Source: Leucoraja erinacea (lineage: Eukaryota). Taken from it: DNA of 64,000 nucleotides. Positions 1-64,000 of this stretch are shown piece by piece (position 1 is the stretch's first letter; the number at the start of each line of letters is the position of its first letter). The translations under genes were made by a program, and so were the position numbers. The notes beneath the pieces are model-generated. The model was not told the DNA's origin and made no database searches. It worked only from the letters and a program-made list of their open reading frames with translations. The stretch is from the NCBI RefSeq assembly GCF_028641065.1, contig NC_073410.1:558001-622000 (forward strand), in the 5' to 3' direction.

Positions 1-21
1 ACACAGTCATACAGTTAGTTA

Positions 22-100
22 CAAATGCTGCAGTAACTCAGCGGCAACTCAGGGGAGAAGGAATGGGCGACGTTTCAGGTCGAGACCCTTCTACAGACTG
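22..100 (-). mobile_element. Penelope-derived short element with mutated hammerhead motif (69-96)
   Basis: Minus strand reads agtCTGTAGAagggtctcgacctGAAACGTCgcc...; matches the family consensus but has CUGUAGA in the core. Confidence 0.7.
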
Positions 101-136
101 AGTGATAAAACCCCTCTCTCGGCGTGCGGCTGTCAG

Positions 137-256
137 CACCCGGAGGAAACCCACGCGGTCACAGGGAGAACGTGCAAACTCCACACAGACAGCGCCGGAG
201 GTCAGGATCGAACCCGGTTCTCAGGTGGTGAGAGGCTGCTGCCCCACCGCTGAGCC
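137..256 (-). mobile_element. tRNA-derived V-SINE (HE1-like) 5' fragment
   Basis: Minus strand has a B-box-like GGTTCGATCC and gtctgtgtggagtttgcacgttctccctgtgaccgcgtgggtttcctccggg, homologous to the copy at 28659-28936. Confidence 0.75.
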
Positions 257-751
257 TTTCTTTGACTAAACAGGGTTCAGGGATGTGACGACCTGCCGGA
301 TTCTGGGGTGAATCAGTCTCGCCATGGGAGAGTTGTCCGCGCGGAGAGACTCGGTGGGTCGGGAAGGAAAGTACAGACGGTTCAGGTCAGGACTTCAGAC
401 CATGTTCCCTCCACAGATGCCGCCTGACCCACAACATCTGCAGTTCCGATATCTCCGGGTTTAAACTTTCGCAGTAATGTTTGGCGGCCGCTGGATGATC
501 AGGTCTGTGGGCGGTGGCGACTTTAACCAGTTATATCTCCCCCCCCCAGAAATGTTGTCCACCCCGGGTGACTAAACCAACGGATAAAAAGCAAAGCATT
601 CCGTTGGAGTTCGCGGTCTCTCGCTGGGAGTTTCTCGTGTCTGCGCAGGTAAGTGTTGAACTTTCCCACGAAAGTTCCACATCTCGGCCCGTGCAGCGGG
701 TTGTACATCTGTGGCGGCGCCGCCAGGTAATGTCGCCGACTGGTGCCGGTA

Positions 752-808
752 GGGGATAGGGTGGGGGCTCGGGGATAGGGTGGGGGCTCGGGGATAGGGT
801 GGGGGCTC
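752..808 (+). repeat. 3 x 19-bp G-rich tandem repeat (GGGGATAGGGTGGGGGCTC)
   Basis: Exact copies at 752, 771 and 790. Confidence 0.95.
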
Positions 809-1095
809 TCAAGCGGGTTGTCTCCCCTTAGGCAGCTGCCCCCCCCCACTGACTTCACACCCGGTCACACCCACCGGGCCGGAGAGCAGAACGAGCTTCC
901 GAGCGGAAACACAACACGCGCCGTCTCCCCCCCCCCCCCCCCCCAACTTATCTCTCCCCCACAACTTATCTCTCCCCCTCCCCCCCCCCCCCCCCCCCCT
1001 CTCTCTCCCCCCCCCCCACCAACCCCCTCTCCCCCCCCCCCACCCCCAACCCCGCTCCCAGGAGCCGGTCGCCGCCGCCCGCAGACAACACTTAC

Positions 1096-1453
1096 TCGGC
1101 GAGGGCGAGTAGGCAACGTCCGAGGCCCAGGCCCGCTCTTCCTTGTCGGTGGGACTGTCCGCTCGGCGCGGTGCCGGGTCATCGGCTCCGGGCTCCGAGT
1201 GCCGTTTGTTCGGGTGTTCAGTCCGGGAGCAGGGTTGTTCCGTGGTGAGGGTGGGCTGCGCGGGGGGGTCAGCTGTCCGGCTGGGCTTGCGATCAGAGAT
1301 CAACGACTCGACGCTGAACGGGAGGCTGGCTGCCCGCAACCCCTTGCTGTCCGCCGGCCCGTTCCCTGGCGCTTCCCAGCCCGTCTCCCTTTCCTTGGTG
1401 TCCCGGGGCAGGGAGCCCGGCAGAGTATTCATCATCCGAGAACAAGGGGCCAT
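1096..1453 (-). CDS. msx3: Msx homeobox gene, coding exon 1 (119 codons + 1 nt; Msx3/msxC-like); exon 2 with the homeodomain is outside the window
   Basis: ATG at 1453 opens MAPCSRMMNTL...AASLPFSVESLISDRK...ERAWASDVAYSPSP. It contains the Msx eh1-type motif LPFSVE(S/A)L and the W-x5-YSP end typical of Msx exon 1, followed by a perfect donor A|GTAAGT at 1096/1095 in phase 1, the conserved Msx intron position. 'FSVESLISDR' and N-terminal 'MAP..MMN.L' resemble teleost msxC/Msx3 rather than Msx1/2 (FSVEALM). Msx family is confident; the paralog call is from memory. Confidence 0.85.
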
Positions 1454-1559
1454 GCACCCGGGAACCGCGCCGCGCCGCCGCCACTTAGTCCGTACCCCGG
1501 GACATGGCTCATCCAAAACGCCACCGTCGCCGCCCAACTTTCCCAACTCGCAGCCCAGC

Positions 1560-1660
1560 CGCTAGCTTTAAACCTCTCGCCCCCTTCCTGTCACCACGAC
1601 CGCTCCAATCAGCTGGCCCGCTCGGCTTGTGACGACCAAGGCACCGCCCCGATCGCCAGG
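1560..1660 (-). promoter_or_regulatory. Putative Msx core promoter: TATA-like TTTAAA (1567-1572), CCAAT (1605-1609) abutting E-box CAGCTG (1610-1615), GC box (1644-1649)
   Basis: Motifs read directly, 115-200 bp upstream of the ATG inside a CpG island. A TSS near 1540 is inferred from TATA spacing only. Confidence 0.55.
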
Positions 1661-1883
1661 CCGAGTCTAACCAGGAACAATGATGATGTTGAAAGGGCCG
1701 GCAGTTCATCAAAGTCCCGGTTACAGATAGCCCCGGGCTGCAGACCCGCACTAACGCTATTCAACTGTACGGGAACCTCTAGCGGGCCAGACTGTCCTGC
1801 CCGGTACAGGCACTCGCTCTGGGAGTTTAAAACCCCATCTGTATCAGAACGCGTGCATTCGCTGCATTCTGTCACTGGATGTG

Positions 1884-2385
1884 NNNNNNNNNNNNNNNNN
1901 NNNNNNNNNNNNNNNNNNNNNNNNNNNNNNNNNNNNNNNNNNNNNNNNNNNNNNNNNNNNNNNNNNNNNNNNNNNNNNNNNNNNNNNNNNNNNNNNNNNN
2001 NNNNNNNNNNNNNNNNNNNNNNNNNNNNNNNNNNNNNNNNNNNNNNNNNNNNNNNNNNNNNNNNNNNNNNNNNNNNNNAGATACANNNNNNNNNNNNNNN
2101 NNNNNNNNNNNNNNNNNNNNNNNNNNNNNNNNNNNNNNNNNNNNNNNNNNNNNNNNNNNNNNNNNNNNNNNNNNNNNNNNNNNNNNNNNNNNNNNNNNNN
2201 NNNNNNNNNNNNNNNNNNNNNNNNNNNNNNNNNNNNNNNNNNNNNNNNNNNNNNNNNNNNNNNNNNNNNNNNNNNNNNNNNNNNNNNNNNNNNNNNNNNN
2301 NNNNNNNNNNNNNNNNNNNNNNNNNNNNNNNNNNNNNNNNNNNNNNNNNNNNNNNNNNNNNNNNNNNNNNNNNNNNNNNNNNNNA
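1884..2385. other. Assembly gap (N run, with a 7-nt island at 2079-2085)
   Basis: N bases. Confidence 1.
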
Positions 2386-3241
2386 AAGCTACACCAATCC
2401 TTCATGATAAGTGGAGGTATTTATTAGGCAGACGAGTGATGTTACGGAAGGCGCCGGCGCGGTTGGATCAATCAGTCGAGCGATGTCAGGGAGACGAGGC
2501 AACAGTTAACTCAACTGCACCAATTGTCCTAAAAACTTCCCCGTCTCCTGGTCTTTCTCTGATCACTCTCACCCTGTGGCTGCGAGACATTCTCTCCACA
2601 ACAAGTATAATTTTAAAGGCTTCCAGCAGCGCACACATCATCATTTATAAATCACCCACATTCGGCACGGAAGTAGCATTTGCAGTTTATCCAGCACGGT
2701 ATCCCCGCGACCCCGGCGATTAAAGATCCGAGGAGGTGCCTTTTTGATCTGGAGAACGTCTTAAAATGTCTACTGCACTCGGCTCCCCTTTATTGTTCAA
2801 CCCAGAATAAAACCCGTGTGGAAACGAGCAGCGGCCCAGAGTGTCGGTTTCTCAATCAGAAGAAAACTCGGCGATAAGGTATACATTCCTCGCGTAATTC
2901 ACACCGTCAACGTCTCGCTTGCCCGGTCCCGGTGAGGACTCGCGGCAAATCCCCGGCTTCTGTTGCCCGAGGAAGGCGCCGGTACTTCACGGGCACCCTC
3001 ACTGTGCACCGTGGCGGTTCCTCGGCCCAGAATATTGGGAAGCTTCACCCTCCCCCTCCATCTCTCCCTCCCAACCCTTGCCCGACAGCGCGACGCCTCA
3101 CACGGCCGGGATGCCAGTGTTCAGAGTTCGGGACCGGGCCTCGCAATATCTTCAGTGATTGGCCAGGATTTTAGTCCTCTGTGGCCGCTGCATCAACTAG
3201 AAAACTTATTTAAATTAACTTTCGGGGCAACTTTACTGAGC

Positions 3242-3666
3242 NNNNNNNNNNNNNNNNNNNNNNNNNNNNNNNNNNNNNNNNNNNNNNNNNNNNNNNNNNN
3301 NNNNNNNNNNNNNNNNNNNNNNNNNNNNNNNNNNNNNNNNNNNNNNNNNNNNNNNNNNNNNNNNNNNNNNNNNNNNNNNNNNNNNNNNNNNNNNNNNNNN
3401 NNNNNNNNNNNNNNNNNNNNNNNNNNNNNNNNNNNNNNNNNNNNNNNNNNNNNNNNNNNNNNNNNNNNNNNNNNNNNNNNNNNNNNNNNNNNNNNNNNNN
3501 NNNNNNNNNNNNNNNNNNNNNNNNNNNNNNNNNNNNNNNNNNNNNNNNNNNNNNNNNNNNNNNNNNNNNNNNNNNNNNNNNNNNNNNNNNNNNNNNNNNN
3601 NNNNNNNNNNNNNNNNNNNNNNNNNNNNNNNNNNNNNNNNNNNNNNNNNNNNNNNNNNNNNNNNNN
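3242..3666. other. Assembly gap
   Basis: N bases. Confidence 1.
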
Positions 3667-5993
3667 CTGCCAGCGGGGCCGCCGCTTCTGACCCGCGTGT
3701 CGGCGAATAGGTAGAAACATGTCGATTGTAGGGAACTCTCACCCGCACCGCCATCAGAACAAGTTGAGCTGAATCAGTCCAGGCGCTCCCTGAGAGAACA
3801 CGGGGCAATTGGAGTAAAATTCACTTCCCAAATGAAACGGAGAGCTGACGAATTGTTCTTGAAACATAATCCATAAATGTCAAAAACAAGTTTTTCACTG
3901 CAATAGATGTCGGAATTATAAAACACGGCGACATGTTATCGTTGCAACATTTAGCATCAGATATAGTTACACTGGAATAAAATCAAACCGTGTCTATTCC
4001 GTTTCACTACAGACTGAACGAGCCGCATTGTACAACGGCGGAACCGTGACAAGAATATTTAGACATCTTCTAATCATTTTAGTAAAACTTGCAGCGTGTT
4101 AGTTTGAACGCCATCTCGCTACAAAAGGCCGCTCGGGGATTTGGTTGTGAAGGCCAACATTCACGGGCTCGGTAATTGCGAATGTGTTTTAGGTTCGGCA
4201 TAATTCTACTGGAATGTTTATAAGGAAATAATTTCACAGCGTTGCCTCGCACATGCAACAATAAAGCGACTTTAAACCATTAAATTCCGTTTTTTCCCCT
4301 TGCAGCTTGTGAGTTTTTGGAGACTGTGTGGGGAAGACGATAGTGCAGATTATTTGCCTCGCGTCTAGGCATGTTGAACTGATTCTGATCGGGCGGACTC
4401 GGCTAACCTGACAATCAGAACCTTCAAAGCGAGTTTTATCCGTTTTATTGTAAAAAGCCGAAAGTGGCCGTTTCTGGGTTAGTAAATATTCTTCAAGGGG
4501 AAATAAAACTGTCACTATAAATTAACATGTAACATTAGGATGACGTGAAAACACAATTAAAACCACACTGTGCAATAATTACTCATCTTCCAACCCTCTC
4601 GTTGCCGGCCCGAGGTGACTCGCATTTGCAGTTAGTCCCGCCGCTCAAACCCCCCTCCCTATCTCACCCTGAAATTATTCCTTGGTGAAGTTACTTTTTC
4701 TGATCGAAAGCTGCGAGTTTCTGCGATGCTCGATAGGAAAAAGCGAAGTAAAAGTCTTGGAGGATTATTTATTTCTTGAATTATGTTTATGTCGCCTGTA
4801 TCTGTGAAACGTCCAGTTTCAAATGTTTGTTAAACCTGCATTTAGTTGTAAAATATTACAGACCCCACACAAATAACTCTTGAAGGCCCCATCTCAATAT
4901 CTTAAATACATCGATTTTAATTTCTCCCGCTGGCTGACTTATTTCTCGTGAATGTGTGTGTGATTTTACAACATCTGAACCACACATTTCCCGGGACCTG
5001 TCGGTGTGGGAATAACCGGGGCCGGGTTGTCGGTGGATACAGTGACTTGTGTGGGACTTAGCCCTCACACCAGACACGGTCACACACACAGAGGCAGACG
5101 GGGCTGTGCGGGAACGTTACTGTTTTTTGCAGCAAGCGAAGACAAATTACAGATCAATCAATTGATCGTTAGTTGAGTTAAACTCGATTAGCTGAAGTGC
5201 TGCTTAAATTGCCGGCTGTTTGGGTTATTAATTTACCGGTTCATCAACATTTGATCTTATGTTTTTGGGTTCATTTGGGAACTGATCGAATTAATTGAGT
5301 CATCGGACATTCAGAAATGCCCGCGATTACCGGCGCGCCCCGGCCGACGGACAGCGTGTGGACCGGAGTCGCCGCTGCCGCTCACGGCCGGTGGAGAACG
5401 GCTGTACCGAATACAGCCTTTTGTTGCACCCCGCCCGTGTGTTGTACCGGGCACTGGCCGATGCCCGCAAACAGTGAGAAGGAAGGAATGTGAAACAGTT
5501 TTGAGCTGAAGGCGAGAGATAACAAAACGTCCTCGGGCACCGGGCAACGATTAATTCATCGGAGACGCGCGGTTATTTGTTGCGCGTCTCATCATCTGCA
5601 TCATCTGCAAATCCAAACCCTGCCCTGCACCAGCATAAGGGAAACTAAAGAACAACATCAAAGATGTCTAACTTCACCTCCCAAACCGGACACAACCAAC
5701 ATACATACACCCGCCTCAACACTGCACAATGACAATAATCTGAATCTGAATCTGAATCTGAACGGAGAGACGCGGTTCTTTAAGCTGCTTGCCGTGGTAT
5801 TTAGAAAGAAACGATTTTATGAAACTGATTCCGGAAATCTCTCTCCCAACACCACGAGCTCAGAGAGGGAGTAGAATAAACGGCAATCTCCACGCAGGGG
5901 TCATAGTCCATGAGGCCACCCGGCCCATCGCGGTGGCATCGTGGGCTAGTACCATGTGCCTGCATTTGATCCACCTCCCACTAAACCCTAGGT

Positions 5994-6311
5994 ACATAAA
6001 AATGCTGGAGAAACTCAGCGGGTGCAGCAGCAACTATGGAGCGAAGGAAAAGGGCAACGTTTCGGGCCGAAACCCTTCTTCAGACGGGTTTCCCTCTAAA
6101 CGCTCCCCTGCCCACATATCTATGCAAATATCTTTTAAACACCGTTGTTGTTGACATCGAAGATAGACACAAAAAGTTGGTTTGAAGAAGGGTCTCGACC
6201 CGAAACTTCACCCATTCCTTCTCTCCAGATACGCTGCCAGTCCCGCTGAGTTACTCCAGCAGTTTGTGTCCATCTTCTGTTTAAACCAGCATCGGCAGTT
6301 CCTTCCTACAC
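5994..6311. mobile_element. Two Penelope-derived short elements in opposite orientation (subfamily B on minus ~5994-6085; subfamily A on plus ~6180-6311)
   Basis: aatgctggagaaactcagcgggtgcagcag...aacgtttcgggccgaaacccttcttcag, then tttgaagaagggtctcgacccgaaacttcaccc...cagttccttcctacac. Confidence 0.75.
6056..6083 (-). ncRNA. Minimal type-I hammerhead ribozyme motif (intact core, subfamily B)
   Basis: CUGAAGA-A-GGGU(UUCG)GCCC-GAAA-CGUU. All core nucleotides are present, with a stem II hairpin and a palindromic ACGU stem III. Confidence 0.65.
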
Positions 6312-6907
6312 GTGTACATATCTAAGCGAGACACTGTTTATTGGCCTTGATGTAACTGCGCTTCATTTGTCCATGTTAATCATACACGCTGTTTGTTGGC
6401 GCTGCTCGGCGCGGCGACACGGGAGCAGGCGGCGAGACTCCCTGGGACCATCATTGTACATTAACACATTAATTCAGCCCAGTCTAATTACACTTCTTTC
6501 ACATACTGTTAATTTTAAGTGGAACCAGGCAGAGAGGAATTATATTGTGAACATGTGCAGCGGGACCGGCTTTAAATCCCAACGTGAGAGGAGAGGGGGA
6601 AGGACAGGGGCTGCGTTTATTCCTGGTTCCGGCGCCGCCCGCTTGAGTGAGACACACCCCCCCCCCCCCCCCCCCCCCCCCCTTTCCCCTATCTCTCCCC
6701 CCCCTCTCTCCCCCACCCCCCCCATCTACGCCCCCCCCCCATCCTCCTCCCCCCATCTACCCCCCCCCCCCCTCTCTACACCCCCCCTCTCCCCAACCCT
6801 CTCTCCTATCTCTCCCAACCCCCTCTCCCCTCTCCATCTCCATCTCCCCTCCACTCCCTCACTCGCATTGCCTGCATTTGGCCCACTGCTGTCCAAATCC
6901 TTCCTAT

Positions 6908-7035
6908 CAGTCTGAAAAAAGAATCTTCACCCGAAACGTCACTCATTCCTTCTCTCCAGAGCCGGCCATGCCTGTCCCGCTGAGTTACTCCAGCAATTTG
7001 TGTCAAACTTTGGTATAGAGTAGCATCTGCAGTTA
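6908..7035 (+). mobile_element. Penelope-derived short element with degenerate hammerhead
   Basis: agtctgaaaaaagaatcttcacccgaaacgtcac...gctgagttactccagc...gcatctgcag. Confidence 0.65.
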
Positions 7036-8912
7036 TTTTTCTTTACATATTGTGTAGCTGGGACGTTGGGCGATGTGGGCGTTGGGCCGAAGGTCCTGTT
7101 TCCACGCTGTAGGGCTCTATATATATATACAATATGGTTAATGCGGAATTGTACACGTGTGGAGCATGCAGGCACACATGGGGTTGGTCAAACACACGCC
7201 TTAACCATATGGGATTGGGGTACAAATTCGCATTAAAGCCATCATGGAGACAATCTTCTTCAACATCAGGATGACAACGTTATAGAGAGACTTTGTTTTC
7301 CAGTTTGAATTCAGTTCGCACGTTTTCTCTATGGCAGTTCCTTCGCTTCACCAGCGGAGTGGGATAAGTTGGTCTCCAGACTGCAGCAGAGTCGGGCGCA
7401 GTTGGATATCTGGAACCACTGCCGTTAATTGCACGCTGCCATTAACACCAGCCATTCTTCCTGCTTTAACACCAGGTTTGTTTTTCATGGAGCCTCACTC
7501 AATTGAATGGCATGCAATGCTTTCACTCTAGTATGAAGCTGGCCCAGTCACAATGGGCCGAACGGCCTGTTATCATGTTGTACGTCTCAATCTGCGGAGT
7601 GTGTGACTTCCAATGAAAAACGTGTTGTGAGTGGAGTACAAGTCCCATCCAGATGTGTAACACAGTTTAGTGCAAGAATTAATTAGCATCGATGAATTAT
7701 TCCCTGACCGCGATGACTAAAAGCACATGTCCAGTTCTGGCAACGTAACGGCAACAGTGGTGGGAAACACGAACTAACACGAGGAATACTCAGCGGGCCA
7801 GGCAGCATCCATGGAGAGGAACAGGACCACAATCATTCTGATCAACATGAGCTGTGCTTCTCTCTGCACAGTTGGGGCAGGTGAATCTAAACATATAAAT
7901 GACACTTACACAGGTACACGGATTGGAAAGGTTTAAAGGGATTTGGGCCAAAGATGGACTAATGAGACTGGCTTAGATGGGGCATATTGGTCGATATACG
8001 TAAGAGGGGCCGAACCTCCTGTCCCCCTGCTATCTCTCTCTCTCTCTGCGATGTTGCCAGAACGGTTGCGTTTCTAACGCCAATAGTTTGCTGCACATTT
8101 CTCATTGGTTTCTGGATATATTTGCTGGTGTTATGACGGTGGCCTCCTGTCCTGTCTCTAGTGTTGCAACGATTCTGCATCGATTAACCAACACCTCTTC
8201 AAAATGAGTTTAAAGTCAAGGTATCCCGCAATGGGAGTGAGGTGCAGCACTGACACATGCTGTGGGGATGATGTATTGAGGTGAGACAGACATTCTAACT
8301 ACACGGCTTTCCCTGGTACACGGACATCCATCTGAGCTTGCCTGTGGTTTGTACCATGTTACCTAAAGTACTGATTAAGTTAAATATGGTTTTACTTTCC
8401 GGTAAAGACCTCAGTCATCTTTGATCTTGCTACACAATCCTAAAGTCTGAGAAAGCTGCTTCAACCTGATCAAAGATGTCTCTGATCTGCCTCAGAAGCT
8501 GAGAGTGTGGTGTTAGGTGAAGCTGGGCTGGAGCTGAGACCTGCAGTTAAGTACAGAGTGAACTTGACACAACTAATAGAGGATGAAAGCTGTATGGGTG
8601 CTATGACAAGAATGCATATGTGTGCAATGAAGAAATCGTGGCGACTGGGAACTCGATTCAGCCGATCCTGGCCGACGCTGCCACCAACTCCGAGACTTGT
8701 GGTTGGAAGACTACACTTGTTAACTTCCAAGCCACAAGGTGATGCGTGGCTCCTTTCTTCCTCCTGAAATGATCTCTCGCTACCATTAAACATAACTCTG
8801 CTCAGGGCAACCCGAGAGGCGGTATCGGGTTCACAAAGACAGCATTCGGGTAATTAAATTGCAGAACTCGAGCCTGATTGGAGTGGTGGCATTTCCCCGC
8901 AACATTCACCAT

Positions 8913-9068
8913 TCAAGATTCAAGAGAGTTTATTGTCATGTGTCCCTGATAGGACAATTAAATTCTTGCTTTGCTTCAGCACACAGAACATAGAAGGCAT
9001 GAATACAGAACAGATCAGCGTGTCCATATACCATTGTATAAATATATACACACATGAATAAATAAACT
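8913..9068 (-). mobile_element. LINE 3' UTR fragment (Rex1/Babar-like)
   Basis: Minus strand ends ...acatgacaataaactctcttgaatcttg; resembles the 3' ends attached to Rex1-like coding fragments elsewhere in the window. Confidence 0.45.
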
Positions 9069-9081
9069 AGCGTCACGGAGT

Positions 9082-9830
9082 CATATAGCGTGGGAAGAGA
9101 CCATTCGGCCCAACTTTCCTACGCCGACTAATATGTCCCACCTGCCTGCGTTTGGCTCACATCCCTCTAAATCTGTCCTATCCATGTACCTGTCTAAATG
9201 TTTCTTAAACGTTGTGAAAGTCCATACCTCAACTACCTCCTCTGGCAGCTCGTTCCATATAACTACTAGCTCATGCCCTCGGCGTCCTGGTAACATCCTC
9301 GTACATCCCCTCCGCACCTTTTCCAGTTTACTACAGGCCTCTCCGATGCCTTGTACATTGTAACGTGCTCTGCCAACGTCTACACTCACCACTCTGACTG
9401 ATGAAGTCCAATGTGCCGAAAGCCTTGTTTACCCCCCTGTATATCTGCCTGCATCCATGTCCCTGTACTCTAGCCATTGTGTGTAGGCCATGCCCATGCT
9501 GGACTTCCCAACAGGCAGCACCTCGCCCTTGTTTAAGAAGGAACTGCAGATGCTGGGAAATCGAAGGTAGACAAAAATGCTGGAGAAACTCAGCGGGTGA
9601 GGCAGCATCTATGGAGCGAAGGAAATAGGCAACGGCCTCATACTTCGCTGTATTCAACTCAATTAACCATTTTTCAGCCCAGCTGGCCAACTGATCAATT
9701 GTTGACAATCATCTTCGCTATCTACAATGCCATCTACTTTAGTGTAATCTGTAAACTGGCTATTCATGCCTTGTATGTTCTCATCCAAATCATTAATGTA
9801 GATGACGAACAGTGATCCACCATGAATATA
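9082..9830 (-). mobile_element. CR1-clade LINE fragments (degenerate RT C-terminus and 3' tail), interrupted by a Penelope-derived unit at ~9530-9634
   Basis: Minus-strand ORFs contain VIWNELPEEVVE...FKKHLDRYMD, KLEKVRRGCTRMLPG and IDQLASWAEKWLIELNTAKYE, typical CR1 ORF2 motifs. Confidence 0.8.
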
Positions 9831-10324
9831 AAAGGCTCAGGAGACGAGACCAGCCGTGCTCGAAGTTCGATTGCCTGAATGGCCTCCTACTGCTGTGTGT
9901 GTAAGGCCGCAGATAGAGAGTCTCATTCGAGCCAGGAGAGGGACATAGAGAGCACAGTGTGGGTAGAGGACGGACCCGTCCCAGCTAATGTACCGCATTA
10001 ACCCAGCACTGGTTAGTTGGAGGCCCAGTCCCGCCACAGATGTTCCCAGTAACTCGGCCCCTTTATTGATTGTACGTTGCCAGTGTAGGCCAGGCACCCT
10101 TGCACTCACTTCACTAAACCCATTCCCCACTGAACACTGCCCGGTCCATCACAGCATCTACCGGGGTCGCCACATCAACAAATCCTGGCCTCATTCTCAT
10201 TTCATAGGTACAGGAGTCTGAAAACAGTAACCTCGTCCTGGTCCCGGTTCAGGAACAGCCTCTTCCCAACAATCATCCACTATTGAACACCACGACCTCC
10301 AAATAAACTCTGATTCATATTCCT

Positions 10325-10475
10325 ATATATCCAGCATCTGCAGTTCTTTCCTCCAAATCATATATATAGTGTGTGCGGAACTGCAGCAGCTGCTTTGCAC
10401 CGAAGATAGACACAAAATGCTGAAGTAATTCCACGCGACAGGCAGCATCTCTGGAGAAAAGGAATAGCGGTGATG
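10325..10475. mobile_element. Penelope-derived short element fragments in both orientations
   Basis: ccagcatctgcagttc and ggaactgcag...gatagacacaaaatgctgaagtaat...ggcagcatctctggagaaaaggaatag. Confidence 0.6.
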
Positions 10476-10784
10476 TCTGTGGTGTTCAGCCAGGCCAATG
10501 ATGTTCCGCTGGGCGGGTGGGGTGACCGTGTTGCGCGGATGACCAGGGTGGTAATGCCGCGGGCCGGCGCTCAGGCACCGCATGGATAGCACAGTGCGTG
10601 TGTTAGTCCCACAGTCCCATCCCATCACTCACACATCCCCGCGACACTAGGAGAGAGGAGTGTCGCCGTTTACTTGGTTAGAAATTCAGCAACAGCGGTT
10701 AATTTTAACCAGAGAGAAGTTTTACCGTTTTTTAAAGTTGAGCTTTGACGCGAGGAATCTTTGACAGATTCCTCGCGTTTAGAA

Positions 10785-11196
10785 GATTTAGAAGATGGAG
10801 CGGGGATCTTATAGAAACGTACAAAATTCTTAAGGCGTTGGACAGGCTAGATGCAGGAAGATTGCTCCCGATGTTGGGGAAGTCCAGAACAAGGGGTCAC
10901 AGCTTAAGGATAAGGGGGAAATCTTTTAGGACCGAGATGAGAAAAACATTTTTCACACAGGGAGTGGTGAATCTGTGGAATTCTCTGCCACAGAAGGTAG
11001 TTGAGGCCACAGTTAATTGGCTATATTTAAGAGGGAGTTAGATGTGGCCCTTGTGGCTAAAGGGATCAGGGGGTATGGAGAGAAGGCAGGTACAGGATAC
11101 TGAGTTGGATGATCAGCCATGATCATATTGAATGGCGAATGGTGCAGGCTCGAAGGGCCGAATGGCCTACTCCTGCACCTATTTTCTATGTTTCTA
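10785..11196 (+). mobile_element. CR1-clade LINE (HER1-like) 3' end, young copy
   Basis: GDLIETYKILKALDRLDAGRLLPMLGKSRTRGHSLRIRGKSFRTEMRKTFFTQGVVNLWNSLPQKVVEA plus the tail gaagggccgaatggcctactcctgcacctattttctatgtttcta. Near-identical to 48236-48413. Confidence 0.9.
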
Positions 11197-11218
11197 AAAG
11201 AAAGACGATTGTTTTTAT

Positions 11219-11349
11219 GTTTAAGAAGGAACTGCAGATGCTGGGAAATCGAAGGTAGACAAAAATGCTGGAGAAACTCAGCGGGTGCAGCAGCATCTAT
11301 GGAGCGAAGGAAATAGGCAACGTTTCGGGCCGAAACCCTTCTTCAGACT
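11219..11349 (-). mobile_element. 131-bp hammerhead-bearing Penelope-derived element flanked by a perfect 15-bp target-site duplication
   Basis: TSD GACGATTGTTTTTAT at 11204-11218 and 11350-11364. The minus-strand element begins agtCTGAAGAagggtttcggcccGAAACGTT and ends cagttccttcttaaac. Confidence 0.85.
11319..11346 (-). ncRNA. Minimal type-I hammerhead ribozyme motif (intact core, subfamily B)
   Basis: CUGAAGA-A-GGGU(UUCG)GCCC-GAAA-CGUU. Confidence 0.65.
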
Positions 11350-11769
11350 GACGATTGTTTTTATATTTAGTAAACGGTCAGGTTGCAAGCAGAGTCCTGG
11401 CTGTTACAGACAGTCTGTACTGTCCGAGTCCACGCTCGCTTCATCACCCTGAATCAAAGAGGTGAACATGGCTATGTTATAATTAGACTGAAGTCTAATA
11501 CGGAGTCTGAAAGAAGGTTATAAAATGCTTTCCCCTTTACCACTGTGACAGGCGCTTCTGTAATTGTGGGACAGAAAGGTCAGAACAAATAGGTGGGCTT
11601 GGTTGTGGCCGTGTTACGGCGCGGACCCTTCTCATCCGCGCCCACAATGGGATCCTGAATAAACAAGTATTAAATCTTCTCTTCACAATGAACTGCCCGG
11701 CTGTGAAAAGGAGTTGGGTTTGGGGAGTAGGTTGTGTGAGCGGCAGAGAGAGAGAGAGAGAGACAGTAA

Positions 11770-12100
11770 ATGAGCGGAGTTTGAACGTCTTTTGTTGGGG
11801 GCTTGTTTAATGGGGCGGAAAATGCAATTGCACTTTCCTCGCTGCGAAAGGCGCGTTGAGGGCATCATAAATTAGCTGCCGTGAGATACTGTCTTTGTGT
11901 AGCCGGCGCGGGCCGAGTCCAGCCGCGTCTAAACTGCAGGCGCCCGGAGATAATCACGGGCCGTTTCACTGACTGGGGACAAGCCCCCGGTGATGGCGTC
12001 CCGGCACCGTCCACAAGGGGCAAGTAGCCAGCCAGCCGGCCGAGCGGCCTCCGCTTCTCTGCCTCGTCTCTCTGCAGTTTGGCACATGGCTCCTGTCACA
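11770..12100. promoter_or_regulatory. Candidate BMP/Wnt-responsive enhancer (CpG-rich, non-repetitive)
   Basis: GCCGGCGC 11902-11909, GTCT 11927-11930, GGCGCC 11939-11944, CTTTGT 11893-11898, CATAAATTAG ~11866-11875. Confidence 0.4.
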
Positions 12101-12369
12101 GTGGCTCCACATTCAGCCCAATCCCTCGTTCCCACTCGGTGTCGAGGCTCACAGCTGCTCGGCGGCTCCAGACTCCCGCGGCAGGTGAACCCGCGCCGCA
12201 GCCACTCGCACTCAAAGCCTTTCACACACTCACTCGGAATGTGACTTTGTTCAGAATGTGACAATGGGCGTCCGCACTCAATATGCAGATTCGCCGCATT
12301 CCGCCTTCGCCTCGCCACAGGAACCCGCACGGGCCCGGCCTCAGCGGTCAAAGGTGTGGAGCCAAGCCG

Positions 12370-13985
12370 GAGCTGCCCCCCTCACCCTGCCCCTCACCTC
12401 ACCCCTCACCTCACCCTGCCCCACTCACCCCCCCACCCCTCACCCCCCCCTCGCCCCTCACCCTGCCCCCACTCCCCCCTCACCCCTCCCCCCCCTGCCC
12501 CCCCTCACCCCACTCAACCCCCCCCCCCCCGCCCCCACACCTGCCCCTGCCCCCTCACCCCACACCCCTCCCCCTGCCCCCACACCCCTCACCCTGCCCC
12601 CACTCTGCCCCCTCACCCCTCACCCTGCCCCCTCACCCCTCACCCTGCCCCACCCTGCCCCCCACTGCCCCCTCACCCCTCCCCTGCCCCCTCACCCCCC
12701 CTCACCCCCTCACCCTGCCCCCTCTGCCCCCCCTGCCCCCACACCCTGCCCCCTCGCCCCCTCACCCTGCCCCCCCCCTCACCCCCCCCTCCCCCCCCCC
12801 CCCACCTCACCCCCCCCCCCCCCCCCCCACCCCCCCCCCCCCCCACCCCCTCCCCCTACCCCTCACCCTCCCCCTCCCCCTCACCCTCCCCCTCACCCCC
12901 CCCCTGCCCCTCACCCCCCCCCCCCCCCCCTCACCCTCACCCTCACCCTAGCCCTCCCCCTCACCCTCACCCTCACCCTCACCCTAACCCTAACCCTAAC
13001 CCTAACCCTAACCCTAACCCTCCCCCTCCCCCTCACCCTCCCCCTCACCCCTGCCCCCCCCCTAAACACCCTGCCCCCCTCACCCCTCACCCTGGCCCCC
13101 TCACCCCTCACCCCTCCCCCCCCACCCCCACCCCTGCACCCCTCACCCTGCCCCCTCACACCCCACCCCCTGCCCCCTCACCCCCCCCCACCCTGCCCCC
13201 ACCTCACCCTCACCCTGCCCCCCCTCACCCTGCCCCCTCACCCTCACCTCAACACCCTCACCCTGCCCCCCCTCACCCCTCCACCCCCTCACCCTCACCC
13301 CCCCACCCTGCCCCCTGCCCCCTCACCCTCCCCCCCCTGCCCCCTCCCCTCCCCTCCCCTGCCCCCTCACCCTCACACCTGCCCCCTCACCCTGCCCCCT
13401 CACACCCTCACCCTGCCCCCCTCACCCTGCCCTCTCACCCCTCACCCTGCCCCCTCCCCACCCCCCTCACCATGCCCCTCTCACCCCTCACCCTGCCCCC
13501 CACACCCTGCCCTCTCACCCCCCTCACCCTGGGCCCCCTCACCCTGGCCCCTCACCCTCACCCCTCACCCCAACCCCCCCCCCCCCTCACCCTGCCCCCT
13601 CCCCCTGCCCCCCCACCCCACACCCCTCACCCTGCCCCCCCCCCCTCCAAACCCCTCACCCCCTGCCCCCCCCACCCTGCCCCCTCCCCCTCCCCACACA
13701 CCCCTCACCCTGCCCCTCCCCCTCACCCTGTACCCTCCCCCCACACCCTCCCCCTCACCCCACCCCCTGCCCCTCACCCTGCCCTCTCACCCCTCACCCT
13801 GCCCCCTCACCCTGCCCCCTCACCCCTCCCCCTGCCCCCTCACCCTGCCCCCTCACCCCACACCCCCTGCCCCCTCACCCCTGCCCCCTCACCCTGCCCT
13901 CTCACCCCTCACCCTGCCCCCTCACCCTGCCCCCTCACCCCTCCCCCTGCCCCCTCACCCCTCACCCCTCACCCTGCCCACTCCC
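12370..13985 (+). repeat. 1.6-kb C-rich satellite of CCCTCA/CCCTGC-type units with embedded (CCCTAA)6 at 12982-13017
   Basis: Read directly; the G-rich strand is the minus strand. Confidence 0.95.
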
Positions 13986-14029
13986 CCTTTACGTTTACAA
14001 ACCTTCCTGCTTCTAGAGGGATCTTACCA

Positions 14030-14480
14030 CAAATGGACGGATATGTGAACAGAATGGGTTTAGATGGATATGGGCCAAACGCGGGCAAATAAGACTAGCC
14101 CAGTATGCCAACTAGGTGGGCATGGACAAAGTGGGCCGAAGGGCCTGTTTCCATGCTGAAGGGCTCAGTAACTCTGTATCCTGGAATATGACATAACATT
14201 CTTCAGCTCTGGGACAAATTGGGAAGTGATCGTGAAATGTGGTTATTATCTGGAGCTGGATGATGTGGGACTTGCTGCGGTTAATTGGGACCAAATGTTG
14301 GACGTGTGGGGAATGTGTGGGTTGGTCACAGGCACATGGGGATTACAGTCAGGAAACAATGATGCAGCTTTATAGGACTTGTGGACGCCCCGGTGCAGGG
14401 AGGACGTGGAGGATTTGGAGAGGGCGATGTTTACCAGAATAATGCGCGAATTAGGGGGTATTAGCTACAGGGAGGTTGCT
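14030..14480 (+). mobile_element. CR1 fragments (3' tail at ~14030-14160 and degenerate RT segment at ~14345-14480)
   Basis: ggatatgggccaaacgcgggcaaat...gggccgaagggcctgtttcc; peptide EDVEDLERAMFTRIMRELGGISYRE. Confidence 0.65.
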
Positions 14481-14499
14481 GGGAGATCAGATAGAAGCC

Positions 14500-14725
14500 T
14501 CCCCTTACTCTCTCTCCCCCTCACTCCCTCTACTCCCTCACCCTCTACTCCCTCACTCTCTCTACCCCCTGATCCTCTACTCCCTCACTCTCTCACTCCC
14601 TCACCCTCTACTCCCTCACTCCCTCTACCCCTCACCCTCTCTACCCCTCACTCTCTCTACCCCTCGCCCTCTCTACCCCTCACCATCTACCCCTCGCCCT
14701 CTCTACCCCTCACCATCTACCTCTC
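14500..14725 (+). repeat. CT-rich minisatellite (ccctctact/ccctcac units)
   Basis: Read directly. Confidence 0.85.
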
Positions 14726-15644
14726 TCCGCTCTCTTGGCTGAAGACCATGTTCCTGTGCTGTTTATGTCCCAATGTTTAACCGTCAGTGTGAACACTCTA
14801 GAAACACAACTCCCCCGAACCGCAGTGTGAGTGCAGTCGGCAGATGGTGCTGGCTTTGTCCACATGTGGACGCTGGTCCCCTGGAGAGGACGGACTTTAC
14901 ACCTGGCAACAGTCCTCTATCTACCTACCCCTGCCGTATACTATCCACCAGCCCCTTCCTTCCAACAACAGCCCTGGAAACTCTGATCCACTTCCCAATT
15001 CCAGAATGGTGCCTCCTGCCAAACCGGGAATCATGTAGTTGAAATAACTGCAGATGATGGTTTAAATCGGTCTACCTGCAGTAATATCTGGCAGGGTTTG
15101 GTGCTGGGGGGGGGGGGGGGGGGGGGGAGATAATATCACTTCATTTGTTTCCCCTTTGGATATTTCCCCGGCTATTTTCTCTCATCTTTACTTCTTTATG
15201 TTCAAGGTCAAAGATCAACCACAACAAATCACTGACACCTGGAATCTGGTAAAATAGAACTCCAGGAATTGAGACAGCAACCTAATGCAGCAAGATTGCA
15301 AAAAGGGTTTTGGTTTTTCCATAAACCCGTACCCTGTGAATATCAGGAATTCTGCTGAGTGGGCGCTTTATTAAAATTATAGGTGTGCAATAACAGTTAA
15401 GGATTTGCCAGGCGACCGGCTCCAGGCTGTGATTAGTCCGATAATTGGACCCAGGGAAGTATTCTGGAAGACAAGCCTCATCGCCAAGGCACGGAAACTG
15501 ACAGATCAGGTTCTGGTCAATGGGGTTAGCATAAATGGCTACTTGATGGTCGGCATGAACACGTTGGGCCGAAGGGCCTGATTCTGTGCCGTGGAGTCCC
15601 TTGTGGAGAGGAGAGTGCAGGGAAGCCAACAGAATGAATCATTG

Positions 15645-15995
15645 GACACAAGTAACTGCAGTTGCTGGTTTACAAAAAAAAGACACAAAGTGCTGGAGTA
15701 ACTCAGCGGGCCAGGCAGCATCTGTGGATAAAGTGGACAGGTGACGTTTTGGTTCAAGACCATTCACGTCCTGTAATAAATGCTGCCTGACCCAATGAGT
15801 TACTCCAACACTTTGTGTCATAGAATGAATTCTCTTGTACACAGATCGGTCTGAGTCCAAGCGTCTTGCCGGTTGCACAATCCCAACTCTGCCACCAGAG
15901 GGAGATGCTGGGCCGATTACAGATGTTGGAGTAACTCAGTGGGACGGGCAGCATCTCTGGAGAGAAGTTTCGGGTCGAGACCCTTCTTCAGATTG
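15645..15995. mobile_element. Penelope-derived elements (palindromic pair ~15650-15820 and a minus-strand unit ~15925-15993)
   Basis: aactgcag...gctggagtaactcagcgggccaggcagcatc / tgctgcctgacccaatgagttactccaacac; gtttcgggtcgagacccttcttcag. Confidence 0.7.
15874..15906 (+). promoter_or_regulatory. Candidate CTCF site (core TGCCACCAGAGGGAG with an upstream TGCA..TCCC module)
   Basis: Close match to the CCASYAGRKGGC core at 15892-15903, with a plausible upstream (ZF9-11) motif at 15874-15884. Confidence 0.55.
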
Positions 15996-16169
15996 TCTGA
16001 CCCAATGCCATTCCCTGTTGGTGCAGCTTTGCAGGCCCGACACACATATACATATACACTAATCAATAATACAATAAATAAATCGCGGTAATGGAGCGAT
16101 ATTATTATCGCTGTATAAAAGCAACATTCTGATAAAACAGTAACATGAACCTCGGCAACTGTGGCCTTG

Positions 16170-16322
16170 TATGGGCAGTGTCAGTGTCTATGGGCAGTGT
16201 CAGTGTCTATGGGCAGTGTCAGTGTCTATGGGCAGTGTCTATGGGCGGTGTCAGTGTCTATGGGCAGTGTCAGTCTATGGGCGGGCAGTGTCAGTGTCTA
16301 TGGGCAGTGTCAGTGTCTATGG
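16170..16322 (+). repeat. 19-bp minisatellite (TATGGGCAGTGTCAGTGTC)
   Basis: About 8 copies, some with internal deletions. Confidence 0.9.
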
Positions 16323-16624
16323 CTATTTGGGTGTATTTGGCTACATTATGGACTTCAGTTTGGAACTATGATGGTTACCTAGTATATAAAGATATACCAC
16401 ATATCACACAAGATAATATCCCCGTCACTCTAGAATTGGGGTGTGGAGGGGGGAGGGGAGGGGATCTATGTGTCACCAAAGACACGGTCCAGCGAAGTCC
16501 CGAGTGACTGAGCTGAGCCAGTGGTTCGGGCGGGGGAAGAGCCGCAGTTGAACGTGTATTGAAACCACTTGGTCCGCGACAGCAGAAAGGTGTCTCCTCC
16601 CGCTGAGGGGCTGAGCTGAGCAGC

Positions 16625-16800
16625 GTCGGGGCGGCTCTGGGCGGGTGGAGGAGGTTTGAGGCGGGTCAGGGCGGGTTGAGGAGGGTTGAGGCGGGTTGAG
16701 GCGGGTCAGGGCGGGTTGGGGGCGGCTCTGGGCGGGTGGGGGCGGGTTTGAGGGGGTCAGGGCGGTTTGAGGCGGATCTGGGCGAGTGGGGGCGGGTAGA
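16625..16800 (+). repeat. GGCGGG-rich low-complexity repeat
   Basis: More than 10 GGCGG(G) units. Confidence 0.8.
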
Positions 16801-17089
16801 TGCCGGTCGGAGAGCGGCAACATGTGGCAGTGCAGGCCATTTGGTGATGTTGGGGCCGCAGCCCATGATTAGCTAGGGTTAGTTCGACCATGCCAGAACC
16901 AGCGCTATGGCAACAGCAGCTGCCCTACAAAGAGCTGCAAATGCCCGGTGGGAGGCGGAGAGACAAAGTCGTATTTTATTTTCATGCAAATAGCTGATGG
17001 AAATAGTCAGGGATGAGTTAACAGATCTATAAAATATCTTAGAATTGTTACGTCAGGCTCGAGAGGGAATATCGTTGCCAAAATATAAG

Positions 17090-17797
17090 CAACTGTAGAC
17101 CGGTTTAAAACGAAGGAAGACACAGAATGCTGGAGGAACTCAGCGGGCCAGGCAGCATCTGTGGAGAGAAGGAATGGGTGATGTTTCAGGTCGAGACCCT
17201 TCTTCAGACTGATGTCAATGGAGGGGGCGGGACAGAGATAGAATGTAGTCGGAGACAGTAAGAACTGTGATGGGATGCTGCCTGACCCGCTGAGTTACTC
17301 CAGCACTCTGTGAAACGTCACCTATCCATGTTCTCCACAGATGCTGCCTGACCCGCTGAGTTACTCCAGCACTCTGTGACACGTCACCTAACCATGTTCT
17401 CCACAGATGCTGCCTGTCCCACTGAGTTATTCCAGCACTCTGTGAAACGTCACCTATCCATGTTAGAGTTTGATAGAGCTCTAGGGGTTAGTGGAATCAA
17501 GGGATATGGGGAGAAGGTAGGCACGGATTATTGATTGGGAACGATCAGCCATGATCACAATGAATGGCGGTGCTAGCTCGAAGGGCCGAATGGCCTCCTC
17601 CTGCACCTATTTTCTATGTTTCCACATATGCTGCCTGATCCGCTGAGTTACTCCAGCACTCTGTGAAACGTCACCTATCCATGTTCTCCACAGATGCTGC
17701 CTGACCCGCTGAGTTACTCCAGCACTCTGTGAAACGTCACCTATCCATGTTCTCCACAGATGCTGCCCGACCCGCTGAGTTACTCCAGCACTGTGTC
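17090..17797. mobile_element. Composite: Penelope-derived unit (minus, ~17090-17260), 66-bp tandem arrays (17274-17462, 17627-17797) and a nested CR1 3' end (17463-17620, plus)
   Basis: Repeated unit gatgctgcctgacccgctgagttactccagcactctgtgaaacgtcacctatccatgttctccaca; CR1 tail gaagggccgaatggcctcctcctgcacctattttctatgtt. Confidence 0.85.
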
Positions 17798-18649
17798 TCA
17801 TGTTGATGGAGTATGAGTTGTTTTCCCACGAAGGATGGAATGTTTGAAGATCAACTCTGTAGTGAGTGAGTGGAGACCAAGACTGTAGTGAGCGAGGGTG
17901 TGTCGAGTTGTACTGCGAGTGTGGACTCACGGAGTGGCGGTTGAGGCCTCTGTTCTGCTGCTGCAGCCTTTACAGGCCCATTAACGCAGTAACACAAATA
18001 AACTTACAACGGATTAACAATCAGTGATACTCTGTAACTAGACTATAATATTGTAAAACTGCTCCCCAGTTTAATGAATGACCAGTAAGTCAGGACACAG
18101 TTTGGCGTGTGGTGACTGCTGAATGTGGTGCAGTTCTAAGGATCAAGGGCCAGTCAAGGTGTTATTTTAGGAATACTAAACCACAGCCCTATAAATAGCC
18201 TCAACTAGAGACTTCCTTTCCCTTGTAGTGGTGACGGCCCTTGCTCCCGGCCCCGCTGGTGCTACCGCCCCCTGTTCACCAGTCTCACCCCTGCCCGAGC
18301 CCAGTGTGGGATGTTTCATGTGGGGAAGGCGGGTTTTCTGCTGCTGCTGCAGGGGCCAGGGCTGGCTGACGGAATGACACTGGACGTGGGTTGCCACATC
18401 AAAGGCCCAGCTTGTTACAGGCTGAGTAAACAAGTGACTACCTGCACTAACCAGGCCCCACGGAGCGCTGGGTTCAATGCAGCAGATGGCAAGAGACCAG
18501 TGCTTCCCCCAAAGTCATCCAAAGCCACATGGACGCTCAAATATTCTCAGGGCAAAGATGCAAACACAAAATGAATGATTTCTCGTTAACAGAAGTCTTT
18601 CTCTTTCCTTTTAATTGTTGTTCAGAATCTATGCTGGAAATCCTACGTG

Positions 18650-18980
18650 GAGTCATGGATCTGTATTGCAGGGAAACAGGCCCTTCTGCCCATCTTGTCC
18701 CTACTGTACGTCCCATCTGCCTGCGTTTGGCCCCTATCCCTTTAAACCCCTCCTATCCATATATATATCCAAATGCCTTTTAAAAGTCGTAATTGTATAA
18801 ACTTCTAAATGACGGCTGGTTCCAGATGCATTGTGGTGTATATAGGAGGGGGAACAGAGGTTTGGGAATGTGATACATTACCACAGGATGGATCAATTGA
18901 AATCATAAAACATAGAAAATAGGCGCAGGAGGAGGCCATTCGGCCCTTCGAGCCAGCACCGACATTCATGGTGATCATGC
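18650..18980 (-). mobile_element. Two CR1 3'-tail fragments
   Basis: aaacaggcccttctgccc...cctgcgtttggccc; aaacatagaaaataggcgcaggaggaggccattcggcccttcgagcc. Confidence 0.75.
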
Positions 18981-20329
18981 CAGGTAATGCAATGTACGTT
19001 GAGATCACAGCCGAGGCTGTTGTAGATGTAGATGGGGATATTATTGCATTGCCCCCTGAGTTGCTGCAGGCCCCAGGCTGAGCCTGAACAGGCCAATGAA
19101 CCCTTGGCCTTCTGCTCCCAAGGCCCACGGTCGGGGTGGTTAATTAACGTATGTAGCAACGAGGGAAAAGGCTGCAGCAACACAGGCTGTAAACAACAAC
19201 AACAACAATACATTAATAACCCCAACTCTAGAGCAATGGAACGTGGGCCAGAACTCAAGGGGGGTGGAGCGTGAAGGCGTGACGCTGGTGAGACCGCATC
19301 AGGAGACTCACAACTGATTTTCTGATCTTTAACTGCACTGTTTGTTGCAAAGGTCAAGTCACAAATAACTTCAAAGTTTTCTTCATAAAACTTTAATTTT
19401 TGTCTCGGTAGAAATATCTTGTTAAACTGTGTTTGGGGTTGGGGTAATGCCACGTGCAAGAAATATACTTCTGGAAACTTTCACTGGGATTCTCAATTCT
19501 GCTCTCTCTTGGTGGGTTCAGTATCTCTGAGAAATGAATATCGATTTGGTTATTGATACATTGGTGACAATTATCCTGCAGTATTAGTCACGTTGTATTG
19601 ATCACTTCTGTACCTGCGCTGTTCACTCTGTGAGCTGCACTTGAACAAGAAAGTTGGCTCGGTGTCTAGGGCAGGAAACGCATCTCAATCTGAAGTTAAA
19701 GTGACCAGGAAGGAGAACAAATACTCAGGAGTTAATTGTCATTTGCACCAGAAACAGAAACAATGACATTGTTACCTACTGCAGCTTTGCAGCCTCATTA
19801 TTGCAACAACAAATAAATATACAATACAAATATCAACTATCAGTAATATTAGATAACCAGACCAGAATAGTACAAACCACAATATGTAACGCGATCTATA
19901 CAACTCCATAGTAGATGGTAGAAGAGCTCGGGTTGTGATGAATGTTTTGATCATATTTACGCATTTCTATCAATTTTGGTCGTATTTAATGGAGTTGTGA
20001 TACGTTTATTCCAATGGACATTAAAGTTGTTATATAAATGTTAGACTTGCTAGAGTCTAGAGCAGCAATCAGGCTATTTGTTGTCTGCATTGGACTTGAT
20101 GCTCCCATACCTCAAAACCTCCTTGCTACTGTGAAAATGGTACTTCGGCCCAACACACCCATGCTGGCCCACGTGCTCCATCTACACTAGTCCCATTGCC
20201 TGTGTTTGACACTCGTCCCTCCCAGTCTATCCATGTATTCTTGCAAGCAAAGTGACAAGAAATATTACTCCAGGGAAGATGGGGGTTTTTATTTGTTTTG
20301 AGATCGAGAGCAGTAACTTACAGCCTGGA

Positions 20330-20790
20330 ACACTGTGTTGAAGTTTGGTCACTGTGCCTGAGGGTGGATATACTTGGAATAAATGGAGTGCAGGACAGGT
20401 ACATCAGATGGACACTGGCTAGAATCATTGTCCAGTGAAGAGGTTAATCTGACCAGGGCTGTCGGGTCAACAGTGGTGGAGAAAGAGGTGATACCTTTGA
20501 GATGGGATGATGCTGGGACTGAGGGGTTGAATACACAAGGTCAGAGGATCACAGTGAGGAGTCAACCATTCAGGATGTAGTTGAGAAGAAATATCTTCAG
20601 GGAGGCTGGTGAATCCTTGGAATTCTCACCACAAGAGGCAGAATCACTGTGCATTTTCCAGGCACCGATCGATGGATTTTCGGATATTTGGGGAATTAAG
20701 GGAAATGGTGTTTTATGCAGGAGGGTGGCACTGAGGTCAGAGTTCAGTTGTAATTCTGCTTCATGATAGTATGGCACCTGGACAGAATGG
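20330..20790 (+). mobile_element. Old degenerate CR1 3' region
   Basis: Degraded RGH/QRVVN-WNSL-type motifs (acaaggtcagagg...gtgaatccttggaattctcaccacaagaggc). Confidence 0.55.
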
Positions 20791-23639
20791 CTTCTTGCAG
20801 CTTCTGAAATGTTATTTTCCAGCAAGGGATTAATTTTGTGTGAGCATTCATTCACTTTCTAAACCTAATCGCAGAACCGAACCCCAGATTAGTTAATTAT
20901 TCCATTTGAACTTTGTGAAAGGTTAGTTACAAAACTAGGTGGCATTGTCCCTGCCAGTCCCACCACTTATCCACCACTGTAGAGCTGGCAGCCCTGGTCT
21001 GAATAACCTCCTGCATAAAATAGCTGGCATCAGAGAAGAATAGAAGGTCAGAGTTTGGAGCTGCTTTCTCAGTTTTGAACTAACAGCTGTTTTTAATTCA
21101 GTTTAAAAATCACAAAACAGTTTTGTCCAAAACTCCAAGTAACCCATGAAGCGAGAATATCCACACGCTCCACTGTGTAATCCTGTGTCATGCACTGGCA
21201 TTCCAGATCCTTGTTTAAATGAACGTTTTTGCAGATTTAATTGCAATGTTTGCTGCATGATTAAAGAGCTGTTTGATCAAGAGCTTTACGACAACTTGCT
21301 CTGGGCAGTGGACAGGAACCTGACGTGCATTTCACTGCCACTTTCCCCAAGAGAGCCCTTGGGTGAAATAACATGCAAAACACACTTTGCCAAGTATACC
21401 ATATACATTAAATAATGGGATGCATCATTGTATTCATTGCTTTTGTATTTTTAGCTGGCCCTTATTGCAATTGTTTCATCATAGACACACTCCATGTTCC
21501 CTTTCACCATGAGGGGACTTGAGCATTCAAGGACCACTCCTCAGATCCACAATAGACTTGGACACATTTTTTGGGCGGTTATTCAGGGCCTTTGCTGAAT
21601 AATTAGTCTGGTCCATTGGAGCCGTGAGAGTGGCAATACAAGAAGTTTCACAACAAAACAGTTCCTTCGTGCATGGTTTTGGCGTTGGAGGTGGATTTTT
21701 ACCCAAGTGAAGGTAAATGACCTGGAGTCACTGTGATGGGCACTAATATGTTGTTGGAAAGAGCGGTTTGAAGTTAAGAAAGTGTTGATTCACTGTAAAT
21801 AAGATAATTGCAGAAGGTTGCATTCTTATTTCAGATTCCTCTGCCAACCAAGTCTTCAGAATGATTCAACTTGTCTCAGAGCCAAGAAAAATCTTGCTGC
21901 CAGCTATGGTTGTGTGGAACTTGTCCCAAAACATTCATTGCTGGGAACGGTTTGTGACTGAGACCCGAAATTGTAAAGCATGTTACCATGGGCATAAATA
22001 CTGTCTTATGATCGAACCATTATGTTGAGTCTCTGACAAATGGGTATCTCAGTGCAGCTTGTGAATGGAATTTAATTTCACCGATGCCCCAGTCTCTCAG
22101 CGGGCAGGAGATTAATATATTTGGGGCTACATAAAATGAGAAGCTTCTCAAAGGGATGTTGGTGTCTAGAACCCACAACAATGAATGGGGAGTGTAAATA
22201 ATTATACTGTACATTAGCTGCCCATTGCTCCCGTGGTTTAGAGGAGGGGCTGTGCTAGGTTGCTGAAATAGCACCAGCACCTGGTTACTACCAGCTAACC
22301 AGGACATACCAACTAACTAGGATCTGGATAGGATCAACCAAACAGGACTCATGACATCGCAGAGTCCAATTCTCCAAACCAGGAGCTGGCAGTAAATAAC
22401 ATCCTGCAATCTCACAGAGAAGGCATCTTTCAGTATCATCCCAGCAAAACACTACTGCTTATACAGTCAAGGCTGAAAATATCATGTGCTTTCACATGAA
22501 ACTTTGTGTGGGACAAGCTGTGAAAAGGATATATATTTAAACACTAATAAGATTTGATTATGTATGGTGATAAAAGCTACAACACTTTGGTTGGGCTAGA
22601 ATCTATCTCTAGGACATGGAGTGGTGCCAGGTTGCCCCCCGAGCGTGGTAATTCTGACCTGCACATCCTTGGTACGTACGTACTCATGTCCTTAAATAGA
22701 TTAGAGCATCACATCGATTAGTGAAGAATGCAATCTTCAAACTTCATCTTCATGGTCTGTTCTGCTTCATGTCTCAGGGCTGTGTCCATTCTCCGCTTTG
22801 ACATCAACATCATCAGTCTTAGCTCAGGGTATTTCTAGACATCGCCCACAATTATACCATTTATTAATGAGGGGTAATTCCTGGAGATAGTGGTGATTAA
22901 AAAACCTTTAGATAGTCAGAGAGTGGAGGGGTATTGATCATGTCCAGGCAGATGAGAATAATTTAAATTGGCATTGTGTTTAGAATGGACATGATGGGCC
23001 AAAGGGCCTGTTCCTGTGCTGTACAATTCTGTGATCTATGCTCTGGATGGTTAAGATAACAATGTGATGTTATCTCTGTCTATATCTTATCTCTGCACCA
23101 GTTAAGTAGCTCGCTATAGAATCATTCGGATATTCCACATCATCCTGTGATCGCCACCTCTCTGCATAAATCACCTGGAACATTGACTCAGATTTCTCTG
23201 TTCATCTCCTCTCTTCCTTTCCTCTCCCACCATTGAAAAGAGGTTTAAATTAAATGTTATTGCTTGCTTTAGCCCTGGGCAAAAGGCAGGGGCAACTTGC
23301 TGGTGCTTTATCTGCCGTGTATATTGCAGCCTCAATTGCTCCCTGGAGTGACACAGAACTCGTTGCCCTGACCAGGCCTGGGCTCCAGATGAAGGCTAAT
23401 GTCAGATAAAAGCTTGTCTACTCCTCAGATACTAAAGTGGAAGGGGTGTTGGTGGTCTGGATCAAACAGCCCATCTGTGCCGGTCCACCAGAGCAGCTGG
23501 GAGCTGGACAGCAGGCTTGGCTTGAGTACATACGCAACAGGCAGATACAGAGAGTTACAGGGAGCAGGAACAGAGCCTATCCTTACTGAGAGTCAATTAC
23601 TCCAAAAACAAACGACACAGAGGAACAAAATAAACTTGT

Positions 23640-23734
23640 AGATAGATACAAGTGCTGGAGTAACTCACGGGATCAGGCAGCATCTCTGGAGAAAAGGAAT
23701 CGGTGACGTTTCAGGTCGAGACCCTTCTTCAGAC
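23640..23734 (-). mobile_element. Penelope-derived unit with hammerhead motif at 23705-23732 (core intact, G-U at the base of stem II)
   Basis: Minus: CTGAAGAagggtctcgacctGAAACGTCaccgattccttttctccagagatgctgcc. Confidence 0.75.
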
Positions 23735-23969
23735 ATAAAAGAAAATTGGAGGGAACCAAACCTCTCCAAAATGCATCTTCTGTTCATTGTCAACTGAAGG
23801 TTTGTAAATCATCTCGTTAGCTATCAGCCCATGAAACAGTCAATTGAGTTTTGTTAGTTTAGTTTAGTTTAGTGTCACGTGTATTGAGGTTTCAGTGAAA
23901 GGTTTTTGTTGTGTGTTAGGGAATCAACGTTAAGGGATTTATTTCACAACATCCAGACCAAGCGGTCCC

Positions 23970-24225
23970 CAGGGAGATGGTCAAGGCTGGTCAGGGAGAG
24001 GGTCAAGACTGGCCAGGGGAGGGGGTCAAGGCTGGCCAGTGGAGATGGTCAAGGCTGGCCAGGGGAGGGGGTCAAGGCTGGCAAGTGGAGAGGGTCAAGG
24101 CTGGTCAGGGGAGAGGGTCAAGGCTGGTCAGGGGAGAGGGTCAAGGCTGGCCAGGGGAGATGGTCAAGGCTGGCAAGGGGAGAGGGTCAAGGCTGGTCAG
24201 GGGAGAGGGTCAAGGCTGGCCAGTG
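23970..24225 (+). repeat. 23-bp minisatellite (GGTCAAGGCTGGTCAGGGGAGAG), about 11 copies
   Basis: gtcaagg recurs at 24071, 24094, 24117 and so on. Confidence 0.9.
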
Positions 24226-26159
24226 GGCTTCTGAAAGACTCCTGAGCGAGGAGGTAGCAAACAACTTTTTAACAGGTCCCAAAGTGTTTGAATTGAGAGC
24301 AAAGGACCGTCAACATGTCCAACACAGCAACTGACCGTTTGGCCATACCTTGCCCACACCCATCACCATGCCAACCCCATATGTCCACATTAGGCCCTTT
24401 CTTAACTCCGTGTAAACCACATCATCTGCTCTGCCTTCATCACTTTCCTCAACTCCTTTCCCATCCTTGGTCCACAAACATTTTAAATGTTGTTACTGCA
24501 CCTGCCCACCGCCTCCCCTGGCAGCTCAGTTCATACACCTCTCTGGGTGAAAAATATACTACTCAGGCCTAATTTGAGTTCCTCCCCCATCACCTCATGT
24601 GCTCCAGTTTTAGTCTCCCCACCCTTGGAAAAAACTCTATCTACACGATCCAATGTTTTATAATGCTTGAGTTATTCCTCGTCTTTCTATGTAGCAGTGA
24701 GATTAGTCCCAGCCTCCACAATCTCTCTTTATATCTGTTGTAGAGGACATCTCTGGTGGTGTGGGCTGTCCATGGAGTGATGTTTTCAGTGAAGATTACA
24801 CAAGATTAAATGCCCGGCACCTCTAACACTGCAACGGCCTTGCTGTACATCATTGAAAGGTCAGTCTGAGCTTGTGTTGTGTTATAATCCCTGTCCGCCT
24901 ATTTACTCTGATAACAAAGGCGCACTTGGAGACGGCTCTGGCAAAGAAAGCTTGCGGATTATTGGGAATTAAGCAAACAGGGTGAATTTGGAACATACAC
25001 ACTACCTCAAATATTGTGTTGTCAAAGCTGGTGCTGGAGGAACCCTAACTCACTCGCTGCAGAAGGCAGTGGATACCACTTGCCACAGAGTGGTAGAGTT
25101 TGTGTTTAGATTATTGTCACGTGTATCAATGCACAGTGAAGAGATTTTATTGTGAGCTAACTACTCAGTGGAAAGACAATACATGATTATGTGTCTGTGC
25201 TGAAACAGGCTCCTCAGCCCAACTTGCCCATGCAGACCACGTTGGCAGATTATCCCTCTAAAATCTTCCTATCCTTATATATCTGTCCAAAATGTATCAT
25301 TGATTTTGCTTCATTAGCTGGTTCCAGATACAGGCTACCCTCTGAGTGAAAAAGTTGTTCTGAGGGCCCTCGTAAACCTATCCCCTCTCACCTGAAGCGG
25401 GTGAGGGAGTGGAGTGGAGTGGGGCAGTACCCAGAATATCTTCACTACAACCTCTCTTATCACAGCATCTGTGGTGTGGAACTTGGAGCAGAGTTTGCAC
25501 CCTGTGAACTGCCAGAGCACATGTTATAATCGTGTCAACATTTGCCACCACCTTACGTCAGAGAAACATCCTCCTCCTTCTCCCTGAAGCATAGAACAGA
25601 TTTACTGAATGAGATGATTTTGTGTTCGAGATTGGCTTGTTTGTCTCAACTTGAAAGGGAGAAAACTGAGCCTTTACTAATTAAAAAATATAGTTTGTAC
25701 ACAGAGGATGCTCTGTCTCCAGAATATCCATGAAATAAAAGTTAATGAGTTATCCAGTTGTTTCAGTTGCTTTCATATTCCTACAAAGGAAACACAAAGG
25801 ATATCAAAATACTTTGAATATAACCCCATTGACATTATCTCCGTAGTCATAAAGTCTTACAGTGTGGAAACAAGTCCATCGGCCTAACCTTTCCACACTG
25901 GCCAACATGTCCCACCTGCCTGTCGATCCTATAACCATCTAAAACTGTCTCATCCGTGTACCTGCCTCAATGTTTCTTGAACGTTGTGATCTTCAAGGCT
26001 GTGATCATGTGGTGCTTTTGAGGGGTAACCACACAGAGATGTTGAGTTGCATAGTTACATGAGGTGATGCTGTCCATCTACAGGGCTCAGTGCCTGCCAA
26101 CACCCTCAGGAAACCTGCCCAATGGCTGTTTGTAAACATCGCTGTGATGACACACAGTG

Positions 26160-26255
26160 CTGGAGTCTGAAGAAGGGTCCCAACCCGAAACGTCAACTAT
26201 CGACATGCTCCAGAGATGCTGCTGATACGATGAGTTACTCCAACATCGTGTGTCT
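26160..26255 (+). mobile_element. Penelope-derived unit with intact hammerhead core at 26167-26194
   Basis: agtCTGAAGAagggt(ccca)acccGAAACGTC...gatgctgctg...gagttactccaac. Confidence 0.7.
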
Positions 26256-26811
26256 TAGAGTCAAATACAACACTGAAACAGGGACTTTGGCCCAACTTGC
26301 CTGTCTGCTCCACTAGACTCACCTGCCTGCGTTTGGCCCATATCACTCTAAACCTTTCCAATCCATGTACCTGTCCAAATGTGTTTTATATGTTGAACCT
26401 ACTGAATTACTCCAGCACTTTGTGTCTTTTTTTTGTAAACATGCATCTGCAGTTCCTTGTTTCGCCTTTTTCTCTACTTGAAAGCTTTTGTTACTCAAAC
26501 CTACTGAATAGTAAGTCTTGGACAGATTTAATGCAAATGTATACAAAAACGTTATTCCTATTTTCTGGAGTGAATGCCCAGGATCACTATATCCTGGAGA
26601 TTTCTGTTCTCAGAGGAAGGGATATGCAATAGAACTTCCCACACCTGGATCTGGAGGACACGTGACATCCACAACAAATCTAGGAAAGCTCAAATAAAGG
26701 GTTTCCCAAAGAGCAGGTGTCACCAGAACTTGCCGTGTGGACGTCTAGCAATGATGAGGAGACCAAGATCAACCGCCAATGAACAGTGGGAGTGAGCTGC
26801 ACCAACTCCAT

Positions 26812-27170
26812 AGTCAAGGATGATTAATTGTCACATGTACCAGCACCAGAACAATGATTACTCTGCAGATCCACCAACACAATAACGCACAAATAAATTT
26901 ATAGTAAATAACAATATCAATAAATAATAATAGATCCTGGTTCGTGTTGTGTGGTGTGGACGAGATGGTTGTTGTGGTCACGGTTTTTAGGCTCCTGTAC
27001 CTTCTTCCCAATGGTAGCAGCGAGATGGGAGGGTGGCCAGGGTGGTGTGGGTCTCTGATGATACTGGCTGTCATTTTTCAGGCAATGCATCCTATGGATC
27101 CCTTTGATGGTGAGGAGGTCGGTATCTGTGATGGACTGGGCAGTGGTCACCACTGCCTGCAGCCTCTTTT
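26812..27170 (-). mobile_element. Rex1/Babar-like LINE 3' fragment
   Basis: Peptides TTAQSITDTDLLTIKGIHRMHCL and ASIIRDPHHPGHPPISLLPLGRRYRSLKT, typical of the C-terminus of Rex1-type RT ORFs. Confidence 0.75.
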
Positions 27171-27989
27171 GTCCCTGGGGACAGACTTACCAAATTAAGG
27201 CCCGTGCGCTTGTTGACGCTCCCAAGACCATTTGGCAAGAATGTTCAGCATCAGAAATACCTCATCTATATTCAGCTGATGTAAGGTTATCAGACATCAC
27301 TCCTGGCTTCTGTCTCACTGTGAACCGGGGCGGAAGTAATGAAACCAATGTTCCCAATCCTTTGCATTTGGATCAGTGTGAACATTGGCTGGGGATCTAT
27401 CCAGGCCCACATGTCATCACACAAGGACTTGCAGAGCAATCAGACTGACTCTGCAGAACATGGACATTTGCCAACCTCTCTGATCACAAGTACAGTGCAG
27501 ACTGACACCTGGTGGTTCCATTTTCAAACTCAAAGTCATTCTCCAGTTGCGTGGAAAGTATGAAATCAAATATAGGCACTCGGTTTTATTCTGAAGCCTG
27601 GTGCCATTTGATCGCAGGACTTTGATTTAATCTCCTTTTCACCAACATGGTTTGAATTAAGGTCTTGCTTTGCCTCTGGTGATTTGGCAATTATACAAAA
27701 TGAGTCCCATACTCTGATCTGATAATCATCCTGATGTATCTGCTCTTGAGCATTATTGATCTTCACCCATCAAAAGATTGAATGGATAATAGAAACTAAA
27801 TAAATAATTATTAATGATATTGGGGCTGAATTACATTTGTAATGCAAAGGATCCAAAGAATCCCTTTAACATATGATGGGAGAATGTAATTAATTGTTCT
27901 GGGATTTATAACTAATTTGCTAACTTGCAGGAACAGTAAAAGCTTTTAGTTTTCACATATTGTTTAAAGATGTTCCATTGGTCAGGTTT

Positions 27990-28450
27990 AAAATTCCAGC
28001 GTGTTTAATTGTTATATATTCCAACAACGGAACAATAAAATTCTTACTAGCTGCAGCCTAACGAGCCCATAAAGGCAATAACACGCAGATAATATATAGA
28101 ATAAAAATGTTTAATAAATACTAACAGTTACATTGGTAACATAATAGTGTAAACGCTAAGTATGTAGTGCAATCAAGGATATCGTTCATAGCAGGTCTCA
28201 GTTGTTGAGGTTATTGTTGTGCAGTGTTCAAGAGCTCAGGAGATGGTACAGGAATACAAAATCAAATATATAAGCACTTCATTTTATAGATGGTTGTTGG
28301 GAAGAAGCTGTTCTTGAACCTGGAGGTTACAGTTTTCAGGCTCCTGCACCTTTTTCCCAATGGTAGCAGCAAGATGGGAGGGTGGCCTAGTTGATGTTGG
28401 TCTTTGATGATGCTGGCTGCCTTGTCGAATAGCGCCTTCTGCAGATCCCT
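27990..28450 (-). mobile_element. Rex1/Babar-like LINE 3' fragment
   Basis: Minus-strand translation ~AASIIKDQHQLGHPPILLLPLGKRCRSLKTVTSRFKNSFFPT plus an AT-rich 3' UTR. Confidence 0.7.
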
Positions 28451-28658
28451 GGCTGTATACGTGTGGAAAATAAACTTCTTAACATTTGAATTCTGGTGTG
28501 ATCACTCCGGCCCAACTCATCCACTCCGACCAAAGTTCCCTATCTACACTAGTCCCACCTGCTCGCGTTTGGACTATATGCCTTTAAACCTTTCCTATCC
28601 ATGTTGTGATAGTATCTGCCTCAACTACCTCCTCTGATGGTTTGTTCCATACACACAG

Positions 28659-28936
28659 TGGTAGAGTCCCAGCGCCAGAGTCCTGGGTTCGATACACGGG
28701 TGCTGTCTGTATGGAGTTTGTACGTTCTCCCTGTAACGACTTGGGTTTTCCCCGGTTTCCTCCCACACTCCACAGACGTGCAGGTTTGTAGTTAATTGGT
28801 TTCAGTAAAAATGTAAATTGTCCCTAGTGTGTGTAGGATAGTGTTAGTGAATGGAGGTCATTGGTCGGCACGGACTCGGTGGGCCGAAGGGCCTGTTTCC
28901 GTGGTGTATCTCAGAGTCTAAACTAAACTAAACTAA
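28659..28936 (+). mobile_element. Near full-length V-SINE (HE1-like): tRNA-derived head, V-domain, CR1-like tail, (CTAAA)n end
   Basis: gggttcgat B box; gtctgtatggagtttgtacgttctcc...ggtttcctcccacactcc; ggactcggtgggccgaagggcctgtttcc; ctaaactaaactaaactaa. Confidence 0.85.
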
Positions 28937-29508
28937 GCGATATTTCCCATTGCTCTTCAGGTTCCTCTTAACTCACGTCTTCAGAAGATAAAGTTATCTC
29001 AAGATGTTGCGTTGTCCACAGCTGGAGACAGAGGCAGTATAAAATCAACTTCAAAGGCCAGCACTTGTTTTATTAGAGTAACTGTGGAGAGAGGTGGAAA
29101 CTATAAAAATGTCATAGGTTCTCCAGAAAATCTTTGTAAAAGCCCACGAGAAAACGGTCCAATAAATTGCAAGCCACTTAGCAAAAAATAACTTTTCAGT
29201 GAACATCCTGTGCAAAAAAAGTATTAAATGGAGCTCGTGTCGATGGATCTGTTTGTTTCATGCAGTTTTATGGAGAATGTGATATTCACGTAAGCTCCAT
29301 GAGCTCATAAATCTGCCTGTTTCAACAGCAAAGAACAGCAAACCACTCTGGGGCAGTGTGTTCATTTAACCATGTGCCTGCCAAGTGTGGGATGTGTCCA
29401 TCCAGACAAACTCACAGTCGGCCTGAGGGTTAGGATTCTTCAACCAATCTGACGGTAATGCCCTTCCTCAGATACGCAGAGTCTGCATGTTCACCTTAGA
29501 GATGTTTG

Positions 29509-29577
29509 GACAGCTCGGTGGCGCAGCGGTAGAGTTGCTGCCTTACAGCACCAGAGATCCAGGTTCAACCCTGACTA
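29509..29577 (+). mobile_element. Isolated tRNA-derived SINE head
   Basis: A box TGGCGCAGCGG, B box GGTTCAACCC; matches the V-SINE 5' end; no complete cloverleaf. Confidence 0.7.
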
Positions 29578-30595
29578 TAAGGGAGGTCAGTAGCAGTGTA
29601 GACCAAGCAGTGTCCACCACTGTGTTGCTGAACCAGTCAGAGTACTCTCCACTGTAGACCAGTAGAAGTTCAGAGTATTCAAGGTGTAGAGAGAGGCTAT
29701 TTCAGTATCTGCAGGCATTTATTTCTGTCCATTGATAAAGTCTCCTCAACACTGGAGATAATGTACTGGTCACATTGACTTCACCACCATTCCATCTGGG
29801 ACAATAAACTGAGATTGAGAAGAATGTTTCCAGCTAATTTGAATAATTCAAAGATAATCGAAAAACCATCAATGTGTAGAAAGGGGAGACACTGAGGCTG
29901 AGTGTTCACACATAACACATTGAACATTCCCCACTCAGCCATCCTCAGCAGCTGCTGCTATTTAATGTAGGAGAAACAAATGTGAAACGTTTATCTCACT
30001 CCGTCTCCTGAAATCTGAGCAACATGTGAGCATTAACATACTTTGATAATAGCTGGTCTGCATCCGAGCTCAGGAGATTAACCACAGCCATTACTGTCGA
30101 TGATTGCAATCAGGCCAGGCCAGCCTTGCATCTGACAAGGTGTGTGAGCTGGAGTTCATTGGACAGGTAACGTGCCGGGACAGGTAATGGGCTGGATAGG
30201 TAATGTGCTGAATCGGTAACATGCTCGATAGATAATGTGTTGGGGCAGATAATGGGTGGCCTGGGTCACTGATACCACCCCCCCCCCCCCCCCCCCCCAC
30301 CACCAACAGTGGGAGCAGAGCCCTCAGGCCACACACAAACCCAACCCACCCCAACTCTCCTCTGAATGAGAAAGTGGGATGACATAGAACTAGTGTGAAC
30401 AGGTAACCATTGGTCAGCATGGACTCTGTAGGCTGAAGGGCCTGTTTCCGTGCTGTGTCTCTAAACTATGACACTATGAGTGAATGGGTGCTCTTTCATT
30501 GCTGCCCATGTGATAAGGTGGGGGCATGACTAGGGCTGGCCTGCATCCCACACCAGCTGAAGAAGCATGCCAACCTCTGGCTGCAAAGCCAGACC

Positions 30596-30925
30596 CTGCC
30601 CACTCACACCTGGCATCATGCCCTCACCCATAACACCAGGTGTGTAGGTGCTGCCCCCTCACCTGGCATCGTGCCCTCACCAATACCACCAGGTGTGCAG
30701 ATGCTTCCCCCTCACCTGGCATTGTGCCCTCACCAATACCACCAGGTGTGTAGGTGCTGCCCCCTCACCTGGCATTGTGCCCTCACCCATAACGCCAGGT
30801 GTGTAGATGCTGCCCCCTCACCTGGCATTGTGCCCTCACCAATACCACCAGGTGTGTAGATGCTGCCCACTCACCTGGCATCATGCCCTCACCAATACCA
30901 CCAGGTGTGTAGATGCTGCCCACTC
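30596..30925 (+). repeat. 53-bp minisatellite, 6 units, each with an internal inverted repeat CACCTGG...CCAGGTG
   Basis: CACCTGG at 30607, 30660, 30713, 30766, 30819 and 30872 (exact 53-bp period). Confidence 0.95.
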
Positions 30926-31471
30926 TCGGCCCTGGAATGACACAACTGTTTGGAGAAGCCAAGCCCAACTATCTGCAATGATCCAGCTGGTTTATTGAGA
31001 CTGGTATTCGTTGTGTTGAGTTTGGGAGGTGTCGCGACCTCTCTCCTGCCAGAGATCCACTCTCTGCCGGTCTGAGTGCGGACACTTTGGGCAGCGTGTT
31101 GGTGTTGGTGTTGGTGTTGATGTTGCTGGAGCTGATTTGTTGCAGCCGGTAACGCACATGGATCCCAGCGCTGCACTTTGCAGCCAAACGCACTTGCAAT
31201 AATTCCTTAAATCAGCAACAGAGCAGGAATGAGTTACACAAAGCGGTTCCAGGGCGTCCTGTCCGCTGATGATTTGTTGTGTCGGTGCAGAGTTAGAACA
31301 GGGCGAGTGGCTCGCGGGCATAAATCAGGCCGGGCAGCAGAGTTGTGCCGAAACCGTTGCCCGTACATTGAAACACTTCGTCTGAATGATCTAGTGATGC
31401 CATCGCCTCGTTACAATGCTGCTCTCAGCTCACCCAAGGCACTAAAGTCACCATGCCCGGACACACTGAGC

Positions 31472-31648
31472 AGGAAGGGAACTGCAGATGCTGGTTTAAG
31501 CCGAGTTAGACACAAAATGCTGGAGCAACTCAGTGGGCTAGGCAGCATTTAAGGAGAGAATGCTGGTTCTTCAGATCCAAAAAGTCACCCATTCCTACTC
31601 TCCAGAGATGCTGCCTGACCCGCTGAGTTACTCCAGCATTTTGTGTCT
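31472..31648. mobile_element. Palindromic (head-to-head) Penelope-derived element
   Basis: ggaactgcagatgctgg...gctggagcaactcag ... gatgctgcctgacccgctgagttactccagcattttgtgtct. Confidence 0.7.
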
Positions 31649-33504
31649 GCAATCACCTCCTTTCCCCATCTCTGGCAGCGACTGATCTCAGTGTGGGTCC
31701 CCGGCTGGGACTCGCAAACCCTCAGAGTGACAATGACACCAAACCTCTGGGACTCTGACACTGTGGCCCTGATCCGTTCCCAGCCCCGACTGCTACACAC
31801 ATTAGACTGCATTGCCATCAGCTGACGAGGCAGTCATCAAACAGCCTATGTTTCAGCACCATTCTTCAGGAAGATAAATAGCAGCAACTACCTACAAAAG
31901 GCACCATTACCTGTGGTGCCAGGTGAGTCTGTGACCCAGACAGCATTGGGCATGTCAGCAATTCAGAATGACAGCTGGGACCTCCGCAGGTTCACTAAAC
32001 AATGGGTAAGAGATGTATACTTTAGATACAGGGCAGGTGCAATCCAGACCCGTGATACAGCTTCTAGTCCCAGTGGATACAGCTTCTGCCCTGAGACAGT
32101 CATTAATGTGATCTTTGTGCAAATCTGCCATCACATAAAGCTATCTTTTCCCTTTCAAAAGTCAGGCCCTGCTAATGGCGACAGCTCATCACGGGGCAGT
32201 TTAATGAAGGGATACAGTGTGTTATGTTGACTTTCAGCTGAGGTCATCGTTTTCAATCTTGGGCCGGTCTGGCCCGGCTCATCGCGGTTTGGAACCGCAT
32301 GGCATTGAAGACAGGCATGGGAGAACCAGGACCCCAGGTTCCAGCTGAAACTGTCCGACATCCTCGGGGGGTTGGGAAGCTGGAAGGAGAGGAGTCCCCC
32401 CCCACTGTCTGTAGTCCTACAGGTTAGGATGCAACAAGTCAAGGACCACAGTAACAAGGAACTGCAGATGCTAGCTAATCCACAAAAGACTCAAAGTGCT
32501 GGAGTAACTCAGCAGGTCAGGTAGCATCGATGGAGAACATGGTCGTAATGCCATAGAGTGTGGAAACAGGCCCTTCAGCCCAACTTGTCCACACTGACCA
32601 ATATGTCACTTCTATACTAGTCCCACCTGCCAGCATTTGGCCCATATCTCAGCCTATCCCATCCATGTACCTGTCTAAATGTTTCTTAAAAGTTGCGATA
32701 GGACCTGCCTCTGTGTAAAAATGTTACCCCTCAGGTTCCTATTAAATCCCCCCCCAAGGTGATGCTTCTGGCGGAGACACTGCCTCAGACTGCCATTGGT
32801 TTGGAGGTGGTGGAACACGTGGATGATTGAAGGACAGCGATTGATGGACAGGGCTGCATCTCGGCGATGGACCTCAAGGGCCAAGAGTGTTTCATTGTCC
32901 TTTGTGCCGCAACAAGGCAATGCCATTCCTTCTTGTTGCAGCTTTACAGATCCGTGAACGCAACAACACTCAGGTAACCTCTTCCCCCCCCCCCCCCTCC
33001 CACCATAAATGCTACCTGACCCACCGAGTTCCTCCAGCACTCAGTGTTTTACTCATTATTCCAGCATCTGCAGTTCCTTGTTTGTCCAACCCTGCCCTGT
33101 CACCTAGACCTGTAATATACTGGGAAAAATCACACTAAAGTCAAACTCTGCACAAACCTGTTGTAGGATGTTTACTGGGAATAGTTACATCCAAAACAAT
33201 CATTGCTGAGATAATTATACCCATCTCAGATACATATGTACAACTCCATATCATTTAGTTACAATTACAATGTTTGCACATTAATAGATGTTGCTCTGGT
33301 AATTTTGAATGTTTGACAAATAGGCAGCACACAGCTGGGCCTGGGAGGTTATGCTGCAGTCGGCACATCCATGCCACACACACATAGCTGGGCTCTCCTG
33401 GCAAGAGTTGCCAGCACTGGCTGCCCGATTCCCACAGGGCGAGGGGACAGAGAGTTTGATGAACCCAGAGCTGTCGTGACCTTTCCACACTGAATCTACC
33501 AGCC

Positions 33505-33905
33505 TCAGGTCATGTGATAACAACAAAGTTAGGCCATTCATCCCATCAAGTCTACTCCGCCATTCAATCATGGCTGATCTATCTCTCCCTCTTAACCCCA
33601 TTCTCCTGCCTTCTCCACATAACCCCTGACACCCGTACTAATCACGAGTCTATGTATCTCTGCCTTAAAAATATCCATTGACGACCTCCACAGCCTCCTG
33701 TGGCAATGAATTTCACAGATTCACCACCTTCTGACTAAAGAAATTCCTCCTCATCTCCTTCCTAAAGGAACATCTTTGAATTCTGAGGCTGTGACCTCTG
33801 GTCCTAGACTCTCCCACTAGTGGAAACATCCTCTCCACATCCACTCTATCCAGGCCTTTCACTATTCAGTAAGTTTCAATGAGGTCCCCCCTCATTCTTT
33901 TAAAC
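33505..33905 (-). mobile_element. CR1-clade LINE 3' end
   Basis: Minus strand encodes ~RGDLIETY...DRVDVERMFPLVGESRTRGHSLRI...RKEMRRNFFSQKVVNL*NSLPQEAVE, followed by the CR1 tail. Confidence 0.85.
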
Positions 33906-34439
33906 TCTGTCACTGGCCACAGAGAACAGAGACTCAGCCCCTGACCCCAGGGTCAGGGATACACTCTCCATCCACCCACACACACGCCACATGCCAGACC
34001 CTCCTTCATGCACCCTGTGAAATCTGACTCATTCTTCCAGCTTTTGGTCATTATTCCTAAAGTTTGCTTCTGGTTATTTTAAATTTTAACTCTGCCCATT
34101 GGTACACCACAAAACAGGCTGTGACAACTCTTGAATCAAACAGTGCAGTATAAATGCAAGCTGTTGCTACTGTTAGTGTAACAACAGCAAGAGATGTGTG
34201 GACCCAGTGCCAAAGACACAGGAGTAAATTAAACTCAAAAAGGCTTTAACTTGAATCCCAATAAACAAGTGTACAAGGCTCAGCATCGGGAATCCCAACA
34301 CTAAGCAAAGACAGACAAAAATCAGCCCTTAAATAGAGGACCCGTTCAGAGAAGGTTTGCTGGACCTGGTACATGCAATGGGTGGATCATCTTCTGGTGA
34401 AAGGATGGACAGGCTGGGCTTGTATCTGCTGGAGGTAGA

Positions 34440-34692
34440 GGGAGCTGCAGATGCTGGTTTACAAGAAAAGCACAAAGTGCTGGAGTAACTCAGCGGGTCA
34501 GGCAGCATCTGTGGAGAACATGGATAGGTGACGTTTCACAGAGTGCTGGAGTAGCTCAGTGGGTCAGGCAGCATCTGTGGAGAACATGGATAGGTGACGT
34601 TTCACAAAGTGCTGGAGTAACTCAGTGGGTCAAGCAGCATCTGTGGAGAACATGGATAGGTGACGTTTTAGGTTGGGGCCCTTCTTCAGACC
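34440..34692 (-). mobile_element. Penelope-derived element with degenerate hammerhead and 3 x 66-bp tandem units
   Basis: gtgctggagtaactcagcgggtcaggcagcatctgtggagaacatggataggtgacgtttcaca repeated, ending cccttcttcagacc. Confidence 0.85.
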
Positions 34693-35999
34693 AGTCTTGC
34701 TCCTTAATTGTTTATGTTTGTTGAGCGATGGGGAATCATAAGGCACTTAAATAATGTGTGACTTTGGCTCTAAGAGTGTTCATTAGATGGGGGATACATT
34801 CGCACCAGGCTGGCTGAGAACCCCCAGCTGTGGGATTCTGCAGAAAGAAAGACTGGTGCTGGATCCCATCATTGGAACAATAGAATAGTCCTTGGATTGT
34901 GCTTTAACTAGCACTGCCTCATTGAAGATTGTGGTGGTGTCTCCTGATTAGACAGGGTGGAGGTAGAGTACCACTGAAGTGTTTTACATGCTCGAATCAA
35001 GTTTCTCTCTCGGTTGTTTCAACACTGACATTGTAGGGTAAATCACTCTTCTCCTGGAGAATGAACAGGGCCCACCTTTCACAGAAACACACATCGATGC
35101 CTGGGTCCATGTTTCAATGCTGAGCCCATTGCAGGAGAAACAACGTTGTTGTAAGTTGTTTGACCAGAGGTCACATCGTTACACGGCCTGGCCTGACTTC
35201 AGCAGCTAGTCTTGTTCTCACACAAGAACTGGAACTGTTCCTAAAGATTTTGTTTTAATTCGTACTTTCAAAAGGCAATTAAGCAGCAGACATGTCAATG
35301 GTTTATAATTATCTCCCATGATTACAGTTGCCATATTTATTTCACCAGCCTTTCATAGATCTTTACTCAAACTATTACCTTTGTTGAAAAGTTAATGTAT
35401 GTTGAAAGGAATGCAGAGAGGCATTAAGCTGTGCGATATTACATGGGGTACAATAGCTTTGAAACGTTAATTAAGTGGCGTCATAGTATTAAAGTCAATA
35501 ATCATACTGCACTAAAAACAATATGAGGCATTGGCCCTTCAAGTGTTTTTAAGATGGTTTTTGATGCGATAAACATTACGCAGCCAGATTTTATTAACAC
35601 GTATTAGAAGCAGCCGAAAAACAGATGCTTCTATTTATGTGAATTACCTGATAAGTGAAGCTAGCAATTGAAAACAATTCTCTCGTACTGCCCTGCCTTT
35701 CTTGGAGTTAGTCAAATGGATGTATAATTTGGTGACAGCAAGCCAGGTCTGGGTGGATATTCATCATTCCATGGTCCAAAGCACACAGCCACTCAGACCC
35801 TTCACCTCAGCGCCACTTCGGAGCCAAGGTTAGATTTGACAACGTTATTTCTTTCAGATGAACAAATACTGAAGTATTTAGTACATGGCTCTGAGTAGGA
35901 GATAACTCACAGGAGGTGATTGTTCGGGTCAGACAGAGAATTGTATGAATAATAAAATCTGCTCTTATAAAACAACCGGCTTTAGAAAAGATGCCATTT

Positions 36000-36665
36000 A
36001 GCTGGAAAAAAGTGTAGGAAAGATTTATGAGGATGTTGGCAGAAGTTGAGGACCTGAGCTACAGAGAAAGGTTGGGCGGGCTAGGACTTGTAGTGCAGGA
36101 GGATGAGGGGTGGTCAAACAGAGGTGTATATGATCACAAGGGCAATAGACAGGGTAAATGCACAGAATCTTTTTCCCAGGGTATTATTCACATATAATTG
36201 AGGCCAGTCACACATAGGACACATTGACAAAGAAAGCAAGTCACATGATACATAGAACCTAGACCAGGAGAGGAGGGGAACACAAATAACATTATGCCAA
36301 GACCAACTCTTGTCTACCTGCATTTGATCCACATCCCTCCATGCCCTGCATACCCATGTGCCGATATAAAACCCCCTTAAACACCACTATCATATCTGCC
36401 TCCACCACCAGCCCATGGCAGCGAGTTCTAGGCCCTCACCACCCTCTCTGTAAAACATTTGCCTCACACAACTTCTTTAAAGTGTGCCCCTCTCACTTAG
36501 AGCTAAGCCCTCTAATCTTTAATATTTACCCTGGGAAAAGGGATCTGAAAGTCTACTCTAAATAAGCCTCTCATAATTTTATATACAGGGTACCTCCATC
36601 AGGTCTCCAGAGAAACAATCCAAGCTTGTCCAAGCTCTCCCTATGGCTAATCCCCTCTGATCCAG
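36000..36665. mobile_element. CR1 fragments (plus ~36000-36180; minus ~36250-36665)
   Basis: gctggaaaaaagtgtaggaaagatttatgaggatgttg...gagctacagagaaaggttg; on the minus strand, degraded RT C-terminus and tail. Confidence 0.65.
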
Positions 36666-36704
36666 TTATACCGTTGTATTTCACATGTTCATCATTGTAC
36701 TTCC

Positions 36705-36905
36705 TGTTTAGTTTATTGTCACGTGTACCAAGGTACAGTGAAAAGCTTTTTTGTTGCGTGCTAACCAGTTAGCGGGAAGACTGTACATGATTATAATCCA
36801 GTCCTCCACAGTGTACAGATACAGGATAATGTGATTAACGTTTAGTGCAGTAAAGTCTGATGAAAGATAGTCTGAGAGTCTCCATCGAGGTAGCTGGGAG
36901 GTCAG
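36705..36905 (-). mobile_element. LINE 3' UTR (Rex1-like; related copies at 52770-52980, 40050-40210, 25105-25190, 23855-23915)
   Basis: tttagtttattgtcacgtgtaccaaggtacagtgaaaagctttt...gcgtgctaaccag recurs in several places. Confidence 0.6.
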
Positions 36906-36921
36906 GACATCACGATCCTGT

Positions 36922-37093
36922 GTACAGGAACAGGAACTGCAGATGGTTTAAACAAAAGTTAGATACAAAATGCTGAAGTAACTCAGTGGGTCTGAAGGTT
37001 CTGAAGAAGGGTCTCGAGCCGAAACGTCACCCATTCCTTCTCTCCAGAGATGCTGCCTGTCCCGCTGAGTCACTCCGCTTTTTGTGTCTATCC
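36922..37093. mobile_element. Palindromic Penelope-derived element with hammerhead core at 37001-37028 (plus)
   Basis: CTGAAGAagggtctcgagccGAAACGTC. Flanks tcacgatcctgt (36910-36921) and tcaggatcctgt (37094-37105) look like a TSD. Confidence 0.75.
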
Positions 37094-37483
37094 TCAGGAT
37101 CCTGTACAGGGTGACTAAGATATCTAGCACCATTCCACAGGCAGGCAAGGGGAGTGGTCAAACATCAAAAAATGCTGCCTGTCTGTGCATTAGTTTATCA
37201 CCTTCCCCACTCCAGGCTGAAGCGCATGTGCAGAGCATGCAGTTTGTTTCATCCGCAGTGCTAATACTCAGTATTTATTCCCTCGTCAAAGTGCATCTGG
37301 ATTTACAATTGTGACTAGTGGGCAATGTGCTGGCCATCCCGATCAATGCTTGGCATCCTGCATCCCATTCCATCGCCAATCATGCCTTTCATGTGAACAG
37401 GGCGGGACCGGTTTAATGCACTTGCTTAAATCCTGCGTTATTGCTCCCTGAGAACCCAACATAAAACAACATGCTTTGTACTT

Positions 37484-37794
37484 AGTCTGTGAAGTTCAGA
37501 TTGAAGAAGGGTCCCGACCCAAAACATCACCTATCCATGTTCTCCACAGATGCTGCCTGACCCGCTGAGTTACTCCAGCACTCTGTGAAACGTCACCTAT
37601 CCATGTTCTCCGCAGAGGCTGCCTGACCCGCTGAGTTACTCCAGCACTCTGTGAAACGTCACCTATCCATGTTCTCCACAGATGCTGCCTGACCCGCTGA
37701 GTTACTCCAGCACTCTGTGAAACGTCACCTATCCATGTTCTCCACAGATGCTGCCTGACCAGCTGAGTTACTCCAGCACTCTGTGTCTTTCTTT
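37484..37794 (+). mobile_element. Penelope-derived element: degenerate hammerhead + ~4 x 66-bp units, flanked by a 13-bp TSD
   Basis: ATGCTTTGTACTT at 37471-37483 and 37795-37807; units start at 37549, 37615, 37681 and 37747. Confidence 0.85.
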
Positions 37795-40477
37795 ATGCTT
37801 TGTACTTCACTTTGACTGCAGCGAGCCAACATTGATGCAAGGAGAGCGATATGGTCACTGTGGGATAACAAGACCAGAACTGCTGTGACGCTAAACACAA
37901 TGCTGTGAATGTTGGGCCCAGCAGATACATGGCAAGTTTAATCTGAGCCTGTCCTCCTGACCTGTGGCATCAGGATAGAAGAAGCAAGGTGAACATTTCC
38001 AGCAGTTTTGTAAACAGGCCGACTGCACTTTGATTTCCTCACTGCCCAATTATACACTTTACAATTCACAGGAAATCAAGGAAATGCTTTTAACTTAATT
38101 TTGCCCTTCATCTCTCAATGAAGCTTTCAGGGTCCTTATTAATTGGGAACAGATAACAGCTATCAAGTTGTTGAGATCTGCCCTGCTGTATCCAGTTGTT
38201 GCCCTGGTGAATCCCGCCACAGTCTTTAATAAAGGCAGACTATTTGATTAATTTTAACTTGCAGCAAAAATCAGATGCAGTATCCTGTCAAATGATTACA
38301 CAGAAGCCAGACGCCAGGTACAAGAGTTTAAGCAGGAGTTGTTTCTCAGAAATTAAAGGATCAGATGGCTGTCAGGATGTGTACAGGAAGCCAAGGTTAC
38401 TCTGACCTAACTCCTGCAGTTAATAAGACCATGAACTCTGTGACTGATTAAGACCTCACATTCTCCTCCACAGTCAACATCGCCAGGGTTTACTTGTCAT
38501 CTGTACCGGCAACAGACAATGCAATTATTACACTGCAGTTTCATAGGCTCATGAACACAATGACACACAAATAAACCTACAATAATTACTAATACAATAA
38601 TTAAATATCAGATGCTGACCCCCCCCCCCCCCCCCCCCCCATTGAAGGGATCTACAGGAGGCGCTGCTTGGCTTCCAAGACCCACAACACCCTGGCCACG
38701 CTCTCATCTTACTAGATCATTGGGGGGAAGGTACAGGAGCCAGTGCTCTTGAACTCTGTACAACATTAACCTCACAAACCCCCTGCCCCCCTAAATCATA
38801 TCACATTATCTTTCTCCTCACTGTTTCTCTCTCTATTAATGGGCAATATTAGCTGTGTGGGGTGGTAATGTTCAATGTAACCTGTGGATCACTCGAGAGT
38901 CTAAGGGGAGAGAGAGAGAGAATGGGATTGGGTGGGCAGTGTGGAGTGGATGACAGGCACATTGAGATGCTCATCTCAGCTCTGAAATGATTCATAAAAA
39001 TTAGTACTACATGAAATGGCAGAGGGTGGCACCAGCAATGGCAGCCTCGCCAACAGTCTGTCTGTCCCTTCCTTCCTTGTGTTTTAATAGTATGTGTTAA
39101 ATGTATGTTTTTAGTGTTCTTTAGCTTGTTTTATGCGGGTTGGGGGAAACTTTTTCTAATCGCTTACCTCGATGGAGATGCAATTTTCCCTGTACCTTAA
39201 TTAGTAAAAAACCTTTGAAACCTTTAAAACCTTTGAATTGGCAACAGTTAAAAGGGAATTTAAAGATCTTTGTTTCACAAAACAATAGTTTAGTAATTTT
39301 CCAATTAATTGCACAAATGCTGGCAAAGGCGTCTGATAGAAAGAGGCTGTTGGATAAGTGATTCTGATGCATGAGTTCAGATCCAACCACACAGCGTGGG
39401 ATTCAAAGTCAACAAATTAATTAATTAAATCTGGAGCAAACATCAAGTTTCTAGGGTGGTGCAGCAGTAGAGTTGCTGTCCACACTCTAGCTCAGCACTC
39501 TGCTACTGAACCCAGGCTCCCTGACATAGGCCATCACCGTGACCAGACTCAGTCAGAGCTGCGAGTGCAGTCATCGCAGCTGTCCAAAGATCCAAGAACT
39601 GGAAACCCAACACTGACAATTTATGAATGACCAAGGTTGAATTTGTCAACAGAGAAAAACGCCAATCGTGAGATTTCTTCCAAAACAACATCATCATTCG
39701 TAGCATTTGGTGTGGTTACTTCTTCTCTGAATCACGTCAATTGTTTCACAATAAATCTTGACTGGGAAATGCATTTAAATGGTTGCAGATAGACACTTTA
39801 CAACAGAACAATTAGTGGGTAGGGGCTCAGCCAGATGCGTTGGCAATGCGCTCATTGCTCCAAGCCAAGGCTCGGTTCCATACAGCCCATGAAGCAGAGA
39901 CTGATCTCTTGCTGTCAGATTGGAGGGACACACTATCTTCAGGGGAGTAATCACATGGGGAGTCTGGTTACTGAGACACACTGACTAGTAATTTGTATTA
40001 GTTTGTATCCGTTTAGTGTTCCGAGCTATCGTAAATTATCAACTCTTGTTGTGTTCCATCCAGTCAGCATAATACATGATTACAATCCAGCCATCCACAG
40101 TACACAGATACAGAATAAAGGGAATAATGCTTAGTGCAAGGTAAAGTCTAGGGAATTCTGATTGAAGATAGTCTGATGGCCCTCAATGAGGTGGGTGGTA
40201 GCTCAGGGCTGCTCTGTTGATGAGAGAATGGTTCAGATGTAGTCACCACTGCATTGATGGGGATGAGTGCAACAATTCAATGGCAGTAATCCATTCTCAA
40301 CCCTTCTCAATAGACACCTCAATACATGTGTCTAGTATAGAAGTGTTTAACCCCCAGCCTCCTGACTCTTGCAACACCAAACAATGGAGTTTCATGGTCC
40401 TAGGGATCAGATTACCAAGAGTTGTTTCCTTGGAGCTGATGAGACCTGGAGATCTCATCCCATCCCACCCCCAGAGA

Positions 40478-40800
40478 GACACAAGGAACTGCAGATGCTG
40501 CAATCTTGACCAAAGCACAAAGTGCTGGAGGAACTGAGTGAGTTGGGCAGGGACATGGACAGGTGACACCTCGGGTCACAGTGATGGAGTAAGGGGCAGG
40601 AAGCTGGAAAAGAGAGACGGGATGGGGCAAAGCTGAGCAAGTGATAGGTAGATACAGCTGAGGTGGTGGTGATTGATTGGCAGATGGGTGAAGTAAGTGA
40701 TAAAGGCTCGAGGTGAAAAGACAAAAGGGCATCAGATAAGGAAATGTACAATGAAATGTAACGCCGGAGTGAAGGATGTGGGTGGAAATGACAGCAAGGA
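40478..40800 (-). mobile_element. Probable Penelope-like element 3' region (terminal unit plus adjacent pyrimidine-rich UTR)
   Basis: Terminal-repeat family sequence at 40478-40575 is contiguous with ctgtatctacctatcacttgctcagctttgccccatccc on the minus strand. Confidence 0.45.
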
Positions 40801-40994
40801 GGGGGAGGAGGAGATGTAGGAATGTTGAATGGGTGTACGGAATAGTTTAGAGGGAGGGTGACTGGGGTGGTGGGAGATGGGGGGAAATAAGGGTGCGTAC
40901 AGGGATGGGAGTGGGGTTGGTTGGAAAGAGACAGTGGTGGTATTTTAGTTCCACCAGGTGATGCAGGTTTGGCGGGTAATGCAGGAGCTCTGCT

Positions 40995-41210
40995 GGGGCA
41001 GAGAGACCAGGTGGACCAGGTGTAGCACAGAGACCAGGTGAACCAGGTAGACCAGGTGGAGCAGGGAGACCAGGTGTAGCACAGAGACCAGGTGGACCAG
41101 GTAGACCAGGTGGAGCGGACAGACCAGGTAGGGCAGAGACCAGGTGGACCAGGTGTAGCACAGAGACCAGGTGAACCAGGTAGACCAGGTGGAGCGGACA
41201 GACCAGGCTA
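40995..41210 (+). repeat. GACCAGGT(G/A)-based minisatellite
   Basis: About 15 ACCAGG units with short spacers. Confidence 0.9.
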
Positions 41211-42074
41211 GTGATGCAGGGTTCCCGGGCAACCCATGACCCCTGGTGAAGCGGAGAGACACAGCAGCCGTTCCCTCGGTCCCAAAGGTCATCAACATTG
41301 AATTGCTAAAGACAGTCCTCACCACGGGGCCAACCACACTACTGTCTACACCGTGTGATTATGGGCTTGTCAGAAACAAGTAAATGACCAAATATAAAAA
41401 CAGCGGTTGGCAATAGCTACTGTTTCCCTGTTGTTCGAGATGTAAATACATCTTTCTGCAGTAGGAACAAACTCTTAGATCAGTTCCAGATTAATCTTAA
41501 ACTGTTTCTTGAGAAACGGGATTGTTTAAAACAGGACAAATTACTCCCATTCGAGTCCTTTCAGCAAATATATTGTGCACCCAAACAGGATGAGTTGTTT
41601 GCACTATAGACTGCGGGGATATGAGTGGGAGCTTTCTCCTGTGAAGTTCATGGCGAGTGTCCCTGTGTGGGGGTGAGGATATAAGTCACTCACACGTGTG
41701 TGAAAACCAAAACACATGCTGCTACTTGGACACACGGGGAACTGCAGATGCTGGTTTGCAAAACAAGTAACAAAGTGCTGGAGTAACTCGGCATGTCAGG
41801 CAGCATCTGTGGAGAACACGGACAGGTGATGCTTCTTCAGAATGATTGCAGTACGGGGGAGATAGTGGGGGGGGTGGAGGTGGAGTCCGGGGCAAAGCCT
41901 GCTAGTGATCTGTGTGGAGATGGGTGGGCGTGTTTGCCGGACGGGTGGGCGTGGGCCAGAGAAGGGAAGGGTCAAGTTTGGCTTTATTACTGTCACGTGT
42001 ACAAGGGTACAGTAAAAGCTTTGTTTTTCATGCTATAAAAACAGATCAGATATACCACACATTGATACAATCAA

Positions 42075-42250
42075 AGATAGACACAAAAAGCTGGAGCAAC
42101 TCAGCAGGACAGGCAGCATCCCTGGAGAGAAGGAAGGGTGACGTTTCGTGTCGAGACTCTTAAGAAGGGCCTCCAGTGATGCTGCCTGTCCCTCTGAGTT
42201 ACTCCAACTTTTAGTGTCCATCTTCGGTTTAAACCAGCACCTTCCTACAT
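42075..42250. mobile_element. Palindromic Penelope-derived element nested in a Rex1-like 3' UTR
   Basis: gatagacacaaaaagctggagcaactcag... / ...gatgctgcctgtccctctgagttactccaacttttagtgtccatc. Confidence 0.7.
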
Positions 42251-42254
42251 AGAT

Positions 42255-42545
42255 ATAATTAAGTCAAACTCCAGTACAACAGGTAGAGCAAAGAGGAATA
42301 TGCAGAGTACAGAATATAGTTCTCAGCATTGTAGCGCACCAGTTCCAGAGTCCAATGTCCACAATGGGGTAGAGGTGAATCGGACAGTACCCTAGTCCAT
42401 GGAAGGACCGTTCAGAAGCTTGATAACAGAGGGGGAGCAGCTGCTCCTGGGTCTGGTGGTGCGCGCTTTCAAGCTTCTTCCCGACAGGAGCAGAGAGAAG
42501 AAATGACCGGGGTGGGATAAGTCTTTGATTATGTTGAATGTATTT
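42255..42545 (-). mobile_element. Rex1/Babar-like LINE 3' end
   Basis: NIIKDLSHPGHFFSLLLSGRSLKARTTRPRSSCSPSVIKLLN. Confidence 0.8.
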
Positions 42546-42559
42546 CCAAAACATATTTG

Positions 42560-43140
42560 TTTGCGTGTGCATGTGTGTGTGCATGTACCTGCACGTNNNN
42601 NNNNNNNNNNNNNNNNNNNNNNNNNNNNNNNNNNNNNNNNNNNNNNNNNNNNNNNNNNNNNNNNNNNNNNNNNNNNNNNNNNNNNNNNNNNNNNNNNNNN
42701 NNNNNNNNNNNNNNNNNNNNNNNNNNNNNNNNNNNNNNNNNNNNNNNNNNNNNNNNNNNNNNNNNNNNNNNNNNGCATGTACCTGTGTGTGTGCATGTAC
42801 CTGCGCGTGTGTNNNNNNNNNNNNNNNNNNNNNNNNNNNNNNNNNNNNNNNNNNNNNNNNNNNNNNNNNNNNNNNNNNNNNNNNNNNNNNNNNNNNNNNN
42901 NNNNNNNNNNNNNNNNNNNNNNNNNNNNNNNNNNNNNNNNNNNNNNNNNNNNNNNNNNNNNNNNNNNNNNNNNNCTGCGCGTGTGTGCATGTGCCTGTGT
43001 GTGTGTGCATGTACCTGTGTGTGTGTGCATGTACCTGCGCGTGTGTGCATGTATGTGTGTGTGTGCATGTACCTGTGCGTGTGTGCATGTATGTGTGCGT
43101 GTCTGTGCATGCATGTGTCCATCTGTCTGCACATGTACGT
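42560..43140 (+). repeat. (TG)n/GCATGTACCT microsatellite with two assembly gaps (42597-42774, 42813-42974)
   Basis: Read directly. Confidence 0.95.
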
Positions 43141-43919
43141 CCCAGTATTTTAAAGCAGCAGTTCGCATTGGTCTGCAGCAGCAGCAGCATTAGCAGCATT
43201 TTAACAAGAGTAATGTTCACCAATCCATCTTCTTCCAGGCTTGCTTGTTGGGTTTAATGTGAACCAGAGCCGCAGAATGTTACAACTGATGTGTGCTGAC
43301 TTCCTGGATTGAGTGAGCATGTGTTGGTTATGCCTACTGCCCTCTGCTGTATTGGAATTCACAGCTGTTTGACTGTGTGTGAAGATCAAAGGCTGGCTCT
43401 GCCTGATACCTGGATCGCTGTTGCATGGAGCGGCTCACTTGCTTCTCAACGCTTGCTAACTCCTCCCTGGAACTGTGTCCAAACTGTGCGACTCCGATTA
43501 GTCGATACCTGCATGACCCGCTGAGCCCTGGCTCTAATACAAGGTAATGCACGCACTGCATTAACGAGAGATGCTAGCAGCTGATGTGGGAAGGATGGCG
43601 TATTCTAGTGCTGACTGAGGTCTAGTAACTCTGAGCACAGAACGTGAGCCTGACTGATTAAACATGCCATCAACAGTCACCTGGCAAACCTCAATGCTTC
43701 CTGTCTCCGGTTCATCATCCCATAGTACTGGGCCACAGTTGTTACACAGAGTGTGGTGAGTGTCTGGAATGCGCTGCCGGAGGTGGAACTGGAGACAGAT
43801 ACGACAGCGGTGTTGAAGAGACATTTGGACAAGCGCATGGTTATGCAGGGAATGGTGGGATATGGGTTATGTTTCAGATACACTGCAGACATTAACTTGA
43901 GACCCAGTCGAAGCTGAGT

Positions 43920-44510
43920 GGAGCTGAAGAAAGGTCTCAACCCGAAACGTCACTTCTCCATGTTCTCCACAGATGCTGCCTGACCCGCTGAGTTATGGTG
44001 CAGCAGCATCTATGGAGCTAAGGAAATAGGCAACGTTTCGGGCCGAAACCCTTCTGGAAATAGGCAACGTTTCGGGCCGAAACCCGGAAGGGTTTCGGCC
44101 CGAAACGTTGCCTATTTCCTTAGCTCCATAGATGCTGCCTGACCCTCTGAGTTACTCCAGCACTCTGTGAAACGTCACCTATCCATGTTCTCCACAGATG
44201 CTGCCTGACCCGCTGAGTTACTCCAGCACTCTGTGAAACGTCACCTATCCATGTTCTCCACAGATGCTGCCTGACCCACTGAGTTACTCCAGCACTCTGT
44301 GAAACGTCACCTATCCATGTTCTCCACAGATGCTGCCTGACCCGCTGAGTTACTCCAGCATCTTGTGGACAATGTGGCTTGTTATGTTGGCCCATCAGTC
44401 TCTCTGAGATAGACAGAAGTGCTGGAGAAACTCAGCGGGTGCAGCAGCATCTATGGAGCGAAGGAAGGAAATTGGCAACGTTTCGGGCCGAAACCCTTCT
44501 TCAGACTAGG
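43920..44510. mobile_element. Composite of subfamily A and B hammerhead elements: palindromic B core (~44000-44138), 66-bp array (44131-44360), intact minus-strand hammerhead (44477-44504)
   Basis: gcagcatctatggagctaaggaaataggcaacgtttcgggccgaaaccc...gggtttcggcccgaaacgttgcctatttccttagctccatagatgctgc; the same architecture recurs at 58245-58590. Confidence 0.85.
44477..44504 (-). ncRNA. Minimal type-I hammerhead ribozyme motif (intact core, subfamily B)
   Basis: CUGAAGA-A-GGGU(UUCG)GCCC-GAAA-CGUU. Confidence 0.65.
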
Positions 44511-44998
44511 GCGGGGAGAAGAAGAGGAGGAGCCAGTGGGCTGAGTCTCTCTGAAGATATGACCATGCACTGAAGCACATCACAAATGTAATGAAGACAA
44601 ATGCTTATATAACATCAAGCATCCGCTCTCTCCTGCTAAAGCCCAGAATTACCAATACTTTAAAACTGCACAAAGCTCGTTGCCATGTCTCAGCAGATTA
44701 CTGAACATCTGTAAGTTCACATTCCTTAACACCTGTCAGCAATGGAAAGCATTACCCGACTGTTTGAACGAGCCCTTCAAAGGAAGCATTGAGTTCTCCC
44801 CCGAGATACACTTGGCTGCGATCCATTTTATTTTTGCCGTACATTGGCGCATCTAAGCGGCCTTGTGTAGAGAGGTGAGGCCTTGTTCCCAGCTGGCTTG
44901 TAAGCAAAGATCATAGAGCGGAGCAAGCTCCCTTCATTGTTTTAAACAACTCAATCTCCCTATTTTCACAAGACGTGGCCCAGCTTTACACCGTAACT

Positions 44999-45166
44999 GG
45001 AGACACGGAAACTGCAGATGCTGAAACCTTGATCAAGTACAAAGTACTGGAGGAACTCAGCGGGTCAGGCGGCATCTGGAGAAGGATCTGACCCGCAATG
45101 TCGTCTGTTCATTCACTCCACAAATGCCGGCTGACCAGCTGAGATTCTCCAACACATTGTGGTTCC
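44999..45166. mobile_element. Older palindromic Penelope-derived element with probable 12-bp TSD
   Basis: TACACCGTAACT 44987-44998 and TACACAGTAACT 45167-45178. Confidence 0.65.
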
Positions 45167-45399
45167 TACACAGTAACTAACTAGCTCCCTTGCTGTGGAT
45201 ATTACTGAGTTGTAGAGGTTTGCAAGTGTAAATTAAGGCAGTCTGTTTTAAATGATGACGTTAATTGCGTGGATGCAGATGAGTTACACTTACAGCATAA
45301 CGGAATGTCCTAATGGCTCAGTGGTCCTTCATTGTCACATGTACCGAGTTACAGTGATATTCAGTTCAGCACACTGTTCTGTAACAAACTAACTGCACA

Positions 45400-45750
45400 T
45401 GTGTAGGGGAAGGAACTCGGAGATACTGGTTTAAACCGAAGATAGAGACAAAAAGCTGGAGTAACTCAGCGGGTCAGGCAGCATCTCTGGAGGGAAGAAA
45501 TAGGTGATTTTCCGGGTCGAGACCCTTCTTGGATCTGAATTGTCACCTATCCATGTTCTCCACAGATGCTGCCTGACCCGCGGACTCCAGCACTCTGTGA
45601 AACGTCACCTATCCATGTTCTCCACAGATGCTGCCTGACCCGCGGAGTTACTCCAGCACTCTGTGAAACGTCACCTATCCATGTTCTCCACAGATGCTGC
45701 CTGACCCGCTGAGTTACTCCACATATGCTGCTGGACCCGCTGAGTTACTC
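45400..45750. mobile_element. Penelope-derived unit (minus) followed by an inverted 66-bp tandem array
   Basis: gtgtaggggaaggaact...gggtcgagacccttctt, then gtcacctatccatgttctccacagatgctgcctgaccc x3. Confidence 0.8.
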
Positions 45751-46471
45751 TATCGCTTTGTCTCCCCTCTCAGATCAGATTCAGTGCTTTGCTGTGCGTT
45801 GCCCCTGCTCACTCCATCAACAGTCAGTTGACTGGTGCTGGGGGGCATGGGATTCTGCATTCATAGCGGGTGAAGTCAATAGCCAGATCCAATTGTCCTT
45901 TCATGGACACTGCATAGTATGTACATTAGTGTTGCCACTGGCTTTGTTTTCATTAACTGTATTATCAGATAATTATCCCCCTTCAAAGTCACTGATGTCC
46001 ACATTTGTAAAGGTCTGCACACACATTCCTGAAGGTCCCTTAAATATAATCAGCTCTACGCTTTGATAGTCTGCTGATTCCAATTACATCATTCATTTAT
46101 CATCTGCTAATGGTTATCTTTATGGCATCAGCCATCTGGTTTCTTTTTACCACTTTATTAGAATTATTGTAAACATTTTCTTCTTACTGATTGGGATTGG
46201 GTTTGAAAATGCCATAAATTAGAGAGGAACCGCTCACAATGTTTCTACATCCGCTTGCAGCTGGCTCTGCCGCCTGTAACCTGCTGACTAAAACATTCTG
46301 TGCAGCTTCTTAAATGCCCCAGAGACACTGAGTCACATCAGCACGTTGTGTGTGAACATTGGTGCCCACCACATGCCCCCTAACAGGGCATAAACCTTTG
46401 CCCCCGTTACAACCTCATCCTTAAGCAGCTGGGCATCATGTGACACAGTGCACAACATGTTTGTCGTGGGG

Positions 46472-46715
46472 GTAGACACAAGGAACTGTAGATGCTGGGA
46501 CACACAGTAACTCAGCGGGTCAGTGCATCTGTGGAGTGGATAGGTGACAGCGGGTAACAGGGGTCAGCAGCATCTGTGGAGAACATGGATAGGTGACGTG
46601 TAACTCAGGGGTCAGGCAGCATCTGTGGAGAACATGGATAGGTGACGTTTCACAGAGTGCTGGAGTAACTCAGTGGGTCAGGCAGCATCTGGGAGAACAT
46701 GGATAGGTGACTTTC
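46472..46715 (-). mobile_element. Degenerate 66-bp-type array
   Basis: taactcagcgggtcag...gcatctgtggagaacatggataggtgac repeated with deletions. Confidence 0.75.
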
Positions 46716-47005
46716 AGAGTGGGGAGGTTTGGGGATTTGTGATTGGACTGTAGGCAGGGCTCACTTTAATAACTCATATGAACTGTGAAGAGAAAGTGAG
46801 TCGCGGTGGGTGACAGAGCAGGGAGGGAGGAGAATGGTGGCTTCACTAACTCAGTGCTGCCTCTGACTCCCTTTCCGCAGCAGGGAGTTTTATGTGTCAC
46901 AAGATGGACAACAAAGCTCTCATTTAGTGGGAAAGTATTAAACATTACATGTCAGTCAGTTTTGTGCCTCTGTGACAAAGTGTGAATAATGTTCATGGAA
47001 GTTAT

Positions 47006-47187
47006 ACACACAAAATGCTGGAATAACTCAGTGGGCCGGGCAGCATCTCTGAAGAAAAGGAATAGGTGAAGTTTCGGGTTGAGATTCTTCGTCAGTCTGA
47101 AGAAGGGTCTCGACTCGATACATCACCTGTTCCCTTTCCCCAGAGATGCTGCCTGACCCGCTGAGTTCCTCCAGCTTTTTGTGTCTA
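47006..47187. mobile_element. Palindromic Penelope-derived element with 14-bp TSD (1 mismatch)
   Basis: TTCATGGAAGTTAT 46992-47005 and TTCGTGGAAGTTAT 47188-47201; inverted arms are centred on the hammerhead remnants near 47090. Confidence 0.8.
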
Positions 47188-47477
47188 TTCGTGGAAGTTA
47201 TTCCAGACTTCACCAGTGATAATATGTGATGGTAAAAACTTTGTAAACACCCTGTTGGAGTTCTGCTAAACAAATGCTGGGCCGGAGATCATTATCTGTT
47301 ACAATATCAATATATGAATGGGATGGTTGAGGCTGGGGTTGGGTTGAGTGGTGGGTAATCTTGTGAACAGCGGACCCCCTTTACAGAGGTTTGCTACAGC
47401 ACGGGAGGTGATAGATGGGGGGCTATTTCTGACATCAGTACTGCAGCGTTACAAAGAAATATCCTGCTGGTCATTCA

Positions 47478-48140
47478 GGAAACAGGCCCTTCTGCCCAAC
47501 AAAAAGCCAACCAAGATGCCCCATCTATGCTAGTCTCACCTGCCGCGCATGGCCCATATCCCTCTAAACCTTTCCCCTCCATGTTCCTGTCCAAGTGTCT
47601 ATTAAATGTTATTATACCTCCCTCAACTACTTCCTCTGGCAGCTCGTTCCATACACCCACCAACCTCCGTGTAAAAAACGTGTCCCTCAGGTTCGTATTA
47701 AATCATTGCTCTTTCTCTTCTTAAACCTGTGCCCTCTGGTTCTTGTACAGGAAGGAACTGTAAATGCTGGTTTAAACCGAAGATAGACACAAAATGCTGG
47801 AGTAACTCAACGGGATAGGCAGCATCTCTGGAGAGAAGCCCTCTGGTTCTTGATTCTTTAGACTGGATAAAAGACTCTGTGTATTCACCCTACTTATTCC
47901 CCTCACAACTTTACATAACTCTATAAGATCAGCCCTAAGCCACATGCACTCCATGCAGTACAGTCCTAGCCTCCCTATAGCTCTGGCCCTTGAGTCCTGG
48001 CACCATCCTTGTAAATCTTCTCTGCACTCTTTCCAGCTTAGTGGCTTCTTTCCCACAGCAGTGTGAACAAAACTGAACACAATACTCCAAGTGCGGCCCC
48101 ACCTACATCTTGTACATAATTCTACACTCCATTCAATTGT
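47478..48140 (-). mobile_element. CR1 LINE 3' portion, split by a 92-bp Penelope-derived insertion (47746-47837) with a perfect 15-bp TSD
   Basis: VGVWNELPEEVVEGGIITFNRHLDRNMEG; LRADLIELCKVVRGI; GCCCTCTGGTTCTTG at 47731-47745 and 47838-47852. Confidence 0.85.
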
Positions 48141-48235
48141 TGGCAAGTAGCAAATCGGATCACAATAGCAAATTGCGATTATTGTACAGAGGTTTATTCA
48201 GCCCTGGGGTTTGAAGGGTTGAATGAAGTTCCAAT

Positions 48236-48413
48236 ATTTGGCTATATTTAAGAGGGAGTTAGATGTGGCCCTTGTGGCTAAGGGGATCAGAGGGTATGGA
48301 GAGAAGGCAGGTATAGGATACTGAGTTGGATGATCAGCCATGATCATATTGAATGGCGGTGCAGGCTCGAAGGGCCGAGTGGCCTACTCCTGCACCTAAT
48401 TTCTATGTTTCTA
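48236..48413 (+). mobile_element. CR1 3' end (young, near-identical to 11016-11196)
   Basis: ttggctatatttaagagggagttagatgtggcccttgtggctaa...ctcctgcaccta. Confidence 0.85.
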
Positions 48414-50477
48414 ATAGTCAGTGCCATCACCGGTTGCTGACTCTTGCATGGTTTACTGCTGTGGTGTTAATGTTCATCTCCCTGGCTGGGAGATCTCAGT
48501 CACACAGCTGAGAACTGGGAAACCTCCCCCTCCTTCTCTCTATCTACATCCACGTCATCCTGCAGCTGGAACCTTGTGACTGTTTGCTGGGAGGGGATGC
48601 TGCCTTAAGCCTGGGAGCAGAAAAGATGAAAGGTTTGATGTTGTGAATGGGAAGAGTGTGTAGTTAATTATCTTGACGATTCAAAGTTGTCTTTTGTAAT
48701 TAAAAAGACAAGCAATTGTGCACTGAACGCATCACACAGTGGAACAGTGACGGGGGGGGGGGGGGGGGGGGGGGGGGGTGGGAATGGAGGGGATAGAACA
48801 GTGATGGGGTGGGGAATGGTACCTTACAGCACACTCAGGGAACCAGCACATCTACCATTCATTCTCTCCCATCAATGCCTATACCCTGCTCATTCCCCTG
48901 CATGACTGCAAATATTCTCCCCTTATGATGTATCCAATTCCCTTTTTGAAAGCTGCTATTGAATGCACAGGGAGTATATTCCAGGTCGTACATTGTTCTA
49001 CAAAGAGGACTGCACTCCATTCTCACTGGGTGCTGCAACCCATGATGCATTGTATCCTTGCATGTAGCATGCAACAAAAAAGCTTGTCACCGGAACATAG
49101 GTACATGTGACAATAATAAACTAAAGTAGACATGAGTGAAACCCTCATATATATTCCACACCTTCCTACCAATGGATGCCTGTCATCTGTCAAAGGGTGA
49201 ACAAAACAACTTGGTGTTGGGAAACTTCTTCTGCAAATCAATAGAAGGATGGTGCTTGTAAATAGTCCCTTCGGCCCATCGAGTTTGTGCCAACGGTCAA
49301 GCACAAGCACGTTTTTTCAATGTTCACCATCCTCAAGGACTGCCATGATCCTAAAGGCAAGCAGCTCCTGCCTGACCAGACCACGTCTCTCAGAGGCATT
49401 TAGCTGACATGTTGACCTAGTGAGTCAGAGGCAATCACAGCTTGGCTCTCAATGTAAATGCAGCAACACTTTGAAAAGGAAAAGAGAAAGATGCCTTTGG
49501 ACTTTGTAGATTCCCAGTTACAGAATGTTCCCATTACACATGTACGTACTCTCACACCTACAGACAAGACTGCCATATTCCAGAGGCTTTCACTTTTCAT
49601 TCTCTTGTGACTGTCAAGGCACTACCCTAAACGCTCAGCTTCTCATCAAGCAGTTTGTGTTATTCCCCTGTAGCAAAGCCCAGGTGCATTCAAAGGAACT
49701 GCCAAAGTCACCAATGAGAAACATGAGTTAAAAGTCAAAGGGAGTTTCAGAGCACTAATCCGCAGTCCCAACTGAACATCATCCATCAGTCTCTTCCCAA
49801 TCCTTCTTGCCCATTTATGTATCAGTTTTTAAATAAAACCAGACCTAAGAAGCAGAACTAAAAAGGTAATTCCTTTTACTTCTCTTTCATTATTATTAAA
49901 ATTACTTTGGAGCCGGACTACATTTTTCCAATTCTCAATCATGAGAGTGACCTTATGTCTCTGTTTCAAAGGGAGTCAGTTAAAACCACAGGAAAGCTGC
50001 CGGGTTTGGAGTCTGAAGCGCAGACACAGATAGCTGCTCGGCGGGGATAAGGAACCAGAGCGGCTGTCTTTGAAGAGTAAAGATTCAGCAAACTGTAGAA
50101 TCTGCAGCAGACAAACAGCTCACTGGGCTGGAGCTTTGTTACTGCTTTGTTTCAAATTAATGTCATGGAGTCGTAGAGTTATACAGCACACAATCAGGCC
50201 CTTCGGCCCAACTCGTCCATGCTGACCAAGATGATCCATCTACGCTCGTCCCATTTGCCTGCATCTGACCCGTATCCCTCTAAATTTTTCCTGCCCATCT
50301 ATCTGTCAAAATGTTATTTAAGTGTGGAACAATAGTTGTTATTGAACTGAGCAGCCACGGTGGGGAGAGGTGGGAGAGGGATTCGACACAAAGTAAGATG
50401 ATACCTGCAAACTACAGAAGATGGTCCTGAGAGATCTTACCTGCACTAATTGTTGTACTGGGGTTGGGCATAAACAT

Positions 50478-50968
50478 ACCCATGTCGTATGTAGAATCCA
50501 TGTAGTATGTAGAACCCATGTAGTATTTAGTGCCCATGTGGTATGTAGTACATACCCATGTAGTATGTAGTACCCATGTAGTATGTAGAACCCATGTAGT
50601 ACATACCCATGTAGTATGTAGAACCCATGTAGTATGTAGAACCAATGTAGTATGTAGTACCCATGTAGTATGTAGTACCCATGTAGTATGTAGAACCCAT
50701 GTAGTATGTAGTGCCCATGTAGTATGTAGTGCATACCCATGTAGTATGTAGTACCCATGTAGTATGTAGAACCCATGTAGTATGTAGTACCCATGTAGTA
50801 TGTAGTGCCCATGTAGTATGTAGTACATACCCATGTAGTATGTAGTACATACCCATGTAGTATGTAGTACCCATGTAGTATGTAGTAGTACATACCCATG
50901 TAGTATGTAGAACCCATGTAGTATGTAGCACATACCCATGTAGTATGTAGTACATACCCATGTAGTAT
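50478..50968 (+). repeat. 18/22-bp minisatellite (CCCATGTAGTATGTAGTA[CATA])
   Basis: About 25 copies. Confidence 0.95.
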
Positions 50969-51734
50969 GATTTGACCAGACAGCACAAAGGAGGCTTTTC
51001 ACTGTGTCTCAGTACACATGACAAGAACCAATACCAATACTTATTGATTATGACATGGAGATGGAAAAAGAATGGAACGTAATTTCCAGAAGGAATAGAA
51101 CATGCAGATACGAGGAACTGCAGTTGTTGGAATCTTGAGTGAAACACAAAGTGCTGGAGTAACTCAGTGCATCAGGCAGCATCCATGCAGCCCATGGATA
51201 GGTGACGTTTCAGGTCAGAACAAATGTGAGGAACGGCATTCTCTGTGGTTTCCCATGCCAATAAATGCAGGATTTCTTCTGAGAGAGGATTTTAGTTCAT
51301 GAGTAGAGGTTTCGATGAGGAATCTTGGCCATGTACTGAGAGTTGTGCTAAACACATCTTGAGTTCTTTGCCACCAAGGCGTTGTTGTTCTTCTCTGGAT
51401 TATGAAAATAAAGAGCTAATGTGGTAATATCTCATGATAGCAATTAACTGATGTAGCAAATGTCATGGTTAACAGTTTTAGATAAACAACCTATCGTGGC
51501 CATACAAAGACCTGCTGTTCCTGCATTAAACTTGTTGGTGTGTTCCGCATCAGCCCAGTGTTGCCAGCTAACTATCCGCTTCAGCAGATCAGCAATTAAT
51601 GCACAGAAGACCATGGTCTTTCTGTCTCTGAATCTCTGACCCAACTTGCCTAGTGACAGAATATTTGTCAAAGTTAATTTGATGGCAAAACATTCCTTGT
51701 TGTTCATTTGTTCAGACAGAAGGAGCAATAACTC

Positions 51735-51797
51735 ATCACTCACTCACTCACTCACTCACTCACTCACTCACTCACTCACTCACACACTCACTCACAC
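51735..51797 (+). repeat. (ACTC)n microsatellite
   Basis: Read directly. Confidence 0.95.
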
Positions 51798-52084
51798 ATA
51801 CATCCATGTACAAACTCCTCTGGAAACACACAAATCCCAGGGAAGGACACATTTCCACAGTGCGTCACAGAGCGGTGTGGGCAGGTATAGTAAGTCCAGG
51901 GACTGTTGCAGTATTGTCATGGTGTAAGCACAGTTGTAGCCCTGTAATGCTGCTGCAGTATTGCAGGTAACATAGGCAGTGGTGCAGTGGTGTGGGTGGT
52001 AGAAACCGTGGCAATGTGTAGGCACTGCTGCAGTGGTGCAGACACTGTTACAATGGTGTAAACCCTGTTGCATCAACGTTGAGC

Positions 52085-52500
52085 CTGTTGCAATGGTGCA
52101 GGGATGTTGCAATGGTATAAAGTATGTTGCAATAGTGCAGGGATTGTTCCAATAGTATAAAGTATGTTGCAATGGTGCAGGGATTGTTGCAATAGTATAG
52201 TATGTTGCAATGATGCAGGGATTGTTCCAATGGTGCAGGGATTGTTGCAATGGTGCAGGGATTGTTCCAATGGTATAGTATGTTGCAATGGTGCAGGGAT
52301 TGTTCCAATAGTATAGTATGTTGCAATGGTGCAGGGATTGTTGCAATAGTATAGTATGTTGCAATGGTGCAGGGATTGTTGCAATAGTATAGTATGTTGC
52401 AATGGTGCAGGGATTGTTGCAATAGTATAGTATGTTGCAATGGTGCAGGGATTGTTGCAATGGTATAAAGTATGTTGCAATGGTGCAGGGATTGTAGCAA
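52085..52500 (+). repeat. 38-bp minisatellite built from 20- and 18-bp GTTGCAAT subunits
   Basis: gttgcaatggtgcagggatt-gttgcaatagtatagtat, period 38 (52320, 52358, 52396). Confidence 0.9.
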
Positions 52501-53017
52501 TAGTGCGGCGACGTTACAGTAGTATTGTCCCAGATTCCAGCCACCCTGGAGTAAAATGATTCCCTTTCATCGGTTAAATGGCTTGTAAAGCTGCAGCAAG
52601 TAAGAATTTCATTGTTCCGCTGCTGAGAACAGAACAATTAAATACTCCACTCTCAAAGAAACAGTTAGAACAACGGTAAATAAAAACAGAACTCTGGTGG
52701 AATCCTTCCAAGGCTATCAATGACATTTGAATTAAGGAGTCTGGATAAGGAGATTGTTGTTAATTCAATGTAGTTTAGTTTAGTTTATTGTCACAGGTAC
52801 CGAGGTGTAAGTGAAAAGCTTTTGTTGCGTGCTAACCAGTCAGCGGAAAGACAATACATGATTAAAATCAAGCCCTCCATAGTGTACAGATACAGGATAA
52901 AGGGAATAATGTTCAGTGCAAGATAAAATCCAGTGAAGTTCGATTAAAGATAGTTGTAGGGTGAGGTAGATAGTAGCTCTAAGCTGCTATATCTTGTTTC
53001 CCTCTCCCCACACTGTC

Positions 53018-53105
53018 GGTCTGAAAAAGGGTCTCAACCTGAAACGTCACCCATTCCTTGTCTGCTGCCGGACCCACTGAGTTACTCCAGCATATTGTAT
53101 CTATG
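53018..53105 (+). mobile_element. Penelope-derived unit with mutated hammerhead (G8->A)
   Basis: ggtCTGAAAAagggtctcaacctGAAACGTCaccc. Confidence 0.7.
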
Positions 53106-53654
53106 GGATAGTTGAGTTGCTTGTTAGCGGTGGGGAAAGGCAAGGCTGTGTGGGGAGAGAGCAAGTGTGAGGAAGGACTAGCCTTTCACACAGAGGCCGG
53201 CTGATGAGCCTTGACCTGTACAATGCCCCAGGACAGGGACCGCACTTAGTGATAGCCAAGTGAGATCACAGCCACACAGAGAAGGGCCGAGAATTGTGTC
53301 TGCAACTTTACTACCAGAATTAAATAATTTTTAATATGTTTAAGTTGTGAATGATGCTAAAACTGACCAGAGTTAGTACAGATGCCATGGGCTACTCAAC
53401 TCTTACATCTGTTCCAGCCAATTAAGTCACGTCAATAGTCTTTGGGTACATTACAAACATTTAATACGATCCAGATCGCTGGCTGTTTAGTTATTGGTTA
53501 ATTTAATTTATTTTATCTTTTCATCAAGACCCAGTCTGCAGCAGGAAAATAAATGCTGACCAACATGCTGGGATGTTTAGGGGTTGGGGGGGGGGGGGGG
53601 GAGGTCAGTATCGTTCACATCTGAAACTGTGGACAAAGCCCATGCCTTTGAAAG

Positions 53655-54120
53655 NNNNNNNNNNNNNNNNNNNNNNNNNNNNNNNNNNNNNNNNNNNNNN
53701 NNNNNNNNNNNNNNNNNNNNNNNNNNNNNNNNNNNNNNNNNNNNNNNNNNNNNNNNNNNNNNNNNNNNNNNNNNNNNNNNNNNNNNNNNNNNNNNNNNNN
53801 NNNNNNNNNNNNNNNNNNNNNNNNNNNNNNNNNNNNNNNNNNNNNNNNNNNNNNNNNNNNNNNNNNNNNNNNNNNNNGGGGGATGTGTATGGGGGTGGGG
53901 ATGTGTGGTGTGTGTGTGATGTGGGTGGTGATGTGTGGTGGTGGGGTGGGGGTGTGCGGGGGGTGTGGGGATGTGTGTGGGGATGTGGGGGGATGTGGAT
54001 GGGGGTGTGTGTGGGGTGTGTGTGTGTGGGGGGGGGATGTGTGGGGGTGGGTGGGGATGTGTGTGGGGGTGTGTGTGGGGGTGTGTGTGGGGATGTGTGT
54101 GGGGATGTGTGTGGGGTGAC
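53655..54120. repeat. Assembly gap (53655-53877) and adjacent GT/G-rich simple repeat
   Basis: N run, then ggggatgtgt-type units. Confidence 0.95.
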
Positions 54121-54759
54121 TGGGGTGGAACAATGCCCGGGTATCGAGTGTCAGGACACCACCATTCAAAATGGTTTACGGGACATATTAGATAATGAGC
54201 TTCAGTAGGGCAACAGTTAATGCTGGACCTGGCCATTGGATAGAGCCCCTTCAAAGTGATCTCTCCTCATCTCTACTCTAAGTGGCAGCCCTTCTACCCT
54301 GGACTTTGACCCACGTCTCCAAGTCTCCAGTTTGGGGGAAGGTTGTTCCCTGCATCTACAATACCAATGTCTCTCAGTATCCTGTGCGCTGCATGGAAAC
54401 AGGCTTTCAGCCCAACTCATCCATGCCGAACAGGACACTCTAGGCTAGCCCTAATTAGCCTGCATTTGGCCCATATCCTTCTATTCCTGCCCTATCCGTG
54501 TACCTGCTCAAGTGTCTTTCAGATTTGTGCCTCAGCCACTTCCTCTGTCAGCTCGTTCCATGTGCCACTAACTGGGATAATTTGAATTTTGTTTGTAAAT
54601 TATAAGGACATACAAATACAATAGCGTACGAAAAAAAATAAATAGCTTTCTCATATTTTGGAGGCCAATTAGAGTACATAGGAAGTTCTGGAGTGCTTTG
54701 GAAATTTGGTTTTCACTCTAACAGTGTTAGTGCCACCTGCACAGATGCTGACACAATGT

Positions 54760-54990
54760 GTGAATTAAATTATTGGCCATTGGGTAAACCTCTCTGCTCT
54801 TCTTCAGTTTAAAACCACGGGATGATTTACATCCACCTGAGAGAGAAAGCAAGAGGTAAAGACAGCACCTGTGATCATGCCACACGCGCTCTGTCAGTGC
54901 AGACTGGATCCCCCCCAGAGTGTAGAACTGAAGTGTCTGGTGAGGGGTTTGATCCCTGTGTGAATGAGACCTTGGTTCCTGAGTCACCTC
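54760..54990 (-). mobile_element. Ancient Deu-domain SINE (SacSINE1/AmnSINE1-like) remnant
   Basis: Minus strand: caggtgctgtcttt...ctctcaggtggatgtaaatcatcccgtgg...tgaagaagagcagagag...tggccaata. Matches the Deu-domain consensus as I recall it (CTCTCAGGTGGAYGTAAAAGATCCCATGG...GAAGAAGAGCAGGGGAG...TGGCCAATA). Confidence 0.65.
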
Positions 54991-55026
54991 CTCAGGAGAG
55001 CTCATCAAAACTTTCATTGCCAGTTG

Positions 55027-55240
55027 GTAGACACAAAAAGCTAGAGTAACTCAGCGAGTCAGACAACATCTCTGGTGGAAAGGAATGGGTGACGTTTTGG
55101 GTCTTCTTCAGAAGAAGGGTCTCGACCTGAAACGTCACCTATTCCTTTTCTCCAGAGGTGGTGCCTGACCCGCTGAGTTCCTCCAGCTTTTTGTGTCTAT
55201 CTTTGGTTTAAACCAGCAACTGCAGTTCCTTCCTACACAT
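55027..55240. mobile_element. Palindromic Penelope-derived element
   Basis: Arms are centred on tcttcttcagaagaag (~55102-55117); possible TSD ttcattgccagttg / ttaattcccagttg. Confidence 0.8.
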
Positions 55241-56614
55241 CTTAATTCCCAGTTGTCTGAGTTCCCTTTAATGAATGTGCTTTGTCTCCATCAACATTAC
55301 CAGGAGCTCAGCGGCAGGCATCAGTGCAAGCCAACCACTGGTAGAATGCCGCATCTACTGCAGAACAAGTGGGGACATTTGATTTCTACCACAAATCCTG
55401 TTTACTGAAAATATCCAACGTATTTGCTGTGACTTGCATCATCTGGCCAGCTGTGAAATATCATTACAGGCTGTTTTAGATCCATAAATGGATACCATTC
55501 AGAATTTATGCCAGCAGCAGTATGAGATCAGAACAAACAAATGTCACAAGATTTCAAAGCCTGAATGGACACCTTTCATGTTCCACCTCACCATCATGCT
55601 CAGAACACGCGTGTGTGTGTGTGTTCACAGACATCAATTATAGACACTTTAATCCACAAACATAAATAGCAACAGGAAATTGACAGTAAATACCCAGGAG
55701 GTCTGCGGCATCTGTGGAGTAAATAGATTTAGTAATGGTGACCTTTCATCTACAAATTGTATTCCTCGCTCATGCAGGTAGTTTGCTAGGTTGTGCCTTC
55801 TTCTCCTCCACCTGGACAGGTAGGTTGCCAGGGTTCGATGCCACTCTAATGCTGGAGCCTGGTGGACAATGAATGTTTCACCTGGTCATGGACCCACAGA
55901 AACTGATGTATGAATAATGAGCAAGATTATAGCTGGCCCTGTGAGATATGGAGGATACCACACAAGTCCCAGGAATTAGTCAGAAGAGTTGTATAAAGGG
56001 CAGTCATTTGTTCCGCCCAATCCCTGACTCATATCCACACTGGTGTTTGCCACATGACCGGTTAAACAATCCTCTCCACTTGTAGGAACATTGGGACAGA
56101 GAGATTTACACAATGGTTCAGAGGACAACGGGCCAATTGTCAGCAAATGGGACTAGCCCAGAATGCCAACTTGTTTGGCATAGACATGATGGGCCAAAGG
56201 GCCTGTTTCCATGCTGTACAGCTCTATGAGTCTCTCACTCTAACTTCCAACGTCAGGAGAAAGGGCTTTACCAAGATGAAGCTCACAGTGAGGAGAGATC
56301 ACAGCAGATTGTCGATGTGTCTGAGGAATTGGTGCAAAAATTGGAAAGGAGAGTGAGAGAGAGAGAGGTTTAGGCTGATGGGGATTGATGGAGATGGGGC
56401 TGCAATCCCACATCAACCAGTGGACTGACTGGTCCATTTGATGGGATATCAGGGCCTGATCTGAGTTGTGGGCCACATCATTTCCATCTTTCTCATTATT
56501 CACGTTTTAACATTTTCTTGATGTGTTGCCTTACTTCAGATCAGACACTCTCCCATCCATTCCCCTTTCGACTTTTGGCACCAGATGAAGTAAGTCTCCC
56601 CAAGTAACATCCAC

Positions 56615-56828
56615 AGCACATCATTTCCATCACCTCCAACAAATCACATCTTCCCACCTCCATCCTTCCCACATTCTGCAGAGACAACTCTTTAGATCAC
56701 TCATGCCTTCCTGTCCAAATCAACCACTCCTTAGATACTTTCCCCTGCAACTGCAGGAGATGCAACACCTGTCCATATACCTCCTCCCTCACCTCCATCC
56801 AAGGACCCCAGCAGTCCTTCCAGGTGAG
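56615..56828 (+). mobile_element. Penelope-like element coding remnant (Cys knuckle upstream of the GIY-YIG endonuclease)
   Basis: 56737-56826 translates TFPCNCRRCNTCPYTSSLTSIQGPQQSFQV, preceded by degraded HF.HLQ/HIFP/F.RD.SL motifs. This resembles the C-x(3-4)-RC-x-TC linker of Neptune-type PLEs. Confidence 0.7.
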
Positions 56829-56834
56829 CCACAG

Positions 56835-57325
56835 GTGAGTCCACATTTGGAGTATTGAGTTTCGTTTTAGTCACCTTGCTATGGGAAAGATGGCATAAGT
56901 GAAAAGAACGCAGAGACGATTTACAAAGATTCTATAAATCAGTATGATGGCTTCAACTGTTGAGAGAGACTCGGACATTATTTCTTGGAACACATGAGGC
57001 TGAGAGATGATTTTCTCGAGGTGTATACAGTCATGAGTGGAAGATAAGGTGAATGCACATATCAAGAACCAGAGTAAATAGGTTTACGGTGAGATGGGAA
57101 AGATTTAATCGTAGCCTGAGGGGCAATTTCTTCACACAGAGAGTGGTGGGTTTATGGAATGAACTGCAGAAGAGGTACTTGAGGCAGGCATAAAAACAAC
57201 ATTTAAAACACATTTGGACAGGTACATAGATAGGAAAGGTTTAGAGGGATGTTGGCCAAACGCAGGCTAATGGGACAGGCTTAGATGGGGCATCTTGGTC
57301 AGAATGGACAAGTTGGACCGAAGCT
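56835..57325 (+). mobile_element. CR1 LINE 3' portion
   Basis: ccacatttggagtattg...ttcttcacacagagagtggtgggtttatggaatgaactg...tttggacaggtacatagataggaaaggtttagagg. Confidence 0.8.
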
Positions 57326-57904
57326 TTCTGGCATTACTCAATGGGATAGTAATGCTTCTATTAACTAGTCTGATCACAACCATCTATTTGACTAATAGGA
57401 ACTTTAAGACTTTGCTGACTGTGATTGTTACTGCAATTGTATCGTCCTTAAGGCAGCTGTTTTGAAAATAAAACAGGGATTATGTCAGAGTGATCCCACA
57501 TGAACCGCTGACAGGTTTGGCTCAGCTGGAGATTAGTTGGGGAAACACTGCCATCGTGAGTATTGCCAATGTATCTGCCAGCAAGTCAAATGACCACTGC
57601 TTCCATGATCATAACATGTTATAATATCACATACATGTAACTCTCTGCACCACATACAACTCTCAGTAATATACAACGTTATGATACATACAGATAGAGT
57701 AGACAGCCAGAACTTGTTTCTCCCAGGGTGGACTGTGCAAGGCTAGAGGGCATAGCTTTAAGATACGAGGGGAAAAGATTAAAGGTGTGCAGGACAAGTT
57801 TTTACACAGAGTTTGGTGGGAGTTGAGAACGAAGGGAGCAGGTACGAGAGTGATGTTTAAGAGGCACATGGATATGTAAGGGAGGGAGGGATATGGATCC
57901 TGTG

Positions 57905-58215
57905 TTTATCGGGATGCATCACAACATGGTTTGGGAACAGCTCCATTCAAGACCGCATGAAATTGTAGAGAATTCCGAACCGAGCCCAGACAATCACACA
58001 AACTATCCTCCCTCCCATTGACTCCATCTACACCACGCTGCTTCAGCAGGGTCTCCAGACTCCATTTACACCACGCTGCTTCAGCAGGGTCTCCAGTATA
58101 ATCAAGGGTGAGTCAATCCCTCTTCTCCCCTCTGCCATCAGGCAAGAGGTACAGAAGTTTGAAAAAGCACAACTCCAGATTCAGAGACAGTTTCTTCCCA
58201 GTTGTTATCAGGCCG
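57905..58215 (+). mobile_element. Rex1/Babar-like RT C-terminal fragment with an internal 38-bp duplication (58020-58095)
   Basis: SLFSPLPSGKRYRSLKKHNSRFRDSFFPVVIR. Confidence 0.8.
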
Positions 58216-58239
58216 GACCTCCTATCTACATCATTGAAG

Positions 58240-58590
58240 ATGGACAAAAATGCTGGAGAAACTCTGAGTTATGGTGCAGCAGCATCTATGGAGCTAAGGA
58301 AATAGGCAACGTTTCGGGCCGAACCTTCTGGAAATAGGCAACGTTTCGGGCCGAAACCCGGAAGGGTTTCGACCCGAAACGTTACCTATTTCCTTAGCTC
58401 CACAGATGCTGCCTGACCCGCTGAGTTACTCCAGCACTCTGTGAAACGTAACCTATCCATGTTCTCCACAGATGCTGCCTGACCCGCTGAGTTACTCCAG
58501 CACTCTGTGCAGCAGTTCTCCACAGATGCTGCCGACCCATGGAGCGAAGGAAATAGGCAACGTTTCGGGCCAAAACCCTTCTTCAGACTG
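58240..58590. mobile_element. Composite subfamily A/B hammerhead element inserted into the Rex1-like copy; intact minus-strand hammerhead at 58559-58586
   Basis: Same architecture as 43990-44200; CTGAAGAagggt(tttg)gcccGAAACGTT. Confidence 0.8.
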
Positions 58591-61500
58591 ATTGGATTAG
58601 AGACCTTTGAACTGTCTCTAATCGGACTTTATCGAACTTTATCTTGCATGAAACATTGTACCCTTTGTCCTCTATCTGTGCACTGTTGAAGGCTTGCTTG
58701 TAAACATGTATAATTTCTTCCTTGACTGGTTATCACCTATCAAAAGCTTTTCACTGGGCTTTGTACAAGTGACCATAATAAACCAAACTAAGAGATGACT
58801 TTAACCTGGCATTATGTTTGGCACTGACACTGTGGGCCAAAGGAACTATTTCTAAACTGTTGTGTTATGTTATTGTGCCATGAAAGTGAACGTGTTTAAG
58901 TTAACTAATCTCTTTAAAATCTCGACTGATCAGAATTAAATGATCACAGTTTGAGGTTTGACACAATTTAGTCAGTCTTGTGATGAAAGTGAGGGGGATT
59001 AGAATGTACACACATGTTCAGTGTATTGTTTCAAACCGTGAAACAATTTAACATTGTTCCTCATTCATAACCACGAATTATAATTTCTTTGGTAAATTAA
59101 ATTCAAAAATTTACAGACGCTTGTAATCTAAAATACAAATAGAAAATGTTCAAAATACTCAGGGCAGGCAGCGACTGGAGAGAAAAAACACAGTTAACAT
59201 TTTAGATGACAGATCATTTCACCAATTTTCACCTTTGACCTGAAACATTGACTCTGTTTCTCTCTCCACAGGTTCTATCTGACCTGCCGAGTCTTTGCAC
59301 CATTTTCCGTTCTTTAATACCGCTTTTCGCTAGTTTTATTAAATGAGAATATTTAGGAAAACAATCTTCAAAATGTACATAAAATCGGAACGCATTTATT
59401 GAGCCAAAGGGTTTTGCCTGGCTGTTCATCAAACTCTACTGAGGACTGTAATTATTCCAAGGCTTTACTGGTGACATGGAAAAAAAATCCGCCCCTCCCG
59501 CGACCACAGCTCGGAGTATTTCTAATGCTGATGAGAAATATTCAAAATAACAACCTCTGAATCGCCTGCCAACTTCAAATTATTATAAAGCTTCCAGATG
59601 TCCTTTCAAAACAATTGCTCCATAAATGCAGACTTCTGTAGAACCTTAGCCTATTATAAACAATAAGTACAGGCTGTAAAAAGAGCAGTTGGTTCCATTT
59701 GAGTGATTACCATTAATTGAATGGAAGTAACCACTTGCCAGCCTTAAACAAAATAATCAGAATTACACATTAAATATAAAACCACTTCAACAAACAATAT
59801 CAGTGGGATTATTTGGGCGTTAATAAGTTGCAATGGTTGTGTATGTCACATTTCAAAGGTTACAGATAATATTGGATAACTGATAAAAGCAGAAGAACAC
59901 TTTGAGATGTAGGGAGGTCAGTAGATGATGTGAATGTGGGCTGGAACTATGTGTATATGTACAGAGGTGCCAAAGGAAAGCTGGCATCTTTTGTACATCA
60001 CACGGTACATTTAGGTTTATCATGTCTACCGAGGTACAATGAAACATTTTGTTTTGCATGCGGTCGAATCAATTCAGATAACATTATATATAATTACAGA
60101 CCATCCTCGCTATTACAGATTACGGTTACACTGGACATAGCTCCCACACTAATCAGACTCCACTGTCTCTCTGAGAACACAGGCTGATATAACGACACAG
60201 AAATAAGACCAGCTCGTGAATGAACCAGCCTGCACTGACCAGACCAGACACAGGCCATGACTAAAGGGCATCTCCTGATGCCCTAAAGATATCGACATAA
60301 AGTATAACGTCAGCCATTGTGGTTTTGACCCCCTTACTCTGGAGACAAATCATTCTGTTGTGTTTCACATGAAAGGTGAAGGACAGTTGTCTTTGAGCTC
60401 CATAGTTTCAACAATTATCTCTCAACTAAACGAATAAACTAAACTACAAATGTAACTAAACTAAACTAGACTAGACTAGACTAAAAACCTCTCACGTTTG
60501 GTGCTTCCCCCCTTGTGACAAAGTTGCCCTCCCCGTTATTCACTGCAGATGCTGTGTACCTTGTGTTATGACCCAGAATAGTGTTGCTGACATTAACAGC
60601 ATTCTGCACCATTCTCATTCCCTGTGAGGCTTTGGCTGCTCTCCGTCAGTTCACTCTCTCTTCCATTTCCATGGCAACTGCGAATTCCCCAGAGCTTTGT
60701 TCAATGTTACGTCTCCATGTCCCACTCTGCCAGTCCGTCATTCATCGCACATCCTCATTCCTTTTCTTTTTCTTCTCTGACCACACTGTTATTTTAACTG
60801 CGGTCTCTGCGGCTCATTTTATCCGTCCTACCTGTGATGAATAAATTGCTGTTAACCTCTGTGTGGCCTCACTCTCTCCACTTCCAGTTGGAACCATATT
60901 CGCATGACTTCATCCTCTTACTATGGTTTACCTCAAGAACACAATTACTCTCAGCTAATCTTGACAAATCTCAAGTCAATTTCATGCTACAAGTGCACAT
61001 GAAGCCAGATTCCTGTTGTCTGTGAATGTGGAATTTATGTGCAAGGCATGGTCCGGAGGGGTTTACTACTTGGTTGATTTTATTGGATTACCTTCCCCAA
61101 ACCCCTGCCTCCATTTTCCCATCTCGATGGAGAACTCCAGCAGACCATGTGGCCAGAAGCATCGACACATGCCGGCACGTCCCAACACTCACACTGTCAC
61201 TCACGGACAAATGGAGGAACAGAGAGATGGGGGGGCAAAAGAATCCAAAACTGGGACTTGAAGATCAAACGGTCACCAGAATGGAGATAGGCCTGTTTCT
61301 GGCCAAGATCCAACATTACAAACTAGGTTTACATTATCCCTTGTGTTTGCCCAGACCTATTCAAACATCAACCACAAAGCTAGTACAAGGGCCGGCCGCT
61401 TAAGTTATTGGCTGACACTAAAGAGATTTCCCAATGTAAGCTTGCCTCCATCCGTGGGGACCAAGTAAGAATTTAATGGAGAGAAAATTGAGGAAATACT

Positions 61501-61764
61501 TAAATAAAATGAATGAACTAGGGAGGAAAGTATTCTCCTAATTCCAATGGAAGGTGTAGATATATCACTTTGGTAATTTCACATTCCTTGCACTGTGGTC
61601 TCTAGTGAGTACTTATTCTACAATCTCATGTTACCCACTTATACTTTTATTCACTGGACTTAAATGCAAGAAATTGAGCCAACATTTTAGTTAAGCTTCT
61701 CAATCCAGATTAAAATGATTAAAAAAGAAAAGGAAATGAATTTAGATTAGATGCAAACATTTAA

Positions 61765-62640
61765 GATCTGCAGCAGGCTGTCCTTCATTGGGAATAGTAT
61801 TGAGTACCAAAGTCGGGACATCATGTTGCAGTTGTACAAGTCTTTCGTGAGACCACACTTGGAGAGTTTGTAGTTCTAGGTGCCCAGGTGCAGAAGAATG
61901 TCATAAAATTGGAAAGGGTGAAGAAGACGTTCACCAGGATGTTACCTGGGCTTGTGGGCTTGAGCTATAGACAATAGACGCAGGAGGAGGCCATTCGGCC
62001 CTTCGAGCCAGCACCACCATGGCTGATCATCCCCAGTTTAAATTCCATTTGGAATATTTTGGAGGACCAAGAATCAGTACCCCGTTCCTGCCTTCTCCCC
62101 ATATCCTCTGACTCCGCTATTTTTAAGAGCACTATCTAGCTCTCTCTTGAAAGCATCCAGAGAACTGCCTCCACCGCCCTCTGAGGCAGAGAATTCCACA
62201 GACTCACCATTCTCGGCAAAGAGGAAAGTCGGTTAAGCTACACATTTTTTCTTTGCAGTGTAGCAGGCTGCGTAGTGATTTTGTTTGAGGTGTGCAAGAT
62301 CATGAGGGGCATGGGTAAAGTGAATGCTCACAATCTTTTTCCCAGGTTAGAGGATTCAAATACTTGAGGACACAGGCTTAAAGCAAGAGGTGGGAGATTT
62401 AAGAGGGACCTCAGGGGCAACTTGTTCATGCAGGTTAACCTATATCTGGAACGAGCTGCCAGGGGAAGCGAAAGAAGCAGATACAATGATGATTTTTTAA
62501 CGTATTTGAACAGATATATGGATGGGACAAGTTTAGAGGGATATGGGCCAAATGCAGGCAAATAGGACGGGCCCAATATGTCAATTTGGACAGCATGGAC
62601 AAGTGGGCAGAAGGGTCTCTTCCTGTGCTGTGATTATATG
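61765..62640 (+). mobile_element. CR1 LINE 3' portion with a nested opposite-strand CR1 3' end (~61968-62212)
   Basis: gttgcagttgtacaagtctttcgtgagaccacacttggag...ttcaccaggatgttacctggg; nested ggaggaggccattcggcccttcgagcc...gaattccacagactcacc. Confidence 0.8.
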
Positions 62641-64000
62641 ACTATGCAATGATTATAATGACTATAACAGTCCAAAATACTATGAAATTAGAATGCAAAG
62701 AGCATTTGTACTAGAATTGAATATTGCAGTAAATCCTGGGCACTGGTACTTGGGAGAAGAATGTTCTCCTCAAGGGGAACAAGACAACCTGTGGTTACGT
62801 GAAGTTGTTGAACATCACACGAGGAAACATTATTGAAGCAGGAGTTTACCGTGATCCAAGGAGGGGTTCAAGGTGACTAAAACTGTAAGGACAGATGTTA
62901 ATTCAAGGACCACAGAAGGGTTCAAGTCTAAATGTAACCAATTAAAAGTATATTTTAGATGATGCATTGGGCAAGTATTGAGTCAAGTCAAGTTTATTTG
63001 TCACATACACATACGAGATGTGCAGTGAAATGAAAGTGGCAATGGTCGCGGAGATGGTTTGGTAAATTGCTGATGCTGGCAATAAGATTATTTTGAATGA
63101 AATCAGATGTGTTTTGAAGAGGGAAGTGAATGAGATCGATTCGCAGAGCACGGAAACAGGCCCTTCAGCCCAACATGGCAGCCTAGATGCCTATCTAAAC
63201 TAGTCCTGTTTGCACGCAATTGATCCATATCCCTCTAAACCTTTCCTATCCATGTACCCGTCCAAGTGTTTTTAGAGGGGGGGACGGGGGGGGGGGGGGG
63301 GGGGGGGGGGAGGGAGGGAGAGTGGGGGGGAGCAACAGACTGGTGTGAGGTGGAAAAGGAGGGGTCCCAGACGCCTAAGGATGTTGCAGACTACAAGACA
63401 GAAGTGTGAGCAGACACAGAGTGAGCAGACATCAGTCAGGGCTGCAGCTGCAGCTGACACTGTAATGTGACAACTGCAGAGAAAGCTGACAGAATGCATG
63501 TACGAAGCGAGTGCGGTTATTCTGCTGCTTTCATTTCATTTATGGCCAGAGTTAATAGCTTTAGTAGACAGCCTACATCTAACGTATGCTATATTTAGAT
63601 GCCCTGTGGTAATATCAACACTTCACATATCACTTGTGTGCCCATTACATACAGAGTGTCAGAAGGCAAAGTATGAAGCTGTAAATGATGGGAGATGTTA
63701 TCACATGAGGCATCAGGGCATCGTATCAGGCTGCGCTCTGTCATTTTAAAGGCTTTGCCCCGTTTATTTAAATGTGTTAATATGGCGTGAGTGGTGAGAG
63801 TGGAATTTGATTAAACAGAGGAGAAAGTGGCCAGCCAACAGTCTTTAACTGTAATTCTGAAGCGGGCTGTACCAGTATGCTTCAGAATTTATAGCCAAGA
63901 ATTGCCCTTGCTCCAAGATGAAGGGGAGTGGCAACTTAGTAGCACGGTGTGTGGGTGAACATGGATGTGGGGAAGACAGATATAGTCAGATAGACTGATA

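What the first reader, a model, noticed from the sequence alone, without database searches (positions are those of the whole stretch)
6056..58586. Structure-preserving variation in hammerhead stem II between two subfamilies
Seen: intact cores at 6056-6083, 11319-11346, 44477-44504 and 58559-58586 (all minus; subfamily B: GGGU-UUCG/UUUG-GCCC, cleavage triplet GUU, next base G). Others are at 23705-23732 (-), 26167-26194 (+) and 37001-37028 (+) (subfamily A consensus: GGGU-CUCG/CCCA-ACCC, triplet GUC, next base A). The differences between subfamilies fall in the loop or keep pairing (U-A versus U-G in stem II; U-A versus U-G at the first stem I pair; NUH rule kept), while CUGAAGA and GAAAC are invariant. 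The extra A after A9 is a tolerated insertion known from other natural hammerheads. Inference: selection on RNA structure in the master elements.
Basis: partly seen in the sequence, partly recalled or inferred. Interest (0 to 1): 0.7.

Follow-up and report, generated by a model that had tools for sequence, protein, structure and literature searches.

The report
Penelope hammerhead stumps without true covariation
These motifs are the cut-off ends of an abundant Penelope-type jumping gene carrying a known kind of tiny hammerhead-ribozyme motif; the differences between its subfamilies spare the motif, which likely reflects selection in the few active parent copies, but none is a true two-sided compensating change, so the finding is ordinary.

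Summary
The seven cores exist at the stated places, but two of the three 'A' cores are damaged in stem II. They are stumps of the 3' pseudo-LTR of a Penelope-like retrotransposon (RT + GIY-YIG frame; motif 120 nt after the stop; 16,331 exact B and 12,259 exact A cores genome-wide). Minimal hammerheads in such pLTRs, including the extra base after A9, are published. Six subfamily consensuses, clustered on flanks only, differ at 5 of 32 hammerhead positions, all tolerated, and at 0 of 13 essential positions versus 15 of 51 flank positions (p about 0.02). A copy amplified as cargo of a MITE fixed only pair-breaking changes. That is modest support for selection in master elements. There is no covariation: every change is one-sided or unpaired, and genome-wide double mutants pair at chance rate. 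The same changes also fit a non-hammerhead helix, and B's changes perfect a competing hairpin. Inserted copies decay as if unconstrained (55 of 304 intact). 68 of 75 young copies read through the cut site, so templates were likely uncut. The scan has reported this element before in this and related genomes.

The parts
6056..6083 (-). Minimal hammerhead core, youngest subfamily B1, intact; inside a pLTR stump 5993-6085
11218..11351 (-). Complete solo pLTR stump (B1) with tail, core at 11319-11346 intact; flanked by a 12-bp direct repeat (11352-11363 and 11206-11217), read as a target-site duplication
44477..44504 (-). B1 core, intact; stump 44410-44507
58559..58586 (-). B1 core with a CpG-type loop change, pairing intact; stump 58539-58595 joined to an inverted array
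23705..23732 (-). A-type core, decayed: closing pair of stem II is G-U; stump 23644-23734
26167..26194 (+). Older A-type core, stem II paired, second stem I pair lost; diverged stump 26164-26256
37001..37028 (+). A1 core with G.G mismatch in stem II and one-pair stem I; stump 37000-37094, head-to-head with a short inverted arm
17088..17213 (-).
43997..44367 (.). Fold-back B1 arms meeting head-to-head inside the hammerhead, followed by 66-bp tandem units that lack the 5' half of the core; a near twin lies at 58244-58509
37496..37793 (+). Decayed A3 stump followed by 66-bp tandem units without the 5' half of the core (similar arrays at 17274-17464, 17616-17796, 34471-34668, 45542-45721)
56650..56835 (+). 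Old fragment of the element's coding frame (RT-endonuclease linker region, 50% identity)
   Evidence: tblastn E 1e-11

Best explanation
The motifs are 5'-truncated stumps of the pseudo-LTR of a Penelope-like retrotransposon, and they carry a minimal type I hammerhead motif that is likely kept under weak purifying selection in the active parent elements and would cut only slowly, as a dimer. Shown: the motif lies 120 nt behind an RT + GIY-YIG frame, recurs once per 3.95-kb tandem unit, and differs between six age-graded subfamilies only at tolerated positions, with no two-sided pair change. Inferred: the two motifs of a tandem transcript pair through their 4-nt palindromes to build stem III and occasionally release unit-length RNA. 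Most insertions are copied from uncut RNA, primed at two internal sites about 95 and 130 nt behind C3, and run off an RNA start just ahead of the core. Once inserted, the stumps decay without constraint.
For: Frame and position: (RVT_1 E 1e-6, GIY-YIG E 0.007; 10 of 10 long-frame loci have the B core behind the stop, 120 nt in 8, 114 and 144 nt in the other two). Tandem cores 3948 and 3975 nt apart in L086 and L087. Published features of minimal PLE hammerheads all present. Consensus-level invariance 0 of 13 versus 15 of 51; chance that 5 random transitions are all tolerated is 0.011 (13 of 32 tolerated). MITE-borne passenger fixes 3 of 3 pair-breaking changes and its stem II is predicted unstable, +2.7 versus -4.8 kcal/mol. 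56 of 75 young copies start between -7 and +10, 1 of 75 at the cut site; 3' ends fall at +77..+96 (52) or +124..+132 (23). G12, an essential base at a CpG, is changed in 65 of 253 copies, like flank CpGs (56 of 239).
Against: No covariation at any level. N7, the inserted A, the four bases ahead of stem I and four downstream blocks of 8-16 nt are as invariant as the catalytic bases. Predicted stem II occupancy is 0.05 for B1 and 0.11 for A1 in a 40-mer and at most 0.2 in the whole pLTR; the comparative fold of the six consensuses prefers another helix, and cofolding does not favour the double hammerhead. Stem I is 2 bp. Both Pfam hits are just under the curated cut-offs. One of the passenger's three changes lies at its fold-back junction and may not be a point mutation. 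The six consensuses are related, so the p-values are approximate.
Confidence: 0.7

Rival explanations
1. The hammerhead is a relic. The block is conserved as sequence, likely as the element's internal promoter/transcription start and protein-binding site, and the subfamily changes spare the fold by chance.
For: An 18-nt invariant block covers positions that are free in a hammerhead. Copy starts pile up at its 5' edge. Penelope has an internal promoter with an initiator in the pLTR (PMC2377424 passages). Hammerhead mutants did not affect insertion in vitro for an anole PLE (PMC11167929 passages). The 1.1 change fits an alternative helix as well.
Against: The second invariant block also ends exactly at U16.1; all 5 changes fall at tolerated positions; the passenger control goes the other way; a promoter would not need a paired stem II, the G10.1-C11.1 pair and the stem III palindrome together.
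Confidence: 0.2
2. The variation is not structure-preserving but structure-tuning: the youngest subfamily would mask its hammerhead with a competing hairpin so that uncut RNA is available for internal priming.
For: B1's changes at loop position 1 and at 11.4 perfect an inverted repeat that sequesters G12-A15.1: -5.0 versus -5.1 kcal/mol for stem II, against -1.3 versus -4.8 in A1; predicted stem II share falls from 0.90 in the oldest to 0.05 in the youngest consensus. 9 of 75 copies start at the edge of that repeat.
Against: Post hoc; only two or three changes; the trend is not monotonic (B0 0.47, A1 0.11); templated correction of a near-palindrome during copying would give the same letters without selection (recalled mechanism).
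Confidence: 0.12
3. The dispersed copies are themselves active ribozymes kept by the host and would cut host transcripts.
For: Copies are abundantly present in RNA reads; 24 of 41 B1 copies are intact.
Against: Intact share falls with age (B1 24 of 41, A1 16 of 85, A3 0 of 51, C 1 of 19); essential G12 decays like any CpG; a monomer has no stem III; the nearest same-strand intact cores in the window are 5.3 kb apart.
Confidence: 0.04

Closest known systems
Minimal type I hammerheads (min-HHR) in pLTRs of metazoan Penelope-like elements (Cervera and De la Pena 2014, PMC4209133; parts 1-2 of 4 read)
   Same: Conserved core, extra base between 9 and 10.1, G10.1-C11.1, palindromic 15.2-16.2 with no loop 3, place in the pLTR, mass of solo copies, several consensus families per genome.
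   Different: Stem II is 4 bp (7-8 in Schistosoma) and stem I 2 bp (4-5 typical; 2 in the Drosophila virilis variant). That paper reports families 'full of covariations'; this family shows none within this genome.
Neptune/Nematis-type EN+ Penelope-like elements (Craig et al. 2021, PMC8557442; passages seen)
   Same: RT followed by C-terminal GIY-YIG, a CX4CxxC linker, partial tandems, inverted 5'-truncated copies, 30-40-bp tail.
   Different: Clade not placed on a tree here; an extra upstream frame of 476-602 aa without Pfam match precedes the RT frame in two tandems.
Poseidon element of the green anole, PAc (Frangieh et al. 2024, PMC11167929; passages seen)
   Same: Two internal priming sites giving a tail; uncut RNA as main template; no RNA-seq ends at the cut site.
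   Different: There shown in vitro; here inferred from copy ends. Different clade; there the frame starts inside the hammerhead.
Non-LTR retrozymes (bioRxiv 10.64898/2026.07.22.740005; part 1 of 5 and passages seen)
   Same: PLE-derived, non-coding, tandem 66-bp units occur.
   Different: The tandem units here lack the 5' half of the core, so they do not meet the definition of a hammerhead in every unit.

Membership tests
min-HHR of metazoan PLEs | Conserved catalytic boxes and NUH triplet | tested here: met
   0 of 13 essential positions vary in six consensuses; H17 is C or U
min-HHR of metazoan PLEs | Unpaired base between A9 and G10.1; G10.1-C11.1 pair | tested here: met
   Invariant in all six consensuses; feature listed in PMC4209133
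min-HHR of metazoan PLEs | Palindromic 15.1-16.1 without loop 3 (dimer-only stem III) | tested here: met
   Sequence
min-HHR of metazoan PLEs | Helix I able to close the core | tested here: inconclusive
   2 bp (possible 2 more after a 2x2 loop, read by eye); predicted pairing share at most 0.05; a 2-bp helix I is published for D. virilis
min-HHR of metazoan PLEs | Located in the pLTR of a PLE | tested here: met
min-HHR of metazoan PLEs | Compensatory covariation between consensus families | tested here: inconclusive
   None in this genome, but only 5 positions vary and only one lies in stem II, so power is low
min-HHR of metazoan PLEs | Self-cleavage as a dimer | not testable with these tools
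   Needs an in vitro assay
EN+ Penelope-like element (Neptune/Nematis type) | RT with C-terminal GIY-YIG in one frame | tested here: met
   811-aa frame in L081: PF00078 E 1e-6, PF01541 E 0.007, both slightly under curated cut-offs
EN+ Penelope-like element (Neptune/Nematis type) | CX2-5CxxC zinc-finger linker | tested here: met
   Read in the translation; definition from PMC8557442
EN+ Penelope-like element (Neptune/Nematis type) | Partial tandems, inverted truncated copies, 30-40-bp tail | tested here: met
EN+ Penelope-like element (Neptune/Nematis type) | RT phylogeny places it in the clade | not tested
   No reference RT set fetched
Non-LTR retrozyme | Tandem units each with a whole hammerhead | tested here: not met
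   66-bp units in the window start at G12

The most novel reading that the evidence does not exclude
The age series of subfamilies records a ribozyme being tuned down: the youngest, most copied subfamily has gained a hairpin that masks the catalytic core, acting as a switch that keeps the 5' hammerhead off while the RNA is used uncut for internal priming, and that also seeds the element's fold-back insertions. The MITE-borne copy is a natural no-selection control.
Probability: 0.12. Interest if true: 0.55.

Novelty: new member of a known kind. Interest (0 to 1): 0.22.

Why it matters
Whether Penelope hammerheads do anything for the element is an open question in the papers read (PMC8557442, PMC11167929). 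This family offers a dated series of natural variants, a passenger copy freed from selection and tens of thousands of insertion ends, so it is handy material for a cleavage assay. It does not reveal a new ribozyme or a new element, and the claimed covariation is absent.

Tried and rejected
Rfam scan: no hammerhead hit; miRNA hits are fold-back junctions and simple repeats. Search for a distinct U7 family: 1,206 matches, the first 100 are scattered variants of A and B. The frequent stem II double mutant first looked like a master subfamily with a broken stem; 29 of 30 loci are cargo of a MITE, so that reading was dropped. Splice-acceptor idea for the AG ahead of stem I: rejected, sequences ahead of the short copies are unrelated to each other. 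RNA reads: no RNA holder listed on record; in three raw RNA runs no pile-up of read ends at the cut site, but 80-96% of reads come from dispersed copies and these libraries do not capture cleavage ends, so this is uninformative. Related organisms: contigs of three coded organisms hold the motif with only the H17 change listed; none laid for a fourth; too close to add covariation. Lower decay at catalytic A's (60 of 1273) than at flank A's (143 of 1561) is not selection on copies, since free A's of the motif are as low (26 of 507). One search had a column error and was replaced. No host gene identified from six long frames. Lunse et al. (PMC5785218) is not held; only its title was seen. R-scape is not available.
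Full report
Observation. The seven cores are at the stated coordinates. Aligned from position 2.2 to 1.2, 27 of 30 cells of the six proposed pairs are standard pairs, three pairs vary on one side only and none on both; the covariation score is below the shuffled mean. Two of the three A copies are damaged in stem II. The window holds 67 fragments of the family, of which 21 span the core and 5 are intact. The exact B core occurs 16,331 times and the exact A core 12,259 times in the 2.19-Gb genome, with 0 for reversed controls. 692 fragments in 1.5 Mb sampled at 150 fixed-step places extrapolate to about a million fragments.

What it is. Some B copies continue upstream into a coding frame. Ten loci chosen for long open frames all end in the same C-terminus followed by the B core; the 811-aa frame of L081 matches RVT_1 (E 1e-6) and GIY-YIG (E 0.007), both just under Pfam's cut-offs, with a CX4CxxC linker between them, the mark of Neptune/Nematis-type elements in PMC8557442 (passages). 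Two loci are tandems with cores 3948 and 3975 nt apart, and L083 is an inverted pair. The motif is therefore the hammerhead of a Penelope pseudo-LTR. Cervera and De la Pena (PMC4209133, parts 1-2 of 4 read) describe exactly this kind: minimal core, extra base after A9, palindromic stem III usable only in a dimer, low activity in vitro, and a 2-bp helix I in D. virilis. I did not open that paper's supplementary alignments, which may include this lineage. Searches for Penelope + hammerhead + shark and + subfamilies + covariation listed no paper on this family; a 2026 preprint included one cartilaginous fish in a retrozyme survey (passages). Earlier notes of the scan call the genome a skate; I did not test that.

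Subfamilies. Of 759 hits, 304 span the core and 80 nt of flank (455 shorter hits were dropped). Clustering on flank columns only, at K=8 with the B cluster split in two and three gap-ridden clusters (43 copies) set aside, gave six consensuses on 261 copies, with copy identity from 96% (B1) to 81% (C). Flank-defined groups predict the core letters, so the differences belong to master elements. In the 32 hammerhead positions five vary: two loop bases, 11.4, H17 and 1.1. All are tolerated. 0 of 13 essential positions vary, against 15 of 51 or 24 of 69 flank positions (Fisher p 0.02 and 0.007). 13 of 32 possible transitions are tolerated, so five of five has chance 0.011. These values treat related consensuses as one set of columns and are approximate.

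Covariation. None. The two paired changes are one-sided U-A to U-G. In the 304 copies the six pairs rank 448th to 2950th of 3160 column pairs by corrected mutual information. Genome-wide, copies changed on both sides of pair 10.3-11.3 number 300; 54 of the first 100 pair, against 49 expected from their own margins (counted by eye). For 10.4-11.4, 26 of 63 pair and no variant dominates; the pattern could not include C-G (by eye). For 10.2-11.2, 73 of the first 100 of 539 are one A.A mismatch variant, 14 pair and 13 are other mismatches (by eye).

A natural control. That mismatch variant has 218 exact copies. 29 of the first 30 are the same fold-back stump carried inside a 693-bp element with terminal inverted repeats of at least 30 bp and TTAA-like flanks, a MITE (Kolobok- or piggyBac-like by recall, not tested). 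Amplified without needing Penelope RNA, it fixed three changes in the hammerhead region, all pair-breaking, against five of five tolerated in the masters (p 0.018; 0.048 by hand if the change at the fold-back junction is left out).

Against the structural reading. Free positions (N7, the inserted A, four bases ahead of stem I) and four downstream blocks of 8-16 nt are as invariant as the catalytic bases. The comparative fold of the six consensuses pairs the 5' strand of stem II with the bases after the cut site instead, and the 1.1 change is tolerated in that helix too. B1's loop and 11.4 changes perfect a hairpin over G12-A15.1 that is as stable as stem II (-5.0 versus -5.1 kcal/mol; A1 -1.3 versus -4.8). 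Predicted stem II share in a 40-mer runs 0.90, 0.89, 0.77, 0.11, 0.47, 0.05 from oldest to youngest, and stem I never exceeds 0.05. Cofolded dimers prefer other folds (-21 to -25) to two stems II plus the palindrome duplex (-13, stem I not included). Secondary-structure energies ignore the tertiary core and any bound protein.

Inserted copies are not maintained. Intact cores: B1 24 of 41, B0 9 of 32, A1 16 of 85, A2 3 of 33, A3 0 of 51, C 1 of 19; 55 of all 304. G12 at a CpG is changed in 65 of 253 copies, like flank CpGs (56 of 239).

How copies arise. Among 75 young hits (at least 90% identity, spanning +45 to +75, both arms of inverted pairs counted), 56 start between -7 and +10 of C3, 6 further upstream, 13 further down, and only 1 at the cut site; 68 read through it. 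3' ends fall in two groups, +77 to +96 (52; part of the spread is alignment break-off at a T run) and +124 to +132 (23), none further. This matches the two internal priming sites, the tail and the use of uncut RNA shown in vitro for an anole element (PMC11167929, passages). I infer an RNA start a few bases ahead of C3, consistent with Penelope's internal promoter (PMC2377424, passages; the resemblance to an initiator is recalled); it would also cap stem I at about 3 bp in the 5' copy. Re-ligated circular RNA is an alternative template that I cannot exclude.

Verdict. A real, very common, new member of a known kind. Shown: PLE origin, subfamily series, sparing of the core, absence of covariation, decay of inserted copies. 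Inferred: weak selection in masters, slow dimer cleavage, uncut templates. Eight earlier notes of this scan describe the same class of stumps; they were seen after my own analysis and are not counted as support.

Noticed in passing
L240:1036-1728 region and 28 more of L221-L250 (G000): A 693-bp MITE with 30-bp or longer terminal inverted repeats and TTAA-like flanks carries a fold-back Penelope stump as cargo; at least 218 copies, with a dense cluster at G000:C1:161-169 Mb.
   Followed up: partly
window 17274-17796, 34471-34668, 37522-37785, 44124-44360, 45542-45721, 58398-58509: 66-bp tandem units made of the 3' half of the hammerhead plus flank, 94-97% alike, often attached to fold-back B arms; the composites at 44.0-44.4 kb and 58.2-58.5 kb look like one separately amplified unit.
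   Followed up: partly
L086:4609-6036 and L087:5479-3674: An open frame of 476-602 aa without Pfam match begins just behind the pLTR tail in tandem elements, upstream of and overlapping the RT frame.
   Followed up: no
window 11319-11346 (-), positions +48..+56 and +106..+113 of the pLTR: Two invariant downstream blocks are complementary and form a predicted 8-9-bp helix enclosing the first priming site in most of the six subfamily folds; a candidate RT-binding structure.
   Followed up: partly
L083:2097-7889: Two near-full-length elements in inverted, divergent arrangement with 801- and 802-aa open frames; many copies with identical C-terminal protein suggest very recent activity.
   Followed up: no
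window 12378-13979: 1.6-kb C-rich degenerate heptamer repeat.
   Followed up: no
window 42067-42161 (-): A stump with the same A.A stem II mismatch as the MITE cargo but without its diagnostic flank changes; probably an independent double mutation.
   Followed up: no

What the first reader, a model, noticed from the sequence alone, without database searches (positions are those of the whole stretch)
11204..11364. A 131-bp hammerhead-ribozyme-carrying mobile unit with a perfect 15-bp TSD: a SINE-like or retrozyme-like family in a cartilaginous fish
Seen: a non-coding 131-bp unit flanked by the direct repeat GACGATTGTTTTTAT. Its minus-strand 5' end starts three bases before CUGAAGA-A-GGGU(UUCG)GCCC-GAAACGUU. 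It has no Pol III A/B boxes and no poly-A tail. Established: minimal type-I hammerheads with a palindromic, loop-less stem III mark the pseudo-LTRs of Penelope-like elements (PLEs) and non-LTR retrozymes, and they cleave best as dimers. Inference: the ribozyme-bearing terminal unit is being mobilised on its own (TSD, roughly 25-30 copies or fragments in 64 kb), i.e. a very abundant non-autonomous ribozyme retroelement. I cannot tell whether this family is already catalogued.
Basis: partly seen in the sequence, partly recalled or inferred. Interest (0 to 1): 0.85.

Follow-up and report, generated by a model that had tools for sequence, protein, structure and literature searches.

The report
Penelope retrotransposon's ribozyme end, inserted alone
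The 131-base unit is the ribozyme-motif end piece of a known kind of protein-coding jumping gene (a Neptune-type Penelope-like element) in a cartilaginous fish, and its many short copies likely arise when the element's own copying enzyme runs off the start of the element's RNA, not from a separate SINE-like or circular-RNA family.

Summary
Observation confirmed: 131-bp unit, exact 15-bp direct repeat, minimal hammerhead motif. The unit is the terminal repeat (pLTR end) of an autonomous Neptune-type Penelope-like element (PLE): 26 of 30 RT-selected loci end in it, and two partial-tandem copies carry it at both ends of an RT/GIY-YIG ORF. Copies share two 3' ends about 34 nt apart, the known PLE 'tail'. 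The 5' boundary is real: stops run at 9.9% per nt at -3..+3 against 0.6-0.75% at +20..+45, with no excess at the predicted ribozyme cut. Short and ORF/UTR-linked copies share all six common haplotypes (p=0.21), so no separate SINE or retrozyme lineage was found. Best reading: run-off cDNAs from the element's internal priming site to its transcript 5' end (inferred). About one million related fragments are extrapolated. Cleavage is untested. The scan reported the same kind of element on other shark-type DNA. Less ordinary: an ORF-less 66-bp tandem derivative with 18,974 exact junctions.

The parts
11219..11349 (-). Short insertion of the PLE pLTR end, +1 to +131 (+1 = 11349)
11350..11364 (.). 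Direct repeat at the element's 5' junction; 11350-11351 also match element positions -1/-2 (microhomology)
11204..11218 (.). Direct repeat at the element's 3' (priming) junction; 11218 also matches the next element base
11346..11351 (-). Initiator-like TCAGTC at the preferred 5' boundary; inferred transcription start (Inr consensus recalled)
   Evidence: internal Inr/DPE promoter of D. virilis Penelope in PMC2377424
11340..11346 (-). Hammerhead core CUGAAGA (C3-A9), followed by one bulged A at 11339
11327..11338 (-). Stem II, 4 bp with UUCG loop; fourth pair is U-A in 226 and U-G in 197 of 470 copies
11319..11326 (-). GAAA, palindromic CG stem III without loop, and GUU triplet; predicted cut between 11319 and 11318
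   Evidence: cleavage untested
11317..11318 (-). 3' strand of a 2-bp stem I (pairs with 11347-11348)
11251..11256 (-). First preferred 3' end of the family (+94 to +99), inferred internal priming site of reverse transcription
11219..11252 (-). Optional tail of about 34 nt ending at the second preferred 3' end (+130 to +135)
   Evidence: PMC11167929, PMC8557442
37496..37788 (+). Related old-subfamily unit with a 66-bp tandem array (+24 to +89 repeated); similar arrays at 17274-17796, 34471-34668, 44124-44360, 45542-45721, 58398-58502
43924..44364 (+). Composite of 66-bp units and inverted young hammerhead ends; a second copy at 58233-58502

Best explanation
The unit is the hammerhead-motif terminal repeat of a protein-coding Neptune-type Penelope-like retrotransposon, and this copy is likely a run-off cDNA made by that element's own reverse transcriptase and endonuclease. 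Shown: the unit sits at both ends of a 3.85-kb RT plus GIY-YIG element; copies end at two fixed 3' sites (+94-99 and +130-135); more than half of the core-bearing young copies stop within a few bases of +1; many carry 8-19 bp duplications. Inferred steps: RNA polymerase II starts at an Inr-like TCAGT just ahead of the ribozyme; the endonuclease nicks the target; reverse transcription is primed inside the RNA at +97 or +131. If it starts in the 5' repeat it reaches the RNA's 5' end after about 100 or 130 nt and leaves this short unit. If it starts in the 3' repeat it runs on into the UTR and ORF and leaves ordinary 5'-truncated copies. Hammerhead cleavage would not be needed for either product.
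For: Unit lies downstream of RT in 26 of 30 RT-selected loci. L202 and L203 are UTR-unit-ORF-UTR-unit partial tandems, period 3,846 bp in L202. [quoted passage not shown] 3' ends: 80 of 138 at +90..107 and 52 of 138 at +130..135, matching two internal RT starts and the 30-40 bp tail (PMC11167929). 5' stops: 39 in 395 nt at risk at -3..+3, against 8 in 1,220 at +20..30, 2 in 346 at +31..33 and 11 in 1,471 at +34..45. Genome-wide exact counts fall 18,893 (+2), 15,024 (+1), 9,715 (-3), 7,029 (-6), against about 4% loss per base from mutation. Copies that run on into the ORF's 5' part often begin at the same point (e.g. L123, L125, L126, L127). All 6 haplotypes with 5 or more copies occur in both short and UTR-linked copies; 33 short vs 41 UTR-linked, permutation p=0.21. 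Hammerhead mutants of the anole PLE still insert in vitro.
Against: No direct transcription start was seen: four RNA-seq runs showed no place where many molecules begin, and 86-97% of laid reads run on into unlike sequence, i.e. passive read-through. A pause site would give the same genomic boundary. The 5' ends spread over -3..+4 and the largest single drop is at +2, not +1. In D. virilis the start lies 46 bp before a 75-bp intron, upstream of the hammerhead, not next to it. The haplotype test uses a 95-nt sequence and 74 copies and could miss small independent lineages. The ORF-less 66-bp derivative shows that pieces of this repeat can spread without the ORF. The one ORF translated in full is from a degraded copy (glycine of the second GIY-YIG motif is changed in P0001).
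Confidence: 0.68

Rival explanations
1. Same element, but the 5' boundary is a reverse-transcriptase pause or RNA-processing site on a long read-through RNA (the TCAG-T-CTGA palindrome, the C-rich tract just upstream, or the splice-acceptor-like pyrimidine tract plus CAG at +2/+3), not the transcription start.
For: A pyrimidine tract and CAG directly precede helix I, as the intron end does in D. virilis (PMC4209133). Head-to-head copies centre on the palindrome. No start seen in RNA-seq.
Against: No spliced genomic copy: 0 of 99 ORF-end-to-core distances are under 80 nt. The donor(+166)-to-acceptor junction has 1 exact match against 697 unspliced, and that match has non-element sequence upstream. 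Duplications often abut the boundary, leaving no room for an upstream exon. Copies that pass the boundary rarely stop in the C-rich tract: 13 of 15 extend more than 100 bp.
Confidence: 0.18
2. One reading: the short unit is a self-perpetuating non-autonomous family (SINE-like), transcribed from solo copies through the internal promoter and mobilised in trans by the PLE protein.
For: Promoter-like motif and priming sites both lie inside the unit. 18 of 30 position-ordered core-bearing copies stop at the boundary. pLTRs alone sufficed for trans-mobilisation in a rotifer (PMC3846280). ORF-less derivatives reach 18,974 and 1,532 exact junctions here.
Against: No short-only haplotype among the 6 common ones, p=0.21. 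The anole PLE needs RNA well beyond the priming site (first 172 nt of ORF; priming at 111-118), which a solo copy lacks. No Pol III boxes.
Confidence: 0.1
3. Retrozyme cycle: dimeric hammerhead cleavage and circularisation produce the template.
For: All 11 core positions are invariant across 6 subfamily consensuses, against 25 of 81 other positions variable (Fisher p=0.03). The stem III palindrome can pair between copies (-5.7 kcal/mol). Non-LTR retrozymes derive from PLE pLTRs (bioRxiv 10.64898/2026.07.22.740005).
Against: No excess of 5' ends at the cut (2 in 346 nt at risk). This copy is a monomer that begins before the core. The active fold (-4.5) is less stable than an alternative (-6.7) and stem II probability was 0.0 in a 260-nt fold of L204. 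The 66-bp tandem units lack CUGANGA and stem II. Core conservation overlaps the putative promoter and is inflated by profile-based selection of copies.
Confidence: 0.04

Closest known systems
Endonuclease-positive Penelope-like elements, Neptune clade (PMC8557442; PMC3846280)
   Same: RT plus C-terminal GIY-YIG, CX2-5CxxC linker, partial tandems forming pLTRs, optional 30-40 bp tail, inverted 5' copies, target-site duplications, hammerhead in the pLTR.
   Different: A sharp 5' stop at the hammerhead start producing a majority of unit-only copies is not described in the passages I read; very high copy number; long low-complexity N-terminal region between the pLTR and RT.
Poseidon element of Anolis carolinensis, PAc (PMC11167929)
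   Same: Two internal priming sites roughly 100-130 nt downstream of the hammerhead that define the tail; hammerhead cut not seen in RNA ends.
   Different: Other clade; in PAc the ORF starts inside the hammerhead, here the first in-frame ATG lies at about +168, past the tail.
Minimal hammerheads of metazoan PLEs (PMC4209133)
   Same: Full core, bulged base before G10.1, G10.1-C11.1 pair, palindromic loop-less helix III; mostly single motifs scattered through the genome.
   Different: Helix I has 2 contiguous pairs (4-5 usual; 2 in D. virilis) and helix II 4 (7-8 in S. mansoni). One 28-base variant alone has 18,893 exact copies, against about 4,000 and 9,000 motifs reported for coelacanth and Xenopus.
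Non-LTR retrozymes (bioRxiv 10.64898/2026.07.22.740005)
   Same: Non-coding, pLTR-derived, type I hammerhead; found in one chondrichthyan genome (mean 363 bp); solo monomers occur.
   Different: Defined by tandem units that each hold a complete hammerhead; this unit is a monomer identical to the end of an ORF-bearing element, and the local tandem units hold only half of the motif.

Membership tests
EN+ PLE, Neptune clade | RT followed by C-terminal GIY-YIG endonuclease in one ORF | tested here: met
   591-aa open frame in L047 with RT match and C-terminal YCIRC...YIGET region in sister copies; homologues carry PF00078 and, in part, PF01541
EN+ PLE, Neptune clade | CX2-5CxxC linker between RT and EN | tested here: met
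   CNRKKCNTC in L047 and L202; feature from PMC8557442
EN+ PLE, Neptune clade | Partial tandem forming pLTRs | tested here: met
   L202, L203
EN+ PLE, Neptune clade | Optional 30-40 bp tail | tested here: met
   3' ends at +90..107 (80 of 138) and +130..135 (52 of 138)
EN+ PLE, Neptune clade | Inverted 5'-truncated partner copies | tested here: met
   31 of 138 young copies; 4 of 30
EN+ PLE, Neptune clade | RT tree placement with reference Neptune elements | not tested
   No named reference set at hand; Nematis shares the linker, so the clade call rests on the linker and the vertebrate host
Minimal type I hammerhead | Core C3-A9, G12-A15.1, U16.1, bulge before G10.1-C11.1 | tested here: met
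   Present in the unit; invariant in 6 of 6 subfamily consensuses
Minimal type I hammerhead | Palindromic 15.2/16.2 allowing a dimer | tested here: met
   CG inside AACGUU; duplex -5.7 kcal/mol
Minimal type I hammerhead | Helix I of 4-5 bp | tested here: not met
   2 contiguous pairs, third position A-C in 352 of 470 copies; the D. virilis variant also has 2
Minimal type I hammerhead | Match to an Rfam hammerhead model | tested here: not met
   0 of 13 matches at E<=1
Minimal type I hammerhead | Self-cleavage | not testable with these tools
   Needs in vitro assay
Non-LTR retrozyme | At least two tandem units each with a complete hammerhead | tested here: not met
   Monomer at this locus; 66-bp arrays lack CUGANGA and stem II
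Non-LTR retrozyme | Copy boundaries at the cleavage site | tested here: not met
   2 stops in 346 nt at risk at +31..33
Non-LTR retrozyme | Circular RNA intermediate | tested here: inconclusive
   No end-to-start joint among the 15 listed joints (73 not shown) in poly-A and single-cell libraries, which are unsuited
SINE | Internal Pol III promoter | tested here: not met
   No B box; no A box within the unit
SINE | Lineage independent of the autonomous partner | tested here: not met
   Haplotypes shared, p=0.21; limited power

The most novel reading that the evidence does not exclude
The 130-nt repeat is a self-contained promoter-ribozyme-priming module that PLE proteins copy from ORF-less templates as well. 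It has seeded about a million fragments (4% of the genome) and at least one young parasite of its own: a 66-bp tandem unit holding half a hammerhead, which spreads into resident older copies by homology and could be cut in trans or in cis by the intact hammerhead upstream.
Probability: 0.15. Interest if true: 0.65.

Novelty: new member of a known kind. Interest (0 to 1): 0.3.

Why it matters
As a family it is ordinary: a Neptune-type PLE with its known hammerhead and tail. Its use is mechanistic. Tens of thousands of young copies with two fixed 3' ends and one fixed 5' end give a natural read-out of where PLE reverse transcription starts and stops, and argue that the hammerhead cut does not define the template. 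This makes two open points testable: where PLE transcripts start, and what the minimal hammerhead is for. It also implies that cartilaginous-fish genomes hold far more hammerhead motifs than the vertebrate counts in PMC4209133.

Tried and rejected
Rfam: no hammerhead match; the mir-722 hits at 44.0k and 58.3k are inverted copies of this unit. Folding of the whole unit: z=-0.41, not unusual. Splice or back-splice origin: 1 vs 697 matches and 0 of 99 spliced copies. Cleavage-defined boundary: no excess. Within-subfamily conservation of the core (0.043 vs 0.083 at non-CpG sites) was not used as evidence, because copies were selected by a profile match at the 5' end and clusters are mixed. A cap-derived extra G was looked for: the base before the element start was G in only 5 of 23 copies with extra bases. 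Run search: no RNA holder listed among indexed runs. Empty-site test with contigs of four runs: no joint skipping the unit among the 15 listed (779 not shown); two contigs reach 24 bases into the unit from the unique flank, short of the 31 needed to count. A window-wide count of 15-mer repeats was swamped by tandem arrays and dropped. Not-in-print check: searches listed no paper on this family in sharks or skates; Repbase and Dfam could not be searched and the preprint's supplementary tables were not seen, so the family may already be catalogued.

Full report
Observation. The window holds a 131-bp insert between two exact 15-bp repeats at 11204-11218 and 11350-11364. On the minus strand it reads AGU, then a minimal type I hammerhead motif. 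Positions below are numbered from the A at 11349 (+1). Two bases of the 5' repeat and one of the 3' repeat also match the element, so the edges are uncertain by 1-3 bases. Rfam has no hammerhead match. The window holds 72 profile hits to the family.

What the unit belongs to. Of the 30 best genomic matches, 9 continue upstream into a shared C-rich UTR (8 by BLAST pairs, L011 by eye), and the longer ones reach the end of a GIY-YIG-type ORF. Walking upstream gave a 591-aa frame with an RT match and a CX4CxxC linker. In 26 of 30 loci chosen by the RT region alone, the unit follows in the same orientation. L202 and L203 are partial tandems, UTR-unit-ORF-UTR-unit, with a period of 3,846 bp in L202. 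This is the layout of endonuclease-positive PLEs; the linker points to the Neptune clade (PMC8557442, passages). The closest named protein relatives are from sharks and rays at 63-71% identity.

Abundance. In 134 stretches of 10 kb taken at round-number positions on large contigs there were 630 profile hits covering 4.3% of the bases. Extrapolated to 2.19 Gb this is about one million fragments of several subfamilies; the profile was seeded from the same sample. One 28-base version of the young core has 18,893 exact matches. Of 211 sampled copies spanning the motif, 34 keep an intact core and stem II.

3' ends. Among 138 young copies not chosen by a search (at least 92% identity, 3' end at +85 or later), 80 end at +90..107 and 52 at +130..135. 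The same two ends occur in ORF-linked copies (16 and 10 of 26). This matches the two internal priming sites that define the tail in the anole element (PMC11167929, parts 1-2 of 4 read; its held supplements gave no hits).

5' ends. Stops per nucleotide at risk were 9.9% at -3..+3, 1.7% at +4..9, 1.6% at +10..19, 0.66% at +20..30, 0.58% at +31..33 (the predicted cut) and 0.75% at +34..45. These copies include flanks of search-selected loci, which favour UTR-linked copies (42 of 138). In the first 30 exact core matches along contig 1, 12 continue into a pyrimidine-rich UTR and 18 stop at the boundary: 13 with a repeat of 7 bp or more, 4 with an inverted partner, 1 with neither. Genome-wide counts fall from 18,893 at +2 to 15,024 at +1, 9,715 at -3 and 7,029 at -6, much faster than the 4% per base expected from divergence; part of the last step may reflect UTR variants. 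Several copies that run on into the ORF's 5' part begin at the same place. RNA reads from related organisms show loose ends at +1/+2, +95 and +132, which repeat the genomic boundaries, but no discrete RNA start or end.

Is it an independent family? In the young cluster all 6 four-site haplotypes with 5 or more copies occur in both short and UTR-linked copies, and a permutation test on 33 short and 41 UTR-linked unselected copies gave p=0.21. The finding's own variant occurs in UTR-linked copies. No Pol III boxes were found. So no separate SINE-like lineage is shown, with limited power.

The ribozyme. The 11 core positions do not vary among 6 subfamily consensuses while 25 of 81 other positions do (p=0.03), and two stem positions switch between U-A and U-G. 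This fits selection on the motif in active elements, but the same bases overlap an Inr-like and a DPE-like motif (consensus recalled; D. virilis Penelope has such a promoter, PMC2377424, passages). Stem I has two pairs, the active fold is not the most stable, and the youngest subfamily mostly has GUU where older ones have GUC. Minimal hammerheads cleave weakly even as dimers (PMC4209133, parts 1-2 of 4 read), and the anole one needs protein and is dispensable for insertion in vitro. Activity here is untested.

Mechanism. Shown: identity with the pLTR end, two 3' ends, one 5' boundary away from the cut, duplications of 8-19 bp, shared haplotypes. Inferred: internal priming by the PLE protein, and run-off at a transcript 5' end at about +1 (0.68). 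Rivals are a pause or processing site on read-through RNA (0.18), self-perpetuating solo units (0.10) and a retrozyme cycle (0.04). Splicing models found no support.

Derivatives. A 66-bp unit (+24..+89 of an old subfamily) forms arrays at six or more places in the window. Its junction has 18,974 exact matches; 25 internal units differ by 3% from their majority, while the old subfamilies differ by 18-25% from their consensus. The arrays often follow a more diverged first unit, which suggests spread into resident copies (inference). A composite of these units with inverted young hammerhead ends has 1,532 exact junctions, the first 100 listed lying mostly within a few Mb of contig ends. These are the best candidates for true non-autonomous elements here, but they are not the unit of the finding.

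Comparison and verdict. It works like, and meets the tested features of, a Neptune-type PLE terminal repeat. It fails the tandem and boundary tests for non-LTR retrozymes (bioRxiv 10.64898/2026.07.22.740005, parts 1-3 of 5 read, supplements not seen) and the promoter and lineage tests for SINEs. Solo pLTRs, palindromic inverted junctions and trans-mobilisation are described in PMC3846280 (passages); PMC6155905 was seen as passages. Six searches listed no paper on this family in cartilaginous fish; repeat databases were not available. Earlier notes of this scan reached the same reading on other shark-type DNA; my reading was written before that call. Verdict: real, a new member of a known kind, interest 0.3.

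Noticed in passing
window 17274-17796, 34471-34668, 37522-37785, 44124-44360, 45542-45721, 58398-58502: Young 66-bp tandem units derived from +24..+89 of an old subfamily; they hold only the GAAACGUC half of the hammerhead; 18,974 exact junctions genome-wide, unevenly spread (24 on contig 1, dense and nearly all on one strand at contig 2, 23.9-26.2 Mb).
   Followed up: partly
window 43924-44364 and 58233-58502; L029, L274, L278: Recurrent composite of 66-bp units and inverted young hammerhead ends with different flanks; 1,532 exact junctions, listed ones clustered near contig ends.
   Followed up: partly
L111-L140: Third preferred boundary: 16 of 30 copies that reach +263 stop by +274, most followed by a UTR-plus-unit piece; may mark a template jump or a short transcript end. 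The query itself ended there, so earlier stops were excluded.
   Followed up: partly
L201, L202, L204 unit and ORF start: The unit is an open frame after the core TGA (…DAAAPAEFLQHF…) in frame with the ORF's first ATG at about +168; a non-ATG start is possible.
   Followed up: no
L198, L205, L249 and others: Head-to-head pairs centred on the TCAG(A/T)CTGA palindrome at the 5' boundary, as expected from snap-back priming.
   Followed up: partly
window 56608-56835: Fragment of a more distant PLE ORF, 44% identical to the linker and endonuclease region.
   Followed up: no
window 10800-11200: The insertion sits at the end of another very high-copy repeat (depth); CR1-like by recall, not tested.
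   Followed up: no
window 12378-13979: 1.6-kb degenerate CCCTCA/CCCCTCA array, telomere-like in period, 0.57 Mb from the start of the contig.
   Followed up: no
proteins P0012, P0081: Ray gene models named as kinase-domain or chitinase-domain proteins contain 64-67% identical PLE ORF sequence; likely annotation fusions with the element.
   Followed up: no

Follow-up and report, generated by a model that had tools for sequence, protein, structure and literature searches.

A 66-bp minisatellite from the end of a Penelope-like element in Leucoraja erinacea and its probable spread into older element copies by gene conversion

Tandem arrays of a 66-bp unit are found at several separate places in a stretch of 64,000 nucleotides of the genome of Leucoraja erinacea, and the question raised by this locus is how the same junction between units came to lie in all of them. 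The stretch, referred to here as the window (G000:C34:558001-622000), is located about 0.6 Mb from the start of the 19.9-Mb contig C34; the genome, G000, comprises 2.19 Gb. The first-pass annotation had offered three readings, namely repeats cleavable by a hammerhead ribozyme, products of rolling-circle reverse transcription of a 66-nt circle, and a single ancestral duplication that was later mobilised. The sample used for the comparisons below comprised 1,461,500 bases, with 591 solo cores and 154 first, 184 internal and 128 last array units. In this sample, 33 stretches of contig C2 and most of those of C8-C16 were picked on known matches, and densities there are not unbiased.

The arrays of the window and their host element

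The window contains dozens of single related copies of about 90-130 bp each. In another stretch of the genome (L117), the same head is preceded, at a distance of about 90 nt, by a GIY-YIG reading frame (E 9e-7, over the cut-off), and since the head follows the end of the GIY-YIG coding region directly, the host of the arrays was identified as the pLTR end of a Penelope-like retrotransposon. Four subfamilies of host copies, A, B, B2 and C, were distinguished. The CUGANGA box, an extra base, stem II, GAAA and a palindromic ACGU are present in the majority sequences of all four, matching the layout of the minimal hammerhead of Penelope-like elements in the accessible text of PMC4209133; a search of the window with Rfam gave no match at the gathering score.

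Host copies showed the features of retrotransposed insertions, both in their target-site duplications and in their genome-wide spread. Duplications of 10-18 bp were found around 61 of 544 solo clusters (0.4-0.5% in a shuffled control). Exact matches in the genome amounted to 32,141 for B, 25,184 for C and 517 for A, spread along whole contigs, and the first 100 listed of the B matches occupy 6.9 Mb of C1, which corresponds to the genome-average density. Copies on both strands were observed in 128 of the 544 solo clusters, so that head-to-head inverted pLTR pairs are common (in the window at 36965-37076, 47009-47183, 55032-55195 and others), as expected if both target strands are primed.

An intact frame with reverse transcriptase (RT) and GIY-YIG domains is present in the genome. 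Frames of 759 amino acids with both domains and identical scores were observed at the start of C23 and at the ends of C37 and C39 (L111-L113), the first of them followed by CCCTAA repeats and an 18-bp satellite. They belong to a telomere-associated, endonuclease-bearing, Penelope-like element with an end unlike the host pLTR described here.

At the locus that had been flagged, TRF reported 4.0 copies at 37522-37785 with 96% matches. The perfect 13-bp duplication said to enclose the array was recovered as an exact repeat; it does not surround the units alone, since the enclosed sequence also includes a spacer of 16 bp, the hammerhead head and the tail of the host (Table 1). It was likely generated when the host copy first inserted. 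In two related organisms, contigs are continuous from the left flank of this duplication into the head, and they contain the flanks and host ends at both 34.5 and 37.5 kb, breaking inside the repeat. The CUGAAGA box of the head is altered in its first base, at 37501.

The other arrays were detected by TRF at 17274-17464, 17616-17796, 34471-34668 (minus strand), 44124-44360 and 45542-45721, and two more were added by BLAST, at 46506-46710 (minus strand, mostly decayed 49-bp pieces) and 58361-58538. All eight places of the first-pass annotation, with their one junction, were thus present. They represent seven loci and not eight, because the two left-most segments are a single array interrupted by another repeat, of which a fragment of about 155 bp is left, presumably LINE-like. 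This array adjoins an inverted B-type pLTR copy at 17121-17273. The C-type block of the composite locus consists of two inverted pieces and one direct piece, at about 43996-44130. The window is rich in tandem repeats, with long C-rich tracts, and also contains unrelated minisatellites at 30607-30925 (53 bp), 23972-24223 (23 bp), 50478-50969 (18 bp) and 52086-52506 (38 bp).

Table 1. Features of the flagged locus and the remaining 66-bp arrays of the window.
Feature	Position	Strand	Basis
Left copy of the 13-bp target-site duplication	37471..37483	+	Exact match to 37795-37807
Spacer of 16 bp, then old Penelope pLTR head with stem II and a decayed CUGAAGA box	37484..37520	+	Comparison with subfamily majority sequences
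Unit 1, host-derived start and array-type remainder	37521..37586	+	Core changes at 37521 and 37526
Units 2 and 3, young	37587..37718	+	2 and 0 differences from the common unit
Unit 4, then a short T-rich tail	37719..37794	+	Sequence; the four units together occupy 37521-37784
Right copy of the 13-bp duplication	37795..37807	+	Exact repeat
Single array (about six units), interrupted by another repeat at about 17465-17620	17274..17796	+	TRF, BLAST
Old A-type head, three units, long host tail	34471..34688	-	TRF, BLAST
Composite: head and part of a unit, C-type block, then four units	43925..44360	+	BLAST
Three units plus a fragment; a B-type copy adjoins head to head in inverted orientation	45455..45761	+	TRF, BLAST
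Two units, then decayed 49-bp pieces	46506..46710	-	TRF, BLAST
C-type block, then two units (composite class)	58361..58538	+	BLAST

One seam in host copies of different subfamilies

The common seam of the 66-bp arrays joins CTCTGT to GAAACG, and its position is certain only to within one base because G is present on both sides in the parent. A 23-mer spanning the seam has 18,764 exact copies in the genome (reversed control, 0), which, at about 2.0-2.2 exact seams per locus, corresponds to 8,600-9,500 loci (about 9,000). Arrays contained from 1 to 8 seams in the 160 loci sampled, and 283 of about 340 close core spacings were exactly 66 bp. The 163 full internal units differed by a mean of 1.8% from one sequence, with 44 identical to it. 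Pairs of units differed by 1.60 bases within an array and by 2.33 between arrays, and this excess of identity indicates a little local duplication after insertion. The predicted DNA fold of the unit (-7.5 kcal/mol) is stronger than those of the host types (-3.3 to -4.8), and its two marker bases are complementary and would strengthen the hairpin. No description of the 66-bp repeat was found in the literature.

The first units of the arrays are chimeras, with a start as decayed as that of solo copies and an array-type remainder. The CpG at unit positions 5-6 had survived in 20 of 30 first units behind A heads and in 7 of 12 behind B heads, similar to the solos (A 6/13, B 104/157; p=0.31 and 0.55) and different from the internal units (164/184; p=0.003 and 0.010). 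At positions 45-60, on the other hand, first units showed a difference of 0.5%. All 184 internal units were of A type, including those that follow a B or C head. Among B heads, 10 of 12 carried the array base at position 40, against 38 of 172 solos, and in 33 C heads the switch to the array type fell in three different intervals, always in register. The subfamily nearest the unit accounted for 70 of 89 typed non-composite first units and for 55 of 373 typed solos, an excess of A heads part of which may be due to B hosts converted from early in the unit and hence scored as A. Of 161 array segments, 124 extended back beyond the unit start, either into a head or into one more decayed unit, and the other 37 reached no head. 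Long tails were present in 9 of 115 complete arrays, a small number in the comparison of head and tail types.

Target-site duplications surrounded 3 of 130 array clusters, compared with 61 of 544 solo clusters (p=7.5e-4), and 24 of the 18,764 seams lay on the largest contig, neither of which is the pattern of a retrotransposed unit. The proposal of a single ancestral duplication held for the seam, which traces to one such event, and failed for the mobilisation of whole arrays. Old heads of several subfamilies, varying in-register switch points and monomer paralogs argue against the array having moved as one element.

These monomer paralogs come from C2:25.60-25.67 Mb, where about 40 kb are tandemly duplicated and the copies are 93-96% alike. 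Nine paired host clusters were sampled there. Seven were solo in both copies, in two an array was paired with a monomer, and no pair consisted of two arrays. In the two array/monomer pairs, arrays thus lie where a homologous host is present, the host head and private tail being preserved and whole units added (three and one). The monomers have five differences (52 bp; unit positions 12-26) that are absent from both end units of the arrays, with a Poisson p of 0.001-0.004 at 1.5-2% per lineage, which favours a gain of units over a collapse of the array, judging from the sequences compared. Flank divergence was 1.4-1.9% in one pair and 4% and 11% in the other. The direction of change rests on these two pairs, and formally an array may also have collapsed to a monomer. 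Another tandem segmental duplication, with a spacing of about 7.5 kb, was observed at G000:C34:626-646 kb; both duplications are 93-98% alike.

Distribution of the arrays and sharing of flanks

The arrays are distributed very unevenly. On the 170-Mb contig C1, the 24 seams found contrast with about 1,450 expected by length. A composite form, consisting of an array, a block of C-type pieces and a second array, has 1,468 exact seams in the genome; the 100 of these that were listed lie on C1, C5 and C7-C11, all at 6.8 Mb or less from a contig end, and none of them on C2-C4 or C6. A composite sub-variant with two private changes (373 copies) followed the same pattern on at least eight contigs, so that long jumps are needed too. 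The clustering of two composite variants at fine scale on C8 was not found (40 runs, 42 expected, p=0.34). Two loci of that contig, L181 and L183 (C8:0.41 and 1.02 Mb), contain repeats of the composite as a whole at a spacing of 225 bp, and share 236 bp of one flank at a distance of 610 kb.

That every chromosome has one array-rich end was considered and discarded, since in 5 of 10 small contigs neither terminal stretch of 20 kb contained an array. On four array-rich contigs, the 80 kb covered at the opposite ends were free of seams, but contained only 8 host cores. Two patches of arrays are interior, one on C2 from 23.9 Mb, with a sharp left edge, and one on C1 at 134.7-138.8 Mb, indicating that proximity to telomeres is not the entire rule. 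Composites were found in 0 of 61 segments of the C2 patch against 30 of 99 at four contig ends (p=1e-7), and the older base at unit position 27 in 24 of 119 units of that patch against 6 of 191 elsewhere in the comparison. These data suggest that the C2 patch is an earlier wave, perhaps at a chromosome end that has since fused; in frogs, according to the accessible part of PMC10794172, a leftover signal of this type marks fused ends. Remote from the other arrays, a diverged array at C1:10.16 Mb (L001) has two alternating unit types that form a local higher-order repeat of 132 bp.

A second lineage, with a 54-bp unit, occupies the C1 patch. Its seam joins CTCTGTGTC to CATGTT and leaves out GAAACGUC entirely. 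Among 20 stretches, 17 such arrays were found, in which heads of types A, B and C are followed by 2-6 units. The seam has 112 exact matches, at least 100 of them in C1:134.66-138.76 Mb, an interval of 4.1 Mb (0.19% of the genome) that lies 31-35 Mb from the contig end. The 100 seams listed represent 87 loci on both strands, with a median gap of 20 kb. Segmental duplication was rejected as the source of this patch, because the flanks were unrelated in 190 of 190 locus pairs tested, none having long near-identical flanks. The two left-most 54-bp loci have a private variant in common, and three 66-bp arrays lie in or beside the interval. A search of the literature for a tandem seam restricted to one chromosome interval inside dispersed retroelements yielded none.

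Some neighbouring 66-bp arrays share more than their units. In five pairs, with distances of 1.5, 10, 13, 39 and 40 kb between the arrays, one flank is 95-98% alike over 60-320 bp and the other is unshared; four pairs are on opposite strands, and in two the shared flank is the upstream one. Such one-sided sharing was detected in 5 of 431 array pairs less than 50 kb apart and in 3 of 12,289 distant pairs. At one locus, the left side is common with one neighbour and the right side with another. Run-on copying into the flank would leave few target-site duplications intact, in line with the 3 arrays of 130 that kept theirs. Among solos, local flank sharing is due to segmental duplication, as 18 of 19 pairs lay within duplications.

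Routes of spread and comparison with known systems

The 66-bp arrays are not a ribozyme system. The first-pass annotation was right that the units retain just the 3' half of a hammerhead. This hammerhead is of the minimal Penelope type, and neither its CUGANGA box nor its stem II is present in the unit. The two RNA readings built on this, substrate-only repeats cleavable in cis or in trans and rolling-circle copying of a 66-nt RNA circle, both meet the same obstacles: the heads are mostly dead, and the 54-bp sister lineage, which lacks GAAACGUC, has the same architecture, so that placement of the seam at GAAA is not needed. The head at the 37.5-kb locus has three catalytic-core changes (37501, 37521 and 37526), and the core was still intact in 52 of 252 solo heads but in only 1 of the 48 array heads scored (p=7e-4). 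Cleavage of a unit by an intact head, in cis or in trans, is chemically conceivable and was set aside given the state of the heads; in the predicted fold of two units, ACGU is buried in a local hairpin. Classification of the arrays as a non-LTR retrozyme was likewise dismissed, as no unit contains a whole hammerhead and only that single head of 48 is intact. Four raw-read RNA runs (polyA, oligo-dT and single-cell libraries, types unable to reveal a 66-nt circle) yielded reads at family level from both strands, with no reads on the flanks of the 37.5-kb locus and no pile-up of ends, which is no evidence either way. Nothing new on hammerhead catalysis is to be learned from these arrays.

We consider it probable (roughly 75%) that a 66-bp minisatellite derived from a Penelope-like end spreads by short-range ectopic gene conversion into older copies of that end. 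One tandem duplication in an A-type pLTR copy would have created the seam. A break in or beside a host copy would then be repaired from an array located on either strand at a distance of 1-40 kb, through strand invasion, synthesis over one or more seams and re-annealing in register, with the host head and tail kept. Alternatively, synthesis would run into the donor flank and end by microhomology or in another repeat, in which case the target-site duplication would be lost and the flank shared. New patches would be seeded by rarer jumps between chromosome ends, the composite and other later variants would spread by the same route, and slippage or unequal exchange would then slightly alter the number of units. 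Such a process would require no RNA, ribozyme or protein of its own; candidate sources of breaks are meiosis, replication and the Penelope endonuclease. Strand invasion, the source of the breaks and any gain bias are parts of the model that we infer from sequence comparison.

Other routes explain parts of these data. DNA circles excised from arrays might re-enter host copies by a single homologous crossover, a route put forward for Rsp-like satellites in the accessible text of PMC7403614, and this would account for the in-register gain of whole units beside a preserved head and tail that the two paralog pairs show; it would not readily copy 60-320 bp of donor flank on one side or explain the restriction of the 54-bp lineage to 4.1 Mb, and a clean crossover would not be expected to lose target-site duplications, so that we regard it as unlikely. 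Still less probable is reverse transcription of array RNA by a Penelope protein, with the cDNA joining or recombining with older pLTR copies, the rolling-circle version included. The host family is indeed a Penelope end with real target-site duplications, an intact RT and GIY-YIG frame and family RNA were detected, and the Penelope protein of an anole cleaves its own pLTR junction in vitro (PMC11167929, accessible part). Ordinary copies made by that machinery are, however, evenly spread, whereas the arrays are patchy, upstream flanks are co-copied, the partners are neighbours and the 54-bp lineage stays within its interval; besides, a 66-nt circle yields no heads, composites or flanks.

A master element with head and array, retrotransposed whole and later altered in unit number by slippage, would fit the one seam, the recurrent composite with its shared private changes, some sharing of variants within arrays and the clean duplication around the 37.5-kb locus. 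It was already largely refuted by heads that are as old as solos and belong to several subfamilies, by the rarity of duplications, by the monomer paralogs and by the patchy distribution, and it is very improbable. Independent 66-bp duplications at each locus, arising at a slippage-prone spot in regions of high recombination, can call on the stronger fold of the unit and on the reading given for a 52-bp minisatellite of frogs in the part of PMC10794172 available. They are scarcely credible here, since all internal units are of A type even behind B and C heads, most close spacings are exactly 66 bp and a different seam prevails in the C1 patch.

Beyond short-range gene conversion itself, we put forward tentatively, as a possibility that is doubtful at present, that this is a selfish repeat free of protein and RNA: a seam in an abundant dead retrotransposon that would advance like a wave through neighbouring copies, favoured by an inherent gain bias and possibly fed by the Penelope endonuclease. 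In this view, the 54-bp lineage would be an outbreak at the 4-Mb stage, the 66-bp lineage would have become pandemic by jumping between chromosome ends, and the C2 patch would be a dated fossil of a former end.

The route of short satellites to new loci, whether by RNA, DNA circles or gene conversion, is debated, usually on a few dozen loci. With thousands of dated events, paralog pairs, co-copied flanks and the 54-bp lineage, ectopic conversion between dispersed repeats becomes measurable in a vertebrate in its range, rate and direction. Old transposon copies in array zones would be rewritten by their neighbours, which would bias the dating of repeats, and layers of variants may mark former chromosome ends.

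Minisatellites derived from transposable elements near chromosome ends are a known kind, and the present arrays share their features, with a unit from an evenly spread retroelement and enrichment near some ends; evidence of a local outbreak was not found in print. In Xenopus, part of a retroelement end (SINE/tRNA-V, 52 bp) is likewise tandem only near chromosome ends (PMC10794172; 10.1101/2021.10.18.464293, accessible parts), and in the first of these texts it is read as the product of local unequal crossing over. Here, in contrast, the parent is a Penelope pLTR, one seam enters hosts of other subfamilies, and monomer paralogs, shared flanks and a confined second lineage are present. The squamate SINE-derived satellites (sSats) are similar in their short arrays of a SINE portion, their subtelomeric bias and their evenly spread parent; they differ in the parent, and the available text of PMC10702118 contains no gene-conversion test and does not trace spread between loci.

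The minimal hammerheads of Penelope-like elements and the non-LTR retrozymes also have pLTR-derived tandem units and the same head layout (PMC4209133; 10.64898/2026.07.22.740005, accessible parts). According to the portion of the latter source available, multimers in Xenopus are enriched at chromosome ends, the supplements include one cartilaginous fish, and retrozymes carry a whole hammerhead per unit; the 66-bp units carry none and hence fall outside that definition.

A parallel in mode of spread is the invasion of 1.688 by Rsp-like in the Drosophila simulans clade, for which the accessible text of PMC7403614 describes a rare junction that seeds arrays at homologous host repeats, higher-order units that move together, and conversion or circles as proposed routes. 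The marks of such homology-seeded invasion were also found here, namely a shared junction, a variable other end and higher-order units that travel together. There, as far as that text goes, the host is another satellite, on one chromosome and in tens of clusters, whereas here it is a dispersed retrotransposon end, with thousands of loci and a short range, and the evidence for neighbour-to-neighbour spread of a minisatellite is unusually clear.
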